A stretch of 64,000 nt of DNA from a virus. The notes under the pieces are model-generated. The model had not been told where the DNA came from. It saw nothing but the letters and a program-made list of their open reading frames with translations, and did no database searches. The stretch's first letter is position 1. Each line of letters begins with the position of its first letter. Location: IMG/VR virus record IMGVR_UViG_3300032214_001486, positions 40,975 to 104,974 of that record; one strand, 5' to 3'. Below are positions 1 to 64,000 of this stretch, piece after piece. The translations under genes were made by a program, and so were the position numbers.

Positions 1-1293
1 GACGTGCTTTTGGGCGTACAGGACGCCGCGAAGGTGGCAGAACGGACGATCAAGGCCAAGGCCAAGGGCGCAAAAGAGATCATCGACCAGACCAGCGCGA
101 CGCTGACGGTTGATTTTGCACCCGAGGCAGAAAAGGAAGCCGAGGACAAGATCAACGCCTTGAACGAAAAGTTGGCGAACCTGCGCGTTGCTCGCAAGCC
201 CCCGCCGGCTAAGCCTGCGGGTCTGAGCAAGGCTACGTTTGAGGCCAAAATCAACGCTTTGGTGGATACGATCAACAAGGGGGAACAGCACCTTGCCGAC
301 GTGGCCGGGCAGTACCAGAAGTTGAGCGAGGATTTGGCTAATCCTGGCTTGACCACCCCGCCGGCCCGCACCATCGACCCGGCGCAGGTCGAGGGGGTCA
401 TCGCCGCGGACGGAACCTATGCCTTCCACCAGCAGCACGCGGAATTGGCCCATTGTATTGTGTGCTGGCAGCCCTGGCAGCCGGGGAGCGAGGTTTTGGC
501 CGCCCGGCGTCAGACCATTTCCGGTCTGCTGACTGCGTACCGCGAGCAAGAACAGAAGATTAGTGATCAGGCGAGTTGGGTCCAGACCGCCAACACCCGG
601 ATGCAAGAGCTTATGCGGCAGGGAAACACCCTGCACCAGATGAACGTAGCCAATCGAGCCGCGGCGGAAGCCTTCGCAGCGCAGTACCAAGCTGCGGGCG
701 AGGAAGAACAAGAGCAGCCCGTTGACTTTTCCGAGATCGACCGGCAGATCAACGAAGTTATGACACAATTGGCTGATGCCCGTAAGGGGCTGACGGAAAT
801 TCAGCAGACCCGCGCGAGTTGGGCCCTGGTACGCAAGGCACAGAAGCAAATCATCGAAGCCAAGCGGGAGTCCGAGGCTGCGAAGAATTTGGCCGAGGAG
901 GCGGGTTCTGTCGCCGATGCTCTGCTCTCGCAGGGTCGCGCCGGGTTTGTTAGCCGGGTTCAAGCCTTCCTGCCGCCGGACGATGAATTCGACGTGGTGC
1001 TCAAAGACGGCAAGCGTTCCGTCTGTATGTTTGGGTTCCGGCGAAACGGGGTGCTGCACACGGCGTTGTCGGGCGCGGAATGGGCCCGGCTGACGATTGC
1101 GTTGGGCGCCGCCATCATCCCCACCGAAGGGCGGGTACTGGCTATTCTTACACCCGAAGAACGGGCGTTTGACGCCGATACGCTGGGCGAAGTCATGGAA
1201 GCCTTGAAAGCAGCCCCCGGCCAAGTTATCCTCACCTCGCCAGTAGAGCCCCCGAGCCCGATTGAGGGCTGGACGATGCTTAGACGCGGGTAG
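1..1293 (+). CDS. Rad50/SbcC (gp46-like) SMC-type ATPase, C-terminal part (5' end outside window)
   Basis: Coiled coils around a central CxxC hook (CIVC); ABC signature LSGAE; degenerate Walker B/D-loop ILTPEERAFD; terminal QVILTS strand. Confidence 0.8.
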   Translation, partial: DVLLGVQDAAKVAERTIKAKAKGAKEIIDQTSATLTVDFAPEAEKEAEDKINALNEKLANLRVARKPPPAKPAGLSKATFEAKINALVDTINKGEQHLADVAGQYQKLSEDLANPGLTTPPARTIDPAQVEGVIAADGTYAFHQQHAELAHCIVCWQPWQPGSEVLAARRQTISGLLTAYREQEQKISDQASWVQTANTRMQELMRQGNTLHQMNVANRAAAEAFAAQYQAAGEEEQEQPVDFSEIDRQINEVMTQLADARKGLTEIQQTRASWALVRKAQKQIIEAKRESEAAKNLAEEAGSVADALLSQGRAGFVSRVQAFLPPDDEFDVVLKDGKRSVCMFGFRRNGVLHTALSGAEWARLTIALGAAIIPTEGRVLAILTPEERAFDADTLGEVMEALKAAPGQVILTSPVEPPSPIEGWTMLRRG

Positions 1294-1304
1294 AGGATTG
1301 TGGG

Positions 1305-1613
1305 ATGGATACGCTTGACGCGCTTAGGTTGATCGGAATTTACAGACTAAGCGAGTCAGGCCGCGAAGATACCGCGATACTGCGCCTTCGGGATTTAATC
1401 TTAGAGAGCGTAGAAGATCAGCGCACCGACGCCATTGAGGGGATAGACCTAAGCCGTCTATCCCCTCCGATTTTGTTTTGGCTATTGGCTTTCCTGCCCA
1501 GCGTAGGGTTAAAACGGAATGTCATCTATGCACGGGTCCAGGGGCAGGTATTGAATTTCCCCCGCCCCCGCCGTGTCCTCCCCTTCACCCTCGCCGTCGT
1601 TCCCGCCCCCTAA
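1305..1613 (+). CDS. hypothetical protein
   Basis: ORF directly after the ATPase with GAGG RBS; 3' end overlaps the opposite-strand ORF. Confidence 0.45.
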   Translation: MDTLDALRLIGIYRLSESGREDTAILRLRDLILESVEDQRTDAIEGIDLSRLSPPILFWLLAFLPSVGLKRNVIYARVQGQVLNFPRPRRVLPFTLAVVPAP

Positions 1614-2012
1614 CCGCCAGCCGCAGACGGCGTGCTCGGCCCACCAGCGATCTGTTTTCAGCACGCGGAGCGCCCACAGGACCGCCCCCCGGCTCCGGTA
1701 GCCCCCGCCCTCGCCGTTCGCGCTCCGCACGAGCCTAACCCCGTCCTCCCAACGCAAGCCAAAACGGGAGGATTTGTAGCGGGCACCACAAACGCAGTTA
1801 TCCCCGTCCACCCAAGGTCCGGGCGAACGGGGCAAAGGCAGCAGCGCGTTAACGCTGCCCCGGCGGCCTAAACGGGAAGCCACATCGCCAGAAACAAAAG
1901 AGCCATGAAAAGGGCCACCCCGGCCGCGTCCTGCACGTCTTTCACGCTCACGCTCACTCCCTGGCCCGGTGGGCCCCGGCCCGGCGGGGGATTGCCGAGC
2001 GACAACACCCAC
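1509..2012 (-). CDS. hypothetical protein with acidic SSB-like C-terminal tail (true start probably downstream of the ORF-track start)
   Basis: CVC...HAVC putative metal ligands; ends ...CIDDIPF. Confidence 0.5.
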   Translation of the reverse strand: MGVVARQSPAGPGPTGPGSERERERRAGRGRGGPFHGSFVSGDVASRLGRRGSVNALLPLPRSPGPWVDGDNCVCGARYKSSRFGLRWEDGVRLVRSANGEGGGYRSRGAVLWALRVLKTDRWWAEHAVCGWRLGGGNDGEGEGEDTAGAGEIQYLPLDPCIDDIPF

Positions 2013-2057
2013 CTATCAAGCCCCCGCTGACCTGTCAAGGGGGGAAGGTAAAAGAAC

Positions 2058-2492
2058 ATGAGCGCCCCCGCAAAACAGCGTCGGCAAGCAGCTTTTGAGG
2101 CCCTGGTCCGCAAGCGGGTCACGCAGGCGGGCGCGGCCTTCCCCGACTTGCCGCTGCGCGTGTCGGTGTCGCTGGGCGATCCCGCGGAATTTCCAGAAGA
2201 TCGTAACTACGCATATTCTGCCTGGGACGGGGACTCAGCTTCTATCGTTTTCTCGCCAAAGGTGCTCGACGCGGACGCGGAGCAGCAGGACGCGCTATTG
2301 CGGCATGAATTGTCGCACGCGGTTTTGCAGCACGCCGGGCTCCCCCACAGCGAAAGGGACTGCGACGACGCAGCAGAGCGTATTTTTGGTGACCCTCTGT
2401 ATTATGATCACCGGGACGTGCAGACCTTGAACCCCCGCGCCCCCGGCGCCCGCCGGCCGCGGCCCGCCTATCTGCCGACAGGGGAGGAATAA
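2058..2492 (+). CDS. small zincin-like metallopeptidase (HExxH)
   Basis: LLRHELSHAVL followed by ERDCD; GGAAGG RBS. Confidence 0.65.
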   Translation: MSAPAKQRRQAAFEALVRKRVTQAGAAFPDLPLRVSVSLGDPAEFPEDRNYAYSAWDGDSASIVFSPKVLDADAEQQDALLRHELSHAVLQHAGLPHSERDCDDAAERIFGDPLYYDHRDVQTLNPRAPGARRPRPAYLPTGEE

Positions 2493-2953
2493 TGGTAATT
2501 GATCGGGATAGCGATGCGGGCGCTGCCGCGGGGAGCCTGGGCGGCCTGGGCGGCCTCGACACCCTGGGCGGCATTGAGCCTAACCTTGACTTTTTGGGCG
2601 CGGAGCCTGACAGCGCGGAGCCCCGGCCCGCGGAGCCTGTCTACGCCCTTGTGCAGCATGGGCCTTGCCCTGCCGTTGGTGTACCCGTGGGGGAGAGATA
2701 CCGGAATTATCTCTTTCCGCAGGCTGTCTGCGCCGATCTGAGGCTTAGGGGGCAAGTGGGGGAGATCAAGTATGGGCACGGGCTGACCGTGGGCTGGAAC
2801 GCAGCAGACACCGCGCTATATCAGGAAATTTTGGACGGCTGCCAGTATGCAGTCGCGGGGCAACGGGTTATCCTCGCCCACGTCTTAGCGTGGCTGGCTT
2901 TTTGGCTTCGATTTAGCCTGCACCACGCTTGGCTTAGGGGGAACGGTGGGTAG
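2492..2953 (+). CDS. hypothetical protein
   Basis: Translationally coupled (TAATG) in the operon with the recombinase. Confidence 0.55.
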   Translation: MVIDRDSDAGAAAGSLGGLGGLDTLGGIEPNLDFLGAEPDSAEPRPAEPVYALVQHGPCPAVGVPVGERYRNYLFPQAVCADLRLRGQVGEIKYGHGLTVGWNAADTALYQEILDGCQYAVAGQRVILAHVLAWLAFWLRFSLHHAWLRGNGG

Positions 2954-3779
2954 TGACGGCGAAAAGTTGGCCGGTTTTGACGATTATCTCAGGGACCGCG
3001 GGTTGAGCGCAAACACCCGCCGCAGCTACTTAAACGTAGCCATTCAAGCGGGGCAAGAACCAGAGGCGACGCTGCGCTGGTATACCGGCTTGCTTGCGAA
3101 ACGGGCGCCCATCGGCACAGTCCAGCAGGCTCGCTCTGCGCTGGCCCGCTGGTACACCTACCTTAAACAGCCCGAGCACATCGTCGCTCTGCCCCCAGCC
3201 CGCGGCAAACAGCGGGAGCATCGCCAAGGGCTCACCGATGGTCAGTTAGGGCTATATTTATCGGAAGCAGACAAGCAAAAAGAGCCTGCGCGCACCATTC
3301 TCGCTCTACTGCCCCGGACGGGGTTGCGTATCTCAGAGATATGCCAATTGCGGTTAGATCAAGTCAAAAGTACCGAGGAAGTTCACTACTTTAGCTTCCG
3401 AGGCAAGGGGGATAAGCCGCGCGTTGTGCCGCTCGGGGCAGAAGGCTTAGCCGTGCTGCGGGCTTACCTTGACTGGCGGGCCAAGCGAAAAGCCCTCGCC
3501 GCGTCGCCCTTCCTGTTTCCCGGCCGCGGAGGCTCGCACTACCGGCCCAATACCATCCGTAGGGTCTGCGCAGATATTCAGCAGGGTTGTCCTGACCTTG
3601 ATGGTCTGTCCCCTCACGTTCTGCGCCACACTTACGCCACCAGGGCCGTTGTCAACGGGGTCGATTTGGCCCGCCTCCAAAAACTTTTGGGTCACGGCTC
3701 TATCCGTACCACTGAGCGTTACTTGCACCCGACCGTGCAAGACCTCTCGGCGGCGGTTACAAAGGTCGCGGGACTTTGA
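2946..3779 (+). CDS. tyrosine recombinase (XerC/D-like)
   Basis: Full catalytic set: TGLRISE, GKGDK, HVLRH, LLGH, TERY; no N-terminal arm-binding domain. Confidence 0.95.
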   Translation: MGSDGEKLAGFDDYLRDRGLSANTRRSYLNVAIQAGQEPEATLRWYTGLLAKRAPIGTVQQARSALARWYTYLKQPEHIVALPPARGKQREHRQGLTDGQLGLYLSEADKQKEPARTILALLPRTGLRISEICQLRLDQVKSTEEVHYFSFRGKGDKPRVVPLGAEGLAVLRAYLDWRAKRKALAASPFLFPGRGGSHYRPNTIRRVCADIQQGCPDLDGLSPHVLRHTYATRAVVNGVDLARLQKLLGHGSIRTTERYLHPTVQDLSAAVTKVAGL

Positions 3780-3794
3780 TTAGAGGGGGGTAAT

Positions 3795-4580
3795 ATGTCA
3801 AAGGCAGAAAAGGTACGCGCTCTATTCCGCACCGCGGCTGATTTTGGGGCGACTGAGAATGAGCGGCAGGTAGCGGAACGCTTTGCGTGGGAGCTACTGC
3901 GAAAGGACGAAAGCCTAATCCAAGAAATTGCGGCCTCTGTGTTGCAGGAGGCCCAAGATCAGGGGCGGGAGCCTCAGTGGCCCTCACCGTTGTTCTTCGA
4001 CGTGTGGACCCGTACCCAGCAGGCCAAGGCGGCCCAGGCATCCGAGGCCCGCCGGCAGGAGCAGGAGCGCAAGCAAGCTGGCGCCCGCGCTCGCGCACAA
4101 GCTGCCGCTGACGCTCGCGCGGCGGGGTTGCGGGCTGCCGCGGCGGCTGCTGCTGCCTCCGCTGCCGCTGCCGCTGGGCCCCCGCCGGGTTGGGTGCCGC
4201 CGGGTCTGCCGCCGGGGCCGCCGCCGGGCCCACCACCGGGACCGCCGCCGGGTTGGGTGCCGCCGGGTTGGGCTCCGCCGGGTTGGGCCCCGCCGCCTGC
4301 TGAAAATCGGTGGGAGCGGCTGAAGAACGTGGCCGCGGAATGGATCGGGGACACCTTAGAGGAAGTCGCGGACGGGCTCAACCTTGTCGAGCAGATCAAC
4401 GAGGAAGTAAACGTCAGGATTTCCGACACAAGCAAAACGGTGACCGTCAAAGTCACCTTCCCCGTTGAATTGGTGCGGGAAATCTACGAAGAACATGGAA
4501 ATTTAGATGAATTCTCCCGGCTTGTCGGGGTGAAGATGGGCGAGGATCTGGCCCAGGCTTTCCGCGACTCGGGGTACTGA
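3795..4580 (+). CDS. protein with DUF2786-like N-terminal helical hairpin and PPG/PPGW-repeat linker
   Basis: EKVRALFRTAA...ATENERQVAERFAWELL pattern; tandem PPG(W) repeats at about 4180-4300. Confidence 0.6.
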   Translation: MSKAEKVRALFRTAADFGATENERQVAERFAWELLRKDESLIQEIAASVLQEAQDQGREPQWPSPLFFDVWTRTQQAKAAQASEARRQEQERKQAGARARAQAAADARAAGLRAAAAAAAASAAAAAGPPPGWVPPGLPPGPPPGPPPGPPPGWVPPGWAPPGWAPPPAENRWERLKNVAAEWIGDTLEEVADGLNLVEQINEEVNVRISDTSKTVTVKVTFPVELVREIYEEHGNLDEFSRLVGVKMGEDLAQAFRDSGY

Positions 4581-4609
4581 CCAAAATGTAACCGACGTGT
4601 CATCGGGGG

Positions 4610-4963
4610 TTATGGCGGGGTGTCGCCGGTCGAGTTGACAAATTGAATGGACAAGATCGGCGTACCCGCCCCGTTGTTTTTGACCCGCATGACGATAGAG
4701 CTAATGCCCCCAAAACGTCCACAGGGGCGATACTTTGCCGTGCCAATTCTCAGCGTGACAGCCGAGCCGGGAGGCACGATGACAGAATTTGCAGTCGTAA
4801 GCGCCGTGGCGGTGCTCACAAAGCCAAAGAGGGCCGAGTTTGTACCGTCCTCGTTGTAAACAATGACGGTGTGGCAGTTGTCCGAGGGTTGTGTCCCCAC
4901 GGTCGCGGTTGCCGCCCCCGTTGTGACTTCAACCGTATCCATCAGGTTCGTACTTAAAGCCAT
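4610..4963 (-). CDS. small all-beta protein, possible virion vertex or spike subunit
   Basis: 117 aa, T/V/G-rich strands (HTVIVYN...FGF...IVPPGSAVTL); ATG at 4963. Confidence 0.5.
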   Translation of the reverse strand: MALSTNLMDTVEVTTGAATATVGTQPSDNCHTVIVYNEDGTNSALFGFVSTATALTTANSVIVPPGSAVTLRIGTAKYRPCGRFGGISSIVMRVKNNGAGTPILSIQFVNSTGDTPP

Positions 4964-5018
4964 GTTGAGCCCTCGACGGGAGAATGATAGGCATAGCACA
5001 CCCTTGGAGGCCGCCGCT

Positions 5019-5468
5019 ATGCACAACGAAGATCAAAAAGTCGGTCAAGGCTCCGAGGGCGTTCTCGGGGCGACCCGCAAGCCAATGTATCACGGGGGAC
5101 TAAAAGAGCGCAAGGGCAAGGTTTTCCCGGCTAAGACCCTGGAACAAATGCGTACCGACCTTGATCTGACCGTGGAGGACTTCGCGCGCCTGCTCGGGTT
5201 GAGCTTCATGGCGGTCTACAATTGGGAACGGGGCGGCGGCATGGTGGAGGTGTCCGACCTTCAATCCCGCATCCTGACCGCCCTTAATCACATGACCGTG
5301 GCGCACCCGGACCTGTATTGGGCCGACGACGTGAGCAAGGCTGTGGTCAATCAGGGCGGTCTGTACGGGCTCTACAAGCTGTTGACGCACTACTACCGCT
5401 CCCTCGCCCAGCAGCAAGCCCAGCGTCGGGCCGCCCAGGCGCAAGCCGCCCTCGCGGACGCCCCGTAA
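5019..5468 (+). CDS. XRE/Cro-type helix-turn-helix regulator
   Basis: MRTDLDLTVEDFARLLGLSFMAVYNWERG; GGAGG RBS at 5006-5010. Confidence 0.85.
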   Translation: MHNEDQKVGQGSEGVLGATRKPMYHGGLKERKGKVFPAKTLEQMRTDLDLTVEDFARLLGLSFMAVYNWERGGGMVEVSDLQSRILTALNHMTVAHPDLYWADDVSKAVVNQGGLYGLYKLLTHYYRSLAQQQAQRRAAQAQAALADAP

Positions 5469-5503
5469 GCCACGTAAGCCCTTGATTTCATGGGTTTTTC
5501 GAT

Positions 5504-6222
5504 ATGATCGGGGCTTGAACGGTGCGTGCTGCCGGCGCGGTGTGCGCCGACGCTCGGGCGCTGCGTTCACACCCCGATCATCGTGTATGGCGATAATGTA
5601 CCCTTATCACCACACACCAGAATAGGCTGCTGGACGCTATTCTCGCACTTTCGATCCGTGATCGGGGCTTGAACGGGGCCGCCCTGCTCAGCCGGCGTGC
5701 GCGGTGTGCTGGGCGCGGTTATGCGCTCGGGTCAAGGCCCAACGTACAGAGCGTTCAAGACCCGATCATGGTGCAATTATGCCAAAGAAGAAGCCCTCAG
5801 CCACCACGTCGGCCACCACGTCGGCCACCACGCCAGAGAACAATCCGGGGGCGTGGGTGCTACGGGCCCCAGACTGGACCGGGGATGCGGAGGCGATCCG
5901 AGCGGACGGGTTGATCGTGGACGTGCGGGAGCGCGGGGCTCAGCTTACGCTTAAATCCCCCCTCGGGGACGTTGTACCCTTGACCCCTAAAGACGTAGCC
6001 GGGTTGGAGGCTTGGTTAGGGGGGCCTTTCGAGCCTTTGTTCCCCCCGGATATATCTACCCCCTGCTTCTACATTCCAGCGAAATACTACACGTCCTCCG
6101 CGCAGCTACGGGCCAAGTTAGATCAGCTTATGCCTGCCCCCCTTCGGGTGTGGGTAGCAGGCCGCGCCTGGGGTGCGTAGCCGGGCGTAGCCGGGTGCGT
6201 AGCGTTCAAGACCCGATCATGG
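5504..6222. repeat. five copies of an 18-bp motif ATGATCGGGKYKTGAACG in mixed orientation
   Basis: 5504-5521(+), 5564-5581(-), 5658-5675(+), 5752-5769(-), 6203-6220(-); last two identical over 22 bp (5750-5771, 6201-6222). Confidence 0.9.
5779..6180 (+). CDS. hypothetical protein between two direct repeats
   Basis: MPKKKPSATTSATTSATT...; begins 8 nt after one 22-bp repeat and ends 20 nt before the next. Confidence 0.55.
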   Translation: MPKKKPSATTSATTSATTPENNPGAWVLRAPDWTGDAEAIRADGLIVDVRERGAQLTLKSPLGDVVPLTPKDVAGLEAWLGGPFEPLFPPDISTPCFYIPAKYYTSSAQLRAKLDQLMPAPLRVWVAGRAWGA

Positions 6223-6274
6223 GGAAGTCAGCCAAAATGAGCCACGAAAGCCCACTTTGGCTGACCGTGCCCAT

Positions 6275-6697
6275 TCACTGACCAAAGTAGAAGCCGACCG
6301 CCGTGGTAAACGCGCCAATGAGCGCGGTGACTGCGGGGATCACAATGCTGCGTACCCGTAGCTCCGTGAGTTGGGCCCCGCGGGCTTCCCGCTGCTCGTC
6401 GAGCTTGATCCTGCGCTCCTCTAAATCGTTCCGCCGCCGTTCCTGCTCAGCCATGCGCTCCAATGCCTCCGTTGTCCGCTCCATCAGCGGTTTGAGGCTC
6501 AGCAGATTTTCCGCGGTACGTTCCTCCGCGCTGCGGCTCGCTGCCATGCTTTCGACCACTTCGCGGACAAGGGCGGTCCACGCTTCCTCGACTGATAGCT
6601 GGTCGATATGCCCCTGCAAGAGCTTTGTTTCTTCTGGAAACGCAGGTTTCATGCGTTCCAGAATGAGCGCCACGTCCACGGCTTTCATGCGGGTCAT
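6275..6697 (-). CDS. coiled-coil protein with C-terminal TM helix, holin or lysis accessory candidate
   Basis: ATGA overlap with the endolysin candidate; terminal IVIPAVTALIGAFTTAVGFYF. Confidence 0.55.
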   Translation of the reverse strand: MTRMKAVDVALILERMKPAFPEETKLLQGHIDQLSVEEAWTALVREVVESMAASRSAEERTAENLLSLKPLMERTTEALERMAEQERRRNDLEERRIKLDEQREARGAQLTELRVRSIVIPAVTALIGAFTTAVGFYFGQ

Positions 6698-7281
6698 GCG
6701 CGCTCCCCGACAAGCAGCGTGTACGAAAACGATTTCCAGCCTCGCTTGGCTGTTTGTTGCCGGCAAAGACTCAGGAAGTGTTCAAATTCCGCGTCCTGCG
6801 CCCACACTTGGCAGCCGGCTGACCATTTATCGACGTTGGTGGAATTCGTACCCGCCCGGTGAAGGTTAATGCCGAATAGACCTGTCTCTGTTTGTCTCGC
6901 GTTCATATCGTGCTGGTTGTCTTTGTCGGCGTCCCGGTATACCGTCACGGGTTTGACCTGTACCAAAGCTGGCTTTTCGCCCTTGTGTAGACCCAATTGC
7001 CAGCAGCCCCGATACTGACCTTCCTTTAGAATGGCGGTCCCCGCAACCCGTCCAGGGTTCTGTAGCCAGAACGTGCCGGGGTCCGTCGTGATGGTGTAAC
7101 GGTAGACCTTCCACGTCCCGCTGTCATCGCGGTATACTACATAGCAGCAGTCGTCAAACTTGTTTGGCTCCCCGTTCTCTTTGCGGAAACCGACGATATT
7201 CAAGTCCCAATTTCCGTTGCGGAACGCCGTGAAACCTTCACGTTCGACACGGGCTAACACTTGCTCGGCTGTCAAGGGCAT
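6694..7281 (-). CDS. putative endolysin, YkuD/L,D-transpeptidase-like Cys-His fold
   Basis: LNIVGFR...NKFDD...TTDPG...GINLHRA...WSAGCQV; GAGGTG RBS. Confidence 0.75.
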   Translation of the reverse strand: MPLTAEQVLARVEREGFTAFRNGNWDLNIVGFRKENGEPNKFDDCCYVVYRDDSGTWKVYRYTITTDPGTFWLQNPGRVAGTAILKEGQYRGCWQLGLHKGEKPALVQVKPVTVYRDADKDNQHDMNARQTETGLFGINLHRAGTNSTNVDKWSAGCQVWAQDAEFEHFLSLCRQQTAKRGWKSFSYTLLVGERA

Positions 7282-7368
7282 ATTACACCTCGCCTGATGG
7301 GGTTGTGACGCCCGAGAGTGTACCCCAAATGCTCGCCCCCAGGCAAGGGCGGCAGAGGCGCGAGGACA

Positions 7369-7851
7369 ATGAACATGACCACGGTATTTTGGGTCGCTTT
7401 GATTATCGGCGTCACCGCGGGCGGCGCGACCGGCTTTAGCGTAGGCAAGCACCGCGGGAAGGTGGAGGCAGAAGCCGATCTTGCAGCGGCGACTGCAAAC
7501 GCAGCGCAGATTGCCAAGGCGGTTGAAGGCAATACACTGGCAATTGCGGGGCTCACAGAAGCGGCGCAGAAGCCCGTCGTGCTCGACGCGGAAACGCGGG
7601 CGGCCCTTGCATCGGACGTTCCTACGGGCTGCCGGGATGAAAAAAGCAGCCTCAGCGCCGCTTGTCTCACCGCTCAATGCTGGCGTTTTCAGCAGGGCAA
7701 CGGCGGTCGGTCAGACGCAAAGACGTGTGCAGAATTGGCCGATGACGCCCGTATTCATGCCTGGGTCCAGCTTTGCGCGCAGCCTGACCGGGCGGGCCCC
7801 GATTGGGATTGTGTCGCCGCGGGCATAAAAGCAGCGCGGGAACAGGACTAA
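7369..7851 (+). CDS. N-terminally anchored Cys-rich exported protein (spanin-like or lysis-associated?)
   Basis: TM VFWVALIIGVTAGG, helical linker, six Cys; divergent from the endolysin candidate. Confidence 0.5.
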   Translation: MNMTTVFWVALIIGVTAGGATGFSVGKHRGKVEAEADLAAATANAAQIAKAVEGNTLAIAGLTEAAQKPVVLDAETRAALASDVPTGCRDEKSSLSAACLTAQCWRFQQGNGGRSDAKTCAELADDARIHAWVQLCAQPDRAGPDWDCVAAGIKAAREQD

Positions 7852-7906
7852 CCCTGCCCCCGCGCCCTTGCCGCGGCTGTCCACCGTGGGTTGCCGCCGG
7901 CCGCCC

Positions 7907-8242
7907 TCAGTCCCGGTAGACCTTTTCACCCCGCTTGGGCTTGTAGTCGTCATCGACCTGATAGTAACGGCCGATCTTGTATTCTTCGCCGTCATCGGTC
8001 ATTTTGATCACGGTGCCGGAGAAGTAGCTATCGCCGTTATGGCCGTTCCAGTCGCGGCCCATCCCTGAACCGGACAGCCGCATAAAATCGCTCAGGTGCA
8101 TGTACTCGTTCTTGTACTTCACCCACCCGTCCGCCTTGGCGTCATCGTCCAGCCAGTCATAGGCAGCGAGCACCTTTTTCGGGACTTCGTAATCATACAG
8201 AAACGGCTTAAACTTGCCGTCGCTCGATACTACAATAGCCAT
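7907..8242 (-). CDS. small phage-type hypothetical protein
   Basis: AAGGAAGG RBS; aromatic-rich; in a small-gene operon. Confidence 0.75.
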   Translation of the reverse strand: MAIVVSSDGKFKPFLYDYEVPKKVLAAYDWLDDDAKADGWVKYKNEYMHLSDFMRLSGSGMGRDWNGHNGDSYFSGTVIKMTDDGEEYKIGRYYQVDDDYKPKRGEKVYRD

Positions 8243-8245
8243 CGT

Positions 8246-8585
8246 GGGCCTTCCTTTGCACCTTAGCGCCTTAGTAGCCGTGGGCGGCTTCTTCTAACTG
8301 ACGCACAATATCTCGGGCCAATTCGTCAGAATTGCTGCTCGACTCGACCTCGACCACCGCCCAATGCGGATACAGGTAGGCGCCTCCCGTGAACGAATTG
8401 TCCCCGGTCTGGAAACTCCACGACTTCCGGCCCTTGCCGTCCGCGCCCACCGTTAGGGTGATCGCACCCTCCCCGTAGCCGCGAACGTCCTTTTTGACCT
8501 CTTTGATCAGGTCGGCAAGGTTGGAAATTGCGGGGAACACCATTTTGCCTTTCGCCATTGCGGGCCTTCCTTTGCGCCTTAGCGC
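8246..8585. repeat. 24-bp direct repeat containing the RBS of two adjacent small genes
   Basis: GGGCCTTCCTTTGCRCCTTAGCGC at 8246-8269 and 8562-8585. Confidence 0.85.
8271..8558 (-). CDS. small phage-type hypothetical protein
   Basis: Same RBS; WSFQTGDNSFTGGAY motif. Confidence 0.75.
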   Translation of the reverse strand: MAKGKMVFPAISNLADLIKEVKKDVRGYGEGAITLTVGADGKGRKSWSFQTGDNSFTGGAYLYPHWAVVEVESSSNSDELARDIVRQLEEAAHGY

Positions 8586-8788
8586 AGCTTTTTGGCTACA
8601 ACGTAGCCCAGGGTGTAGAGCAGGGTCCGGGTGACCATCGGCTGATTATTCAGCACCGGGATTTTGCGGGTCGCTTGCGCGAGCCCGAACCCGACCAGGG
8701 CCACCAGGGCCAATTCAGGCAACGGGGGCAGGTATTTTGTGACGGCAGACAAGGGGCCTCCGGGGATAGACAGAGAAAGCCCGCTCAC
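8579..8788 (-). CDS. small membrane protein
   Basis: Two hydrophobic segments, basic C-terminus. Confidence 0.55.
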   Translation of the reverse strand: MSGLSLSIPGGPLSAVTKYLPPLPELALVALVGFGLAQATRKIPVLNNQPMVTRTLLYTLGYVVAKKLR

Positions 8789-8821
8789 GTTACCGCAAGC
8801 GGGCTCTGCCCGTCAACCCCC

Positions 8822-9082
8822 TTACTTCCCCGCCGATGGGGGCGCGGGTATTTCGTGCCGGGTGCCGTCCTTTAAGGTCGCCTCCACCCTCCCGGCACGG
8901 GCCGCGGTCATGCCCGCAATTTCCGCCGGGTCAACCCCGTGCTCCATGACCGCCGCTTGCCAGTCCAGCACGCGGAGCAGCTTTTGCATTTCCGCGATCT
9001 TGGCCTGGATGGTGCCCACCAATTGCCGGGTAGCCCGGCCACGGGCGGGCAGGTCCAGCGGGGCGTCGGGGTCACCAGCCAT
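8822..9082 (-). CDS. hypothetical protein
   Basis: ATG at 9082 overlaps the end of the upstream ORF. Confidence 0.5.
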   Translation of the reverse strand: MAGDPDAPLDLPARGRATRQLVGTIQAKIAEMQKLLRVLDWQAAVMEHGVDPAEIAGMTAARAGRVEATLKDGTRHEIPAPPSAGK

Positions 9083-9353
9083 CGGGGCCGCCGTCGTCGG
9101 GGCCATCGTCGTAACAACCCCCGTAACCCCCGTCCTCGTCGTCGATGGGCTCGTCGGCCTCATACCGATCCCTAATGTCGGGCCGGAATTGGGCCAATTT
9201 CTCGTCCTCACAGTCGGGGCAGACCCGGCAGAGAGGAATTCCATACCCGTCCTTAATCCAGTAGGTTGAAAGGGTGCTGATTTTGCCGCCGACACACTTA
9301 TGCTCTTGCTTGGGCGGGGCGGGGGGATCGTAAAGGTGAACGATGGTGGACAT
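9072..9353 (-). CDS. small Zn-binding hypothetical protein
   Basis: HKC...CRVCPDC, acidic tail; GGAG RBS, TAATG coupling. Confidence 0.7.
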   Translation of the reverse strand: MSTIVHLYDPPAPPKQEHKCVGGKISTLSTYWIKDGYGIPLCRVCPDCEDEKLAQFRPDIRDRYEADEPIDDEDGGYGGCYDDGPDDGGPDGW

Positions 9354-9544
9354 TATTTCTCCTCCGTGTAGCCGTCAAACCACGGGCCGCGCTTTTGGGT
9401 GTAAGCGCGGGCCTTCGCCGTCGTCGCCGTCTTGGACGACGTTTCGGGGTCACTACAATGGGCCTGCGCTTCCGCCAGCGTCAAGCCGGTCTTGACTGTG
9501 CGCTTGCGCGAGCCATTGTAGAATTGTCGGACGATCTTATACAC
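9353..9544 (-). CDS. small phage-type hypothetical protein
   Basis: GTG at 9544; GLTLAEAQAHC...WFDGY. Confidence 0.7.
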   Translation of the reverse strand: MYKIVRQFYNGSRKRTVKTGLTLAEAQAHCSDPETSSKTATTAKARAYTQKRGPWFDGYTEEK

Positions 9545-9806
9545 CTTCCGCCTCCCATGCGGCCTCAGCCGCATCGTTTTCAGCTTCCTCGGCCTCGACC
9601 GCGGCCCACACCAGGGCCTCAACCTCGGACCACCCCGCCTCGTCGTCGCTCAGGCCAGGGTCGGCGCCCTCGGCCCACACGACGGCCCCCAATTCGGGGC
9701 CTTCGGGGGGCTGCCAGTAATTTCCGGGGTGACCGGGGCCGTATTCCGCGACCCCCCGGACCTCGACACCGCGGACGGTGCCGGAAAATTCGACCCGGCG
9801 GGCCAT
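9537..9806 (-). CDS. small acidic hypothetical protein
   Basis: TAATG coupling, GGAG RBS. Confidence 0.65.
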   Translation of the reverse strand: MARRVEFSGTVRGVEVRGVAEYGPGHPGNYWQPPEGPELGAVVWAEGADPGLSDDEAGWSEVEALVWAAVEAEEAENDAAEAAWEAEGV

Positions 9807-10102
9807 TATTTCTCCCCGGCGGGCTCGGAGGCGGCGGCCTCAGCGGCGGCGGCGAGCTGGGCGGTGGGCTGGGCGGCGAGCTGGGCGTCCAGCCACGCCG
9901 TATAGAGCGGCAACATTTCCGCCGCGGTGCGGGCTTTGAGTCCGCTGACTTCTTTCGCCGCGGCGAGCGCGCTGCCGTTGCGGGCTACCCGCATACCGGC
10001 AGCCTCCAAGCGGAGCGCGCTTTTGATCGTCACACACCGGTATAGGATCACGTCGGCGCCTGTGAAAATCACGGTGCCGTTGGGCTTTCTCTCGATAGCC
10101 AA
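9806..10102 (-). CDS. hypothetical protein
   Basis: TTG start with AGGAG RBS; first gene after a promoter. Confidence 0.65.
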   Translation of the reverse strand: MAIERKPNGTVIFTGADVILYRCVTIKSALRLEAAGMRVARNGSALAAAKEVSGLKARTAAEMLPLYTAWLDAQLAAQPTAQLAAAAEAAASEPAGEK

Positions 10103-10158
10103 GGGGGCTCCTGGGCGGGGCGTGGGGGAGAGGGGAGGGGGCCGCCGCCGACACCAAC

Positions 10159-10187
10159 CTGATAGCCGCCCCCCTGCCGGTCGTCAA
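10159..10187 (-). promoter_or_regulatory. sigma70-like promoter for the small-gene operon
   Basis: TTGACG-N17-TATCAG. Confidence 0.6.
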
Positions 10188-10282
10188 GGCTGGACCCTCA
10201 ACTTTTTGTGTGCTACGCTGTGGGCGCGGCCAGCGGCGCGTTTTGCGCTATTCCTGCGCCTTTACACACCAGGGGGCTTATC

Positions 10283-11785
10283 GTGTCGATTTATGCTTTT
10301 AGCGGAGTCAGCGCCGCGGGCGCTGCCGCCACGCCGGTCGTGATCGACGGGCCTCTCGGCGGTTTCGGCGAAGTATCTACGGAAATTCCCACGCCGGCCG
10401 CTCAGGTAGACTTCATCTATAACGTCAACGCCGTCGTTTTGGCGACCTACACCTACCTTGCGGGTGCAACGGTCGCGCAGAGCGCGGGGGAAGCCGTCGT
10501 TAGCTCAGGCACAAACGCGGCCGGCTATTCTCGCCTTTTCGCGCGTCGGGTTATCCGGTATCGGCCCGGTCAGGGCTCGCTTATCCGCATGACAGCGCGG
10601 TTTTCGGCAGGCACCGTGGGAAACCGGCAGCTAATCGGCGCCTATAACGTCATCGCCGGCTATCAATTTGGCTACGTTGACGATGTTTTTGGTATTCTGC
10701 ACACCAGCGCCGCGGGCGTTGAAATTCAAGCGTTGACCATCACCGGGTCGCCCGCAGCCCCCGGCAACGTGACAATTACCTTGGACGGCGGGACAGCAGT
10801 AACCGCCGCGGTAACGGCGTCAGGCAGCACCTCAATCTGCGCTTGGCAAATTAGTCAAGCAGATTATTCGCAGACCGCGGGCGGCTGGGATGCGATGGCG
10901 CTGGGCAACATTGTGTACTTTGTCCGCCGGATTGCGGGCCCCGCCGGGGCGTCTACCTTCGCTGCGGGGGCTACGGGCACGGTCGCGGCGTTCACGATCC
11001 CGACCATCGGCGTAGCTCCGACAGAAACTTTCATCCCGCAGGCCGCCTGGAACGGGGACAAATTCAACGGAACCGGGGCGTCAGCCGTTACTCTCAACCC
11101 GCAGAACGGCAACATCTACGCCATTCAATTCCAATACTTAGGCTACGGGGATGCGTTCTTCTACATCGAGAACCCCAAGACGGGGCGGTTTGCGCTCTGC
11201 CACACCATTCAGAACGCCAACGCGCGGACTTCGACGGTGCTCCGCAACCCGGCGGCGTACATCACTTGGGAGAGCCGGAACACCGGGTCCACCACCAGCG
11301 TAGCTGTCCGGGGCGCGTCGGGGTCGGCCTTCACCGAGGGCGATGTGCGCTTCCTTGGGCCGCGGTTTGCCTACCCGGCGACGCGGGCCGTTGGGGCCGG
11401 CGTGCTCACGCCCCTAATGACCTTGCGCTCTACGCGGGTGTACCAGAACCAAGCGGCCACAGGGCAGCTTCGCCTCGACCGCCTATCGGTTGCCTGCGAC
11501 GGCACAAAGTCAGTGGAGATCAGGCTGTATACCGGCGCAACCTTGACTGCTGCTCAATTCTCGCGGGTGTCTGCGGCTACGTCAATGACTGACGTGGACA
11601 CCGCGGCGACCGCAGTATCCGGTGGAACCTTGATCTACGCTTTCACCCTGGCAAAAACCGGAAACTCGACTGACGACCTATCCGACCTCGATATTGTCTT
11701 AGAGGCGGGTACTATCGTCACGGTGACTGCATTTTCGGCCAACGCCAACGATGTGACCGCGACCGTAACGTGGGTCGAGGACTAA
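10283..11785 (+). CDS. beta-rich virion protein (spike or receptor-binding candidate)
   Basis: 500 aa, A/T/G/V-rich, RYRPGQG and IQFQYLGYG strands, few charges; GTG at 10283. Confidence 0.6.
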   Translation: MSIYAFSGVSAAGAAATPVVIDGPLGGFGEVSTEIPTPAAQVDFIYNVNAVVLATYTYLAGATVAQSAGEAVVSSGTNAAGYSRLFARRVIRYRPGQGSLIRMTARFSAGTVGNRQLIGAYNVIAGYQFGYVDDVFGILHTSAAGVEIQALTITGSPAAPGNVTITLDGGTAVTAAVTASGSTSICAWQISQADYSQTAGGWDAMALGNIVYFVRRIAGPAGASTFAAGATGTVAAFTIPTIGVAPTETFIPQAAWNGDKFNGTGASAVTLNPQNGNIYAIQFQYLGYGDAFFYIENPKTGRFALCHTIQNANARTSTVLRNPAAYITWESRNTGSTTSVAVRGASGSAFTEGDVRFLGPRFAYPATRAVGAGVLTPLMTLRSTRVYQNQAATGQLRLDRLSVACDGTKSVEIRLYTGATLTAAQFSRVSAATSMTDVDTAATAVSGGTLIYAFTLAKTGNSTDDLSDLDIVLEAGTIVTVTAFSANANDVTATVTWVED

Positions 11786-11796
11786 GCGAAGGCGGG

Positions 11797-12483
11797 TCAA
11801 GGCGCGAGCAGAGCATCCACAAACAGGTTTAGCGATTGCTGGCCTGCTTTGCTCTCTAACCATCGTTCGCAGAACGGCTTGTCTGCGCCCGGATGCTCAA
11901 AGTAGGGGTCGTTTGTCCGCTGCCACACAAAGGCCCCATTTTCCGTGGGTACTTGGAAGTGGAACCAGCGAAAGACCTCCTGTAAGTGTGTAGCCGCGGC
12001 GAGGGATTTCCAGTGTAGACCCGCGACGATGACCCCACACCGCTTGCCGGTCATCGGGTAGGGCTCACCCCAGCTTGCGCCTCGGTTTTCCAGGGTGTCC
12101 ATGCGCTCGATGATCTTCTGCATGAGGGCTGAGTGTGAACCCCACCGGGTTGAAGTCGCAAAAAGCACGGTGTCGGCCCACGCAAGGCCATCGTAGATCA
12201 CAGGCATCTGATCGACGCCGCCGTACTTCTTGGGGTTCTTCACACTTTCGTAGTGCGCCCAGCACCGATAGGGTCCAGACTCCGGGTTCGCGCAGTCCCG
12301 CTTGCCGTTGGCATAGCAGCTTAGGTTCTGCACAATGTGCAGGTCGTTCGCGTTGATGGTGCGGATAACCGCCTGGGGATTGCGCTCTTTGATGCGAAAC
12401 AGGGCCGCCTCGGTCATCGCAACCGACGTACTCAGCTTCGCGTCATGCGTCGTCGTGCTGATCGCAAGGACATTCTTTGCCAT
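11797..12483 (-). CDS. NAD(P)H-dependent FMN reductase / iron-sulfur flavoprotein (WrbA-like flavodoxin fold)
   Basis: VLAISTT; Cys cluster SCYANGKRDC...YRC; DQMPVIYDGLAWADTVLFATSTRWG...KIIERMD. Confidence 0.85.
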   Translation of the reverse strand: MAKNVLAISTTTHDAKLSTSVAMTEAALFRIKERNPQAVIRTINANDLHIVQNLSCYANGKRDCANPESGPYRCWAHYESVKNPKKYGGVDQMPVIYDGLAWADTVLFATSTRWGSHSALMQKIIERMDTLENRGASWGEPYPMTGKRCGVIVAGLHWKSLAAATHLQEVFRWFHFQVPTENGAFVWQRTNDPYFEHPGADKPFCERWLESKAGQQSLNLFVDALLAP

Positions 12484-12528
12484 TAGCTTGCTCTCCAGAT
12501 ACCCCAGGGGCGAGCGGCGGACGGGGCT

Positions 12529-13260
12529 CTACTTGCCCCGCACGGACTCCACGAGAGCAAGGGCCAGGGCGTACTCCAATAGGTGCTCATAGGACCATGC
12601 AAGATCGGACAGCGTTGCTTTTTGAGGCACCCCGTTGACAGACCAGCCGGAATTGCCTGTCTTTTTCTTGAACTTTAGGGTTTTGAGGCTGTTCACGAGG
12701 CCGGCGACAAGATATGCGTTGATCTCACCCCATACTTCGGGTCCGTAGGACTGACCATAAGCCCGGATATTGCGGATTGTGCCCAAGGGGCCGGAGGAAA
12801 CAGGGTCGGTAGAATGAACGTGGTCGTTGCTGAACAGCCGGACCATCAGCAGGTAGGTAGAATAGGTGCCTGGGTGGGGGTTATTCCACCGTTTTGTCGT
12901 GGGGTTCAGCGTTTGCGCGACAAACCGATACCCCTTGTTCTTTTTGTACTCCAGCCAGTACCGCATGAGCGTCCGGTGTCGCCCATAGGGGTAGTCCTCC
13001 ACGACATACGCGGTGTTCTCGTCGGTATGCCCATAGAGGACTTCGCCCTTTGGGTCAAATTCAAACGGGGCCCGTTCCCACAATAGCTCTGCGGTACGGA
13101 TGGGGTTCGCCTCGATCCAGTCGAGCAGCCGGGCTTGCTCCGGGTAGGCGGCGAGCCAGTCTAATAGGTTCAAGTCGCTGCTGCCCCGCGCCGGGGTGAG
13201 CCGCCGCACAATCTTTTGGGCGGCCTTGTAGGCTAAGGGCTCGTACTTTTCGTCAGACAC
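12529..13260 (-). CDS. phage-type hypothetical protein with shared N-terminal leader
   Basis: GAGGT RBS and own promoter; leader RLLDWIEANPIRTAELL; core TAYVVEDYPYG...RYWLE. Confidence 0.75.
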   Translation of the reverse strand: MSDEKYEPLAYKAAQKIVRRLTPARGSSDLNLLDWLAAYPEQARLLDWIEANPIRTAELLWERAPFEFDPKGEVLYGHTDENTAYVVEDYPYGRHRTLMRYWLEYKKNKGYRFVAQTLNPTTKRWNNPHPGTYSTYLLMVRLFSNDHVHSTDPVSSGPLGTIRNIRAYGQSYGPEVWGEINAYLVAGLVNSLKTLKFKKKTGNSGWSVNGVPQKATLSDLAWSYEHLLEYALALALVESVRGK

Positions 13261-14274
13261 GGGATACCTCGGGGGTGTATGGGGGGAAAGGGGCCAGTCT
13301 ACCCTTTAGCGGCAGGCGCAAGCAAGCACGGGGCTCACGTTCCTGCGGCCCGCGCCGGCAGAATACCTTAACACTCAACGCTGAGCCCTTAACTGATTTA
13401 CTACCTGCCTAATCACCCCCCAAAACAGCAAGAGCTTAAATAGGTGCGCCCAAGAGTCATCGTACTCCCCAAAGTTTTCGAGGGGAAGCCCCTGCTTTTT
13501 TCTCCACATTTCTTGTTGAATTGCCCCAATTATGGGCTGGATATGGGCTGTCGGGGCAAAGTGTGCCCTCCAGACAGCAGTTTTGGGGTCATTGTCGAGG
13601 ATGCACACCCCGCAATCCTGTAGGGCTTTAAGTAGACTTTCGGGGTCATGGGCATCGTACTCGACCAGCCAAGGGTCGCGGATAACACGAGTAGAACCAA
13701 CACTGATTTCAACCCCCCTTAGTACAACAAAATCTGCGGAGCGGTGAAGTTCGGTGGGGGGTTTTGTCCTTGGGTCCATATTGTCCACAACGTCACTGAT
13801 CGACATCGTTTCGTGGTTGGGCCACTGAGACTGCAAAATCAAGAGAGACGGACTTTTGCGGGTTGCGGCTTTGGGTACAACCCAAATATCCTTTATGTTA
13901 CCTACGGATTGGCCTCCTTCTATTTCTTCCGTTTCTTTCTTTGCCTTTTTGTGCCATTTGGGCCAAGTACTCACAGGGATGGCCCGCGGGTCCGAGGGAA
14001 TGACAGGAGGAAACGCTCGAAGAAACTCGTTTACGATCAAAGTCGGCCAGCGGTTTCTGGTTTTTTCGTGCCCGTCCCCGTTCTCGGGGCTACCCTCACC
14101 ACCGGAGGCTATAAGGTCGGGCAGGACAGCCTGAAACACAGGCAGGGGCATCTTATCCACAAAGAGATCAAGAGCGGCCCAAATTTTAGGGGGGCTACGG
14201 TAGGACACGGGATACCTCGGGGGCGGGCAGGAGGAGAGGGGCCAGTCTACCCCTTGGCGGCGATAGAAAGCAAG
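13256..14274 (-). promoter_or_regulatory. duplicated 71-bp promoter+RBS+start block (13256-13326 and 14204-14274)
   Basis: Both copies read TTGCTT-N18-TAGACT-GGCCCC...CCCCCGAGGTATCCCGTGTC. Confidence 0.8.
13375..14208 (-). CDS. hypothetical protein
   Basis: GTG at 14208 defined by the duplicated block. Confidence 0.7.
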   Translation of the reverse strand: MSYRSPPKIWAALDLFVDKMPLPVFQAVLPDLIASGGEGSPENGDGHEKTRNRWPTLIVNEFLRAFPPVIPSDPRAIPVSTWPKWHKKAKKETEEIEGGQSVGNIKDIWVVPKAATRKSPSLLILQSQWPNHETMSISDVVDNMDPRTKPPTELHRSADFVVLRGVEISVGSTRVIRDPWLVEYDAHDPESLLKALQDCGVCILDNDPKTAVWRAHFAPTAHIQPIIGAIQQEMWRKKQGLPLENFGEYDDSWAHLFKLLLFWGVIRQVVNQLRAQR

Positions 14275-14276
14275 GG

Positions 14277-15392
14277 TTAGAGGGGTTCGCCGGGGCCGCG
14301 CCATACGCCGCCATAGACCGGGCCCTCGGAGCCGTCCCAGGTGCCGCCGTAGATGACAGCACCGCCGCTAATTTCGGCGTCGCCCTCAACGATGGTATCA
14401 TTGTAGAGCTTGCACGTCCCTACTTGTGCCCGGCCACCAACGTAAACCCGGTCGTGAAGCTGAGCATCATCATAAACCTGGGCTCCGTCGCACACTTGGC
14501 TATGGCCGTAAACGCAAGCACCGCCAATGACGACGGCATTATCGCCTACATAGCTATCGTCCGTCACCAGGGCTTCGTCCCCGACCTGGGCGCTGCCCGA
14601 TACCAGCGCCCGACCCGACACCGTAGCGGCCCCGGAAACCTCTGCGTCGCCCCTGATCTCAGGAGTACCCGCTAAGGTTGCGTTGTCCTTTACCACGGCA
14701 TCATCGAACACAAACGGACCTGCGGACGGGTCTAAGCCTTCAATATCGACCGTGCTCTCGATTACGCCCGCACCCTCAACGTAGCGCAGCCGGTTGAGTT
14801 TGGTATCGGTATTTTCCAGCTCGTTAAGGTACTGTAGGCATTTCTCCAAAAAATCGCCGTAGATGCTGTAGTCAACCTGTTTAGCCTTATACCCACGGCC
14901 AACTTTGTAATCTACCCATTTTTTGTGGGTGTAGGTCAAACGGGAAGCCTGATAGTCATACAATTCGTCTACGGTCTTGTCGATTGCCGCGGCTGCGTCT
15001 GCTCGGAAATCCTCGGCCCAACCCTCAGTGTACCCTTCTTCTCCTGCGGCCCAATCGAAGATATTGTCTACTTCGTTACTAATTTCGTGGTAGTCGTCGT
15101 GCTCAGACTTGAACCCCTGGATATGGGCGTTCACCTTGACCATGTATTGCTTGAACACGCCCAGGATGTAGCAGTAGGCGGCGATTGCATCCACCTTACC
15201 CTTCTGCCGCTCTTTGTCCCTCCGCTCAATCAAGCCCTTGGCGAGAAAGGCCCCGTAGTACAGCGGCTTGCTTTGGTACTTCTTGTCCTTTGGGCTGTTC
15301 GGCTTTAGCTTCTTTTGGATCTTATTTTCGCAAACGCCGTAGGCGCTGGCGCCCCGCTGAATGAGCACGCTTGGGTCTTGGGTGTAAGGCAT
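14277..15392 (-). CDS. protein with C-terminal left-handed beta-helix (hexapeptide repeats)
   Basis: Repeats such as VSGAAT, VSGRAL, VGDEAL; cap GGTWDGSEG. Confidence 0.8.
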   Translation of the reverse strand: MPYTQDPSVLIQRGASAYGVCENKIQKKLKPNSPKDKKYQSKPLYYGAFLAKGLIERRDKERQKGKVDAIAAYCYILGVFKQYMVKVNAHIQGFKSEHDDYHEISNEVDNIFDWAAGEEGYTEGWAEDFRADAAAAIDKTVDELYDYQASRLTYTHKKWVDYKVGRGYKAKQVDYSIYGDFLEKCLQYLNELENTDTKLNRLRYVEGAGVIESTVDIEGLDPSAGPFVFDDAVVKDNATLAGTPEIRGDAEVSGAATVSGRALVSGSAQVGDEALVTDDSYVGDNAVVIGGACVYGHSQVCDGAQVYDDAQLHDRVYVGGRAQVGTCKLYNDTIVEGDAEISGGAVIYGGTWDGSEGPVYGGVWRGPGEPL

Positions 15393-15421
15393 GGTGTGTG
15401 TCCTCTGGTCGAAAGCAGAAA

Positions 15422-16444
15422 TTAGCGCATAAGCATAGGCATTACCAGCATTAGCTGTTTGCCTGTGTCGGCGTCCAGTATGAGCAGCATTTCGCTTTTT
15501 GGTATCTGGTGTACTCGGAAACGGGAGTAACCCGCTTTTTTGAGCAGCGTGATAAGTTTGGCGCTTAGTGAGTATTGACCCAAGTTTATGTCTACGCTAT
15601 CTCTTGTCGCGGACACGCCCCGCACGGGCTGAGGTTGGGATAGGCGGGCCGCCGCAATATTTTCCTGAGTCGGAGAAACAAGGTTGATCTGATCTTCTGC
15701 CTTTTTGCCCGTGCGGTTGTACCCCAGCGTCCGATCACAAGCGGGGTCGAACAGGTCTACCCGGTTGCCTCGGATCTTCTGGTAAACGTCGATAGGGATG
15801 ATGTAAGAACCCGCCGCAACCGCGTTTTGCCCCATGTAGATTAGGGGGACTGACGTTCTTTCGCTTAACAGGTCAGACAGCTTTGCCCCAAAACCCTTTA
15901 TATTTGTGCGTGTGGGCCAATTGCGGTAGAGATCGGCTACGTCTTTTTCAGCCTTGTCAAAGTAGTGCGCGATGGGGCCATTCAGATCCAGCACGCGGGG
16001 GGAGGCTTCTGCCTTGCGGATTAGACTCGTTTGAGTAGCTCTATCCCGCCATTCTGTGAGGACTTCTCGCCCTACGTCGGTGAGTACAGCTTGTGTCTCG
16101 CTTAGATCGTACAAGGCTGATAACTGTTCTTTCGCGGCCTTTTCTTCCTTTCGTGTTGCTCGGGGAGCATAGGTACGGAAGGCAGACAGTAATTCCTCTG
16201 TTTTGATCGGTTCTGTTAAACCCCGAACGTACAACGCAAGTAAAGCGGTGTAGTTTCGATCTGTGCTGGCTGCGAACAAGGCCCGCATGACCCGTGCCCG
16301 TGTAGTGTCCTCGTTGCGCTTGACTTCCTCCCAGGCGAGGGCCTTTTCGACCATATCGGTTAGGTCGAAGTCACGCGCGGCGGGGAACCGGGCATTGACT
16401 TCTGCGATGACCCTTTGGGGATCAATGTTTTTGGGGGCGACCAC
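15422..16444 (-). CDS. hypothetical protein
   Basis: GAGGT RBS; promoter TCGACA-N18-TATACT at 16473-16502. Confidence 0.7.
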   Translation of the reverse strand: MVAPKNIDPQRVIAEVNARFPAARDFDLTDMVEKALAWEEVKRNEDTTRARVMRALFAASTDRNYTALLALYVRGLTEPIKTEELLSAFRTYAPRATRKEEKAAKEQLSALYDLSETQAVLTDVGREVLTEWRDRATQTSLIRKAEASPRVLDLNGPIAHYFDKAEKDVADLYRNWPTRTNIKGFGAKLSDLLSERTSVPLIYMGQNAVAAGSYIIPIDVYQKIRGNRVDLFDPACDRTLGYNRTGKKAEDQINLVSPTQENIAAARLSQPQPVRGVSATRDSVDINLGQYSLSAKLITLLKKAGYSRFRVHQIPKSEMLLILDADTGKQLMLVMPMLMR

Positions 16445-16521
16445 GGCGTACCTCGCAGGGAAAAGCCCCGCCAGTATAGCACAGGCGGGGCCGGGTTGTC
16501 GAGCGCAGTTTTCGCCCGACC

Positions 16522-17106
16522 CTAATCGTCAACCTTTGCCTTCCTCCGCTTGCTTGTCACCGGGTAGTGCTTATTCATCCAGGCTTTCACGGCTCCGTAG
16601 CGTTCACCGTAGGGTATCTGCCCGTAGTCGTGCGCGACATACATATCCTTTAGGTATTTCGCGGCGTCCTGACTCCAGATGCGACGGGCTTCTTCCTGCT
16701 GTTCGATGGTAATGGCGCCCGTATCTGCTCGGTCTGCGAGTACCCGTTGAATGTCCGAGACAAACATTCGCTTTACGAAGATGCCCTGTAGGGCGCCGTA
16801 GAAGTCTGCCGCCAAGCTACCGGGGGAAGGGGCCGAGCCGCGCACAAGGAACCCGCCATCGCCCCTTTCAGGGTAAGAGCTTTGTGCCCACGCTGCGATG
16901 TTCTCCCGCGTCGGGGGCAGCCGTAGTCCCGGCTGGGCCTCAACCGCAGCGTAGATCAGCCGGGCGGTCTTGCTTTCGTTCTGGTCTACCCATTCGCGCA
17001 GACCAGGGCTCTCCCGCTCCCGCAGCGTGATCTCCCGGTCTACCAGCCGCCACAACGCCGCCGCTTTCAGCCGCAACGCAAATTCTGTGTCTCGGTCTGT
17101 GGTCAT
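16522..17106 (-). CDS. hypothetical protein with shared N-terminal leader
   Basis: GLREWVDQNESKTARLI; ATGA coupling. Confidence 0.7.
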   Translation of the reverse strand: MTTDRDTEFALRLKAAALWRLVDREITLRERESPGLREWVDQNESKTARLIYAAVEAQPGLRLPPTRENIAAWAQSSYPERGDGGFLVRGSAPSPGSLAADFYGALQGIFVKRMFVSDIQRVLADRADTGAITIEQQEEARRIWSQDAAKYLKDMYVAHDYGQIPYGERYGAVKAWMNKHYPVTSKRRKAKVDD

Positions 17107-19565
17107 GTCGTCCTCGGTCCTTGTAGCTGCTCGTCGGTGAAGGTGCCTTCTTCTTCGCCGTTAACGTACTCAACGTACAGGCCGGGCAAGTTTTTACTTA
17201 TGCGTGTCGATCCTACGCTGACCCGATAGAACCCCAACCCGTCGTCTGTCTTGTCACCTTCGGCCCCTCTGTTCTCGTCGGTGTTATCGTCGTCGTCAGA
17301 CCTGTACTTTTTGCGAAACCCAATATCTGTGTGCCACGTTACGGGTTGCTCTGACAAAAGCTGTGTCATTCTGTTCGCATAGCCATCGCTGCCCGGCAAG
17401 TAAGGCCAATATGCCCGCCGTAGGAAGTAGTCGCTTTGGTCCTCTACGGATTGTGTGGGGAGAACCCTTCCAAACGCCTTAGTGAAGTCCGCCGCATCAG
17501 CGACAGCCCAAGAGGGTGTGTAGCGGGTCGTGTCCCGCCGCATTGAGTCAAACCGGCGTTTAAGGTAATCTGCGATATTCTCTCCCCCCTCTTTCCGGTC
17601 ACGCGCACCCCGAGCTTTCTTATACACTTCGTCTTGGATGCCGTAATACTTATGGATAAATGTTGCGAAGGTGTAGTACATATTCACGACGAGCAGAGCC
17701 AAATACTTGGCCCATCGACTACGGACGCTTTTGACCTGTTCGACTACATCGGAAGGCAGCAGATTTTCGCACAGCAGCACATCGGGGTTGACGATCCAAC
17801 CGTCCTTAGAAACGCAGAATTTCGCAAAAACATCGGCCACGACTTGCAAATCGTTATCCAGGGCCCCAAGGCGACCCGCGGCTGTATCGACACCAGACGA
17901 AAATAAGCAAGCGTCGGCCTGTCTGTAATTCAGGGCCCCCCGGCTTTCTTTCACAAGCAGGTCAAGGCAATCATTGACCTTCCGCGCTGCGGCTTGATAC
18001 TCCGCGAGTAGCTGGGGGTTACAGAAAGAGAAGGGCTGGATATTCCCCCTAAAGTTCTTTGCGTACAGCCGAGCAAAGGGGTCGTTACGCCACGTTTGCT
18101 CGTCAAGATCGTAGGAGAATGGGCCCAGCAGCAATTCATTGAGGCGGTGGAAGGCATTGAAGAACGTGTGTGGTGTCTCCCGCAAAGGATCGCCGGGTTT
18201 GGCCTTGGAGCCTTGTAGCGGGGGGTGTACGAAGTCAATAAGCACCACAGACTTCCGCTTTTTGGCTTCCTCAGACGCCCTCTTGTAGAATTCCTCGCTC
18301 CGATAATTGTTAGGGGCGATCATAAAGGACAGGCGCAGCGAGGGTAGCCCCCGCTCCAAAGCGAGGCGATCAACGTGGTCTAAGCCCTTAGAGAATTTCT
18401 CTTTAGCGTCCTGCCGGAGCATGGGCCCAAAGTAGTAGTGAGCGGCGCCCTGCTTCCCCTTGAATTCATTTTGCCAGGAGAGCAGAGGGTTTGCACGGTA
18501 GCCGTTGGCCCGCGTTTTCGATTGCGTGTCGGGGGCGACCTTGCGGAAGCCACTATCCCCCTCATAAGGGATGAATTTCTTGTCAAAGAGGTTAGGTAGG
18601 TCCAGCCGGATACGGTAGCCCGACTTCGTGGCCTTTGTCGCTTCGATGACACCGCAAATCTGCGCTTCGGTAAATCCACCAAGTCTCTTAATGACAGCGC
18701 AGACGCGATCTCCGGCCGCTATCCCCTGACTCGACATACGCCCCGCGATCTTGTCTTTGTGTTCTTGCAGGTAAGCGTTGATCAGCAGGTCAATCTTGGT
18801 TTGGTTCTTTTCAAGGAATACCTTGTACTCAGGGCTGCTTAGGTACTGATTGCGTCCGCCATATTCCTCGTATTTCCCCTCCATGTAGGCTAAGTATTCT
18901 GTGTAGGACTGTAGGCTCGGCTGTTTTTCCGGTATGACACCGGGTACACCTGGGCGCAACCGTTCTTCTGTGAACCCAGCATTGAAGGCAGTATACTGAT
19001 CAATTGAGGTGCCGGCCGTGAATACCACGCAGGGACCGCTGGTGAGGCGGTCTATTGCGATATTCTGAGCAGGAACGTGAGACAGACCCGCCTTGCCGGA
19101 CAGGAGGCCGATTTCGCGCGCAGCCCGTTTCGTTTCATCCAGGCTGAGCTTGCCTTGGGGTGTGACCGTAGCAGCGAGGGTGTTCACCAGCATCTTTAGG
19201 TCAGCAGCTAAGCCTTTGTACTGGCCCCGAGCCGACCCCACAGACCACTCCCTGTTTCCCAGGATCAAGGTGCGGCCCGCCTTGCCATCCCGCATGACGC
19301 TGGGCGGGTTTGGGATGAATTCGTAAAGGCCGTCTGCCTGCGGGTCTGGACTTAGGTCCACACCATAGGCCAGCAGGACCGGGCGCAGCAGCAGAGGCAG
19401 GAACGGGTCAAGCCCTACAGCATCCCGCGCGTCCAAGGCGTCTGCGATTAGATCAAAGGTACGGGGTATATTTTGATCTACCCACGCTTTCAGCGCAGGT
19501 TTACCCTTGATCTTGGTCGATAACCGCCTGTAGACGCGGCCTTGTGTTTCGTTGACGGCTTTCAT
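17103..19565 (-). CDS. large multidomain hypothetical protein with shared leader and internal RANGYRANP linker
   Basis: ALKAWVDQNIPRTFDLI; 820 aa; GAGG RBS. Confidence 0.75.
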   Translation of the reverse strand: MKAVNETQGRVYRRLSTKIKGKPALKAWVDQNIPRTFDLIADALDARDAVGLDPFLPLLLRPVLLAYGVDLSPDPQADGLYEFIPNPPSVMRDGKAGRTLILGNREWSVGSARGQYKGLAADLKMLVNTLAATVTPQGKLSLDETKRAAREIGLLSGKAGLSHVPAQNIAIDRLTSGPCVVFTAGTSIDQYTAFNAGFTEERLRPGVPGVIPEKQPSLQSYTEYLAYMEGKYEEYGGRNQYLSSPEYKVFLEKNQTKIDLLINAYLQEHKDKIAGRMSSQGIAAGDRVCAVIKRLGGFTEAQICGVIEATKATKSGYRIRLDLPNLFDKKFIPYEGDSGFRKVAPDTQSKTRANGYRANPLLSWQNEFKGKQGAAHYYFGPMLRQDAKEKFSKGLDHVDRLALERGLPSLRLSFMIAPNNYRSEEFYKRASEEAKKRKSVVLIDFVHPPLQGSKAKPGDPLRETPHTFFNAFHRLNELLLGPFSYDLDEQTWRNDPFARLYAKNFRGNIQPFSFCNPQLLAEYQAAARKVNDCLDLLVKESRGALNYRQADACLFSSGVDTAAGRLGALDNDLQVVADVFAKFCVSKDGWIVNPDVLLCENLLPSDVVEQVKSVRSRWAKYLALLVVNMYYTFATFIHKYYGIQDEVYKKARGARDRKEGGENIADYLKRRFDSMRRDTTRYTPSWAVADAADFTKAFGRVLPTQSVEDQSDYFLRRAYWPYLPGSDGYANRMTQLLSEQPVTWHTDIGFRKKYRSDDDDNTDENRGAEGDKTDDGLGFYRVSVGSTRISKNLPGLYVEYVNGEEEGTFTDEQLQGPRTT

Positions 19566-19581
19566 GGTCGGTGTCCTCGAC

Positions 19582-20637
19582 TTAGGCGGGGCGCTTGGCC
19601 TTGTGGGCTTTCAGGGCGGCTTGTGCTGCTTGGTACTGCTGCGTAGCCGATTGTAATTGTTGCTCTAAAGCCCTATACTCTGTCATGCTTTTTTTGTGGC
19701 TCCTGTCCGGCCCCCCAACTCTATCCCAAGCCTTGAGTCTCCCGTGTAGTGCTGACCGGGTGCGGTCAAGCTCGCGGGCCTGCTCTTGGAGTCGCGTAAA
19801 CTCTGCCTCCCAAGCCGTGTTTGCCTCGGGTGCGGGGGACTCTACTCGTTTGGTCGGCAGCATTTCGCGTAAGCCTGGGAGTAAGACGGCGTTGAGCCAA
19901 TTTTGGGCTTCCGCCCGCGTCGGGTTGTCTTGTAGCTTCCCGCACAAAAAGGAATAGTTCATATTCCAATTAGAAAGGGTTGGGCCTCCGTACTTCCCTG
20001 GGGGGAGGGCTAAGTATGCGGTTTGCATCGCCACCACCTCGGGGTGCTTAGGTAGGGCCCCCCAGGCAGCATTTAGCCGGTCACGGTTGTACCGATCAAC
20101 GCCGGGGGGCAGCGGAGGCGGCCAATCGCTTGCGTCTGTCTGAGGCAAAAGCAAGGGGGCCGGGGCAGACCGGGTGTGCGCCCACCGGGGGCTAAGGGCA
20201 TTAGACACCAGCGCCCCGGCAAAACGGTCCCGTACCGCTTTGAGAATGACTTGATCTTTGAGTTGATTAGAGGGAGAGTAGATTAGGCTGGGGGGATAGT
20301 TGTCAAAGATTTTGATGATAACGGTGTCTGTGTATTCTGTCGGCTGGATAAACCGATCAGCAGGCACCGTTACTCCCGGTACTTTGCGATAAACGGTCAC
20401 GGGGCTACCGCTGTAAGTGTTGGGATGAAAGGGGGCTTGTGCGGGCAGATACCAGAGCTTCGTCTGCACGGCGGGAAGTGGGGCTGTCTCCAACCCAATT
20501 CCGCGGCGTCTTAGCTCTGTTTCAACCCAGCCGAGTAGAATGTCCTTGGGGGGAACAGTCTCCCAGCCTAATTTGTGGTCTATGTGTTTAGCGGCATTGG
20601 CAAGAACGTGGGCTAAGTACAATTTGCGCGTCGTCAT
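19582..20637 (-). CDS. hypothetical protein with C-terminal coiled coil
   Basis: Same 18-bp RBS/start element as the downstream gene (19562-19579, 20634-20651). Confidence 0.7.
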   Translation of the reverse strand: MTTRKLYLAHVLANAAKHIDHKLGWETVPPKDILLGWVETELRRRGIGLETAPLPAVQTKLWYLPAQAPFHPNTYSGSPVTVYRKVPGVTVPADRFIQPTEYTDTVIIKIFDNYPPSLIYSPSNQLKDQVILKAVRDRFAGALVSNALSPRWAHTRSAPAPLLLPQTDASDWPPPLPPGVDRYNRDRLNAAWGALPKHPEVVAMQTAYLALPPGKYGGPTLSNWNMNYSFLCGKLQDNPTRAEAQNWLNAVLLPGLREMLPTKRVESPAPEANTAWEAEFTRLQEQARELDRTRSALHGRLKAWDRVGGPDRSHKKSMTEYRALEQQLQSATQQYQAAQAALKAHKAKRPA

Positions 20638-20664
20638 GGTCGGTGTCCTCGGCGGGTTTGGGCC

Positions 20665-21255
20665 TTAGCGGCGTTGTCCGTTTTTGCGTTCCAGCGTCGG
20701 GTAGGGGGAGCGGGGGCCGAGCCAGCGCCCCGACGTGACCTCCCCTTCGGAGCCATCCCAGGTGCCCCCAAGGATCACGGCTGTACCCCCGATCTTTGCT
20801 TTGCCTGTGATGCGGGCGCGCCCGCCGACGTGGGCCTCTCCTGACACAATCGCGTGTCCGCCGACCTGAGCGACCCCTTTAACGGTTGCCCGCCCGCCAA
20901 CGTGCGCGTTATCAGCGACGATAGCTTGCCCGCCGACGTTGGCTTGATCGGTGACCCGAGCGTTGCCGTAGATTTGGGCCCGCTCCAACGCGCGAGCGTT
21001 GCCGTCAAGGGTTGCAGCCCCGTAGATTAGGGCTTCTCCCTGCGTGGTTGCGTTGCCCTTCACGGTGCCCCGTTCCCACACATGGCGGAAGCGGGAGATC
21101 CCTAATGCCCGGCGGATCTCCCGTTGAACCCAATAAAACCTACGGTATGCGTACTGCCACAACCGGGGGCGGCCGGCTAACTTCGCCCCCAGGGCTTCCC
21201 AGGCGCGCACGTCCCGGTCATCCTCGGGGGCGAACGGGGTTTTGATCGAAGGCAT
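20665..21255 (-). CDS. left-handed beta-helix protein, paralogous C-terminus to 14277..15392
   Basis: Hexapeptide repeats; same cap GGTWDGSEGxVxxGxWxGP. Confidence 0.8.
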   Translation of the reverse strand: MPSIKTPFAPEDDRDVRAWEALGAKLAGRPRLWQYAYRRFYWVQREIRRALGISRFRHVWERGTVKGNATTQGEALIYGAATLDGNARALERAQIYGNARVTDQANVGGQAIVADNAHVGGRATVKGVAQVGGHAIVSGEAHVGGRARITGKAKIGGTAVILGGTWDGSEGEVTSGRWLGPRSPYPTLERKNGQRR

Positions 21256-21303
21256 CCATCACCCTAAACAGCGTGAGCGAGCCTGCGAGGGCCAGCGCGG
21301 TAT

Positions 21304-21687
21304 TTAGCGAAGCCAAGCCCAGCCGGCTTCTGCGTTGCGCCAGCATAGCACAGGGCCGTTGGTGCTGATCCAAATTTCTTCTGTTGTCCCCCCGTTCTTG
21401 TCGGCCCAGGTATCGCAGCGGGCTTTGAGGCCGTCCAAGTATTCCGGGGTCAAGGCCGCTTTTAGCTCAGAGAACCGACCCTGACAGTCTCGGCAATAGA
21501 GGCGGCCGTCCTTTCGCCAAGTCAAAATCAAGCGGGCCATCTGCGGGGCGTGCGTTTCGACAATCTCCCGCGCCTTTGCCTCCACCGTTGGGCCGCTCAA
21601 TCCATGCTTACGGCTCATTTTCTGCGCGAGCAGTACAGCAGCGTTGGGCGCCACACCGAAGGAGACAAAGGGCTTGGGATCATACAT
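21304..21687 (-). CDS. hypothetical protein with leader-like segment and CxxC
   Basis: AREIVETHAPQMARLI; YCRDC. Confidence 0.6.
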   Translation of the reverse strand: MYDPKPFVSFGVAPNAAVLLAQKMSRKHGLSGPTVEAKAREIVETHAPQMARLILTWRKDGRLYCRDCQGRFSELKAALTPEYLDGLKARCDTWADKNGGTTEEIWISTNGPVLCWRNAEAGWAWLR

Positions 21688-21694
21688 TAGGCAC

Positions 21695-22165
21695 CTACGG
21701 GCCCACGGGGCCGGGGAGAGGGGCAGGGGCAGAGTCAGGAAGGGGGGATAGCCGCCCGCTATGCGGGTAGGACGCGGCGATCAGGACACCGGGGGGCGAG
21801 GGGAAGCTAAGCGGTTGATCGTGCAGAACGATCAAAACGCGGCTCTCAGCGAGATAACCGATACACCTCCCCTGGTAGCGCGTAATTGTGTCGATCACCC
21901 GGTCCACCGGGCTCGGCCGGTCATCGTCCCAGGCCAGCAGAAACCGGCTTTGATATTCGTGAATTCGTGAGATTGTGCGGATCGCGTGGTCCTTGTCTAC
22001 TTCAATCACGTCGCCCACATGGACGCCGTGAACCTCGGCGTTGAGGGCGTTTTCGCTAAAGAGCACCAGCACAAAGTTACCGTCTAAGCGCAGGCCGGGG
22101 AACACTTCACCCCCGCAATAGACGTTGACCTCGGCGTTTTCGCGGGGGGATACGGACTCAGACAT
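21695..22165 (-). CDS. hypothetical protein
   Basis: ATG at 22165 with GGAG RBS. Confidence 0.6.
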   Translation of the reverse strand: MSESVSPRENAEVNVYCGGEVFPGLRLDGNFVLVLFSENALNAEVHGVHVGDVIEVDKDHAIRTISRIHEYQSRFLLAWDDDRPSPVDRVIDTITRYQGRCIGYLAESRVLIVLHDQPLSFPSPPGVLIAASYPHSGRLSPLPDSAPAPLPGPVGP

Positions 22166-22233
22166 AACGTGCGCTCCGGGTATTGTCAAGCGACAATAGG
22201 TTAGTGTAAGGGGGCGAGCGGGGCAGGGCGGGA

Positions 22234-24048
22234 TCAAAGGCGCTTTGCGCGCAATACCTTGGGTTTAACCTTGCGGTTGGAGAGAACGGACACCCCGCGC
22301 CGCTTGCGCTCGGCCCGGACCAGACGCATACGGGCGGCTGCATCGGCGGTGTTCAACGGCTTGCCGATCTCCAAAATAATACCCTCGGCCAGCTTCACCC
22401 GGCGAATGGTGTTGGGGGCAAAGCTGGTCAAGCTACGCACGATGATCTGCATGACATTGTTCTGTCGGTTGATCTTGCGGGTTCTGTATCTATTGCGGCG
22501 TAGGTGGCGCTGTAGCGCGTCAATCGGCCATCGGGTAGCGTCGAAGATGACGCTACGGACGATCTTCTCGTTGTCCGGTAGCGGAGGCAGGTCGAGCGCC
22601 GCCTTGGGGTTGTGGCTCACCAGGGGTACACCCTTGGATAGCTCTTTGATCTTCCGCCAGACGCTCAGTGTCTCGGGCGAGGATTGGTGCTCAATCGTCG
22701 CGGTCCCGATATGCTGGGCCACCAGCGTCCGCTTGCGCTCCACAATATCAGTGATCCGGTCGTCTAAGGTGCCCTCGGCGTGCAGATACCAGATGGTCGT
22801 CGGCCGCTTCTGGCCCAACCGACGAATTCGATCTTCTGCCTGTTCCTCCGCAGCCGGGGTCCACCAGCGTTCCAAAAAGAGCAGGTTCGCGGCCCGCACC
22901 AGCGTAATGCCTTCCGCCGCGGCGCGGGAACCGATGAATACATCGACCTGCCCGGACTTGAAAGCATCGACTGACGCTTGCCGCTGTTCCGTGCTCGATG
23001 ACCCGTCAAGGCGGGTGTAGGTCACACCGAGCTTGGAGAGATACTGTCCCAAAAGGTCCAGTACGTCGGTGTATTGACCAAAGATGACGACGGGTTCGCC
23101 CTTCTTGATCATGCTGAGTGTCCAGGCAACGGCCGCAGGGATCTTCCCTCGCCCAATAATCCGCCGCAGATAGGTCAGCTTTGACAAGGGTTCCGACGAC
23201 GTGGCCCGCTCTGCCGCCGCTTCCACGTCAATCGGATCGTCCATGATTTTAGGCAGATAGGACTCCAACCACTGTTCGTACAGCGCGACGACCTCTCGAT
23301 ACTCGTGCAGGATCTCGTCGGGCACTTCAACGGTGAGCGTGATCCGCTTTTTCGGAGGAATGTCCGGGGCCACGTCCTCTAACAGCCGGCGCAGCATCGG
23401 CGGGCTCTCTGTTCCAAACAAGCCCCGCAGGACTTCCAATTCGTCTACGGTGTTGACCAGGGGAGTACCCGTCAGCAGCAGCATGTGATTAACGCTCTCT
23501 GCGACGGCTCCGACCGCCTGTGTCCGCTGAGCCTTTGGGTTCTTCGCATAATGCGCTTCGTCTGCGATCAGCAGCCGGTAGGTGTATTCGATGAATTCCT
23601 CCTGCCGCGAGGCGAGAACGTCCCAGGTGGTGATCGTTAGGTGGTGATTTCGCTCCAGCGGCGCGTTCACGTCCGCGGCGATCTGCACGCGGACGCCGGG
23701 TATCCACATTTCCGCTTCGTTTCGCCAGTTTTGGACAACGCTGGCAGGCACGACCGCCAGCGCGGGGCAGAGCTTTCGCACATTCTCTTTGATCGCGGTG
23801 AGCACTTGGCCGGTCTTGCCGCACCCCGGCGCGTCGGCCAGCAGTACCCGCCAGTTATGCTCGGCTAAGAAGTCCACCCCGTCGCGCTGAAACGGGCGCA
23901 GGGCGGGCGTCGGGGGCGGCGGCGGTCTGCGGGGCGGGGCCTTGGCCTTGCGCGGCGCTGGGATGCGCGCGTAGCCCGCGCTGCGCTTCTTGGGTACACG
24001 CACCCCGCTCGACCATGACTTTGCCTTTTTCAGCCTTGCCTTTTTCAC
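22234..24048 (-). CDS. SNF2-family (HARP/SMARCAL1-like) helicase, compact
   Basis: LRPFQ, DAPGCGKT, DEAH, LTGTP, EGITL, QAEDRIRRLGQ; GTG at 24048. Confidence 0.92.
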   Translation of the reverse strand: MKKARLKKAKSWSSGVRVPKKRSAGYARIPAPRKAKAPPRRPPPPPTPALRPFQRDGVDFLAEHNWRVLLADAPGCGKTGQVLTAIKENVRKLCPALAVVPASVVQNWRNEAEMWIPGVRVQIAADVNAPLERNHHLTITTWDVLASRQEEFIEYTYRLLIADEAHYAKNPKAQRTQAVGAVAESVNHMLLLTGTPLVNTVDELEVLRGLFGTESPPMLRRLLEDVAPDIPPKKRITLTVEVPDEILHEYREVVALYEQWLESYLPKIMDDPIDVEAAAERATSSEPLSKLTYLRRIIGRGKIPAAVAWTLSMIKKGEPVVIFGQYTDVLDLLGQYLSKLGVTYTRLDGSSSTEQRQASVDAFKSGQVDVFIGSRAAAEGITLVRAANLLFLERWWTPAAEEQAEDRIRRLGQKRPTTIWYLHAEGTLDDRITDIVERKRTLVAQHIGTATIEHQSSPETLSVWRKIKELSKGVPLVSHNPKAALDLPPLPDNEKIVRSVIFDATRWPIDALQRHLRRNRYRTRKINRQNNVMQIIVRSLTSFAPNTIRRVKLAEGIILEIGKPLNTADAAARMRLVRAERKRRGVSVLSNRKVKPKVLRAKRL

Positions 24049-24110
24049 GACAAACCCCCGACCAGAGTGTAACCCGGTCGGGGGCAAGGGGCATGGGGCG
24101 TGGGGGCGGG

Positions 24111-24437
24111 CTACCGACGCCGTGTGCTCAGGCTCGGGCCTTGCTGCCCGTCCAGGGTGAATATGTACTCGATCCCGCTCCACACAAGGTAGAACGCAGG
24201 AACCCCCCGGTAAACGCCGCGGTAGTAGCCTACATGCCAATCCGTTGTGATACGGAAATCTTTTCTGTACCCCAACTGATACTGTATCCAGGCCCATTCC
24301 TCGGGGCCGAGCGCCCGTGCGAAGGTCTGCCGGCTGACTTCCTCCCCCGTCTCTTTGAGGGCGGAAATATCCTCCTCGGTAGATCCAATACAATTGGTCA
24401 CAAAGCGGTATCGATCAGTGATGGGTGTCCGGGCCAC
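24111..24437 (-). CDS. small phage-type hypothetical protein
   Basis: FVTNCIGS...DWHVGYYRG...SGIEYIF. Confidence 0.7.
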   Translation of the reverse strand: MARTPITDRYRFVTNCIGSTEEDISALKETGEEVSRQTFARALGPEEWAWIQYQLGYRKDFRITTDWHVGYYRGVYRGVPAFYLVWSGIEYIFTLDGQQGPSLSTRRR

Positions 24438-24438
24438 G

Positions 24439-26337
24439 CTATGCGTCCTCGTCGGTATCGGGTTTAGACGCCAGCTTCTCCTGCACCAAAACGACCATCT
24501 GTTCTATGTCGCCGGTTCTGTTCACATAGTCAAGGCGCTGGCTATCTGCCCAACGGATTGCTTCGTAATGGGCATTTTTGTCCCGATGGGGTACAGGCAT
24601 AGCCCCAGGTAGCTCCTCCGCTACACGGTCGTAGGCTTCAACAAATTTTTCCAGGGGAGCAACACGACCTTGCGTGTAGTCGCGCGGGCAGCGACTTCCG
24701 ATTGCATCTAATAGCGGCCAGAAGCCCTGCTTTGTTTTTGCCTCTTTGGGTAAAGGTAAGTACCAGCCCCCATTAACGTAGAATATGTAGTTCTTTGTGG
24801 ATTTCAGTGCCTTGCTCACGTCTACGGGGGGATAGCTCTCGATCCAAGCCTGCATACGTTCTTTGATCTCCCGCAGGACTCGGGGCCGCCGCTCATTCCG
24901 CTCTTTTCGTTCCCGTTCTTCGCGTTCTTCGCGCTCCCTCCGCTCCACATTTTCTGGCATATTGTGGTATTTGCCATGTAAGTCCTCCACCGCCGCTTCT
25001 CGCACGGCGTATACACGCTCGCCGTACTTCTGCGCTTCGTCGTGACCCAAGTGTAGGTGATTTATGACAGCCGCAACAGGAACGGCCATAGAATAGGTCT
25101 GATCGAAGTAGATATTGGCTGCTGCATAGGGGTAGAAGCGATCTTCTTCCTTTAAGCCCCTCTGATCCCAGCCCCTTTGTTCCCACAGGGCTAACTTCCG
25201 CTTTGCTTCCCGATCTTCCCTGATCATCTTCTCGACTTTCAGCTTTCTTCCTCCTTCGCTGTCAGTAGCCAAATGCGTAGTACGCAAAAATACGTCTACG
25301 ATGCTACGGGCAAAGTCTGAGACAGAGCCTCGGCCGAGGATGATAGTGGGGTCTTGGCGTGCGAGGAAAGCCAACGCGCCCGTAACCGCTTGGGCATACT
25401 CAGGGGGCGGCTTAGCCGGATCATACTGTAGCTCTTTTTTCCCGTAAATATTCTTGGGGATCATGTACGGGTAGCCGAGCGTGAGTAGGTTCTGGTAGCC
25501 CTGCTCGGTCAGACCGATGGCCTCGGCGTCAGCCTCGACCTGACCACCAGACAAGATCGCCTTACGTCCCTTGGCTCTGGCGGCCTGCTCTGCGCGTTCC
25601 GCCTTCTCCGCGGCCCGTGCTTCGTTCAGGTTCAGCACGCCCTTGGGGTAAGTGACCCCATCGGGCTTCACAACGGCGTAATTGTCACGAATTCTCAGGT
25701 ATTTCGTCTTTATCTCCTCTGGTATGTATACGCTGGACTTCCGCATCTGCGCGTCCCAATAGGGGAAATCCCCGGTCAACGGGTGCGCGGGGTCGCCGAT
25801 ATGGAGCACCACCAATACAGGCAACGTGCCGCTCTGCACAATGGGCTTAGCCCCCGGCAGGAAGTCAAAAAGGTAAAGCCCCCTGTCTGTAAAGAGGGGC
25901 CGATAGCCCCGCTCGTATCCCTCCTCGACGATACGCCCAATTTCCGGCGGAACGGCGATATACCATTGGTTAGCGAAGGCTTCTTTGCAACCTAAACGCC
26001 CTATCGCTTCCGTATACCGCTCGATGGGGAAGTCGGGGTCGCCGCTGCCTTTTACATATTTCACTTCGCTTGTGTCAGCGAAAAAGTAGGGGTTAAAGTA
26101 GAATTCTCTACCCCCCGCGGTGCCGTACACCAAAAAGTCGCCCAGGTTAGGCTTCGTCTTGGCCTTCGTGAGCGGTGCGGGCGGGAACACACCCACGGGG
26201 GCTGTCATACCGATAATAACCCGCAAGACTACATCAAGGTTGTATAGGCCAAGCCGTTCAAGCCTGCCTCGGGCTGTGGCGAATACTCCCTCAAAGGTCA
26301 GTACCTTGGAGTAGACGTAGGTTACCTTGTCGGTCAT
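24439..26337 (-). CDS. hypothetical protein, paralogue of 26334..28325
   Basis: ATGA coupling at 26334-26337; GALAFLARQDP block. Confidence 0.7.
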   Translation of the reverse strand: MTDKVTYVYSKVLTFEGVFATARGRLERLGLYNLDVVLRVIIGMTAPVGVFPPAPLTKAKTKPNLGDFLVYGTAGGREFYFNPYFFADTSEVKYVKGSGDPDFPIERYTEAIGRLGCKEAFANQWYIAVPPEIGRIVEEGYERGYRPLFTDRGLYLFDFLPGAKPIVQSGTLPVLVVLHIGDPAHPLTGDFPYWDAQMRKSSVYIPEEIKTKYLRIRDNYAVVKPDGVTYPKGVLNLNEARAAEKAERAEQAARAKGRKAILSGGQVEADAEAIGLTEQGYQNLLTLGYPYMIPKNIYGKKELQYDPAKPPPEYAQAVTGALAFLARQDPTIILGRGSVSDFARSIVDVFLRTTHLATDSEGGRKLKVEKMIREDREAKRKLALWEQRGWDQRGLKEEDRFYPYAAANIYFDQTYSMAVPVAAVINHLHLGHDEAQKYGERVYAVREAAVEDLHGKYHNMPENVERREREEREERERKERNERRPRVLREIKERMQAWIESYPPVDVSKALKSTKNYIFYVNGGWYLPLPKEAKTKQGFWPLLDAIGSRCPRDYTQGRVAPLEKFVEAYDRVAEELPGAMPVPHRDKNAHYEAIRWADSQRLDYVNRTGDIEQMVVLVQEKLASKPDTDEDA

Positions 26338-28325
26338 TGGAAATCCTTGCGATTTAGGGTGGGAGGGATACCGAAGCGGGCGGGCCATTGGATCAAGGGT
26401 TCTTGATCCTGTAGGTGGTTTCGGTACATAAGGACGCGGTACATATCTTCTAACGCTGTGGGCTGATGCTCGCCCCGATAACTTCCCACAAGGAAGGACA
26501 CAACGCCATTCCTTTCGTCCCCCCGATCCCCCGTATAAGCGAAAAGCGGGTATTGCTGCATGAGTCTTTGATACCCCGCGATGAAATCGGAGAGGGGCAG
26601 ACCTAATTTCTCTGCGGGGGTATTGTAGGTTCTCACTCGGCGCCCCGTCCATTCCCCAATATCGTTTGTCCCAGCTTTGTGGATGACGTAATCCCCCCTC
26701 TCCTTTTCGCCCTCTAAGTAGTAAGGCTTCTCTCCGATAAACAGGATGGCCTCTAAGGGGCCTTTTTGGGCGCGGTTGAACGCCTTGCGTTGGGTCCATG
26801 AGGTTGCGTGTTGGGTGACGTACTCGGTCAGCTTCCGCAAACCCTCTTGGCGCAGGTCATCCAGAGCGTCCTTGTTTGCTTCGATCTTTGTCCGAATTTC
26901 AGTGTTTCGGGCTGTTTTTTGGGCTTGGATCTCACGCTCACGCTCACCCCGTTTACGCTGTTCCTCCTTTTGCCGCTTCCGCTCTATCCCCGCGGGGCTT
27001 GCATCGAATTCTCGTTGTGCTTCGTCCTCTGCTTGCTTCCTTGCGGCGTCTGCGTAGGCTTGGTACTCGTCCTTTTGTTTGTCGGACAGCCCGTAGGTAT
27101 TGAGCAAAAGGGCGGCGCTGTCCCAGGGTGTGTAGTAGAACGGGGCCCGGTCCCCGCTAAGAACGTAGCCTCGTTCCTTTGCTTCCTCCTGCTCTCTCTC
27201 TCGGTTTTGTAACTTCTGCTGTATGAATTTTGCGATCATACCGGGGTTACTCTCGGGAGAATACACGTCAGCCACGGGGTACAGACTCTTGATAATGCTT
27301 CTGGTCTGCTTGCCCGCGGTGCCGCCCGCAAAGGCGAGCACGGGGTTCTGTTCCGCAAGGTAAGCCAAGGCCCCCGCCACGGCATCCCAATCCGGGGTGT
27401 CTCCAAGGTGTATGTCGCCCTCTAAGCCAAACAGCACGCGCAGTCCGTGATCGGTCAAGTGCAGCTTTTTGGCCCACCGCTGCACATCTTCGTTCTCGGG
27501 GCCCTCCTCTTTCCAGGCTGCTCGCTCTTTGGTCCCCTCTTTTTTCTGTACGGCGAGGTTTTGCCAATCTTCTGGTGTCATGCCTTCGGGGTAGCGCACC
27601 CGCCACGGGCCGAGGACCGTTTCTAAGTCGATGATTGTTCCCTGCGTGTCCCGCACCGGCTCATACCCGTAATTAGCGATTTCCGCATAGTCTCTGTTGG
27701 CGTATACGGTGTGGCCCGCTTTGCTGGTCAATACTGCGATGACGGGGCCTATCCCGGCCTTATCCGCGGTGACCACGATGCGGGGGTAGTAAGCGTAAGG
27801 GTATATACTTATTCCGTACCCCAACTCGACGGCCTGGAGCAAGAAATTGGCGTAAGGCAAAAGCAGATAGAACGATACTTGACCCTCGGCCTTTGTGTGG
27901 GGCCTCACCCTGTCATACAAACCCCGGTGTGTAGCCTCAATCCACATATTCGCGGTGCCGTCACTCATAGCGGGCTTCTCTACCCGTTTCAGCCCGAAGG
28001 CAGACGGAAAGTACCGTACATCAAAGATCAAATCACGGTCTTTGTCAATAAACACGTTTTCTGCTACCGGCTTGACCTTGGGCTTAGGGTAGGGGGCGTC
28101 AGCATAGGTCTGATCTCCCTTGCGTTGTGCCATAGCGCGCGTGATCATCAAAGCGAGGTGGCTATCGTGCCCCATCACGCCTTGCCCCGACTTGTACCGC
28201 TTACGCAGAAACGCACCCAAGGGGGTGTTCTCCGGGCAAAGATCCAGTAGAGCTTGGAGGATGCGGTAAGGTGTAATCGGGGCGATATGTAGGGGCTTAG
28301 GCCACGGGTAGTCTACGCGCAGCAT
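26334..28325 (-). CDS. hypothetical protein, paralogue of 24439..26337
   Basis: GALAYLAEQNP block followed by coiled coil. Confidence 0.7.
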   Translation of the reverse strand: MLRVDYPWPKPLHIAPITPYRILQALLDLCPENTPLGAFLRKRYKSGQGVMGHDSHLALMITRAMAQRKGDQTYADAPYPKPKVKPVAENVFIDKDRDLIFDVRYFPSAFGLKRVEKPAMSDGTANMWIEATHRGLYDRVRPHTKAEGQVSFYLLLPYANFLLQAVELGYGISIYPYAYYPRIVVTADKAGIGPVIAVLTSKAGHTVYANRDYAEIANYGYEPVRDTQGTIIDLETVLGPWRVRYPEGMTPEDWQNLAVQKKEGTKERAAWKEEGPENEDVQRWAKKLHLTDHGLRVLFGLEGDIHLGDTPDWDAVAGALAYLAEQNPVLAFAGGTAGKQTRSIIKSLYPVADVYSPESNPGMIAKFIQQKLQNREREQEEAKERGYVLSGDRAPFYYTPWDSAALLLNTYGLSDKQKDEYQAYADAARKQAEDEAQREFDASPAGIERKRQKEEQRKRGEREREIQAQKTARNTEIRTKIEANKDALDDLRQEGLRKLTEYVTQHATSWTQRKAFNRAQKGPLEAILFIGEKPYYLEGEKERGDYVIHKAGTNDIGEWTGRRVRTYNTPAEKLGLPLSDFIAGYQRLMQQYPLFAYTGDRGDERNGVVSFLVGSYRGEHQPTALEDMYRVLMYRNHLQDQEPLIQWPARFGIPPTLNRKDFQ

Positions 28326-29243
28326 TTAGGGCTCCGTAGGCGGGAATTCGACGCGCCAAGCCTGGGTTGTGCCGACAGCGGCCTTCGCTTTGTGTGAGTT
28401 GGTGCCGGACTCTATCGTAACACCGACCAGATCCTTGTGGGCGCCGGCTATGACCCGTACCGTTGTGCCGATGGCGATGTTTTTGTCTTTCCCGTCCTCC
28501 CGCTTCAATTCATCCTTGCGTATCCAGCGGGTGTAGCCGAGCAAGGCTTCCAACCGCCGTTCTGCGTGCTCTGCGAAAGGCGGCTTCACCCGCATCGGTT
28601 TGATCGGACGGTAGTTAGCGACGAGGCGCAGAAATTCGGTGTCTCTGGACCCCAGGATTTCAGCGTTGACGCTCCGTACCCAGGCCCGATCTTCGTCCGA
28701 CATGCGGGGCATAGAGAGCATCGCCCGCGCCCCACGATCAAACCAGTCGGCTATCTTCTGCTCTGTCTCGTCTTGGCTCTGCTCGTCCTTCCGTACATAC
28801 AGGGTTTTCGCTACCCCTGCTTCGGTGACCCGTTTGAGGGCGCCGTCGCTGGTCAGCGCGATCAGCAGCCACTTCGCTTGGGTTTCGTCCATCCATTCCG
28901 GGTTCTTGCCCGACCGGATGATCGCCCGGACTTTGTGCTTGTCTCGGTCTGAGAACAGGGCGGGCAGCGTTGCCGGGGAGAATTCAAAGCTACGCCCGGC
29001 CTGCAAGGCAGGGCCGGGCGAGTAAAGGAACAGATCGTACACGTCGGCGTACTTGTCATCGAGCTTGTCTAAAGCGTGGGCCAGCCCTTCCTTTGCGTCA
29101 AGCCGATCTTCAACAAACTTATACAACCGGGTTCTATGCGTCTGCATCCAAGCAAGCAACCGCTGCGAGCGGTCGTCTTGCCGCGAGCTAAGCAGCTTTT
29201 GGACTTTTTCCAGCACACTATCGGGAGTCAAAGCAGCGGGCAT
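28326..29243 (-). CDS. hypothetical protein with leader-like N-terminus and C-terminal KOW/SH3-like motif
   Basis: RLLAWMQTHRTRLYKFV; IGTTVRVIAGAHKDLVG. Confidence 0.65.
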   Translation of the reverse strand: MPAALTPDSVLEKVQKLLSSRQDDRSQRLLAWMQTHRTRLYKFVEDRLDAKEGLAHALDKLDDKYADVYDLFLYSPGPALQAGRSFEFSPATLPALFSDRDKHKVRAIIRSGKNPEWMDETQAKWLLIALTSDGALKRVTEAGVAKTLYVRKDEQSQDETEQKIADWFDRGARAMLSMPRMSDEDRAWVRSVNAEILGSRDTEFLRLVANYRPIKPMRVKPPFAEHAERRLEALLGYTRWIRKDELKREDGKDKNIAIGTTVRVIAGAHKDLVGVTIESGTNSHKAKAAVGTTQAWRVEFPPTEP

Positions 29244-29272
29244 GGTGGCGGACCTCGATGGGCTTGGGGGGC

Positions 29273-29301
29273 AACGTAGCCCGACCCTTGCCGTTCGTCA
29301 A
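29273..29301 (-). promoter_or_regulatory. sigma70-like promoter
   Basis: TTGACG-N17-TACGTT. Confidence 0.6.
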
Positions 29302-29399
29302 GGGTAGTCGAACGCAATAATACCCGCCCATGATACCAGAAGGCACCGCGGGCGGGTAGGGGGATCGTCGGGCGCCGCGCTTAGCGGTTCATGTATTCG

Positions 29400-29846
29400 T
29401 TACCCGTTCCGGTACTTCTCCAGGGCCAAGCGAAGGCAGGGCATAACGCCCGGCGCGAGGGGATAGTGTGGCAAATCTTCCACCGCCACCCAGGCGAAAG
29501 CGTCGTGTTCGCCGTCCGCGAGAACAGTAGCTTGGCCGTTGTCGTAAGTCAAGTAGATGGCCCACGACCGTACTGTGCCGGCGTACCACAAGGCCCGAGG
29601 CCCCGAGGCCCCGATTTCCTCAGCCATTTCGCGCAGCGCCGCGGCCGGCGGCGCCTCCCCCCGCTTCACATGCCCACCGGGCAGGCCCCACAGCCCCGGC
29701 GCCCAGGGGGCGGTCTTTCCCCGCAGCAGAAGCAGTACCCGCAAGGGCGCGCCGCCCTGGACGATGACGACCAGGGCGGCGGTTGCGGCTGCGGGAGCCT
29801 GGGCGGCGGCTGCGGCAGCCTGGGCGGCGGCAGCCCTGGGGTTCAT
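29400..29846 (-). CDS. Nudix hydrolase
   Basis: WGLPGGHVKRGEAPPAAALREMAEEIG Nudix box; ATGA-coupled to the large SNF2 gene. Confidence 0.9.
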   Translation of the reverse strand: MNPRAAAAQAAAAAAQAPAAATAALVVIVQGGAPLRVLLLLRGKTAPWAPGLWGLPGGHVKRGEAPPAAALREMAEEIGASGPRALWYAGTVRSWAIYLTYDNGQATVLADGEHDAFAWVAVEDLPHYPLAPGVMPCLRLALEKYRNG

Positions 29847-32800
29847 CGGTGCCGCTTCGGGACTAAGGCGCTGACCCGCCGGGGGTTCTCAGTCACCTTC
29901 CGGTCAACGATCTGGCGCAGCTTAAACTGCCCCGGCTGGACCTTAAACTTGGGAATGTCAGCCAAGGTCAAGGGGGGCACTACAAAAGACCCATCGTTAT
30001 CATCCGTCCGCACCAATCCGTTGTTTTTGAGCACACGCGGGATTGTAACTACCTTAAAGTACCCCGCTTCAATTCCAGCCTTAGCTCTTTCAGCGGGTAA
30101 CCCAGCGGCCTCTAAAGCAGCGTAAGTGGCGGAACCCCCCACACTTTGCAGATACTTGTAGATTTCTCTTTGTTTGGGTCGGGACGTACCGGGATCACGG
30201 ATCGCCTGCACCCCCTTGTCCGTGAACGCATCGTCCTCGGCGGCGGCGTCCCGCACCATCTGTTCGTCAATGATGGTATCTTCTTCTGTTAGACCACTGA
30301 GCCCCTCGATATTGGCCCGCAGAGTCTCCATAAGGTCGGTAGCGTATTCCTCCTCTACTACCTTATCCCCCTTCTCCTGTAATTCTTCAAACTTATCCTC
30401 ACCTACAACGTCACCGATGATCTGCCGCTTCCGCTCGATAAGGGCGTTTAGCTGCTCGTCAATCGTATCCTTGACGACCAAGAATTCAATCGTCACGTCA
30501 CGGGTCTGCGTGTACCGATAAGTACGGTCCTCAGCCTGTTCTTCCCAGGCCGGGACATACCAACGGTCCACAAACAGGGTGTAGTTAGCGCGGGTGAGGG
30601 TGATACCCTCGCGCGCCGCCCGTGTCCCGATGAACACCTTGACCTTGGAGTTATCCCGGTCCTTCTGGAACGCTTCTACTCGACGACGGCGCTCCAAGGG
30701 GGGCACCTTCCCGTCAATATAGACATAGGGGATGCTGCGGGCGTCCAGGGCTTGCCGAATGAGTCCCATATTCTCGTCAAACTCAACAAACACCACAACG
30801 GGGTCGTTAGGGTGCTCTTTCAGCCGCGTAACGATAGTCTCGATGGCGAACGGCGTCTTGACCTTCGCTACTGCCTGCCGGGCAATCAGGTAGACGACAA
30901 AGGCGGTGCCGGCGATCTTCTTGGGGTTGTATTCAAGCTCGTTTGCCATTTCGGTCGCTTGGTAGACCGTAATTTTGCCCTTTCCATCATGGATGAATTT
31001 GAGAGCGGCGTCGATACGCTTCTCCCGAATTCGCTGGATTACTACCTCCAGCACCTTAGCCATTTCTGTGTCGTAAATCTTCCGCTGCGCCGGAGTCAGC
31101 AGGACTTCCCGGTACACACGGGTCTTTTCTCCCAGGCCCAGGGGCACTTGATTTTTCAGGCGGCGGACCATGTAGCACCGGAGCATGACGCCAAGGCGCT
31201 TCCGCAGGTTGTCCACCGTATCAAGCGTGGGGATATTGCCCTTGAAGGACGTGTTTTTCTCCGAGGGTACAAAGTTGTTCGTGTACTTGTAGTAGCCCTC
31301 CCCGTCTAAGGCTTCACCAAAGGCTACCGGGTCCACCATCGAAAGCTGGGGCCACAATTCCTCCAGCTTAGCGTTATCCAGGGCGGTGCCCGACATAACG
31401 ATTGAATACTCGGCCTGATAGGACAGCTCTCGGGCGCCAATGCTGCGAACGCTATCAAATTTCTTGCCGTAGTGAGACTCGTCTACGATCAAGGTCTTGA
31501 TACGGTCGTAGTAACGGGGGCCGTACTTGCTGGTGCTCGACCAACCCATGATGATGAAGTCAGCGTTGCGCTCAGCATCGGTTAGCTCTCCATCCCCTAA
31601 CTTACCCAAAATGGGCCCTGTACCTACGAAAACCTTAGCGCCGGGATACCAACGATCAATCTCCGCAGCCCAATTGTAGAGCACGCTGGACGGGCACACG
31701 ACTACAACGGGGAGTGTTTGCGGCGCCCTCATGCGGACAGCCGTGATCGCCTGCACGGTCTTACCTAAGCCCATCGCGTCGCCGATCAACGCCCGGCCCC
31801 CGCGCAGCCATACATACGCAGCCCCGATCTTCTGATACTCCATAAGGCCCATCATTTTAGGCCCGCCGGGGTAGTCTTTGTTAAGGTACTGCATCTTGTC
31901 CCAATCATACATATTCTCAATCTGAGCACGCTCCGGTTGAGGTATATCGGAGAATTTGGCCGCAGCGGCCACAGGGAACGCCTTGGGGCAATTGAGCATA
32001 TAGGCGGACAACAGAGCAATCCGCATCGTGTAGGACAACACGAATTCATTAGACAAGTCAAGGGCGCGGGCAAGGCGCGGCACATAGCCGGCCCGGATCT
32101 CACCCAGAACAACCGGGACCGGAAACGGCGCATACTTCAGGTTTTCTTTCAAGTCAATTCGCTTGCCCCAGCCGGGCATGAGTTCATATGTATCTTCCCC
32201 ATACCCGGTCTGAGCCAAGTTAGCCGAGTAGTAGTTGAGAATGACCTCCTTTTGGTACTGCCCTGTCTCCTTGTCTACTATCTTGTTCCCCCTAATGTCT
32301 GTCCGGTACTTGGCGTACAGGAACCAACCGCAAATTTCACTCACGTTGTCTGTGCCAATAATGACGATCTTACTCTTTGTCGCGTCTGTAGCAGCCGCCA
32401 GAGCACGCAAACCCCAGGCGTCCCCCAATTGCGGTATGAAATCGGTGCCCACCATAGAGGTAGGTACGACAAACACACCCCGACAGGCAGAGAACGAAGG
32501 TTCTGTCAATTCTTTGGCTACAGCAGCAATTGTGTCAATCGACCGACTCCAAGAAGGCAGGGGAGTTTCACCCTTAAACCCGGAGGATTGAATTTTGCTT
32601 TGGCTCTGCTCTCGCGCGTCTCCCCCTTTAATCCGTACCATTTCTGCGGCCTTGTCCTCCTTGGGCAGAAGGCGGGACCACTGGTACACAAACGAAAGAT
32701 CGCGCACAATCTGTTTGCTGTCCCCACTCACCAATTCTTCCCAGGTGTCGTGGAGCTTGGGTGTCATTGTGCTCAAATCAACAGTTTCTCCTCCACCCAA

Positions 32801-34273
32801 CGCAAGGCGCCGGGGCGCCCTGGCTGTGTATACTTCCTTCTCGATCCCCTGGGGAGTGACCATCTGCCCAGGGCTTAGCTGTACCTGGGCATCGAGCCCG
32901 GCCTTTTCCCAAGCCTCGGCAAGAGCAGGCAGGTAAGCGAAAACGGCCGGGATCTCTTTCAAGTCCCCCTCAGAGTCCGCGCCTTCTCGCCATTCTTGCA
33001 GGAATACGGCAAGCTGCGTGGGCGTTGTCGGGACAAGCACCTTATACTTGTCTACCGTCAGGCGCTTACCATATCGGTTAAAATAGCCAGAGAACGAAAA
33101 CAGCGCCGATACCGACTCACCGGGTAGACCGCCCCGCTTTTGGAACCGATCTCGGGTTGTGAGCCCGACCATAACCCCCGCGGGGGTTACCTCCCAAGAA
33201 AAGGCCGGGTGCCTTTGGTCAGGCGCGTAGTATTCGCCCTGGTGCAAGGCACCAGTAACCTTCCCCGTCGCGGGCCGGGGTAGCCGGGCAGATTGCTTAC
33301 TCCCCTTTTTGATCTGCCGGGGCGCAGGAGCCTTAGCTGCTTGCTCAGTCCACCCTTCCCAAGAAGTCTGCAAGCGATCAGCGGCGTTGGGGTATTGATC
33401 CCGCAGGTAGTCAATAAGTAGCGGTACTTCCTTGATCGAAATGTCGAGATACCAATTCTTGTATCCGCCCTTCTCCTCGGCTCGGGGCACGGCGTTGCCC
33501 CCAGCCTCGTTGATGGCGTTTTGAGCGGTAAACAGGTCTAAGGTCTTTGTAGATAGCGACAAGTACCCTGTTTTGGGGTCATAGCGCCAATTGAGGTTCC
33601 CGGTCTTGGTCAGAGGGATAGAGCCTCGGGCCAACGGTGTCCGCGAATAGATGTGGAAGTCCTGCTCGTCGGGCTTCTTGGCCCCAGGTTTCGTCAGCCG
33701 TGCGGGCTTTAAGTAATTCTCTAAGGTGCGGACAGCCCCCATCACCGCTTGGCGGGGTAGCTGAGTCTTGCTGTGTGTAATCAGCAGCCGGGCTGCGTAC
33801 AGATAATCTTGATCGTCTGCATAGCCGCCGGCCACGCGGGAGAGGAAAGCCCGCAGCGCCCCGTTTGTGGCTAAAGAGAACCCAGCGTCATCGTTATACG
33901 GCTTGGGTAGCGGGGGCGGGAGAACTGCAAGGTCAGCTACCATCCCGACAACCGCATCCTTTGCGGCTTGCACGTTAGGGTAAGTGTAGACCGCCTCGTT
34001 GGACACCTGAGCAATCGAGCCCGTAGTCTTGCGAATTACCCGCTTTTCGCGTAATTCATTCTTCTTCTCTTTCAAGGCATTAAACAGCGCCTTTTGAATT
34101 CGCTCTTGGTGTGCAAAGTAGTACGCCCTTAGTGGGCCGGTCAACCTCGACTCTAACCGCTCGATTAGATCCAGAACGGTTACAGAGAACAAGGCCGGGG
34201 GATTATGGCCCGGAATGGAGGGAACGGGGGGCTCCCCCACGGGGCTTTCCATTTCGCTGTCGTTGCGGCGCAT
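29843..34273 (-). CDS. large multidomain SNF2-family helicase with about 800-aa N-terminal extension
   Basis: LMEYQ, DAMGLGKT, DESH, MSGT, EGITL, QAEDRTYR; ATG at 34273 with GGAG RBS (MRRND...). Confidence 0.9.
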   Translation of the reverse strand: MRRNDSEMESPVGEPPVPSIPGHNPPALFSVTVLDLIERLESRLTGPLRAYYFAHQERIQKALFNALKEKKNELREKRVIRKTTGSIAQVSNEAVYTYPNVQAAKDAVVGMVADLAVLPPPLPKPYNDDAGFSLATNGALRAFLSRVAGGYADDQDYLYAARLLITHSKTQLPRQAVMGAVRTLENYLKPARLTKPGAKKPDEQDFHIYSRTPLARGSIPLTKTGNLNWRYDPKTGYLSLSTKTLDLFTAQNAINEAGGNAVPRAEEKGGYKNWYLDISIKEVPLLIDYLRDQYPNAADRLQTSWEGWTEQAAKAPAPRQIKKGSKQSARLPRPATGKVTGALHQGEYYAPDQRHPAFSWEVTPAGVMVGLTTRDRFQKRGGLPGESVSALFSFSGYFNRYGKRLTVDKYKVLVPTTPTQLAVFLQEWREGADSEGDLKEIPAVFAYLPALAEAWEKAGLDAQVQLSPGQMVTPQGIEKEVYTARAPRRLALGGGETVDLSTMTPKLHDTWEELVSGDSKQIVRDLSFVYQWSRLLPKEDKAAEMVRIKGGDAREQSQSKIQSSGFKGETPLPSWSRSIDTIAAVAKELTEPSFSACRGVFVVPTSMVGTDFIPQLGDAWGLRALAAATDATKSKIVIIGTDNVSEICGWFLYAKYRTDIRGNKIVDKETGQYQKEVILNYYSANLAQTGYGEDTYELMPGWGKRIDLKENLKYAPFPVPVVLGEIRAGYVPRLARALDLSNEFVLSYTMRIALLSAYMLNCPKAFPVAAAAKFSDIPQPERAQIENMYDWDKMQYLNKDYPGGPKMMGLMEYQKIGAAYVWLRGGRALIGDAMGLGKTVQAITAVRMRAPQTLPVVVVCPSSVLYNWAAEIDRWYPGAKVFVGTGPILGKLGDGELTDAERNADFIIMGWSSTSKYGPRYYDRIKTLIVDESHYGKKFDSVRSIGARELSYQAEYSIVMSGTALDNAKLEELWPQLSMVDPVAFGEALDGEGYYKYTNNFVPSEKNTSFKGNIPTLDTVDNLRKRLGVMLRCYMVRRLKNQVPLGLGEKTRVYREVLLTPAQRKIYDTEMAKVLEVVIQRIREKRIDAALKFIHDGKGKITVYQATEMANELEYNPKKIAGTAFVVYLIARQAVAKVKTPFAIETIVTRLKEHPNDPVVVFVEFDENMGLIRQALDARSIPYVYIDGKVPPLERRRRVEAFQKDRDNSKVKVFIGTRAAREGITLTRANYTLFVDRWYVPAWEEQAEDRTYRYTQTRDVTIEFLVVKDTIDEQLNALIERKRQIIGDVVGEDKFEELQEKGDKVVEEEYATDLMETLRANIEGLSGLTEEDTIIDEQMVRDAAAEDDAFTDKGVQAIRDPGTSRPKQREIYKYLQSVGGSATYAALEAAGLPAERAKAGIEAGYFKVVTIPRVLKNNGLVRTDDNDGSFVVPPLTLADIPKFKVQPGQFKLRQIVDRKVTENPRRVSALVPKRHR

Positions 34274-34339
34274 AGGCACTCCAGGGTAAGACAAGGGCAA
34301 GGCAGGGCCTTTCGCGGTTACCCTACCATAGACGCATAT

Positions 34340-34371
34340 AGCCCGCAACCCCCTTTCGAGGGCTGCGGGCT
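34340..34371 (-). terminator. hairpin downstream of the GHKL gene
   Basis: AGCCCGCA...TGCGGGCT stem. Confidence 0.45.
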
Positions 34372-34394
34372 GCGGGCTTAGGGGCAGACTTGGC

Positions 34395-37064
34395 TTAGGC
34401 CCTTTTCAGCCATTCGATTGTGTCAAGGCGGCCGTCCTGCTCCAGCGTTTCGATCAATTGCTGGTAGCACTTGGGGCACGACTGCGCGACCTTTAGCTCT
34501 TGGCGTAGCTTCTGCTCTGCGGTCTGGATCGACTGACGCTCGGGGTCAGGTATATCCAAAACCACAGACAACAGGCGGCTGAACGCCGGGATCAAGGGGT
34601 AGGTGCGGAAAGCTATATCCTCTCGGATAATCGAAAATCCCTCGTCGTGACCCTCCCCGTGACTAACTCCGTAGACGTAGTGGGCTAACTCGTGGCAGAT
34701 CAGGCCGTGCAGGTACGCTGCTAAGTCCCGAGAGTTGTTATACCCTTTTTTCGCCTCCTTGAAGAAGAAGGGGTTTACTCCAATTGTGCTGATCTTGGAG
34801 ATGTAGATAGCAATAACATCGTCGTTAAGGACGAAGCCGGGGTATACCCGTCCCGTCACCTGCCCATAAGTGTCGATCACCATGCGAAGAAGTTGATCCC
34901 ATAGAACAAGCACAGGAAGATACTTAGCGTACTCTTTCTTGAATTTCCGGGCGCCCTCCGAATTATACTTGCCGTCTTTGTTGAGAAATTGCTTTCGACT
35001 AATCAGTAAGCCCGCGAAAGCCCCAAAGGGGTTGCCAAAGAGGCGCTGACGTTTCGCGTCGTCAATATCGTATTGATCTACCAGACCAAAGCGCAGCAGG
35101 TCGTTTAGAACGTCTGTCAAGGCGGACTCAACGCTGAGGGCGAAGCTGATACCGCCTACTTCCGGCCGCGCTGCGTTGTCCTGTACGGTATCCAATGCCT
35201 GATACAGCAGATTTAGATCAGCCAGATATAGGTGGTATGGGTGTCTTAGTTGCTCGGCCAAGATAGAGAATACATCGCGGTGTATCTCGCTATACCGTTT
35301 TTTGCCTGCAATTTCATTGTACGCTTTGAGGTAGTCCGTCAGAACAGTGACGCTGATCCGGTAAATTTCTATGGGGTCCACTCTCCGCTGCTCTGCTTCC
35401 CTGATTTCGTCCTCTTGGTCTAAGGCTTTATCCATCGCCTTTTCAGTCGGCGTGGCTACCCGTTGTGGGCTTTGGGGTGTCTCTGGCACATGATCCGACG
35501 CTACATCACCGGCTTTTTCTTCGCGTACTTGTGCTTTGAGCTTAGCCCCCAGCTTTCGCTCCCCCCCTGCGGCTTGTTCTTTGCGGAAATCGCGGGCAAC
35601 CTTAGCTCCCGCCTGAACAATGCTAAGTAAGTCAGCGTCGCCCAAAGCCTCAGCGACTTTTTTCTGAATTTCCTCTTGTTCCGGCGGCATAGTCGAAGAT
35701 GCGCGCGGGTCGTACATTTCGTCCTCTTTGTCCTCTTTGACCGTTACTTTCTTCTCACAGAAGTCACGGAAAGAGTTAAAGGCGCTATGCTCGGCGCGTG
35801 TGTTGAATTTGTCCCGCCCGGTGTTAAAGGGGTATCCCTCGGTCCCCGGCACACCCGACCTTCCTTGCAGCGCGGACAGCCCCGGAGAGTCTAAATCTAC
35901 TGTCATCCCTCGACGCCCATCAAAGTAAGGGGTGACAACCTCACCATTAAGGGTTAAGGTAATGTCCGGCAGATTATTGAGGGCCAGCAGTCTGCGAATT
36001 CGGACTTCAATGGGGTCATAATCCTCAACGACGGTGTAACCGTCTTTATTTAGGTAACTCACTCGGTCAAAGTGAGGCACCTTAAAGACAGTTAGCTCTA
36101 CGCCGGCAACGTAGGGCATACCCGTTTCAATGGGTTCCTGCTTGTTTAACTGCTCAGAAGTAACGAACAAGTCTTGGGTCCGAATTTCCCACGACCTGTC
36201 CGCAGAGCAGCCAAGGATAACAGCCTTGGCTACACCAAAACCTCCCGTTGTGCCCGAAGTCGCATAGTCCAGCGTATAGTCATAATCTAAGGTCTTGTCA
36301 TAAGACTTTTTTGGCTGCTGGAATTGAAGCAAGCCATTGAGCCTAATGTAGTAAGCGCCGTCATTTGCGTTGAGCCCCCGCTTGTATCTCCGCACAGCTA
36401 AACTAATGGAGGCATCAAAGTCCCCGCGGGCCAAGGCTTCGTTGTACTTATCGCTTTCCCCGATGCTAAGGAAAGATTGGATAATCTTTGCGTCCATGCC
36501 CGTGCCGTTGTCTCGAAAGATCAACGCGTTTTGGGTACGGTCTACCACCACATCAAAACGGCCCTCTCCCTTCTTGATTTTGCGCTGCTCGACCGCTTTG
36601 CGTATCGCATCCACAGAATTTTGTAGGGCCTCGCGCACCGCGAGTAGAGGTAGGTCTTTGCTTTCGTAGGTATTTTTAGTAAGTAGCTCCCACATGCGCG
36701 GTATGTTCGCCCCGTAAGCCAAAACCGGGCCCTTACCGTTGCGGCGCAGGCGGCGCAGGTGGCGCAGGACGGCGACCGGGTTGGTGCGGGCGTCTACCGC
36801 TGCGGCTGCTTGCTTGGGCGTGCGGCGTACACCCGCCTTCACCACCTCGATATGCTGCTGGCGAGTCAACGCAGGGGCCATGCCCCGCAGACGAGCACGA
36901 GCCCGGACGCGAACCGGGTCCATCTGATCCAACATCGCTTGCAGCAGCCCCAGGTAGGGCTTTAACTCAGGATTGGTCGAGATACCGGGGATCTCCCGCT
37001 CGGCGTACTGCAAAAACTCTTGCGTCGTCATCGCACGGGTGTCTTGTGCTGGTGTCCAAGCCAT
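34395..37064 (-). CDS. GHKL (HSP90/MORC-like) ATPase fused to a C-terminal HExxH metallopeptidase-like domain
   Basis: REALQNSVDA, DNGTGM, SIGESDK, GGFGVAK; C-terminal ICHELAH...HDEGF. Confidence 0.88.
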   Translation of the reverse strand: MAWTPAQDTRAMTTQEFLQYAEREIPGISTNPELKPYLGLLQAMLDQMDPVRVRARARLRGMAPALTRQQHIEVVKAGVRRTPKQAAAAVDARTNPVAVLRHLRRLRRNGKGPVLAYGANIPRMWELLTKNTYESKDLPLLAVREALQNSVDAIRKAVEQRKIKKGEGRFDVVVDRTQNALIFRDNGTGMDAKIIQSFLSIGESDKYNEALARGDFDASISLAVRRYKRGLNANDGAYYIRLNGLLQFQQPKKSYDKTLDYDYTLDYATSGTTGGFGVAKAVILGCSADRSWEIRTQDLFVTSEQLNKQEPIETGMPYVAGVELTVFKVPHFDRVSYLNKDGYTVVEDYDPIEVRIRRLLALNNLPDITLTLNGEVVTPYFDGRRGMTVDLDSPGLSALQGRSGVPGTEGYPFNTGRDKFNTRAEHSAFNSFRDFCEKKVTVKEDKEDEMYDPRASSTMPPEQEEIQKKVAEALGDADLLSIVQAGAKVARDFRKEQAAGGERKLGAKLKAQVREEKAGDVASDHVPETPQSPQRVATPTEKAMDKALDQEDEIREAEQRRVDPIEIYRISVTVLTDYLKAYNEIAGKKRYSEIHRDVFSILAEQLRHPYHLYLADLNLLYQALDTVQDNAARPEVGGISFALSVESALTDVLNDLLRFGLVDQYDIDDAKRQRLFGNPFGAFAGLLISRKQFLNKDGKYNSEGARKFKKEYAKYLPVLVLWDQLLRMVIDTYGQVTGRVYPGFVLNDDVIAIYISKISTIGVNPFFFKEAKKGYNNSRDLAAYLHGLICHELAHYVYGVSHGEGHDEGFSIIREDIAFRTYPLIPAFSRLLSVVLDIPDPERQSIQTAEQKLRQELKVAQSCPKCYQQLIETLEQDGRLDTIEWLKRA

Positions 37065-37068
37065 AGGA

Positions 37069-37542
37069 TTAGGCCCCCATCTGAGTAGCAAGGTCAAACA
37101 AACGAGAAACAGCAGACGGCGCGCTGGCGACCTCCGCCGGGACAGTCACTTGGCCCCGCTTGCGTTCACCGGGGGTCATATTGCGTATGTCTGTGAAGAT
37201 ACTGAGTACCTGGGCAGCCTTTGTGGGGTCTTGCTCCCACATACCCAAGGTCACTTCCGCCAGCTTATCCAGCCGTTTGAGCAGCGCAGCATCGACGGGC
37301 AGCGTGCCTCGACTCACAGCCAGCCGGAGAGCCTGTACGTTGCTCAGCATGGACGGAAGCGTGGTCGGGGGCCGACCGCGCAGGCTGACAATATCCTTGG
37401 GGGCTGCGGTGCGGGCTTCCCAGGTAGTCTTGACGTACTTGGCCCAATACGCCTTGTTTTGCTGCAAATGAGCAGACAAGTAAGGCGCGCGTTGGGCGAC
37501 CGTAGCCAATACAGCATTGACTTGATCTTTGGTGAGGATCAT
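37069..37542 (-). CDS. hypothetical protein
   Basis: AGGAG RBS; promoter TTGACC-N18-TATGAT at 37562-37591. Confidence 0.7.
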   Translation of the reverse strand: MILTKDQVNAVLATVAQRAPYLSAHLQQNKAYWAKYVKTTWEARTAAPKDIVSLRGRPPTTLPSMLSNVQALRLAVSRGTLPVDAALLKRLDKLAEVTLGMWEQDPTKAAQVLSIFTDIRNMTPGERKRGQVTVPAEVASAPSAVSRLFDLATQMGA

Positions 37543-37612
37543 GGAGCACTCCTGAGCCCGCATCATAGCCCAGCGGTGGGTTTTAGGTCAAGGGGTACGG
37601 CTAAAACAGAAT

Positions 37613-37640
37613 AACGCCCGCGGTTTGTGCCGCAGGCGTT
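37613..37640 (-). terminator. rho-independent terminator ending the structural operon
   Basis: AACGCC-GCGG/CCGC-GGCGTT stem followed by ATTCTGTTTT on the minus strand. Confidence 0.6.
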
Positions 37641-37676
37641 ACCTGGGGGTCTATGCCCTGGGGGCTATCTCTGCAA

Positions 37677-39146
37677 TCAGCGACGACGGCGGGGGTTCGA
37701 CTTGACGTTCTCGCCCAGCATTTCGTCAATGACTTCGTTGATCAGCTTCTTGATCTCCGCTTCCAATTGAGCGTCGCTCATGCCCTCGCCCGACACAGCC
37801 GGGCCGCGGGAAACCGGCGCGACGACCGGAGCGGAGACAACGGGCGACGGCGCAGGCGCGGGAGCCTCGGGGATAACCGGGGCCGGCGGCGTTGTCTCGA
37901 TGATCGCCTTGGCGACTTCGGGCGAACCCGCAGCAGCAGGACGAATGGCGGCCAGCAGAAGTACAATGTTCTTTTTGATGTTTTCGATAAACTCTTTTTG
38001 GAATTCCGCTTTGGTCTGGTTTTCTTTGGGCGCAGCCTTGGCCGCGTAACGGGCAAGACCAGCATAAACCTTATCTACCTCAGAAGGTGTACCCCCCTTC
38101 CGTTTGATCATTTCGCGTAGGGCGGCCTCGATTGCGGGTGTAATATCCACAGGATTACGCCGGGCACCGTTAGAACGTGTCAGACGGTTACGGGGGTTCC
38201 CCAGGATCTTAGCAAAGGCCGCGTCAATCTCAGCCTGTTCGCGCTCGGCCTCTGTCATTTCCGGCGCAGCCGCAGGGGCAGGTACAGCAGACGACTCATT
38301 CATAGCAGCCAAAAGGAGATCAGACCCGTCATCTTCCTCGACGGCTTCGGCCTCGGGGGGCAGCGGCGAAGGCTGGGAGTCTACAATGTCCACGTCTACG
38401 CCGGCCTTATTGGCGATCTGCTCCACCGTATCGGCCACGTTCTCGGAAATGGCCTGGGCCTGCTCGGCGGCGGCCGTCGCATCCTGGGCCGCAGCTACGG
38501 TCACCGGGACCGCATCGGCGGGCTTTTGCTTGCGGGTCCGGGTGACCTTTTCCGCACCCTCCACGACAGCGGCGGCGTTGTTCGTCACGCCCTGTAGACG
38601 CTTGGCCGCCTCTAACTGCGTTTTAAGATCCTCCAACGCCTGCGAGTACGCCACGGGAGGGCGGCCAACACGGGCAGGGAGGGCAGTCCAATCCTTGCCT
38701 GCGCTCGTCTTAAAGACCTTTTTTTGCAGCTCAGCGATGTTCCGCTCGATAGCCGCTACCGAGTCGGTCGTGTCCTGCTGCTTTGTCTCAACGACCGCCG
38801 CGGCGGCCTTTGTAATCTTGGCCGCAGCCTTTTGACCCTGGGCCTCGGTCAGATTGACGGTCGGAGTCGGCGGAGGGGAAACAGCCTCCTGCACCGCGGG
38901 GCTTTGCATACCCCCAGCCATAAAGTCCCTGTGGTATTCGCCGCCGGGAAGGAAGGCATTTTCGTCCAGGTTATTGTACGCGGCCAGCCACTTTAGGTAG
39001 GTCGCAACCGCACCAGGGGCCGGGTTGCGGCGGCTCTTTGGGTTGGCGCGGGGTATCCAAGAGGGCGGCGGCTGGGCCGTCCAGGCCGAGCTAACCGACA
39101 CCCACCGCTCTCCACGCTGTTCGTGACTGCTGTTCCGACGAGCCAT
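37677..39146 (-). CDS. putative virion core protein with multiple RxN(P) motifs
   Basis: RRNS, RANP, RRNP, RSNG, RRNP, KSNPRRRR; AT-hook-like VGRPP; GGAGGT RBS. Confidence 0.65.
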   Translation of the reverse strand: MARRNSSHEQRGERWVSVSSAWTAQPPPSWIPRANPKSRRNPAPGAVATYLKWLAAYNNLDENAFLPGGEYHRDFMAGGMQSPAVQEAVSPPPTPTVNLTEAQGQKAAAKITKAAAAVVETKQQDTTDSVAAIERNIAELQKKVFKTSAGKDWTALPARVGRPPVAYSQALEDLKTQLEAAKRLQGVTNNAAAVVEGAEKVTRTRKQKPADAVPVTVAAAQDATAAAEQAQAISENVADTVEQIANKAGVDVDIVDSQPSPLPPEAEAVEEDDGSDLLLAAMNESSAVPAPAAAPEMTEAEREQAEIDAAFAKILGNPRNRLTRSNGARRNPVDITPAIEAALREMIKRKGGTPSEVDKVYAGLARYAAKAAPKENQTKAEFQKEFIENIKKNIVLLLAAIRPAAAGSPEVAKAIIETTPPAPVIPEAPAPAPSPVVSAPVVAPVSRGPAVSGEGMSDAQLEAEIKKLINEVIDEMLGENVKSNPRRRR

Positions 39147-39205
39147 AAGTACCTCCAAAGCGAAATCGAAGTGTCCCTAACCCGGTTCAGGGCGCACGCA
39201 AGGCA

Positions 39206-39715
39206 TCATCGCACCCGCGAGGCCCGGCGTCTATACCCTTTGCGGGCCTTGTTTGCCTTGACGGTCGCAGTTTTAGGGCCCCCGGCCTTCGCTTGCACCG
39301 CTAATGCCGCCGCTTGGATTATTTCGTCCCCGTGCTCTTTTAACTGCTCGGCGACTAAGGAAGCAAGGGCCTTGGCCCGGTCGTCGTCAGACAGAAACAG
39401 CCGCGCAGCCGGGTTGAGGGTCGAGAGCTTGCGTAAAATCTCAATCTGCCTTTCCGGGGTCGCTGCTACGAATTCATCCACATGCCCCTGTACTTTCTTG
39501 ATTACTGTGGGCAGAACAAGGGGGAGAATTGCACGCGCCGCTGCGACTAAGGCAGGATGGTTGGCACGAACCGGGGGAAGGGGGGAGCCCACCACGATCA
39601 CATCAAGACCAGGGCGTTTAAGGGCGGCGGCGTCTAACAAGGCATCGGCCTTGTTTTTGTACGGGCCGACGTTCCCGTAAGCGTTCCCATTTTTTCTGAT
39701 CTCGATGCGATACAT
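39206..39715 (-). CDS. putative basic core protein
   Basis: RKNG, RANH, KANK motifs; basic tail. Confidence 0.6.
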   Translation of the reverse strand: MYRIEIRKNGNAYGNVGPYKNKADALLDAAALKRPGLDVIVVGSPLPPVRANHPALVAAARAILPLVLPTVIKKVQGHVDEFVAATPERQIEILRKLSTLNPAARLFLSDDDRAKALASLVAEQLKEHGDEIIQAAALAVQAKAGGPKTATVKANKARKGYRRRASRVR

Positions 39716-39744
39716 GGTGGGCTCCCAAGGTGCGACGGCTTACT

Positions 39745-40917
39745 TTACTTCCGGGCGCGGAAGCTGATTTTGCGACCATCGCGGGTACGGAAGCTCACGT
39801 TGCTGTTGCGACGGCTGTTCGCACGGAGCGCCATCGACTGCACGCGCTCACCCGCCGGCAGGACGTTATCGAGCAGGGCCCGGCTGGTGGCCGGCTTGCG
39901 GCTGCTGACGCGGTAGACCCACGCTTCCCAATTGCGACCGTTGACCGCCCCATCCACAATGAAGCCGTCCACGACTTCACCCAGACCGGCGTTCTTGAAT
40001 TCGGCAAGGCTTTCATCACCATCGTCGATCATGTCCAACGCCATTTTCTGACTAATCCGGTGATCCGCGACCTTCGCCGCAGTACGGAGCAGAGTCTTGG
40101 CGTCAATGGCCGCCGCGCGAGCGGTCGCGTAAGGCCCGAGATCGGCCCCGCGGTTGAGGTCGAATTCACCGTTTACCAGCACGGCGACGCGGTAGATACC
40201 CACGCCGGCCCGCCGACCGCCCTTCGCCTTGTGCTTCTCGCTGATTTTCACCCGAGTAGCAGTAGAGGGCACAATCCCCTTGCGCGAAGCACGGCCCTTG
40301 GGGGCCTTGCGCTCCGCAGGAAATGCCTCTTTCATTCCCGCGCGCACAATAGCCAGCCGTAGCTCCTCGGCCGTCAATTGCGAGTAGCTCGGGATCTTCA
40401 GACTCTTAGCCTCCTTCAGCAGACCTTTACGGTCCAGCCCGCTGATCTCCTCTTGAATTTCTTGGCGCGTTTGAGCCCGCTCACTCTTGGGGGCTTTGTC
40501 CGGCAGCGGGTAGGAAACATCCACCTCAGCCTTGACAACGGCCGCCAGCAGATCCTTCGCGCCCATCTTCGATAGGCCGGTCAGGCCCAGATCTTTTGCA
40601 TCTGTGCGAAGGATATTTAGCTTTTCTTCCCCCTTGTACTTAGCGTAAGCAGCACGGACTTCCGCCCGATACTGCTTGCGCTGCTCCTTGATTTCACTCA
40701 AAGTAAAACCGCCGGAGACAGCCTGAGCGGCGGGCTTCGAGGCGGCAGGCTTCGGAGCCGGGGCGGGGGCGGGGGCGGGCGCCGCGACCGGGGCCTTGGG
40801 GGCCTTGGGGGCAGCGGAGGCGGCAGCGGCTTGAGCCTTTGAGGGGCGGTCGCGCTTCTTTTTTTCGCCGGCCTTAGCCTCGGTTTTGGTGTCGGTGCTG
40901 TTTCGGAAAACCAACAT
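39745..40917 (-). CDS. basic nucleic-acid-binding core protein with two Rho-N/HEH-like motifs
   Basis: AKDLGLTGLSKMGAKDL and AKSLKIPSYSQLTAEEL; FRNS, RANSRRNS. Confidence 0.65.
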   Translation of the reverse strand: MLVFRNSTDTKTEAKAGEKKKRDRPSKAQAAAASAAPKAPKAPVAAPAPAPAPAPKPAASKPAAQAVSGGFTLSEIKEQRKQYRAEVRAAYAKYKGEEKLNILRTDAKDLGLTGLSKMGAKDLLAAVVKAEVDVSYPLPDKAPKSERAQTRQEIQEEISGLDRKGLLKEAKSLKIPSYSQLTAEELRLAIVRAGMKEAFPAERKAPKGRASRKGIVPSTATRVKISEKHKAKGGRRAGVGIYRVAVLVNGEFDLNRGADLGPYATARAAAIDAKTLLRTAAKVADHRISQKMALDMIDDGDESLAEFKNAGLGEVVDGFIVDGAVNGRNWEAWVYRVSSRKPATSRALLDNVLPAGERVQSMALRANSRRNSNVSFRTRDGRKISFRARK

Positions 40918-40949
40918 TACAGTCTCCTGTCGGTGCGGGGGTGTGGGGG

Positions 40950-41333
40950 TTACTGCGAAACCATCAGAGCCAATTCGACGGTCACCGCATTTCCGGCGGG
41001 TGCTGTGACGGCGAGCCGGATAAACTTGCTCGGCACGACCGCCACAGGAATTACGGTTGGAACCCCCGGTGGAAGTACAGTAGCAGATACCTCTAAGGGG
41101 ATCAAGGTCTGAACCGCGTTGGCGTCAGAAATTGAGGCTTGAACCGAAACGGTCGCCCCCGCAGCCCCCGCCGTCTGACTCGCATAGACCAGAAGGCGCG
41201 GGGCGCCTCGGTTTTGGAGATAGGTGAAGAACGTGGTAGCCCCCGCATTGATCACGCGCGCTTCCCAATACTGAGAAAGCTGCGTGGCTGCGACGACTAT
41301 AGCGCCCGTGGCGGTTGCGTTTACATGCGACAT
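40950..41333 (-). CDS. small all-beta jelly-roll-like virion protein (penton or vertex candidate)
   Basis: 127 aa of alternating beta strands ending SKFIRLAVT...VTVELAL. Confidence 0.55.
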   Translation of the reverse strand: MSHVNATATGAIVVAATQLSQYWEARVINAGATTFFTYLQNRGAPRLLVYASQTAGAAGATVSVQASISDANAVQTLIPLEVSATVLPPGVPTVIPVAVVPSKFIRLAVTAPAGNAVTVELALMVSQ

Positions 41334-41342
41334 ACTGCCCCC

Positions 41343-42029
41343 TTAGTAGTACGACGCCATGAGTCGGAAATTGTTACTCGGGACGCCGGCCACAAGCCAG
41401 CCCGGCTCGTCTATGAGAGGCGAGCTACGGTACTGAAAGCGAAGCTCGCAGCGCCAGTAACGGATGGGGTAGCCCCCACCAGTCGGCATGAATTGGGCGA
41501 CGGCGGAAGGCATCGTGCCGACAAAATCGGTCGTTATGTCCTCGTCGTCGGACACCTGCTGAATGGCGTTGGGGTCGTTGATGCTTGCGTATTCCCGCGC
41601 AAGCACCCGGAACCCAAAGGACCGAGCCCATGTGCGGAAATTCAGGTTGTAAATCTGGACCCACAGCTTGCCCGCAGCCCCCAACGGCCGCCAGATCGGG
41701 TATGTACCCGTGTTCTGGACGACCGTTGGCGTGGCTACAGGGGGCCCAAACGTCTGCGGCGAACCCGTCAGATAGGCTTGACCCTGGCCCCGGTCCATCG
41801 CTGCGCCACGAAGCTCGGGGCGCAGGTCGAAGGTAGCAGAGCGCCAAACCGCCTGGGCGTAGACCAGGGGCTCGGCAAGCTCCAGCGCGTACTGCAATTC
41901 GATGGGGGTGATATTCCACAACGCCGTAGGCATGTTTGCCGGATACGGGTAGGGAATGGCCCCCAGCGGATTTGCGAGGAACGCAGCATCCGAAAATTGG
42001 TCGGGATTGCGACCGGGGATTTTTGTCAT
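41343..42029 (-). CDS. putative minor capsid or vertex protein
   Basis: Beta-rich, aromatic (WRSATFDLRP...IRYWRCELRF); in the capsid block. Confidence 0.55.
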   Translation of the reverse strand: MTKIPGRNPDQFSDAAFLANPLGAIPYPYPANMPTALWNITPIELQYALELAEPLVYAQAVWRSATFDLRPELRGAAMDRGQGQAYLTGSPQTFGPPVATPTVVQNTGTYPIWRPLGAAGKLWVQIYNLNFRTWARSFGFRVLAREYASINDPNAIQQVSDDEDITTDFVGTMPSAVAQFMPTGGGYPIRYWRCELRFQYRSSPLIDEPGWLVAGVPSNNFRLMASYY

Positions 42030-42031
42030 GC

Positions 42032-42727
42032 TTATTGACCGACGGTGTAGTTGCTGGGCGCGCGAACCTCGACACAATGCAGAGAAATGTCGATCCGCAG
42101 AGAGGCGAGCAGCGGCGTGATCCCAAGCTGGACGGACGCGCCCGGCTGAATGACATAGCCCGTGCCGCCGACTTCGCCGGGGTTAAAGCCGTCACCGATA
42201 CAGGTTGTCGCCAACCGCGGGCCGGTCATCAGCTTGTCGCCTGTCGAATACTCGATGCGGAACAGGTACGTTCCGTTGGCTTGCACGCCCAGCGGGAAAG
42301 CGTTGCCGACCCCCGTATTGAACGCACCGCCGTTCATGGCGATAAGGTAACAGGGAATGTCAAAGTTGACAATTCGAATAGCCTCCTGCCCAACCGTATA
42401 GTCCGGGTCACCCGACGACAAAGTAGCGCCGTAGAACCGGGTCTGTGTGCCGATATTGCCGGAAGTAGGCAGATACGGGGCGGTCGGGAACACCGGGACA
42501 CGAACAGCGCGAGGGGTCTGCGGCTTTTGCGCGGCCTGCTGCGTCACCTGCAAGAGCGCCTGCAATTGCTGGCCCTGGGCCGCAACCTGCTGGGCTTGAA
42601 TATGTAGCTGGGCCTGTAGGGCTGCGATGTAATTACCGACCGCACCGCTATTCCCGTAGGGGTCAGCCCCGGCAACCAGCGCGCCCATGCCGGGCATTTG
42701 CGTAACCGCGGATCGAAAGTCAGACAT
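42032..42727 (-). CDS. second single-jelly-roll-like capsid protein candidate
   Basis: Short N-terminal coil then about 150-aa beta sandwich (FDIPCYLIAM...VIQPGASVQL...IDISLH). Confidence 0.6.
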   Translation of the reverse strand: MSDFRSAVTQMPGMGALVAGADPYGNSGAVGNYIAALQAQLHIQAQQVAAQGQQLQALLQVTQQAAQKPQTPRAVRVPVFPTAPYLPTSGNIGTQTRFYGATLSSGDPDYTVGQEAIRIVNFDIPCYLIAMNGGAFNTGVGNAFPLGVQANGTYLFRIEYSTGDKLMTGPRLATTCIGDGFNPGEVGGTGYVIQPGASVQLGITPLLASLRIDISLHCVEVRAPSNYTVGQ

Positions 42728-42864
42728 GATTTACCCCTTTGTGGGAGTACGGAGAGGGAGACAGGGGGGAGTATACCCCAAGGGGGGCCCCGAGGGGAAT
42801 AGGCAAACCGGGGCGGGCCTGGGGGCCTGGAGGCTTGGGGCCTGGGGGCCTGGGGTGTAAATGC

Positions 42865-42906
42865 ACAAAAGTAAGACGGCCCGCCCGCGGAGTCCGGGGC
42901 GGGCCG
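42865..42906 (-). terminator. rho-independent terminator after the major capsid candidate
   Basis: CGGCCCGCCC/GGGCGGGCCG stem plus TCTTACTTTT on the minus strand. Confidence 0.7.
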
Positions 42907-42954
42907 AATGGGGAGTATCGGAAGGGGAAACCGACCCTCCACCGGGGGTACAGA

Positions 42955-43647
42955 TCAGCCGATCTCGATCACGTTCTTGTAATAGCCCAGGAGAGCGACC
43001 TTGATCGCCAGGGCGAAGTTCGCGCCTACGGCCGGGGCGCGGCTACCAAAGCGGAGGATGGTCGAGAAGGTCGTGGTGGCCGGGAGGGCGACCGCGTGCT
43101 TCCGGTACATCCAAACGCTACCAGCACCGTTGTTCATCGCGCCGCTGTTCGCGCCGGCCGCGTTCTGCGACACGGAACCAAACGCGCCGCCACCAGCGCC
43201 GATCATGTGGATCGGGCTAATGTCAACGGTGGTCTGGGTGAAGTCCCAGCTCAGTACGCCGTTGTTGAGCACGTTCTGGAGGTTGCCGATCTTCTCGGGG
43301 GTGTCCAGGGGAGCCGCGAGGGAGCTATCGAGGCCCGTGCCGCAGTAGACGTGGCACGAAATGCCGAATACGTCGAACGCGACACCGGCCGGGATACGAC
43401 CGCCTTCCTTCAGAGAGGTTTCGGCGATTGTCAAGGCTTGGCCGAAGCCTTGCCCCTGCTGCCCGAGCGGGGTCGCAAACAGACGGTTGGTGCTGTTGGC
43501 GAGCGCCGCGGTCGCCGCAAAGCCCTGGGTACTCCAAATACTTTGCTCGCCGTAGCGGAAAAGCTGGGTGGGTTGGCGGAACGGAACCGGGGGGATCGAA
43601 ATGTCGGGCGGGGCCACGAGGGCCATGCCGGGAGTGCCGTAGGACAT
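42955..43647 (-). CDS. putative major capsid protein, single jelly-roll type
   Basis: 230 aa, beta-rich; LFATPLGQ...TIAETSLKEGGRIPAGVAFDVFGI motif and terminal IKVALLG strand, a pattern I associate with SJR capsid proteins; GGAG RBS, own terminator. Confidence 0.7.
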   Translation of the reverse strand: MSYGTPGMALVAPPDISIPPVPFRQPTQLFRYGEQSIWSTQGFAATAALANSTNRLFATPLGQQGQGFGQALTIAETSLKEGGRIPAGVAFDVFGISCHVYCGTGLDSSLAAPLDTPEKIGNLQNVLNNGVLSWDFTQTTVDISPIHMIGAGGGAFGSVSQNAAGANSGAMNNGAGSVWMYRKHAVALPATTTFSTILRFGSRAPAVGANFALAIKVALLGYYKNVIEIG

Positions 43648-43718
43648 GGGAAATCTCCAAGGGGGGAAGGAGCGAGGGGGAGGGGTTGCACCGAGTACCA
43701 ATTACCCGGCGCAGAGGG

Positions 43719-45131
43719 TCAGAACGCCGAGCCCGCAAAGAGGGTAGCACCAAGCTCCCCGCTGCTGAGGGCCAAGCCGTTCATATCGAGCGCCAAACCG
43801 GCGGTTTCACCCGCGGTCGCGGCAGAGGGGGTAACAACGGAGGCCGGTACAGTGGTCTGCGCGCCGGGGTTGGTCCCCGCCGAAGCAGCCGCCGCGGCGG
43901 TCTGCTGCTCAACCGTGGCGATAGCCTGGGCCTTGATTTGCTCCAAGAGAGCGACGCGCTTCTCGGGGGAGAGCGCCGCGATCTTCGCAAACCGTTCCCA
44001 GCCGACCAGACAGATCAACCAACCGAAACGGTGACCGGGGCGGCCCGCGAGCGAGCTAATACCCTGACCGTTATAGTTGATCGCCTGCGTCGGAGCGTCC
44101 CCGAAGGTGCGGTGCCAAGCGTGCTGACCCGAAAGGGCAGCTTGGCCCTCCTGTACGGAGAGATCGGCGGGGGCGTAGTAGGCATCGGCAAGGCTGGCTC
44201 CGCTGTAATCTACAGCGGAGCCCTTACCGAAAGGGACGACATCATAGGCCATCCCGTCGCCAAAGCCGGCAGTATCGGTGAGGGCAAGGCCCGACATATC
44301 GGTGAGAGCGAGGCCCGACATATCAGTGAGGGCGAGGCCATCAAGGTCGTCGTCGTCACCCGACAGATCATCGTCGTCGTCACCGTCAAGGTCGAGATCG
44401 CCAAGATCGCCGGCCTTGTCGGACAGGAAGCGGTAAATGTCGAGCGCGCCGCCTACAAGCAGAGCGCCGACCGCAACCTGATTACGAAGCTCTTTGGAGC
44501 CGACCGGGACAAAATTCAGGACAGTGGCGACAGCGGCGCCCTGTACGGTGAACTTGACCGGCGAAATGGCGCGGAGGGCCGACTTAACAGCCGGGACCGC
44601 GCTCAGACCGCGCATCAGGCCGTAGTGGACAGCGCCCACCGCGACACCGACGAGGATCGGAGAAATGTACCCCGCGACAGTGTTACCGACGACCGGGATC
44701 TTGCGGGCCAAGCCCTCGACCGGAGCGGTAAACTGGTTGCTGAACGCGCCAAAAGCGTTCCGGCGTACAACCTTCTTACCCCGGCGGCGGTTGCCGTGGA
44801 GGTTCATCAGAAGGGTGTTCCGGCGCATACGGCGCATACCGTTCCGGTGCATACCGCGCAGCCCATTCCGGCGGCCGTTGCCGTGAAGGTTCATCAGCAG
44901 GGTGTTCCGGCGCACACCGCGGCGGGCGTTGCGGCGACCGTTGCCGTGAAGGTTCATCAGCAGCGTGTTCCGGCGGTGGGAAGTGTTCCGCCGACGAGCA
45001 GCCCCCTTCCGCTTGCGGTTGGTACGCAGCTTTAACCCAGCGAGAGCGCGAGCAGCGCCCCGCTTCGGGTTAGACTTGGATACGAACAACGCGCCGCTGA
45101 GCGGTGCGCCGTTACGGAACATGAGGGGCAT
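43719..45131 (-). CDS. putative major core/membrane protein: Arg-rich RRN-repeat N-terminus, hydrophobic middle, acidic C-terminal region
   Basis: RRNTLLMNLHGN x3; TM-like segments; GLALTD x3; AAGGAG RBS; immediately upstream of the capsid candidate. Confidence 0.7.
   Translation of the reverse strand: MPLMFRNGAPLSGALFVSKSNPKRGAARALAGLKLRTNRKRKGAARRRNTSHRRNTLLMNLHGNGRRNARRGVRRNTLLMNLHGNGRRNGLRGMHRNGMRRMRRNTLLMNLHGNRRRGKKVVRRNAFGAFSNQFTAPVEGLARKIPVVGNTVAGYISPILVGVAVGAVHYGLMRGLSAVPAVKSALRAISPVKFTVQGAAVATVLNFVPVGSKELRNQVAVGALLVGGALDIYRFLSDKAGDLGDLDLDGDDDDDLSGDDDDLDGLALTDMSGLALTDMSGLALTDTAGFGDGMAYDVVPFGKGSAVDYSGASLADAYYAPADLSVQEGQAALSGQHAWHRTFGDAPTQAINYNGQGISSLAGRPGHRFGWLICLVGWERFAKIAALSPEKRVALLEQIKAQAIATVEQQTAAAAASAGTNPGAQTTVPASVVTPSAATAGETAGLALDMNGLALSSGELGATLFAGSAF
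44790..44975. repeat. three copies of a 36-bp coding repeat (RRNTLLMNLHGN)
   Basis: 44790-44825, 44877-44912, 44940-44975. Confidence 0.9.
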
Positions 45132-45219
45132 GAGGTAACTCCTTTTTTGGAGGTCCAGAGGGGCATGGATGATCTTTGCACAGTCGAACCCGGTTGGGTA
45201 TGTGGTACAACAACACCGG

Positions 45220-45258
45220 AGGCCCTTCGAGGGCCCGCCGAGGGCCCTCAAAGGGCCT
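45220..45258. promoter_or_regulatory. double palindrome, candidate operator
   Basis: AGGCCCTTCGAGGGCCC-GCCGA-GGGCCCTCAAAGGGCCT between divergent genes. Confidence 0.6.
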
Positions 45259-45304
45259 TCACCCCGACCGCATCCCCCTCAATTTCGTGCCGTAGGTGAC
45301 AGAT

Positions 45305-45574
45305 ATGAGCCCAAGCGCCGCTGCAAAGACAGTTACAAAGCCCGTAACGGCGGAGAAGCCAAAAAAGGATGACTGGATTACGGTGAAGCTGCGCCTAAAG
45401 CCCCATGTAGTCGCCGCGCTGCATCAGGCCGCAGAGCAGGAGAGCGAAAATACAGGCAAGCGGGTGTATGCCACTGATATACTTAGGGCTGCGCTCAAAG
45501 CCTACTGTACGACGCACAATATCGACATTAGAAAAAAAGAATTCCTCCCGTCTACCCTCAGTGAGAGAGCTTGA
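45305..45574 (+). CDS. ribbon-helix-helix-like regulator
   Basis: ITVKLRLKPHVVAALHQAA...ATDILRAALKAY. Confidence 0.65.
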   Translation: MSPSAAAKTVTKPVTAEKPKKDDWITVKLRLKPHVVAALHQAAEQESENTGKRVYATDILRAALKAYCTTHNIDIRKKEFLPSTLSERA

Positions 45575-45620
45575 CGAGAGGAACGGAAAGATCGGCGTTG
45601 CGGGCCGGCTTATGCCGGTT

Positions 45621-46256
45621 TTAGTGCGTGATGCCGTTATTGGGGCAGGTGTATCCGCCGCCGACAATCCAGAAATTGCCGTCCGCAGAAACCGCCAGGG
45701 CCGGCTCGATCCCGCCTTCCTCCCCCATCCGGTGAATGTACTTGCTCGCCGGGTCATCACCCTTTTTGTGGGTGAAGTAGGTGACGTAGTAGAGGATACC
45801 CAGCGGCTTGACGGTCACATCGGGGTAACCGTGCAGGTGGTGCCCGCCAATTTCCTTCGCCAAGTCTTTCAGCTTGATCCGCGAGCTTGACGGCAGCGCG
45901 TTCCATAGCTGCTGCGCGTCCCGCTTGGACGTTTGAGAGAGCAGAATATAGAGGCGCTGATACTTGTGCTTAGGGTCGAAACTCAGGTGATTGTTATTGT
46001 AATCTTCAGGAGGTACTTCAATCAAAGCCAGGGTAGAAGGCTCATTTCCCATGCGGGCCGCTTCCTCGTGAAGCGACTTGGTTTTCACCATACGCAGGTT
46101 GAGCCCTTCTACCGGGTCGAAGTGTAGCTCGGTGAGCAGCCCACACTCCATGAGCGGGTGCTTAGCCGACAAGCCGGGAACATCAAATTCCCGCTTGTGC
46201 GTGGCGGGATTGCCCCAATGCCAATCTTGGTAGATTTCGTTGTACTTGCGCGACAT
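45621..46256 (-). CDS. virion-associated hypothetical protein
   Basis: YQDWHWG...YVTYFTHKKGD...YIHRMGEE...GGGY; last gene of the membrane-protein operon. Confidence 0.65.
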   Translation of the reverse strand: MSRKYNEIYQDWHWGNPATHKREFDVPGLSAKHPLMECGLLTELHFDPVEGLNLRMVKTKSLHEEAARMGNEPSTLALIEVPPEDYNNNHLSFDPKHKYQRLYILLSQTSKRDAQQLWNALPSSSRIKLKDLAKEIGGHHLHGYPDVTVKPLGILYYVTYFTHKKGDDPASKYIHRMGEEGGIEPALAVSADGNFWIVGGGYTCPNNGITH

Positions 46257-46258
46257 AG

Positions 46259-47038
46259 TTAGACTCCCTTGAAAGCCAGCAGGACCAGACCAAGAACGGC
46301 GACGGTGCCGACCCCACCATACACCATCAACCGCTGTTTACGGGCACGCGCTCGCCGCGCTTTCACTCGCTGGTTTTTGCGTTTCTTCTTTTTTTCTTCC
46401 TCGGAAGCGCCCGGTGTGAGGGCGTCCTTGGTCGCGGCCTCCTCTGCGCTGGGGTCCAGCTTGTACTTTTGCTGGTCAGCGACCATTTGCGGTAAGCCGG
46501 TGCCCCCCTTGGGCCGCTCACCAAAGTAGACCGACAACGCTCGCAATTGAGGGTCAGACACAATCTGAGGGCCGCTGACGGCTTGAACAGCAGCCCACCC
46601 TTGACCCATGATCGAAACGATAGCCCCTATGTCCTTTGAATTGATTTTCAGAGAGTCAACGCGGCCCAAGGTAGCCTTCGCCGCGGAGGCAAGGCCGGGA
46701 TTTTTGAGATACCGGGCGGCCAACGCCATGAGATAGGCGGATTTAACGTAGGCTTGCGCCATATCCGTAGGCGCCTTCTGGACCCGGTTCGCAGCAGGCC
46801 CCATGAAACCGATGATGGTGTTGAGCCAAGCCTGATTTTCAGCCAAGCCGATCTGCTCTAAGGCTTCGTCGGGCTTGACCGAAGTGAAGTCGTATTTTTC
46901 GTTTAAGTGCTCTGCGTACTTCCCGGCTGCCGCGCCAATGACGTAGCGCCCCCCATAATAGGTGCCGACCGCCAGCGGAATGAGAGGCACCCCATACCCG
47001 CCGTCAGAGTGGGCAGAGGGCCGAAAAAAGGTCGTCAT
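46259..47038 (-). CDS. C-terminally anchored membrane protein
   Basis: Basic run then TM helix; ATGA coupling. Confidence 0.7.
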   Translation of the reverse strand: MTTFFRPSAHSDGGYGVPLIPLAVGTYYGGRYVIGAAAGKYAEHLNEKYDFTSVKPDEALEQIGLAENQAWLNTIIGFMGPAANRVQKAPTDMAQAYVKSAYLMALAARYLKNPGLASAAKATLGRVDSLKINSKDIGAIVSIMGQGWAAVQAVSGPQIVSDPQLRALSVYFGERPKGGTGLPQMVADQQKYKLDPSAEEAATKDALTPGASEEEKKKKRKNQRVKARRARARKQRLMVYGGVGTVAVLGLVLLAFKGV

Positions 47039-47997
47039 GGTTGGGTTTCCTTCCGGCCTTTGCCGTGCGGGGCTTTGTTTGCCTGGGAGTATAGCACAGC
47101 CCCCACACCCAAAACACCCAAACTCAGCCAACCCCACACAGGTACACCGCCGACCTTGCGGGCCATTTGGCCTTGAAAAGACGCTGCTTCTACAGCTTTG
47201 GCCGTATCGACCTGCGCCTGTTGTGCCTGTTGTGCCTGTTCTTGTGCCTGCCGCCGCGCTTCTGCCCGCCGTTCCTTTCGTTCCTCCCGCCGTTCGTCAT
47301 AAGACGCTTCCAACGCTTCGATAAGGGCGATTTTGGCCTCTAACCGCGTCCGTTGCTTTTTGAGCCGGTTCGGGCCGCGCATGATACCAAAAGAGAGGAC
47401 TTGAAGCGTGCGGCGAGCACCGGGGCGGCGCTTCCATTTGCGCTGACGCTCCTTTACTTTGCTCAGGCGTTTCTTGTATACGCCCAACTTTTTGAGCCGC
47501 CAATCTTTCGGTTTGCGCGCTAATTTGATGACAAAGCCCGGTACTTCCTCGGGGTCGGGCAGCCCGAGCTTCTTTGCCCAGGCGATTGCCCGCTTCTTAT
47601 TGACCTTGCGCTGGCGAATACCTTTGACCAGGGCGATTGTGCCCGCGGTCGCCGCGAGCACCCCGCCGACAATCCAACCCACAACCGGGACGGTCGCAGA
47701 CGCCCCCGCCGCTGTGAGAAGGCCCGTGGTGGCCCCGCCGGCAGCTACAGCCCCACCAGCCCCCGCAGCGGCAGCCGCGCCACCCGCGGCAGCAGCCCCG
47801 CCGGCAGCCGCAACGCCGCCCGCAGCCGCGCCGCCCCCGCCGGCAAGCAAGGCGCCGATTTTCAGCCCTTGAACGCCCATGCTGGCCGTATTGGCTACGC
47901 CCTCGGCGGCCATCGCGGCATTTTCGCCGCCAGAGCTAACACCGCCCCGGCCCCAATCCGGGCTGGGCTCGCTGTACGGGGATGGAAGAAAAGCCAT
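47035..47997 (-). CDS. membrane protein with Gly/Ala-zipper N-terminus, basic coil and C-terminal TM
   Basis: GGAAAGG repeats, VPVVGWIVGG, terminal VPVWGWLSLGVLGVGAVLY. Confidence 0.7.
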   Translation of the reverse strand: MAFLPSPYSEPSPDWGRGGVSSGGENAAMAAEGVANTASMGVQGLKIGALLAGGGGAAAGGVAAAGGAAAAGGAAAAAGAGGAVAAGGATTGLLTAAGASATVPVVGWIVGGVLAATAGTIALVKGIRQRKVNKKRAIAWAKKLGLPDPEEVPGFVIKLARKPKDWRLKKLGVYKKRLSKVKERQRKWKRRPGARRTLQVLSFGIMRGPNRLKKQRTRLEAKIALIEALEASYDERREERKERRAEARRQAQEQAQQAQQAQVDTAKAVEAASFQGQMARKVGGVPVWGWLSLGVLGVGAVLYSQANKAPHGKGRKETQP

Positions 47998-48000
47998 AGC

Positions 48001-48792
48001 TCACCCGGTTGCGCGCTGTCGGCGCACGAAGCGGGCTGTTAGACCCAATAAGAGCAAAACGCCGCCCACAACGGTTACTTGGCCGAGTGTCCGCCATGTG
48101 CGCCGGGCGCTCTCTTGTTCCCGCTGTAGCTCGACGCGGCGCTCGGCCGCTTTTAGCTTGGCTTTCAGGACACGAAGCCGGGCCTGTAACGGGCCCCGCA
48201 GAAGGGGCGGGGCCCGCTTGATCATTTTTTGGGTATTCTTGATCCGTGCCCGCAGTACCTCTTGCTGCTGCGTCGGGTCAAGGACTTGTTCTAAGCCCGT
48301 CTTGACCAACGGCGCATACTCTTGGATCATGGCTTCCGTAGAAGCCGAGGACGATGCAGCCTTATCCCCGGCGGGCGCCGCTTCCCCTTCCCCGTAGTCA
48401 GACAGAACAGACGCCCGGAAAGCTCCCCCGGCAGAGCCCGCAAGGTCTGTGGGCGCCCCCGGCTGATCTTCTTCGATCTTGTACTGCAAGTAATTACGGA
48501 CCTTGGCTACATCGTGAGCCGCGGTCGCAATTTTGTAGTGGTTCCATTGGGGGATAACGTCACCGTCCTGTAACAGACGGCGCAGGACGCCCGCATCCCG
48601 CTGGATCTGCGCGAGCGCCGACTTTGCCATTTTGCCTTGATACGGCATAGGGTAGTCGAAATTCCGCACAACCGGGATGGGGGTCGGCATGGTGCCCAGG
48701 CGGGTAACGCCGCTCGGGCCGGCGAAACCGGCGAGGCCGGGGTTAGAAAACACACCGGACAGGTGGGCAAGGTGGCGAGAGCGGTAAGACAT
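48001..48792 (-). CDS. C-terminally anchored membrane protein with an internal helical module
   Basis: YQGKMAKSAL...IPQWNHYKI...VRNYL module bracketed by LAGFAG and LAG/YG; terminal TM. Confidence 0.7.
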   Translation of the reverse strand: MSYRSRHLAHLSGVFSNPGLAGFAGPSGVTRLGTMPTPIPVVRNFDYPMPYQGKMAKSALAQIQRDAGVLRRLLQDGDVIPQWNHYKIATAAHDVAKVRNYLQYKIEEDQPGAPTDLAGSAGGAFRASVLSDYGEGEAAPAGDKAASSSASTEAMIQEYAPLVKTGLEQVLDPTQQQEVLRARIKNTQKMIKRAPPLLRGPLQARLRVLKAKLKAAERRVELQREQESARRTWRTLGQVTVVGGVLLLLGLTARFVRRQRATG

Positions 48793-49175
48793 TACTGTTT
48801 TCCCTTACGCTTTTTGAGTACAACGTAGCCGCCGATCAAAGCCAACCCCAGCACCCCACCGATAATGAGGGGCCAGGGGGTAGCCGCGGGGGGCGCCGCC
48901 GGGGCTGCGACCGCGGGGGCTTGGGCCGGACGGGCCCGCCGACGCCCCCGGCGACGACGGCGACGGCGCAGGGATGCAATCTGCGTGCCCGCGCCGACAG
49001 CCGACGACGTGAGCGTTGACAATGCCCCGGCCCGTTCCTCCGTAAGCCACGGTGTTTTCGCTGTTTTAGTAGCAGCGGCGGCAGCGGCAACGGCCGGCGC
49101 AGCTTCCCCTAAAGCCAGAAAGCCAAAGTGACCTTCCGCCACGGGGAAGCTGTACGGGCTCGGGTTAAAGCGCAT
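48792..49175 (-). CDS. small C-terminally anchored membrane protein with poly-Arg
   Basis: RRRRRRRGRRR, Ala/Pro linker, PWPLIIGGVLGLALIGGYVVL-KKRK. Confidence 0.75.
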   Translation of the reverse strand: MRFNPSPYSFPVAEGHFGFLALGEAAPAVAAAAAATKTAKTPWLTEERAGALSTLTSSAVGAGTQIASLRRRRRRRGRRRARPAQAPAVAAPAAPPAATPWPLIIGGVLGLALIGGYVVLKKRKGKQ

Positions 49176-50596
49176 TAGCTCTGCTTACCCTCTTTCTTGC
49201 CGCTCATGGTGACGAAAAGCAGGATAGCGGCACCAACGCCGACCGGAATGGCCCAGGAGGGCAGACCGCTGGTTTCTTCCGCGGGAATTTCACCTTCCGG
49301 GGCGGGCGCCTCGACCACGACCGGAGCAGCGGCAGCCGCCGCCTTCCGCCGCTTTTTGCCCTTCCGGCGCTTCTTTCGCCCGATAGCACCCGCGACGTTG
49401 GTTGCCAGCCCCGCGGCAAGGGCGACGCCCTTTCCAATGGCTTTGCGCCGAGCTTCCCGGTAGCTTTCCCAAGTACCAATCTCACCCGTGATCGCGTTCC
49501 ACTTCTTCGCGTCCGATTTCTTGATCAAGGTGCCGGTGGGCAGCGCCTTGACGTTGCCACTGACACGAATTTCAATGGTGCCGTCCATAAACTGCCGATA
49601 AACGTAGCCCCCCGAGCCCGCCACATCGCGGTACTGGCTCTTTTTGGGGGCCTTGTAGAGATCGGAGGGGTCCGCGGGCGCGGCAGGCTCGGCGGCCCCC
49701 AGGACCATATCGAGATCGGCAAGGTCAACGCCCGCGTATCCCGCGAAACGCGGTTGATCCTGGCGGATATAGGTGCCCGACCCCATGTAGGGGTAGGTGC
49801 CCCCGGTCAGATCGCGGGGAACCTTGGGGGCCGCCGCGTAGGCGCTCACGTTGGGGTCGCCCCGGCGCATGGGGCTTGTACCTTCCGGCCCGTCAAACAT
49901 TTGCGGGGGAAATTGGTGGCCCTGGGCGGGGTAGGGCGGAACGCGGTGCGGAGCCGGAACAGCGGGCGGGGGAGTCCGCAGGATTAGGCCCGAAAGGTCG
50001 CCGGGCGTGCCGGGCGTGCCGACGGTGCCGGGATTGCCAAAGGCGGCAACCGGCGTGCGCTGCACCATCGCGTTTGCATAGGGTTGAACCGCCGATTGCT
50101 GGGCAGCCTGCTGGGCGGCCTGCTGCTCAAACGCATAGAGCGGGCGTACATTGGTGTCTTGGAAAATCGGCGTGCCGCCCGGCATCTTGTAGAGCGGCTG
50201 GGCGGCGGGGGGCCGATAGAGGTTTTCAGTCGGCTTGACCGCAAAAACAGGGCGAGCGTTCGGCGTAAACATCGCCTGCTCGGCCGATGCTGCCCGGACA
50301 ACCGCGGCGGGCGCAGAAGTCGAGGACAGAGCCGCGGCAGCGGCTTGGGTAACACCCGCCGCTGCGTTGGCCCGCTGTTGGAGCACTTGTAGCTGTACTT
50401 CCCCCTGAACGGCGGACTTTGCAGCTTGTGCGCTCTGTTTTTCTTCGTATTCAGGCGATCCATCGGAGCTTGGCACTTCACCAAACCCCCATTGACCGTC
50501 GAAAGCGTTGATAGCAGTTAGCTCCCCGTTTTGCAGGTCAAAGCCATACACACGGGGGTCCGCGTCAGTGTCATAGGTCGGTACAGAACTGCTCAT
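49175..50596 (-). CDS. C-terminally anchored membrane protein
   Basis: Low-complexity N-terminus, FAGYAG, basic run, LPSWAIPVGVGAAILLFV. Confidence 0.72.
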   Translation of the reverse strand: MSSSVPTYDTDADPRVYGFDLQNGELTAINAFDGQWGFGEVPSSDGSPEYEEKQSAQAAKSAVQGEVQLQVLQQRANAAAGVTQAAAAALSSTSAPAAVVRAASAEQAMFTPNARPVFAVKPTENLYRPPAAQPLYKMPGGTPIFQDTNVRPLYAFEQQAAQQAAQQSAVQPYANAMVQRTPVAAFGNPGTVGTPGTPGDLSGLILRTPPPAVPAPHRVPPYPAQGHQFPPQMFDGPEGTSPMRRGDPNVSAYAAAPKVPRDLTGGTYPYMGSGTYIRQDQPRFAGYAGVDLADLDMVLGAAEPAAPADPSDLYKAPKKSQYRDVAGSGGYVYRQFMDGTIEIRVSGNVKALPTGTLIKKSDAKKWNAITGEIGTWESYREARRKAIGKGVALAAGLATNVAGAIGRKKRRKGKKRRKAAAAAAPVVVEAPAPEGEIPAEETSGLPSWAIPVGVGAAILLFVTMSGKKEGKQS

Positions 50597-50603
50597 GGCG
50601 TTC

Positions 50604-50861
50604 TCACGGGGTTTTGGTGAGGTTGCAGGCGATCCCCGCGAGGAAGCGGGCGGCGGCTTTTCTGGTCGCCGGGTCTGCGAGAGGCCGACCTTTGAGGGTT
50701 GGGTGCCAGTCTACCATAGAGGCGTGGAGCCAGTCAGCCAAAACATCCGGGTCGGTCTGCACACCATTCATTTTGTCAGCCAACGCCTTTTCGATGGCGT
50801 TTTGCCCGTACTCGCCCAACTTTGCGAGAAGCGACATAATTGCAGGAGAAACACCAAACAT
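50604..50861 (-). CDS. hypothetical protein
   Basis: GGGGG RBS; co-oriented in the operon. Confidence 0.6.
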   Translation of the reverse strand: MFGVSPAIMSLLAKLGEYGQNAIEKALADKMNGVQTDPDVLADWLHASMVDWHPTLKGRPLADPATRKAAARFLAGIACNLTKTP

Positions 50862-50886
50862 AAACCCCCCTTAGTGCGTTGCAAAT

Positions 50887-50921
50887 AGGGGTTAGAGGTC
50901 GTGGATAGACCCCTAACCCCT
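50887..50921 (-). terminator. intergenic hairpin
   Basis: AGGGGTTAG-GGTC/GACC-CTAACCCCT. Confidence 0.55.
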
Positions 50922-50935
50922 GAATTGAGTGTCAA

Positions 50936-52396
50936 TCAGGCCGCGGAAGTAGCGCCGCTGGCCTTCTTGTCTTTGCCGTCCTTGCCCTTCTTCTTGGTGT
51001 AGATGTACCCGGCGGCAGCGCCGGCAATCAGAAGGAAGAAAATGGGCTTTTTGTAGAACGGGGTGTCCTCGCCCGCCTCCGGGGCGCCGGCATCCTCGCC
51101 GCCCTCAGCGCCCTCGCCGCCCTCGGCATCCTCGGCATCCTCGGCGCCTTCCGCACCCTCGGCGCCTTCATCCCCTTGCGGAGCGTAGCCGGGGCCCGCC
51201 GCCGGGCCGGGGCCCTGCTCCAACGGTGTCGAATTCGGGAAGGCTTGGAAAGCCCCGCCGCGCTCACTCACCTGCGAAGGCTGGAAAGCCGACGTTTGCG
51301 GAGGAATATACATCGGGCTGGACGGGGCAGAGAATTGGGCCATCTGCTGACGCATCGCCGCCAATTGCTGCTGGTACTGCGCCTGCTGGGCGGCCAAAGC
51401 CTGCGCCTGAGCGGCAGAAGCCGCCTGGGCCTGCTGCTGGGCCAAAGCCTGCTGCTGCGCTTGCATCTGAGCAAGCTGAGCCTGCAAAGCCGCCCGGCGG
51501 GCGAGCCGAGCCTGCATAATCGCGCCGGGTACACCAGGGAGGACAGGGGCCGGCATCCCCGGCATCCCCGGCAGAACAGGACGGGCACCCGCGGCGACAA
51601 CGGCCGGGAGCGCGGCAGCGGCAGCCGCGGGGAACGCAGCCGATGCACCGGGCGCACCCTTTAACCATTGGCCGATGTAAGCCGTCCGGTTCTTACGGAA
51701 ATGGGCAATCGCGCCGGCCTTAGACGCGGCGTTGGGCGCCGGCAGCGCGCTGACGACCTGCGAAACCGCAGCATCATAGCGGGCAACGGCTACACCCGTC
51801 ATGGGACCAGCCGCAAACAGCGGGCGGGTTGTCGCATAAATCCGCGGTTCAAGGCTGCGAATATACTGGACATACCGACCGTGGCGAACGCCCTTAATCG
51901 CGTCAATGCCGACCTTGCCCTTGGCTTCCGCGCGAGCCTTGGCCCGATCTTCCTTCTTATCCTTGCGCGACTTCAATAGCTCCAACGCCGCCTTTTGGCG
52001 CCGGGTTAGCTCCTTACCCTTGCTCTGCCGGCGCTCGACCCGGCGCTCGACCTTATCCTCGGCTCGACCTAATTTCTTCTCTAACCGTTCAATACGGCGA
52101 CCGTAACGACGCTTTTGCCCCTCCGTCTTAGCGTACTTTAGCTTTGCTTTGAGCTTGCGTAGACGACCTTGAAGGCGGGCGATATTCCGGGGGGTAACCG
52201 AGACACCAAGATCGGCGGACAATTCAAGGCCGTCGATCTCCTGCTCGATCTGACCCAATTCCAGGGACATTTTATCCGCGTCGAAATCGGACAGACCCAA
52301 GGCGTTGCCGAGCGGGCCGCGAATGTTAATCGCCCCCGCAAAGTCCATGAGGGCCAAGCCGCTTAGCGAGTAAACGGCGGGGAGTAGGTTCACCAT
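50936..52396 (-). CDS. C-terminally anchored membrane protein with basic coiled coil
   Basis: LSG/FAG/LG-rich N-terminus, K/R coil, Q/A region, acidic EGA repeats, terminal TM. Confidence 0.75.
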   Translation of the reverse strand: MVNLLPAVYSLSGLALMDFAGAINIRGPLGNALGLSDFDADKMSLELGQIEQEIDGLELSADLGVSVTPRNIARLQGRLRKLKAKLKYAKTEGQKRRYGRRIERLEKKLGRAEDKVERRVERRQSKGKELTRRQKAALELLKSRKDKKEDRAKARAEAKGKVGIDAIKGVRHGRYVQYIRSLEPRIYATTRPLFAAGPMTGVAVARYDAAVSQVVSALPAPNAASKAGAIAHFRKNRTAYIGQWLKGAPGASAAFPAAAAAALPAVVAAGARPVLPGMPGMPAPVLPGVPGAIMQARLARRAALQAQLAQMQAQQQALAQQQAQAASAAQAQALAAQQAQYQQQLAAMRQQMAQFSAPSSPMYIPPQTSAFQPSQVSERGGAFQAFPNSTPLEQGPGPAAGPGYAPQGDEGAEGAEGAEDAEDAEGGEGAEGGEDAGAPEAGEDTPFYKKPIFFLLIAGAAAGYIYTKKKGKDGKDKKASGATSAA

Positions 52397-52422
52397 GTGA
52401 TCTCCAGGCAGAGTGTGTGGGC

Positions 52423-52451
52423 ACTATACAGAACGGTGGAACGAAAGGCAA
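52423..52451 (-). promoter_or_regulatory. sigma70-like promoter of the membrane-protein operon
   Basis: TTGCCT-N17-TATAGT with extended -10 TG. Confidence 0.65.
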
Positions 52452-52494
52452 GAGGCACGGTCAACCACCCCCACGGCGGACCTACTCCCCGACC

Positions 52495-52860
52495 TCAGTA
52501 CCCCGCAAGGTAGGCGGCAGCGCCGTAAATCCAGCAGAAGTTATACAACGGCTGGCCCTCGTCGCACAAGCGGAAAGCCTCACGGAATAGTGTATACTCG
52601 GTCAAGTCAGCCTTTTCGCCCTCAGTCGAGCCCCACGACCGTTGTGTGCGGCCAATTTGATCCTCCTGACGGACATGCAGGATCTCAGCCGCCTTCTCCA
52701 AAACAAGCAACAGCCGCGGATCTCGGGATCGGGCTGCGCGCATCCCCTTCTCAGAGAAGGTGTGATTACGCATTTCCATCGCTTCCATCGCCTTGCGGTA
52801 CGCACGCTCTACCGAGTGCAGCGTGATCGGCTCAGGTAGCTCAATTCCAGCGGTCCCCAT
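52495..52860 (-). CDS. hypothetical protein
   Basis: GGGGGG RBS; helical composition. Confidence 0.55.
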   Translation of the reverse strand: MGTAGIELPEPITLHSVERAYRKAMEAMEMRNHTFSEKGMRAARSRDPRLLLVLEKAAEILHVRQEDQIGRTQRSWGSTEGEKADLTEYTLFREAFRLCDEGQPLYNFCWIYGAAAYLAGY

Positions 52861-52886
52861 AGTGAATACCCCCCTTTGATTGTGGT

Positions 52887-53777
52887 CTATGTGCTTGACT
52901 TCGACCGCTTCGTTGCCAGGGTCTTAATCCCGGTGCGAAGGCGGTCCACTACAAACCCGGAAATCAAACCGACAATGATGATCGGAAAAAAATTGCGCGG
53001 GTGCAGCTTTGTAGTAACCTCTTTCCGTACATGCTGCACAAACGGAAGCGCCGGCCCCGCAGGGATGGGCGGAAGGGCCTCTTGGGCCTCCGAGGCCATC
53101 GCGCTCGCCGCTGCCGGCATGAGGCTGGTGAATAGGGAGGAAGCGGCCCCGTAGCTGATAGAGGGGCCAGCAAGCTCCGGCAGAATTGAAGTCTTTTTCT
53201 TCTTGTGGTGCTGGACAACATCCCACCCTAAAGGAACACCCTGTAGCGTCGGCTCGGCATAGGCCCATTGTTTCGGTACATACGGGGGCCACCCGACCAC
53301 GACATAAATATGCGACCACGAGGCACGCTTTTTGGGTGTGCCTTCAATCCAGCGCACCATTTCGTTGCCGCGCTTTCCCGATAGCACATAACGCCAGGGA
53401 AGTCGCATACTTTCGTAGAGCGCGGCCAAAAGTATCGCCATATCGTCACAATCGCCGTGGCCCACGTCCAGGGTCACCAACGGGTCTTGTAGCCGCTCCC
53501 CGCTTTCATTGGCGTAGTAGATCGACCCTTGAACCCAAGCAAGCATCGCCTCGGCCTGCTGCTTGTACTGTCGGGGCGGGATCTTCGCCGCCTTGCAAAT
53601 GTCAACGGCCAGCTTCGCAATCCGGGGGTCTTTGCCCCCTTTAAGGGCGATCTCCCGCAACGCCGCGATGCGCGTAGGGTCATCCTGATTTTTCCAAGTG
53701 GGAAGGTGGTACACCTTTGTCGTCGCGTCGAGATCGACTTGACGAGTAGGAAACACACCCAATTGCTGCATGGTCAT
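52887..53777 (-). CDS. transglutaminase-like cysteine enzyme (candidate maturation protease) with C-terminal TM
   Basis: GDCDDMAILLAAL (Cys), SHIYV (His), AEPT (acid); ATG at 53777. Confidence 0.85.
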   Translation of the reverse strand: MTMQQLGVFPTRQVDLDATTKVYHLPTWKNQDDPTRIAALREIALKGGKDPRIAKLAVDICKAAKIPPRQYKQQAEAMLAWVQGSIYYANESGERLQDPLVTLDVGHGDCDDMAILLAALYESMRLPWRYVLSGKRGNEMVRWIEGTPKKRASWSHIYVVVGWPPYVPKQWAYAEPTLQGVPLGWDVVQHHKKKKTSILPELAGPSISYGAASSLFTSLMPAAASAMASEAQEALPPIPAGPALPFVQHVRKEVTTKLHPRNFFPIIIVGLISGFVVDRLRTGIKTLATKRSKSST

Positions 53778-54055
53778 AGGGTCGCTCCGGTCTGGACAGC
53801 GGGAGAAGCGAGAACAGCGGCGGCTTCTGCCTTCTTTTTGCGTCGGGTCAGGACCAGCAGGACCACGCCGCCGAGCAAAAGAACGCCAGAGCCCGCCAAG
53901 GCAGGTACGAGCCAAACGGAGGGCTTCTTCTTCGGCTTCTTCTTCGGTTTCTTTTTCGCCGGGGTCGGAGCCGGGGCCGGGGGAGTGTTCCCCCAAGACT
54001 CAGACTGCGCGGAGGGCTGAAACTGAATGGGGGGCTGAAAAATGGCTTGTGGCAT
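53774..54055 (-). CDS. small membrane protein
   Basis: KKKP x3, TM helix, RRKKK. Confidence 0.7.
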   Translation of the reverse strand: MPQAIFQPPIQFQPSAQSESWGNTPPAPAPTPAKKKPKKKPKKKPSVWLVPALAGSGVLLLGGVVLLVLTRRKKKAEAAAVLASPAVQTGATL

Positions 54056-54129
54056 ATCCTCACCTTATCGTGGTGAAGATATGCCACAGGGGACCGGGGA
54101 AGTCAAGGGGGCTCCCCGGTGGGCCCCGC

Positions 54130-54717
54130 CTACTTCCGCCGACGCTTGCGCCGAACGACCAAACCTTGCGGTGTACCGACCATTTCCTCTTGATCGTTCT
54201 CGACCAGAGGCCCCGTCGTCACCGCTTCCGCAAGGTTGCTCGATGCCTCCTGCTGCATCTGCTCGGCCATCTGTGCAAGGTCATCCTCGGACACAAACGG
54301 TTCAATGCCGAGCGATTGCAATAGGTTCTGCGCCTTGCGGGCCACCTTCAAGTCGCGCTCGGCCGGGCTGACATAGACGGCTTCCTGCTCAATAATGCTC
54401 GGGGCATAGGCAGGGTCCAGGGTCAAACCCGCGTGCAGGGCGTCAACTTGGATCGTGATTGCCCGCAAGGCTTCGGCCGTTTGATCGGCCTGAGAGAGCG
54501 CGTCATAATTCTGGCGGATCAAGCCGTCCTTGACCTGCTGCAATTCCGTAAAGGCCGGGTTGACCTTCCGGTACTCCACCGTCACCTTCATCCACCCCAA
54601 GGGTAGCTCGGGCACCTCGTCGTCGCGGTTGGTGAAAATGTCCATCAAGTCGAGATCATCGTCGGTGGGCGACGACCCGTTGAGGGCGCAGGCGATATTC
54701 AGCCGCATCTTAGGCAT
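54130..54717 (-). CDS. hypothetical protein
   Basis: GGAAGGGG RBS; acidic body, basic tail. Confidence 0.7.
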   Translation of the reverse strand: MPKMRLNIACALNGSSPTDDDLDLMDIFTNRDDEVPELPLGWMKVTVEYRKVNPAFTELQQVKDGLIRQNYDALSQADQTAEALRAITIQVDALHAGLTLDPAYAPSIIEQEAVYVSPAERDLKVARKAQNLLQSLGIEPFVSEDDLAQMAEQMQQEASSNLAEAVTTGPLVENDQEEMVGTPQGLVVRRKRRRK

Positions 54718-54758
54718 GTGTTTCCCCTTCCTTCCGTGTGTTAGGCCCGCTCAGCGGG

Positions 54759-55502
54759 CTACTCGGCGGCCGGATCAGCATCGTCGGGCAGCCGGCACCA
54801 ATTGATATAGGGCGTGGTGTACTCCAAGTGATCTGCGAATTCTCGGTAGGCGAGGGCCGAGGCCACCTGCACGATATTTTCAGTCACTTGGCGGGCGCGC
54901 TTTTTGCCCCAATGCGGCACCAAAGCGAAGATCGCCTGGGTTAAGCCAGGGAAAGCGCGAATGTAGATCCAGGGAGCCTGCCCACCAAAATTGAGCATAT
55001 CCATCAAAGCCTTTGCCCGGTCAGGCTGGGGCTCCCCCTCAATGCCAAAATTGGTGTTCCATGTGTGGAGCAGCCCGTACCACGCATTGAGCCCTTCTTG
55101 GTAGAGCGGGTGTCGGTGCGTTGTCGGTTCCCCGATATTGCGAACGGACTCCGGGTTGAAAGGCGGCTCCCCGTCCCAGGACTTCGGTTCATTCCACACG
55201 TCCAAATCCGGCTTGATAGGCGGGGCCCCGGAAAGGGCCCTGGTCAGCGTAGGATAAGGATCGGGGGCGGGGTGTTTATCGGCGTGGCTGCCCGCTGCGT
55301 GTGCCTTGGGTGCGCCTTGGGTGCTGTAGGGTGCGCCTTGGGTGCTGTAGGGGTTGGGTGCATCAAGGCCGGCAGAAGCGGGGGGAGCCCCCCTTTCCTC
55401 GCGGGGAGCGCCAAAATTGGGGGGCGGTTCCCACCGCATTAGGGACTCCATGATCAGCACTAACTCTGCGATATTGTCGGTTTCAACGATAAAGAGCCTC
55501 AT
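54759..55502 (-). CDS. hypothetical protein
   Basis: ATGA coupling; PYSTQGA duplicated. Confidence 0.7.
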   Translation of the reverse strand: MRLFIVETDNIAELVLIMESLMRWEPPPNFGAPREERGAPPASAGLDAPNPYSTQGAPYSTQGAPKAHAAGSHADKHPAPDPYPTLTRALSGAPPIKPDLDVWNEPKSWDGEPPFNPESVRNIGEPTTHRHPLYQEGLNAWYGLLHTWNTNFGIEGEPQPDRAKALMDMLNFGGQAPWIYIRAFPGLTQAIFALVPHWGKKRARQVTENIVQVASALAYREFADHLEYTTPYINWCRLPDDADPAAE

Positions 55503-58216
55503 TCCTCACCTTCCTCGGCGTCGTCGCCGTCGTCGTCGTCGTCATCATCATCATCGTCGTCACCGTCGTCATCGTCCTCGTCGTCAAAGACAATGCCCCA
55601 ATTCATATCGGGAACCAACGGATGCTCTTGGAGCAATTCTACCACGTCGAGGGCCGTGTCCTCGGTGGCCCCTGCGCGCAGTAAGCCCTGATAGACGGTA
55701 TCCTCTTGGAGTAGGACGTAAATACGCTTCTCCGCAGTCAGGGCGCGAATGATCAAGGCTTCCCAAGTGTCTTGGGGCTGCGACTGACACTGTTGTACCA
55801 ACGCGACAAGGGCCGCCTGCGCGGCGTTGCGATCCGAGGGGGACATGCGCTGGGGGCCGGCATTTTGGGCCGGAGCCTGCGCTGGGGCTTGGGCTGGTGC
55901 CTGAGCCTGGGCCGGGATGGACGGGGCTTGAACGGCCTGGGCCGGCTGTACCTGCTGAGCCGGCTGGGCCTGCTGGACCTGCTGAGCCTGGGGAGCAGCC
56001 TGCTGAACGGGTCGGGCTTGCGGAGCGGGGGAAACACCGACAAACGGGGCTTGAACGGGCCTTTGTTGCATCGGCGGCGGCTGCATGGGCGGCTGCTGCA
56101 TCGGCCGGGGCTGCTGCGGGGGCAGAACCCGCGGCATAGTCGGGTTCTGAACGCCCCCGACCATCCCCGGTGCCGGGAGGGCCATGCGGGTTTGCGGGGC
56201 GGGAAGGGCCCGTTGGGGTTGCGTACCCCCCTGGGCACGGCGCTGAGCGGCACCCGAGATCATCTTGGCCTTGGCTACCTCCCCCACGGTCATCATCACC
56301 TTGCCGGCAAGGTCCGCCCAAATTGGGGTATTGTCAGGCTCGGGGGGCGGCGGCGGGTTGAGGAACCGATCTACCAATTGCTTAGGCTCGACGCCCACCG
56401 CGGCCAGTAGGGCGGTCGCCTTTGCAATAGCTTCCTCGACAGAAGTACCCTTGACCGATTGCGCCGCTTGAACGGCCAATTGTAGCTGCATCTGCTGTAG
56501 CTGAGCCATCGCCTGCTCATGCTCCCGCTTCGCTACCTTTTCGTCCTCCAGCCGCTTTAGCTCTAACTCATGGGCGCGCTGGTCGGCCTTCTCTTTCCGC
56601 TCACGCTCGGCCTGCTCGATTTTCTCCTTTCGCTCCCGATCTTCCCGCTCTATCCGCTCCTTTCGCTCTCGCTCCTCTCGATCCAAACGCTCCCGCCGGT
56701 CCCGCTCCTCGCGCTCTGTGCGGTTACGTTCTTCTCGTTCACGCTGCTCAGCCTCAAAACGGCGGGTACGTTCCTCCCGCTCCATTTGCCGTTCCTGCTG
56801 AAATTCTTGGGCGCGGCGCAAAAGCTCGGCCTGAATACTCTCCGCTTGGGATTTCATCTGCGCGACTTGCAGCTCAATTCCCTGCTGCTGTAGCTTCGTC
56901 TGCGCCTCTAAGCGCATACGCTCCGCTTCAATCGAAGTCTTAGCCTCAGCCCGCTGCTTCTCAGCGTCAATCCGCATCTGTTCCAGACGGGCCTTAACTT
57001 CCGCCTCGACTACGGCTTGCCTGCGGTCATGCTCCGCCTGCTGGCGCTGGGCCGCCGCGGCATCGTCGGCCAATTGCTTCGCCAGCTTGCGATCAAACTC
57101 AGCCTGCTCACGGGCAAGCCGGGCGTTGATCGCGGCTTCCTCACGGGCAAGCCGGGCCTGCTCCCGCTCGATTTCAGACTGGAACCGCTTTTCCGTTAGC
57201 TCTTTGTCCAGCCGGGCCCGTTCCGCCTCTTTGTCCGCAGCGATCCGCGCAGACTGTACTTCACGGTCAGCGGCCTGCCGGGAAGCCTCTAAAGTCTGCT
57301 GGAAGAACGCGGCGCTATTGTCCGATAGCTGCTGGCTCTGCGCCCGCATTTGTTCCAAGGCCAGCCGTGCGCGTTCCTGCTCAGCCTGCATCGACTTTTC
57401 AGCGAGCGACTGAATTGCATTGGTGGTAACCGCGTTATTCTGCGCCTGTAGCTCGACCTCGCGGGAAGCGTTGAGGCGCGAACGCTCCTGCTCGGCTTGG
57501 GTCATCTGAAAAGTACGATCCATCGCACTCTGCATCAGGCCGAAAACGCTGTCAGGCACGGGGGGCGGGGCCGCCGGAGGCTGCGGGTAGCCGGGGTAGC
57601 CGGGGTAGCCAAAACCCCCACCGGGTACACCCAACATGCGAAGCTGGCGCTGCCGTTCTTCTTCTTCTTCGCGGGCTCGGAGGGCCTGCAATACCACATG
57701 GTCGGCGCCGATGGTCTTTTCAGTCTCGTGGCCGATCTCTTTGCCATCCCGGCCCAGCGGCCAAATCTTGAATATGGCCCGATCATCACCAGGGCGAGGC
57801 ATTGAGTTACGGAATTTCTTGACGAAATCTTCCTCCGTAGCCTCAGCCGGAATGGTGCCAAGGGACACCCAGGCGCCGTTATCGAGCTTATGTACCTGCA
57901 AACCCAGGACAGCCGGGTAGTTACCCCCCTGGACAAACAGCCGGGGAGAGGACGACCGGCCCGCAAGGGTAGAAATGCGGCTGTCGATGGGCGACTCGGT
58001 AGATACACCGCTAATCTCTACCGGGGCGTTGAGATTTTCTAACGGGGTGTCAAAACCTTCACCGTCGCCCCCTTCCTCAGAATTCTCGTCGTCCTCCTCC
58101 TCAAAAGCAGAGCGAAACCGGGGGGCCGGCGTCGGGCGCTCTGGCCTGGGTCGCCCCCTTGCAGGCCGAGTATCCTCAAAGGCGTTGTCGAGATCATCCC
58201 TACCGCGGATCGGCAT
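55499..58216 (-). CDS. large coiled-coil protein with P/Q-rich region and poly-Asp tail
   Basis: About 350 aa of E/R/Q/A heptads; terminal D-run; ATG at 58216. Confidence 0.8.
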   Translation of the reverse strand: MPIRGRDDLDNAFEDTRPARGRPRPERPTPAPRFRSAFEEEDDENSEEGGDGEGFDTPLENLNAPVEISGVSTESPIDSRISTLAGRSSSPRLFVQGGNYPAVLGLQVHKLDNGAWVSLGTIPAEATEEDFVKKFRNSMPRPGDDRAIFKIWPLGRDGKEIGHETEKTIGADHVVLQALRAREEEEERQRQLRMLGVPGGGFGYPGYPGYPQPPAAPPPVPDSVFGLMQSAMDRTFQMTQAEQERSRLNASREVELQAQNNAVTTNAIQSLAEKSMQAEQERARLALEQMRAQSQQLSDNSAAFFQQTLEASRQAADREVQSARIAADKEAERARLDKELTEKRFQSEIEREQARLAREEAAINARLAREQAEFDRKLAKQLADDAAAAQRQQAEHDRRQAVVEAEVKARLEQMRIDAEKQRAEAKTSIEAERMRLEAQTKLQQQGIELQVAQMKSQAESIQAELLRRAQEFQQERQMEREERTRRFEAEQREREERNRTEREERDRRERLDREERERKERIEREDRERKEKIEQAERERKEKADQRAHELELKRLEDEKVAKREHEQAMAQLQQMQLQLAVQAAQSVKGTSVEEAIAKATALLAAVGVEPKQLVDRFLNPPPPPEPDNTPIWADLAGKVMMTVGEVAKAKMISGAAQRRAQGGTQPQRALPAPQTRMALPAPGMVGGVQNPTMPRVLPPQQPRPMQQPPMQPPPMQQRPVQAPFVGVSPAPQARPVQQAAPQAQQVQQAQPAQQVQPAQAVQAPSIPAQAQAPAQAPAQAPAQNAGPQRMSPSDRNAAQAALVALVQQCQSQPQDTWEALIIRALTAEKRIYVLLQEDTVYQGLLRAGATEDTALDVVELLQEHPLVPDMNWGIVFDDEDDDDGDDDDDDDDDDDGDDAEEGEE

Positions 58217-58269
58217 TTGTACCCCCCTTTTTGGCTTGTGAACAATGCCAATCCCACCCCTAACCGCCT

Positions 58270-58298
58270 TTGACAATAAGGCAAGAGTAGGTTACATT
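58270..58298 (+). promoter_or_regulatory. sigma70-like promoter
   Basis: TTGACA-N17-TACATT. Confidence 0.65.
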
Positions 58299-58316
58299 TA
58301 TAGTGAGAGGTACTCT

Positions 58317-59006
58317 ATGTCTATACTAAAAAAAGTCAATGAGAACCTGCGAGCTAAGTCACAGAGTGACCAAGCCCTTGATAAGCCTGCGATTGGTATT
58401 AGTACGATTGCCCCCGGCTCTGCTGTCATTACGGAGGTCTTTCGGCCCTACGCTCCCTTGCCGGCGGCGCCGGTCGTGGCCGAGCAGCCTATCACGGGCC
58501 CGCCGGGCGAGTCAAACGCCCCCAAGAAACGGCGTGTGGGTAGACCCATGAAAGAGGCCGATCTTGTGCCGGGAGAAAAGCTGAAACGCGGCGTTGCGTC
58601 AGCCGTCCCCGGCGTTGTCCGAGACAAGATCGTGTCCTTTGGTGCGACCGCCTATGAACGGGCTGTACTTGTCGAAGAAGCCCTGCGGCTCGACATGAGC
58701 TTGTCGGCGATGCTGCGTCAAGCCGTGTTCGCGGGCTTGAACATCCCCCCACCACACCCCGAGAAGATCGAGATCCAGGGCCAAGGCCCGCTGGTCCGGG
58801 GAGCGTGGCTGGACAAACTAAAGAACCTAAATACGATGGATGATGTGACCCGGTTGATGAAAACCCTGGAAGTGATGATGAAATCAGAGGGAGGGCGAGA
58901 ACGGGTCGAACAGATCCTCAAAGAGCAGACCCGGAAACGAAAAAAGCTAAAGTCGCAGGAAGGCGAGAAATCGAAAAAACCTAAAGTCAAGGGGAAAGGA
59001 ACGTGA
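58317..59006 (+). CDS. putative DNA-binding regulator (AT-hook-like plus RHH-like)
   Basis: RRVGRPMK; IVSFGATAYERAVLVEEALRLDMSLSAMLRQAV. Confidence 0.6.
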   Translation: MSILKKVNENLRAKSQSDQALDKPAIGISTIAPGSAVITEVFRPYAPLPAAPVVAEQPITGPPGESNAPKKRRVGRPMKEADLVPGEKLKRGVASAVPGVVRDKIVSFGATAYERAVLVEEALRLDMSLSAMLRQAVFAGLNIPPPHPEKIEIQGQGPLVRGAWLDKLKNLNTMDDVTRLMKTLEVMMKSEGGRERVEQILKEQTRKRKKLKSQEGEKSKKPKVKGKGT

Positions 59007-59314
59007 GTGACGGCAAAAAGGTCATCGACCTCAACGAAGTACAGCGATTGTTTACGAAAGCCTGGGTCGGAGTGCTGCGGGACAAACCTGAATTTCTCCC
59101 CACCTTCGACCAGAGCTTCCCCGGCTTCTACAGCCGGAAGGAAGATATAGGTATTGCGGTCAGCGGCGAGCTTTACGTCATCGGACACATGGACTTGAAG
59201 GGTAACTTTGTGCCCAACGCAGGCCCCTTCACGTCTGCGGCGGGGGCGGCTATCGCGGCGGTGGGGATGGTTGCCAATAGTCAAGCAAGCCGGGCCCTCC
59301 AGCACGGGGATTGA
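59003..59314 (+). CDS. hypothetical protein
   Basis: GTGA coupling. Confidence 0.6.
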   Translation: MSDGKKVIDLNEVQRLFTKAWVGVLRDKPEFLPTFDQSFPGFYSRKEDIGIAVSGELYVIGHMDLKGNFVPNAGPFTSAAGAAIAAVGMVANSQASRALQHGD

Positions 59315-59374
59315 CCCAGGCTCGCTCTTGGAGTACCCTGCCCACACTTCCCCCCACCACCAATGAGGCAGACC

Positions 59375-59998
59375 ATGAGCGATCTCGGCTTTCCCACCAT
59401 CCCCGGCACGGAACCCGCATACAACGTCGATAATCTCCAATTCGACACTGACCCCGAGACTATGCGCCGGCAATACTACGCGCAGACTCTCGCCGCGCAG
59501 CAGCAGCAGCAGCCGCAAACCTTCATCCCGTCTGCCGCGGAAACACCGGGAACAGCCGTGGTGGCCCCTGCCCCCGTCTCTATCGAGGCGTCCGCAGACA
59601 CCGGGTATTATGGGGGTATGTACGACGACGATTATGGCGATCCCGGCGAAAGCAACGACTTCTATGACAGTGTGCAGCAGGGTAGTGTTCTCGTCGGGTT
59701 CGCCCTAATCGGGCAGGTTGCCGATCAATGGCTCAAAGAGCGCACCGGGGCCGCTGGCTACGGCCCGATTTTGGGCGCGGCTACCGGAAACGCCCTCAAC
59801 ACCGTCATCGCGGCGAGCGACGGCGGGGCCAAGGCCAGCGCGAAGGCGCTGGGCGGCGCCCTTCTGCCAATGCTGCCGCTGGTGGCCGCGGTGGGCCTAA
59901 AGAAAGAGATTAGCGGGGGTACTCGGATTGCCCTTCTCCTTAGTAGTGCGGGGCTGCTCGGCGCCTCCCTCTACATGAAAAAGCAGGGGAAGAAGTAA
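59375..59998 (+). CDS. multi-pass membrane protein with acidic N-terminus
   Basis: Promoter TTGACC-N17-TACCCT at 59311-59339; several hydrophobic helices, basic tail. Confidence 0.7.
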   Translation: MSDLGFPTIPGTEPAYNVDNLQFDTDPETMRRQYYAQTLAAQQQQQPQTFIPSAAETPGTAVVAPAPVSIEASADTGYYGGMYDDDYGDPGESNDFYDSVQQGSVLVGFALIGQVADQWLKERTGAAGYGPILGAATGNALNTVIAASDGGAKASAKALGGALLPMLPLVAAVGLKKEISGGTRIALLLSSAGLLGASLYMKKQGKK

Positions 59999-60000
59999 TC

Positions 60001-60690
60001 ATGGGAAAGGGGATTTTGGACGAAATCAAGGCGGACGCCGCTGAAAACTGGCTATCTCTCGCCGAGGTAGAAGCCGCAATCCCCGCCATGAAAGCCAAAG
60101 GTGTGTCGGCCGTTGCCCGCGGAGAACAGCGGTCAAAGGTGACAGGGGGCGGGTTTATCGGCGCATACCGGCTCGCGGAGGGCGACCCCGGCACAATGGC
60201 CGATCTACTCGCAACCGCTAATCAAAGCTGGGCAAAACGGCGCATGGACTTTGTTTCTCGCCATATGGCCCAGCTTATCAACCGGGGAGAAGCCCTGTAT
60301 GACGGCAAGGGCAACCCTAAAGGCCGACACTTAGCCCTGATCGCCTGGGCATACACCCCGGACTATGACGGGTTTAAGGCGTGGCTGCGCCGTTCTCGCG
60401 GCGGACTGACGCGGAACGGTAGCCCCTGGAACCCCTGGAAAAAGGTCAATCGACCCGGCTCCGAAGTACAGACCCTCCTATTTGACCGTGACAAGTGGAA
60501 GCTGGGGGAAGCGCGGGACTGGCTCAAAGGTCACGGGTTTAACGGGCTCGGTGTAGACGCTAAGCCTAACAATCTACGGTTCCGGCAGCGGGAACCCTCT
60601 GAATTCCACCCTAATACCTTCCGCACCATTCCGTTTGGCCCGGATAGCGGAATACAAGCCGTTGTCGGAATTCCCTATGAAAAAGCCTAA
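60001..60690 (+). CDS. two-module hypothetical protein joined by LTRNGSPWNP
   Basis: Module 1 GVSAVARG...RHLALIAWAY; module 2 VQTLLFD...RFRQREP...GIQAVVG. Confidence 0.72.
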   Translation: MGKGILDEIKADAAENWLSLAEVEAAIPAMKAKGVSAVARGEQRSKVTGGGFIGAYRLAEGDPGTMADLLATANQSWAKRRMDFVSRHMAQLINRGEALYDGKGNPKGRHLALIAWAYTPDYDGFKAWLRRSRGGLTRNGSPWNPWKKVNRPGSEVQTLLFDRDKWKLGEARDWLKGHGFNGLGVDAKPNNLRFRQREPSEFHPNTFRTIPFGPDSGIQAVVGIPYEKA

Positions 60691-61294
60691 GATCGAGCAT
60701 GTGCGCCCGGACGGCTTCGATACCTACCGCTGGTGGGCGCCGCAACGGCTCAAACCGGGCCCGACGTGGTTCTATGCGACGTTGGAGCATGGGTATCACC
60801 GGCCGGGCAAGGTAGAATTGGCGACGGTGGACGCGCCGCTGCGGCCGTTGGTGGCGAACATGGTGAACTATGGCGTGCCGACGCTCCCCTCGTGTGCGGG
60901 TCATTTCCCGTCCGATCAAGAGCTTTGGCGCCTGTACGAAGGTCTAATGCGGGACGCGGAATGGGTCAGAAGCTACGGTCTGACGCTAAAGTGTGTGGAA
61001 ACCGGCGCCCTGGACGTTCACCGTGACCCTTCCTGGCGATTGCCCCTCTATGAAACCTGGGCAACAGAAACGAAAAAATACAGCGGGGTTGGCCGCATCG
61101 GGCTGGTGGTGTGTCCAGCCGACGCCGCCGGTATCTGCGAGGACTTGACCGACATTCCCGGTGTCCGCGTTGAAGTGAAGGCAGCCGAGGACGGGCAAGG
61201 TAATGAAATCGCCACGATTATCACAAAGGCGAACGACTTGGGCCACAGGGACCAGCTTTGGGGTACAATCACCCATCGACTAACCCTGGAGTAA
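60677..61294 (+). CDS. hypothetical protein
   Basis: VDAPLRPLV...TLPSCAGH; overlaps the upstream stop. Confidence 0.65.
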   Translation: MKKPKIEHVRPDGFDTYRWWAPQRLKPGPTWFYATLEHGYHRPGKVELATVDAPLRPLVANMVNYGVPTLPSCAGHFPSDQELWRLYEGLMRDAEWVRSYGLTLKCVETGALDVHRDPSWRLPLYETWATETKKYSGVGRIGLVVCPADAAGICEDLTDIPGVRVEVKAAEDGQGNEIATIITKANDLGHRDQLWGTITHRLTLE

Positions 61295-61297
61295 AAT

Positions 61298-61942
61298 ATG
61301 GCGACAGGCAAATCACAGAACGGCTGGCCCGCGTCGCCCAACGCCGCAAGTGTAGGGATTAGGCCCTTTTCGTTTGTGCTGCGGGGGGTTCCCCGTAAGC
61401 TGATGCTGGCAGAGTCCGTCGCACCTCAGCTTATTGAGATCATTCAATGGTGGGACCAGAACATCGAGCCCGTCACGCAGTTAGGTAGCTGGAATTACCG
61501 GGAGATCCGCGGTAAAGAGGGAACAGGGGTTCTATCTAACCATTCCAGCGGAACAGCGGTTGACATTAATTGGGATAAGCACCCGCTCGGGGCGGTGGGG
61601 ACCATTCCGGCGGACAAAGCAGCAGCGTTGCGGGCCAAGGTGTCGAGCCTCGGGCTGCGCTGGGGCGGCGACTACAAGCGCAGGAAAGACGAGCACCACG
61701 TTGAAGTCGCATACGGGCCCCTACAGCACACGGCGGTCGTGCGGGTCCAGCAGGCGCAGCAGGCGATCACGGGTGGAAAAAAAGCCGGTACTGCCGGGGC
61801 CCGGCGAGCCGCAAGACGGCTTTACAAGGAGAGGCGCGCTGTCTATACTGTTACTGCTATCGTATCTGCGATTTTTGTGGTAGGCTTAGGTGGTCTGCTA
61901 CTTCAACGCAAAAAGACAGCGCCGCCGGGAGGGCTGAAATGA
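61298..61942 (+). CDS. M15-family Zn peptidoglycan peptidase with C-terminal membrane anchor
   Basis: SQNGWPA, YREIRG, SNHSSGTAVD, RWGGDY, DEHHVE; terminal TM plus basic tail. Confidence 0.88.
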   Translation: MATGKSQNGWPASPNAASVGIRPFSFVLRGVPRKLMLAESVAPQLIEIIQWWDQNIEPVTQLGSWNYREIRGKEGTGVLSNHSSGTAVDINWDKHPLGAVGTIPADKAAALRAKVSSLGLRWGGDYKRRKDEHHVEVAYGPLQHTAVVRVQQAQQAITGGKKAGTAGARRAARRLYKERRAVYTVTAIVSAIFVVGLGGLLLQRKKTAPPGGLK

Positions 61943-62706
61943 ACGAGGACAATGTTTGCGAAGTTACCCTTGTACGGACTCCGCAAGGGGACTACACGCT
62001 GGCCGGTATTGACGACTACCTCAACGAAGTCGGGGATATGGGCGACGCCGCCAGCCGACGCAAGCGGCGGACAGAGCGGAAAAAGAAGCGGTACTCCAAA
62101 GCCAGCAAAAGCACCCGGAAGGCCGCGATTGCCGCCCGCGTAGCTACCCGGATGGCGATCCGAGCGGGCAAAGTGAAAAAGGGCCGGGTTAGCAAGGCCG
62201 CACGAAACGCCCGGCGGGCTGCCCGTAAGGGTTCGAGCGTGCTGGCGTCGGTTGTCGCCGGTCTAATGGCGGTCGGCCTATCCAAAAAGACCGCTACGGC
62301 CTACGCTAAGCGGGCGATTGCGCTGCTCAGCGGCAAAAAGAGCAAGAGCAAAGGCAAGAGCAAGGGTAAGAGCACCGCGAAGCCCACGGCGGACGAAAAG
62401 CTGGTCGCCGCTGCCACCAACGAGGAGAACGCCGCGGAAGCATCGGGTGAAACCGAGGAGGACGAAGCGGAGGACGAAGGGGAAGGCGAGGACGACCTTG
62501 AGGGTGAAGATGCAGAATTTGACGAGGAATATGACTCGGGCCCCGGCGGTACAGAAGTCGCGGGCTACGGTGCAATCCCCACAATTGATCGCGTCAAGCC
62601 TTTCATCCCCTGGATTGTGCTCGGGGTTGGCGCCCTGGCTATCTGGAAATTCAGCGCGTCCGATGCTCCGGCGGCCGACAAAGCCCCGGCCCGAAAGAAG
62701 CGGTGA
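61939..62706 (+). CDS. C-terminally anchored membrane protein with basic and acidic blocks
   Basis: LAG...MGD, K/R-rich block, E/D block, VAGYG, FIPWIVLGVGALAIW. Confidence 0.72.
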   Translation: MNEDNVCEVTLVRTPQGDYTLAGIDDYLNEVGDMGDAASRRKRRTERKKKRYSKASKSTRKAAIAARVATRMAIRAGKVKKGRVSKAARNARRAARKGSSVLASVVAGLMAVGLSKKTATAYAKRAIALLSGKKSKSKGKSKGKSTAKPTADEKLVAAATNEENAAEASGETEEDEAEDEGEGEDDLEGEDAEFDEEYDSGPGGTEVAGYGAIPTIDRVKPFIPWIVLGVGALAIWKFSASDAPAADKAPARKKR

Positions 62707-62775
62707 TCGAGGGGTAGACCTCCCTCGACCCCCTGTGGTACGATCTGCCGACCCCCATTTCCCCTGGAGAAAACA

Positions 62776-64000
62776 ATGTCCCAAGCTATCCGGTTAGGTG
62801 CGCGACCCGTCGATGATCGGGTGAACGTAGAGCGGGCCTTAGAAGCCTTCAACCGTTTCATGTTCCTAAAGCGCATGGGCGCGCCGCAGTCGGTGACCCT
62901 GCCCGTCGCGCAGCAGGTTGTGCATTACCTGCAAATTGCGCGCCGCTATGTCAACGGCTACGCCCTGGTCAGCGCCTACAGCGGCCCGCACCGGCTGATC
63001 TGGTACAACTTTGTCCGCCGCGCTACCTTTCGCGCATTTAGCGGCGCGGAGTTAGGGGCTGCCGGCGAGCGCAAGAATATCTCGCAAGCCCTGGCCCTGT
63101 TCAGCCAATGGAAGGCTCTGCCGCGGGGAAGCGCGGAGCGCAAGGCGATTGCCCGTCAGATTGTGAGCAACCTGCGCGTTGCGATCAATCAGGACAACGT
63201 ACAGATCGACGAGATCATCAGCGCGTGGACAAACGGTTCTGCTCCGAAGGCATGGCGCGGCTTCGCCCGCCGGGCCCAGGATCGTTCGCGCCGCCAGCAG
63301 GGCCGGGGCCAATACAGCGGCCTGGAATTGTCGGGTCCGCCCGCGCTGAGCAAGCGCCCGAATATCGCGCAGGCTTTGTCTCTCTACAATCAGTGGAAAG
63401 CTCTGCCCAAGGGTAGCTCGGAGAAGCGGACGGTTGCCCGTCAGATTGTGAGCAACCTGCGCGTTGCCGTAAGCAAGGAACGAATTGGGTACGCCGATCT
63501 GGTCAGGGCTTGGCCCCTCGCTATTCCGGGCGGCCAGCCCCCGAAGTCGTGGGTAGGTTTCGCCCGCCGCGCGGCCACACGTTCGACCACGAAGGGCTCG
63601 TACAGCGGCATCGGCATCTACAACAACGCCGACCTACCCATGATGGCCGGGTCCGATCTTAGCCTCGACGGCTTAGGTGACCTCGGGGCCGGCGGTGCCC
63701 GCCTGCGGGCCGCCTCCGAAATGAAGGCCAAGATCGCGGCGTACAAGAAGGATATTTCTGTGTTTGAGGGCCTTCTGAAAGAGGAAGGCTTGGATGCAGA
63801 CGAGAAGGCCAAATACCAGGATAAGATCGACTTCCGCAAGGAACGGATCAAGAAGCTGGAGAAGGGCCTAAAGGAGAAGGCCGAGCGGAAGGCCGGTCGG
63901 CGCCGCTGGGCAAAGTCTGCCGCCGCGACCCTCAACCCCTACGGCTTTGCGGGCGATGATCTCGACGGCGACGATATGGGGTTTTTGGATGACCTCAGCG
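62776..64000 (+). CDS. polyprotein-like protein with three tandem ~90-aa helical repeats (runs off the window; absent from ORF track)
   Basis: GGAG RBS, ATG at 62776, open to window end by my translation; WKALP...ARQIVSNLRVA...W..FARRA repeats; 34-bp identity at 63149-63182 and 63434-63467. Confidence 0.8.
   Translation, partial: MSQAIRLGARPVDDRVNVERALEAFNRFMFLKRMGAPQSVTLPVAQQVVHYLQIARRYVNGYALVSAYSGPHRLIWYNFVRRATFRAFSGAELGAAGERKNISQALALFSQWKALPRGSAERKAIARQIVSNLRVAINQDNVQIDEIISAWTNGSAPKAWRGFARRAQDRSRRQQGRGQYSGLELSGPPALSKRPNIAQALSLYNQWKALPKGSSEKRTVARQIVSNLRVAVSKERIGYADLVRAWPLAIPGGQPPKSWVGFARRAATRSTTKGSYSGIGIYNNADLPMMAGSDLSLDGLGDLGAGGARLRAASEMKAKIAAYKKDISVFEGLLKEEGLDADEKAKYQDKIDFRKERIKKLEKGLKEKAERKAGRRRWAKSAAATLNPYGFAGDDLDGDDMGFLDDLS

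What the first reader, a model, noticed from the sequence alone, without database searches (positions are those of the whole stretch)
43719..64000. Hydrophobic-[S/A/D]-G motif pervades membrane proteins: candidate protease-processing code
Seen: LSG, MSG, FAG, YAG, LAG, YSG, LDG and LGD/FGD/YGE motifs cluster in low-complexity, often acidic linkers of 43719..45131 (DLGD, LSGD, MSGLALTD, FAGSAF), 50936..52396 (LSGLALMDFAG), 49175..50596 (FAGYAG), 48001..48792 (LSG, LAGFAG, LAG, DYGE), 61939..62706 (LAG, MGD, VAGYG), 62776.. (FSG, YSG, LSG, MAG, LDGLGDLG, YGFAG) and in the transglutaminase itself between its catalytic domain and TM (ELAG...SYG). Established: adenovirus (M/L/I-x-G-G/x), poxvirus (AG|x) and ASFV (GG|x) maturation proteases cut at Gly motifs. 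Inference: an analogous maturation system in a bacterial virus, or alternatively a capsid-binding linear motif.
Basis: partly seen in the sequence, partly recalled or inferred. Interest (0 to 1): 0.8.

Follow-up and report, generated by a model that had tools for sequence, protein, structure and literature searches.

The report
Glycine docking motifs in virus membrane proteins
In an uncultured, probably tailless and membrane-containing virus, a few virion-module proteins carry conserved short glycine motifs that look more like docking tags than protease cut sites, although neither role has been tested.

Summary
The quoted strings exist, and the tripeptide is enriched in the 43.7-64 kb block. 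[LMFY][SA]G occurs 38 times against 16.8±4.3 in local shuffles, and the rest of the genome shows no excess. But it does not pervade the membrane proteins. The excess sits in five proteins, its context is not more acidic than background, and only about a third of testable instances are conserved in orthologs. Several conserved ones lie inside folded domains.

The real signals are narrower:
- A longer unit, D-Φ-x-G-Φ-[A/G]-Φ-[D/T/S], forms variable-copy tandem arrays (0-6 copies) in the family of the 43719-45131 protein. It recurs in three or four unrelated module proteins.
- A Φ-Φ-x-G tail lies 1-3 residues from that family's C-terminus.
- There are strictly N-terminal tags, including F-x-P-S-x-Y-S on tail-anchored proteins.

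Adenovirus, poxvirus and ASFV cleavage consensus motifs are not enriched. A transglutaminase-like enzyme with an intact catalytic triad is conserved in the module, so cleavage cannot be excluded. Terminal positions, variable tandem copies and the extended hydrophobic pattern fit docking motifs better.

Other first-stage notes of this scan describe the same stretch.

The parts
43719..45131 (-). 470-aa bridging protein, the main motif carrier. It has an N-terminal tag, an Arg-rich region with three 12-aa repeats (44790-44975), hydrophobic segments, an acidic tandem-motif array, a globular domain (G-H-R-F-G-W) and a motif-bearing C-tail.
   Evidence: Translation. 40 orthologs in related loci. 347 representative clusters for the C-terminal half. 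The 6-mer motif occurs 44 times against 5.5 expected in the family.
45063..45110 (-). N-terminal tag of the 43719 family (A-P-L-S-G-A-L-F-V-S-x-x-N-P).
   Evidence: Nearly invariant across orthologs, with L-S-G kept in 21/28.
44253..44402 (-). Acidic linker with a tandem array of the D-Φ-x-G-L-A-L-T-D unit (3 full copies).
   Evidence: PSSM scores are 20.5-22.2. The DNA period is 24 nt with 2.8 copies at 90% match. I read the copy differences as synonymous, by eye from the printed DNA, with no dN/dS computed. Copy number is 0-6 in relatives.
43722..43811 (-). C-terminal tail with two more motif copies and the terminal Φ-F-A-G-S-A-F-COOH.
   Evidence: Φ-Φ-x-G lies within the last 12 residues in 97 of 132 family representatives, with 1 or 3 residues after the Gly.
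52331..52396 (-). N-terminus of the 486-aa coiled-coil, Gln-rich, tail-anchored protein. An N-terminal tag (L-L-P-A-V-Y-S) is followed directly by L-S-G-L-A-L-M-D and F-A-G.
   Evidence: PSSM hit of 11.0 from a model trained only on 43719-family orthologs. N-tag regex hit.
49973..50002 (-). Motif copy (D-L-S-G-L-I-L-R-T) upstream of the Pro-rich segment of the 473-aa tail-anchored protein.
   Evidence: PSSM score 8.1. A Φ-x-G-Φ-x-Φ-like word sits at the same place in 9 of 10 orthologs despite diverged flanks.
49709..49753 (-). F-A-G-Y-A-G-V-D-L element of the 473-aa protein.
   Evidence: Y-A-G is kept in 6/10 orthologs.
52887..53777 (-). Membrane-anchored transglutaminase-like enzyme. The catalytic core is 53208-53561, the L-P-E-L-A-G-P linker element is 53163-53183, and a C-terminal TM with basic tail follows.
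   Evidence: Pfam PF01841, E 2.3e-10. C110 and H156 are invariant, as are both candidates for the third triad residue, E175 and D186. L-P-E is invariant, but A-G is replaced by Q-G, S-S, Q-P or G-V in distant relatives.
52498..52527 (-). C-terminus of the conserved 121-aa protein, ending L-[A/C]-G-[Y/L/F]-COOH.
   Evidence: Kept in 24/24 orthologs.
48712..48771 (-). N-terminus of the 263-aa protein carrying L-S-G-V-F-S-N-P and L-A-G-F-A-G.
   Evidence: Not conserved in orthologs (0/14). It resembles the 43719-family N-tag.
61990..62046 (+). N-terminal L-A-G-I-D-D-Y-L-N-E-V-G element of the 255-aa tail-anchored protein.
   Evidence: Invariant in 5 homologs of 62-76% identity. In the second site (62518-62583), Y-G-A is conserved but the preceding V-A-G is not.
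62776..63999 (+). Protein with three repeated ~100-aa domains. Each is followed by [F/Y]-S-G-Φ-x-Φ (63031-63057, 63307-63336, 63595-63690). A coiled coil and N-P-Y-G-F-A-G (63931-63999) follow. The copy is cut short by the contig end.
   Evidence: Homologs are 445-466 aa and end in a TM anchor. The motifs are conserved. Two homologs lack the middle domain, with the junction at Y|S-G. One homolog has an inserted Y-A-G-L-A-L-D-M-N-G, the same word as in the 43719 C-tail.
47968..47997 (-). N-terminal F-x-P-S-x-Y-S tag of the 320-aa tail-anchored protein. A second copy lies at 49146-49175 on the 127-aa protein.
   Evidence: There are 17 regex hits in 230,038 aa (83 related loci) plus the 24 window query proteins. 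All lie at residue 2-4 after a start codon or an in-ORF Met.

Best explanation
The loose tripeptide lumps several different things together. The functional core is a set of short linear docking or assembly motifs in exposed termini and linkers of the virion-module proteins. The virus is an uncultured, about 105-kb, probably tailless and membrane-containing virus.

The main motif is D-Φ-x-G-Φ-[A/G]-Φ-[D/T/S]. It is repeated in tandem in the 43719-family bridging protein, whose layout is an Arg-rich N-part, hydrophobic segments and an outward-facing C-half. Single copies occur in three or four unrelated tail-anchored proteins.

I infer three things:
- These peptides, the near-C-terminal Φ-Φ-x-G tail and the strictly N-terminal tags bind a common virion partner. 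That partner could be the capsid inner face or another module protein.
- They bind as short extended strands.
- They thereby tether the membrane and matrix proteins into the particle. Tandem copies would give avidity.

Shown: enrichment, conservation, positions and copy-number variation. Inferred: exposure, binding and the partner.
For: 1. A PSSM built only from orthologs of the 43719 protein finds 5 copies in that protein. Elsewhere in the module it finds 4 hits against 0.5 expected at score 8 or more. The rest of the genome gives 1 against 0.9 at score 9 or more.
2. Tandem copy number varies from 0 to 6 before the globular domain and 0 to 4 after it, among 132 family representatives. That is typical of multivalent motifs.
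3. By eye, the three DNA copies of the 8-aa unit differ only at synonymous sites. No dN/dS was computed.
4. Conserved copies sit at the chain ends. Φ-Φ-x-G lies 1-3 residues from the C-terminus in most of the family. L-[A/C]-G-Φ-COOH is kept in 24/24 of the 121-aa family. N-tags occur only at residues 2-4.
5. The motif holds its position in the 49175 family while its flanks diverge.
6. The same word appears in non-homologous proteins: A-G-L-A-L-D-M-N-G in the 43719 tail and in a homolog of the 62776 protein.
7. At least 11 module proteins end in a TM helix plus a basic tail. The adjacent conserved protein gives weak jelly-roll matches, Z 5-6, on a low-confidence model. That is a setting in which membrane-to-shell tethers are expected.
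Against: Outside the 43719 family the statistical support rests on four hits. The within-genome co-variation of motif flavour between two families was only a trend (3.0 vs 2.53 identities of 6, p 0.06, n 9). The membrane-containing, tailless architecture is itself inferred. The capsid model has pLDDT 53, and no packaging ATPase was found. A conserved Cys enzyme in the same module leaves processing open.
Confidence: 0.4

Rival explanations
1. Processing code. The membrane-anchored transglutaminase-like Cys enzyme (52887-53777) cuts at Φ-[S/A]-G sites. This would trim termini, separate the repeated domains of the 62776 protein, and release the enzyme's own catalytic domain from its anchor.
For: The enzyme is conserved in every relative with enough flank. 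Its Cys and His are invariant, as are both candidate third residues, E175 and D186. Its nearest solved relative by sequence is annotated as a putative cysteine protease (3isr, E 1.5e-3). LapG, a transglutaminase-like protease, cuts at P-A-A-G and A-A-A-G sites (PMC6890996). Motifs fall at domain borders in the 62776 family and after the catalytic domain of the enzyme. In the window's 48001-48792 protein, a tag that is N-terminal in all orthologs lies just after D-L-A-G-S-A-G-G-A.
Against: Cutting tandem 7-8-aa units, or removing 1-3 C-terminal residues, has no obvious purpose. Copy number is not conserved. The conserved pattern extends four residues past the Gly. The A-G after L-P-E-L is lost in distant enzyme orthologs. 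The internalised tag in 48001-48792 has lost its otherwise near-constant Pro and Tyr, which is not expected if cleavage re-exposed it. Known viral protease consensus sites are not enriched. The enzyme is not a LapG-family member by Pfam.
Confidence: 0.2
2. No common function. The enrichment would sum unrelated causes: recent tandem duplication, duplicated domains, Gly turns in folded domains, small-residue packing in TM helices, and a post-hoc, very degenerate pattern.
For: Only 13 of 39 instances are conserved. The conserved ones include sites in folded domains and TM helices. The excess sits in five proteins. Two of those contain internal repeats. G-Φ-[SAD] is also raised, at 53.
Against: The excess survives local shuffles at z 4-5 and is absent from the other 81 ORFs. 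The longer unit is 8-fold enriched across the 25 family ORFs scored in the related loci. It also recurs in non-homologous proteins. Terminal positions are conserved across a family of 347 clusters.
Confidence: 0.25
3. Gly-directed transpeptidation. The Cys enzyme would expose the near-C-terminal Gly, as Atg4 does for Atg8 or sortase does for LPXTG substrates. It would then join that Gly to an amine, either a lipid head group or a Lys. Separately or as well, the enzyme could cross-link the Gln- and Lys-rich low-complexity proteins as a true transglutaminase.
For: Φ-F-x-G is followed by 1-5 residues at the C-terminus of most family members. The enzyme has a papain-like fold and sits in the same membrane-anchored set. 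Gln-rich tracts are kept in orthologs of the 50936 and 49175 proteins.
Against: This is purely an analogy. About a quarter of the family lacks the Gly tail by the regex. No acceptor is known. No member of this enzyme family in viruses has been characterised, as far as the searches show.
Confidence: 0.07

Closest known systems
Maturation-protease site codes of adenovirus ((M/I/L)-x-G-G|x, (M/I/L)-x-G-x|G), poxvirus (A-G|x) and ASFV (G-G|x)
   Same: Both involve short Gly-containing words that recur in several virion proteins of one virus. Both also have a Cys enzyme encoded in the structural gene block.
   Different: Those consensus words are not enriched here: 13 vs 8.5, 8 vs 8.4, 72 vs 79 and 54 vs 59. 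The enzyme here is transglutaminase-like, not an adenain-like clan-CE protease. The motif here extends past the Gly, comes in variable tandem arrays and hugs the chain termini.
LapG / bacterial transglutaminase-like cysteine proteinases cutting adhesins at [T/P/A]-A-A-G (PMC6890996)
   Same: Both have a transglutaminase-like Cys-His fold. Both recognise or could recognise a small-residue plus Gly word in an exposed linker.
   Different: Pfam assigns the viral enzyme to PF01841 only. The word [TAP]-A-A-G is at most weakly raised (9 vs 5.3). LapG is periplasmic, calcium-dependent and cuts once per substrate.
Short docking peptides in virus assembly, such as terminal peptides of scaffolding, cement and membrane-linker proteins of icosahedral viruses including internal-membrane viruses like PRD1, PM2 and HHIV-2 (from general knowledge, not tested here)
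   Same: The motifs are terminal or linker peptides on otherwise unrelated proteins of one particle. The carriers are tail-anchored membrane proteins encoded next to jelly-roll-like capsid genes.
   Different: There is no sequence or family relation. The genome is several times larger than known tailless membrane-containing prokaryotic viruses. The tandem multivalent array and the N-terminal F-x-P-S-x-Y-S tag have no described counterpart that I know of.
C-terminal Gly processing of ubiquitin-like proteins (Atg8 by Atg4; from general knowledge)
   Same: An aromatic-x-Gly is followed by 1-5 dispensable residues at the C-terminus, and a papain-like Cys enzyme is present.
   Different: The 43719 family has no identified ubiquitin-like fold. 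No conjugation machinery was found. The Gly is missing in part of the family.

Membership tests
Adenovirus-type protease site code | (M/I/L)-x-G-G|x or (M/I/L)-x-G-x|G recurring in virion precursors | tested here: not met
   13 observed vs 8.5±2.8, and 8 vs 8.4±2.8, in 22 ORFs under local shuffles.
Poxvirus / ASFV protease site codes | A-G|x or G-G|x sites over-represented in structural proteins | tested here: not met
   A-G-x 72 vs 79.1; G-G-x 54 vs 58.7.
Clan-CE viral maturation protease (adenain, I7, pS273R) | A gene for such a protease in the genome | tested here: inconclusive
   Pfam scans of 50 ORFs, including all module ORFs, gave no such family. The remaining ORFs were not scanned, and the record is about 85% complete.
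Transglutaminase-like superfamily (PF01841) | Profile match above the curated cut-off | tested here: met
   41.2 bits against a cut-off of 23, E 2.3e-10, residues 73-165.
Transglutaminase-like superfamily (PF01841) | Conserved Cys-His-Asp/Glu catalytic triad | tested here: met
   C110, H156, E175 and D186 are invariant in 10 orthologs of 45-63% identity.
LapG / BTLCP proteases | Match to the BTLCP profile, and di-Ala-Gly substrate sites | tested here: not met
   Only PF01841 was reported at E up to 0.01. [TAP]-A-A-G gives 9 vs 5.3, z 1.9.
Bacterial lipoprotein lipobox (L-[A/S]-[G/A]-C) | Cys directly after the tripeptide, behind a signal peptide | tested here: not met
   None of the 62 instances is followed by Cys.
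Sortase LPXTG sorting signal | LPXTG pentapeptide directly before a TM helix and basic tail | tested here: not met
   TIGR01167 matched only the TM-plus-tail part (profile positions 10-33 of 34, 18.6 bits) of the 48792-49175 protein. No pentapeptide is present.
Short linear docking motif (operational definition) | Conserved short word in non-homologous proteins, in exposed regions, with diverged flanks | tested here: met
   Exposure is inferred from low-complexity context only.
Short linear docking motif (operational definition) | A defined binding partner | not testable with these tools

The most novel reading that the evidence does not exclude
The conserved membrane-anchored transglutaminase-like Cys enzyme reads the Φ-x-G words. 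It would act as a maturation protease, or as a sortase- or Atg4-like transpeptidase that exposes the near-C-terminal Gly and links it covalently. This would give a prokaryotic membrane-containing virus an enzyme-driven maturation or cross-linking step, built on a fold not used for this in any known virus.
Probability: 0.2. Interest if true: 0.85.

Novelty: new variant of a known kind. Interest (0 to 1): 0.5.

Why it matters
The carrier proteins belong to a large, uncultured virus lineage. One protein family alone has 347 representative clusters from freshwater and marine metagenomes. GenBank phages hold no tblastn match to the two conserved module proteins searched, and the protein folded with confidence has no recognisable fold.

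Its structural module is almost entirely orphan. The conserved terminal tags and the tandem motif are therefore the only handles so far on how the particle is put together. They predict which proteins are in the virion, which ends are exposed, and which peptides to use as baits.

If the Cys enzyme turns out to read the motif, this would be a new kind of viral maturation chemistry.

Tried and rejected
The planned co-fold of the 43719 C-tail with the enzyme domain and the 211-aa protein was never run.

**Structure searches**
- The 211-aa protein (45621-46256) folds confidently (pLDDT 90). It matched nothing in Foldseek PDB, and the best VIA-align wide hit had Z 3.4.
- The capsid candidate (42955-43701) folded poorly (pLDDT 53). 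Its jelly-roll matches at Z 5-6 are only suggestive.
- ESM Atlas gave weak PRD1/PM2-capsid leads for that protein (0.75-0.77). It gave nothing for the 43719 globular domain.

**Sequence searches**
- PDB sequence searches of the enzyme gave only 3isr at E 1.5e-3.
- PHROGs gave no hits for ten module proteins.
- NCBIfam gave no sorting-signal family apart from a generic TM-plus-tail match.
- tblastn of two conserved module proteins against GenBank phages gave no match.
- Pfam terminase, HK97 capsid and FtsK profiles gave no match in the genome.
- The 62776 protein was not found in two related IMG/VR records.

**Statistical tests that did not support a claim**
- The acidic-context test for the loose motif was negative.
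- Co-variation of motif flavour between the 43719 and 49175 families within genomes was a trend only (p 0.06, n 9).

**Ideas considered and dropped**
- Lipobox: no Cys follows any instance.
- LPXTG: no pentapeptide.
- RTX nonapeptide: the period is 7-8, not 9, and it is only partly G-G-x-G-x-D-like in some relatives.
- Eukaryotic LIR, NPxY and xylosylation motifs: the host is presumably bacterial, since an M15 peptidase is present.

**Literature**
- Literature searches found no described virus of this kind and no virion transglutaminase-like maturation enzyme.

Full report
**Setting**

The window is the last 64 kb of a 104,974-bp IMG/VR virus record, estimated 85% complete. From about 39.7 to 58.3 kb on the minus strand, and from 58.3 to 64 kb on the plus strand, lies a block of almost entirely orphan genes.

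Pfam recognises only two things there. One is a transglutaminase-like core in 52887-53777. The other is an M15 peptidase in 61298-61942. PHROGs recognises nothing in the ten module proteins scanned.

At least eleven proteins in the block end in a hydrophobic helix followed by a short basic tail. For the truncated 62776 protein, this was shown by its full-length homologs.

The block is syntenic in many metagenome contigs from lakes and oceans. Two highly conserved proteins lie downstream, 42955-43701 and 42032-42727. The first gave a low-confidence model (pLDDT 53). Its best structural neighbours are viral jelly-roll proteins at Z 5-6.

Pfam profiles for terminase, HK97 capsid and FtsK-type ATPase found nothing in the genome. 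GenBank phages hold no tblastn match to the two conserved module proteins searched. A tailless, membrane-containing virus is therefore a reasonable but unproven frame.

Every quoted string is there. The counts are:

| Pattern and region | Observed | Expected |
|---|---|---|
| Φ-[S/A/D]-G, 22 ORFs of the block, whole-protein shuffles | 62 | 36.8±5.8 |
| Φ-[S/A/D]-G, same ORFs, local 10-30-aa shuffles | 62 | 38-39±5.7 |
| Five order-permuted patterns, same ORFs | 36-53 | - |
| [LMFY][SA]G, same ORFs | 38 | 16.8±4.3 |
| Φ-[S/A/D]-G, other ORFs of the genome | 114 | 105 |
| [LMFY][SA]G, 81 other ORFs | 40 | 42.9 |

So there is more here than Gly content.

The description overreaches in three ways.
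- The excess comes from five proteins, not from the membrane proteins in general.
- Among 83 related loci, only the 43719 family and the enzyme family are enriched. Unassigned ORFs sit at 0.95-0.99 of expectation and the capsid-like proteins are depleted.
- The context of the loose motif is no more acidic than background.

Conservation is also limited. Only 13 of 39 instances testable in ortholog alignments are conserved in at least half of non-redundant orthologs. These include sites inside folded domains and next to TM helices. None of the four in 48001-48792 is conserved.

**What is actually there**

The strongest signal is a longer unit. I built a position matrix from 62 instances in orthologs of the 43719 protein, leaving the window's own copy out. 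It reads D-[M/F/Y/L]-[S/G/D]-G-[I/L]-[A/G]-[M/L/V]-D-[L/N]-G.

With that matrix:
- The window's 43719 protein has five copies, scoring 14-22.
- Other module proteins give four hits at score 8 or more, against 0.5 expected. These are the N-terminus of 50936-52396, 49175-50596, 60001-60690 and the 62776 protein.
- At score 9 or more, the rest of the genome gives one hit against 0.9 expected.

In the 49175 family, a Φ-x-G-Φ-x-Φ-like word keeps its place just before a Pro-rich segment in nine of ten orthologs. The flanks have diverged beyond alignment.

In the 62776 family, an [F/Y]-S-G-Φ-x-Φ word follows each of the two or three repeated domains. One homolog carries an inserted word identical to one in the 43719 C-tail.

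The tandem array in the 43719 family varies from 0 to 6 copies before the globular domain and 0 to 4 after it, across 132 representatives of 347 clusters. By eye, the three DNA copies in the window differ only at synonymous positions. No dN/dS was computed.

**Terminal signals**

Most of the 43719 family ends in Φ-Φ-x-G followed by one or three residues (97 of 132). In the nearer relatives, short C-terminal extensions recreate a Gly at the fourth position from the end.

The 121-aa family ends in L-[A/C]-G-Φ in all 24 orthologs. The first 20 residues of the 43719 family, which hold L-S-G, are nearly invariant.

Separately, the word F-x-P-S-x-[Y/F]-S occurs 17 times. The scan covered 230,038 aa from the related loci plus the 24 window query proteins. 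Every hit directly follows a start codon or an in-ORF Met. Nearly all are on proteins that end in a TM anchor, across at least three families per genome.

The window's 48001-48792 protein is instructive. Its orthologs start with that tag. The window copy has instead gained a 124-aa N-terminal extension, and the tag, now internal, has lost its Pro and Tyr. The new N-terminus resembles the 43719-type tag.

**Protease code or docking motif?**

For a protease:
- The transglutaminase-like enzyme is present in all relatives with enough flank.
- Its Cys and His are invariant, as are both candidate third residues, E175 and D186.
- It is anchored like its putative substrates.
- Its nearest solved relative by sequence is annotated as a putative cysteine protease.
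- LapG shows that this fold can cut at small-residue plus Gly sites (PMC6890996).
- Motifs fall at domain borders in two proteins.

Against a protease:
- The adenovirus, poxvirus and ASFV consensus words are not enriched.
- The enzyme is not a LapG-family member by Pfam.
- The A-G after the invariant L-P-E-L is lost in distant enzyme orthologs.
- Cutting tandem 7-8-residue units, or trimming one to three terminal residues, has no evident use.
- Copy number is free to vary.
- The conserved pattern runs four residues beyond the Gly, with alternating hydrophobic positions.
- The internalised tag has decayed rather than being kept for re-exposure.

These features fit short docking peptides that need free ends or act multivalently. 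I rate that at 0.4. I give enzyme processing 0.2, a heterogeneous non-functional mix 0.25, and Gly-directed transpeptidation or cross-linking 0.07. About 0.08 is left unassigned.

A second possible protease exists. An H-E-L-A-H word lies in the 900-aa protein 34395-37097.

**Limits**

The partner is unknown. Exposure of the motifs is inferred from low-complexity context. Support for sharing beyond the 43719 family is modest.

Other first-stage notes of this scan describe the same stretch and the same motif idea. I treated them as leads and re-tested what I used.

Noticed in passing
47968-47997, 49146-49175, 52331-52396 (minus strand); also L018, L020, L022, L023, L025, L027, L028, L047, L057: A strictly N-terminal tag, M-x-F-x-P-S-x-[Y/F]-S. 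There are 17 hits across the related loci (230,038 aa) and the window's module proteins. All lie at residue 2-4 after a start codon or an in-ORF Met. Nearly all are on proteins ending in a TM helix plus basic tail, in at least three families per genome.
   Followed up: partly
48001-48792 (minus strand): Orthologs are 115-170 aa, and most of those inspected begin with the N-terminal tag or a variant of it. The window copy has a 124-aa N-terminal extension. Residues 43-106 of the extension are a small domain also found in other ORFs of distant relatives (L050, L036, L033, L040). The tag is now internal and degenerate, and no start codon lies near it.
   Followed up: partly
45621-46256 (minus strand): This is the most widely detected protein of the module (55 of the chosen ORFs in the related loci match it). 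It folds with pLDDT 90 but matches no solved fold (best Z 3.4). It has invariant H13, E37, D94, H97, H175 and E179, plus near-invariant H45, H90 and H140. It may be a metal-binding enzyme rather than a capsid protein.
   Followed up: partly
34395-37097 (minus strand): A 900-aa protein with a weak GHKL ATPase match carries an H-E-L-A-H word at residue 802. It is a possible zincin-type protease next to the structural block.
   Followed up: partly
44790-44975 (minus strand): There are three copies of a 12-aa unit (R-R-N-T-L-L-M-N-L-H-G-N) in the Arg-rich N-part of the 43719 protein. Relatives carry R-R-N-[G/S]-L-A-L-x-x-N-R-R units instead. The L-A-L core therefore also occurs in a basic context.
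   Followed up: no
62776-63999 (plus strand) and the first 200 bases of the genome record: The 62776 ORF is cut by the contig end. Its homologs add about 38 residues with a TM anchor. The acidic ORF tail at the start of the record is therefore not its continuation.
   Followed up: yes
50936-52396, 49175-50596, 55499-58276 (minus strand): Long Gln-rich tracts lie beside Lys/Arg-rich tracts. They are kept in the L022 orthologs of the first two. These could be substrates if the enzyme were a true cross-linking transglutaminase.
   Followed up: no
whole genome record (G000): The replication genes include a family-A DNA polymerase fused to a uracil-DNA glycosylase domain. There are also three SNF2-type helicases, a DNA methylase, a PD-(D/E)XK nuclease and a tyrosine recombinase. 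No terminase, HK97 capsid or FtsK-type ATPase profile matched.
   Followed up: partly
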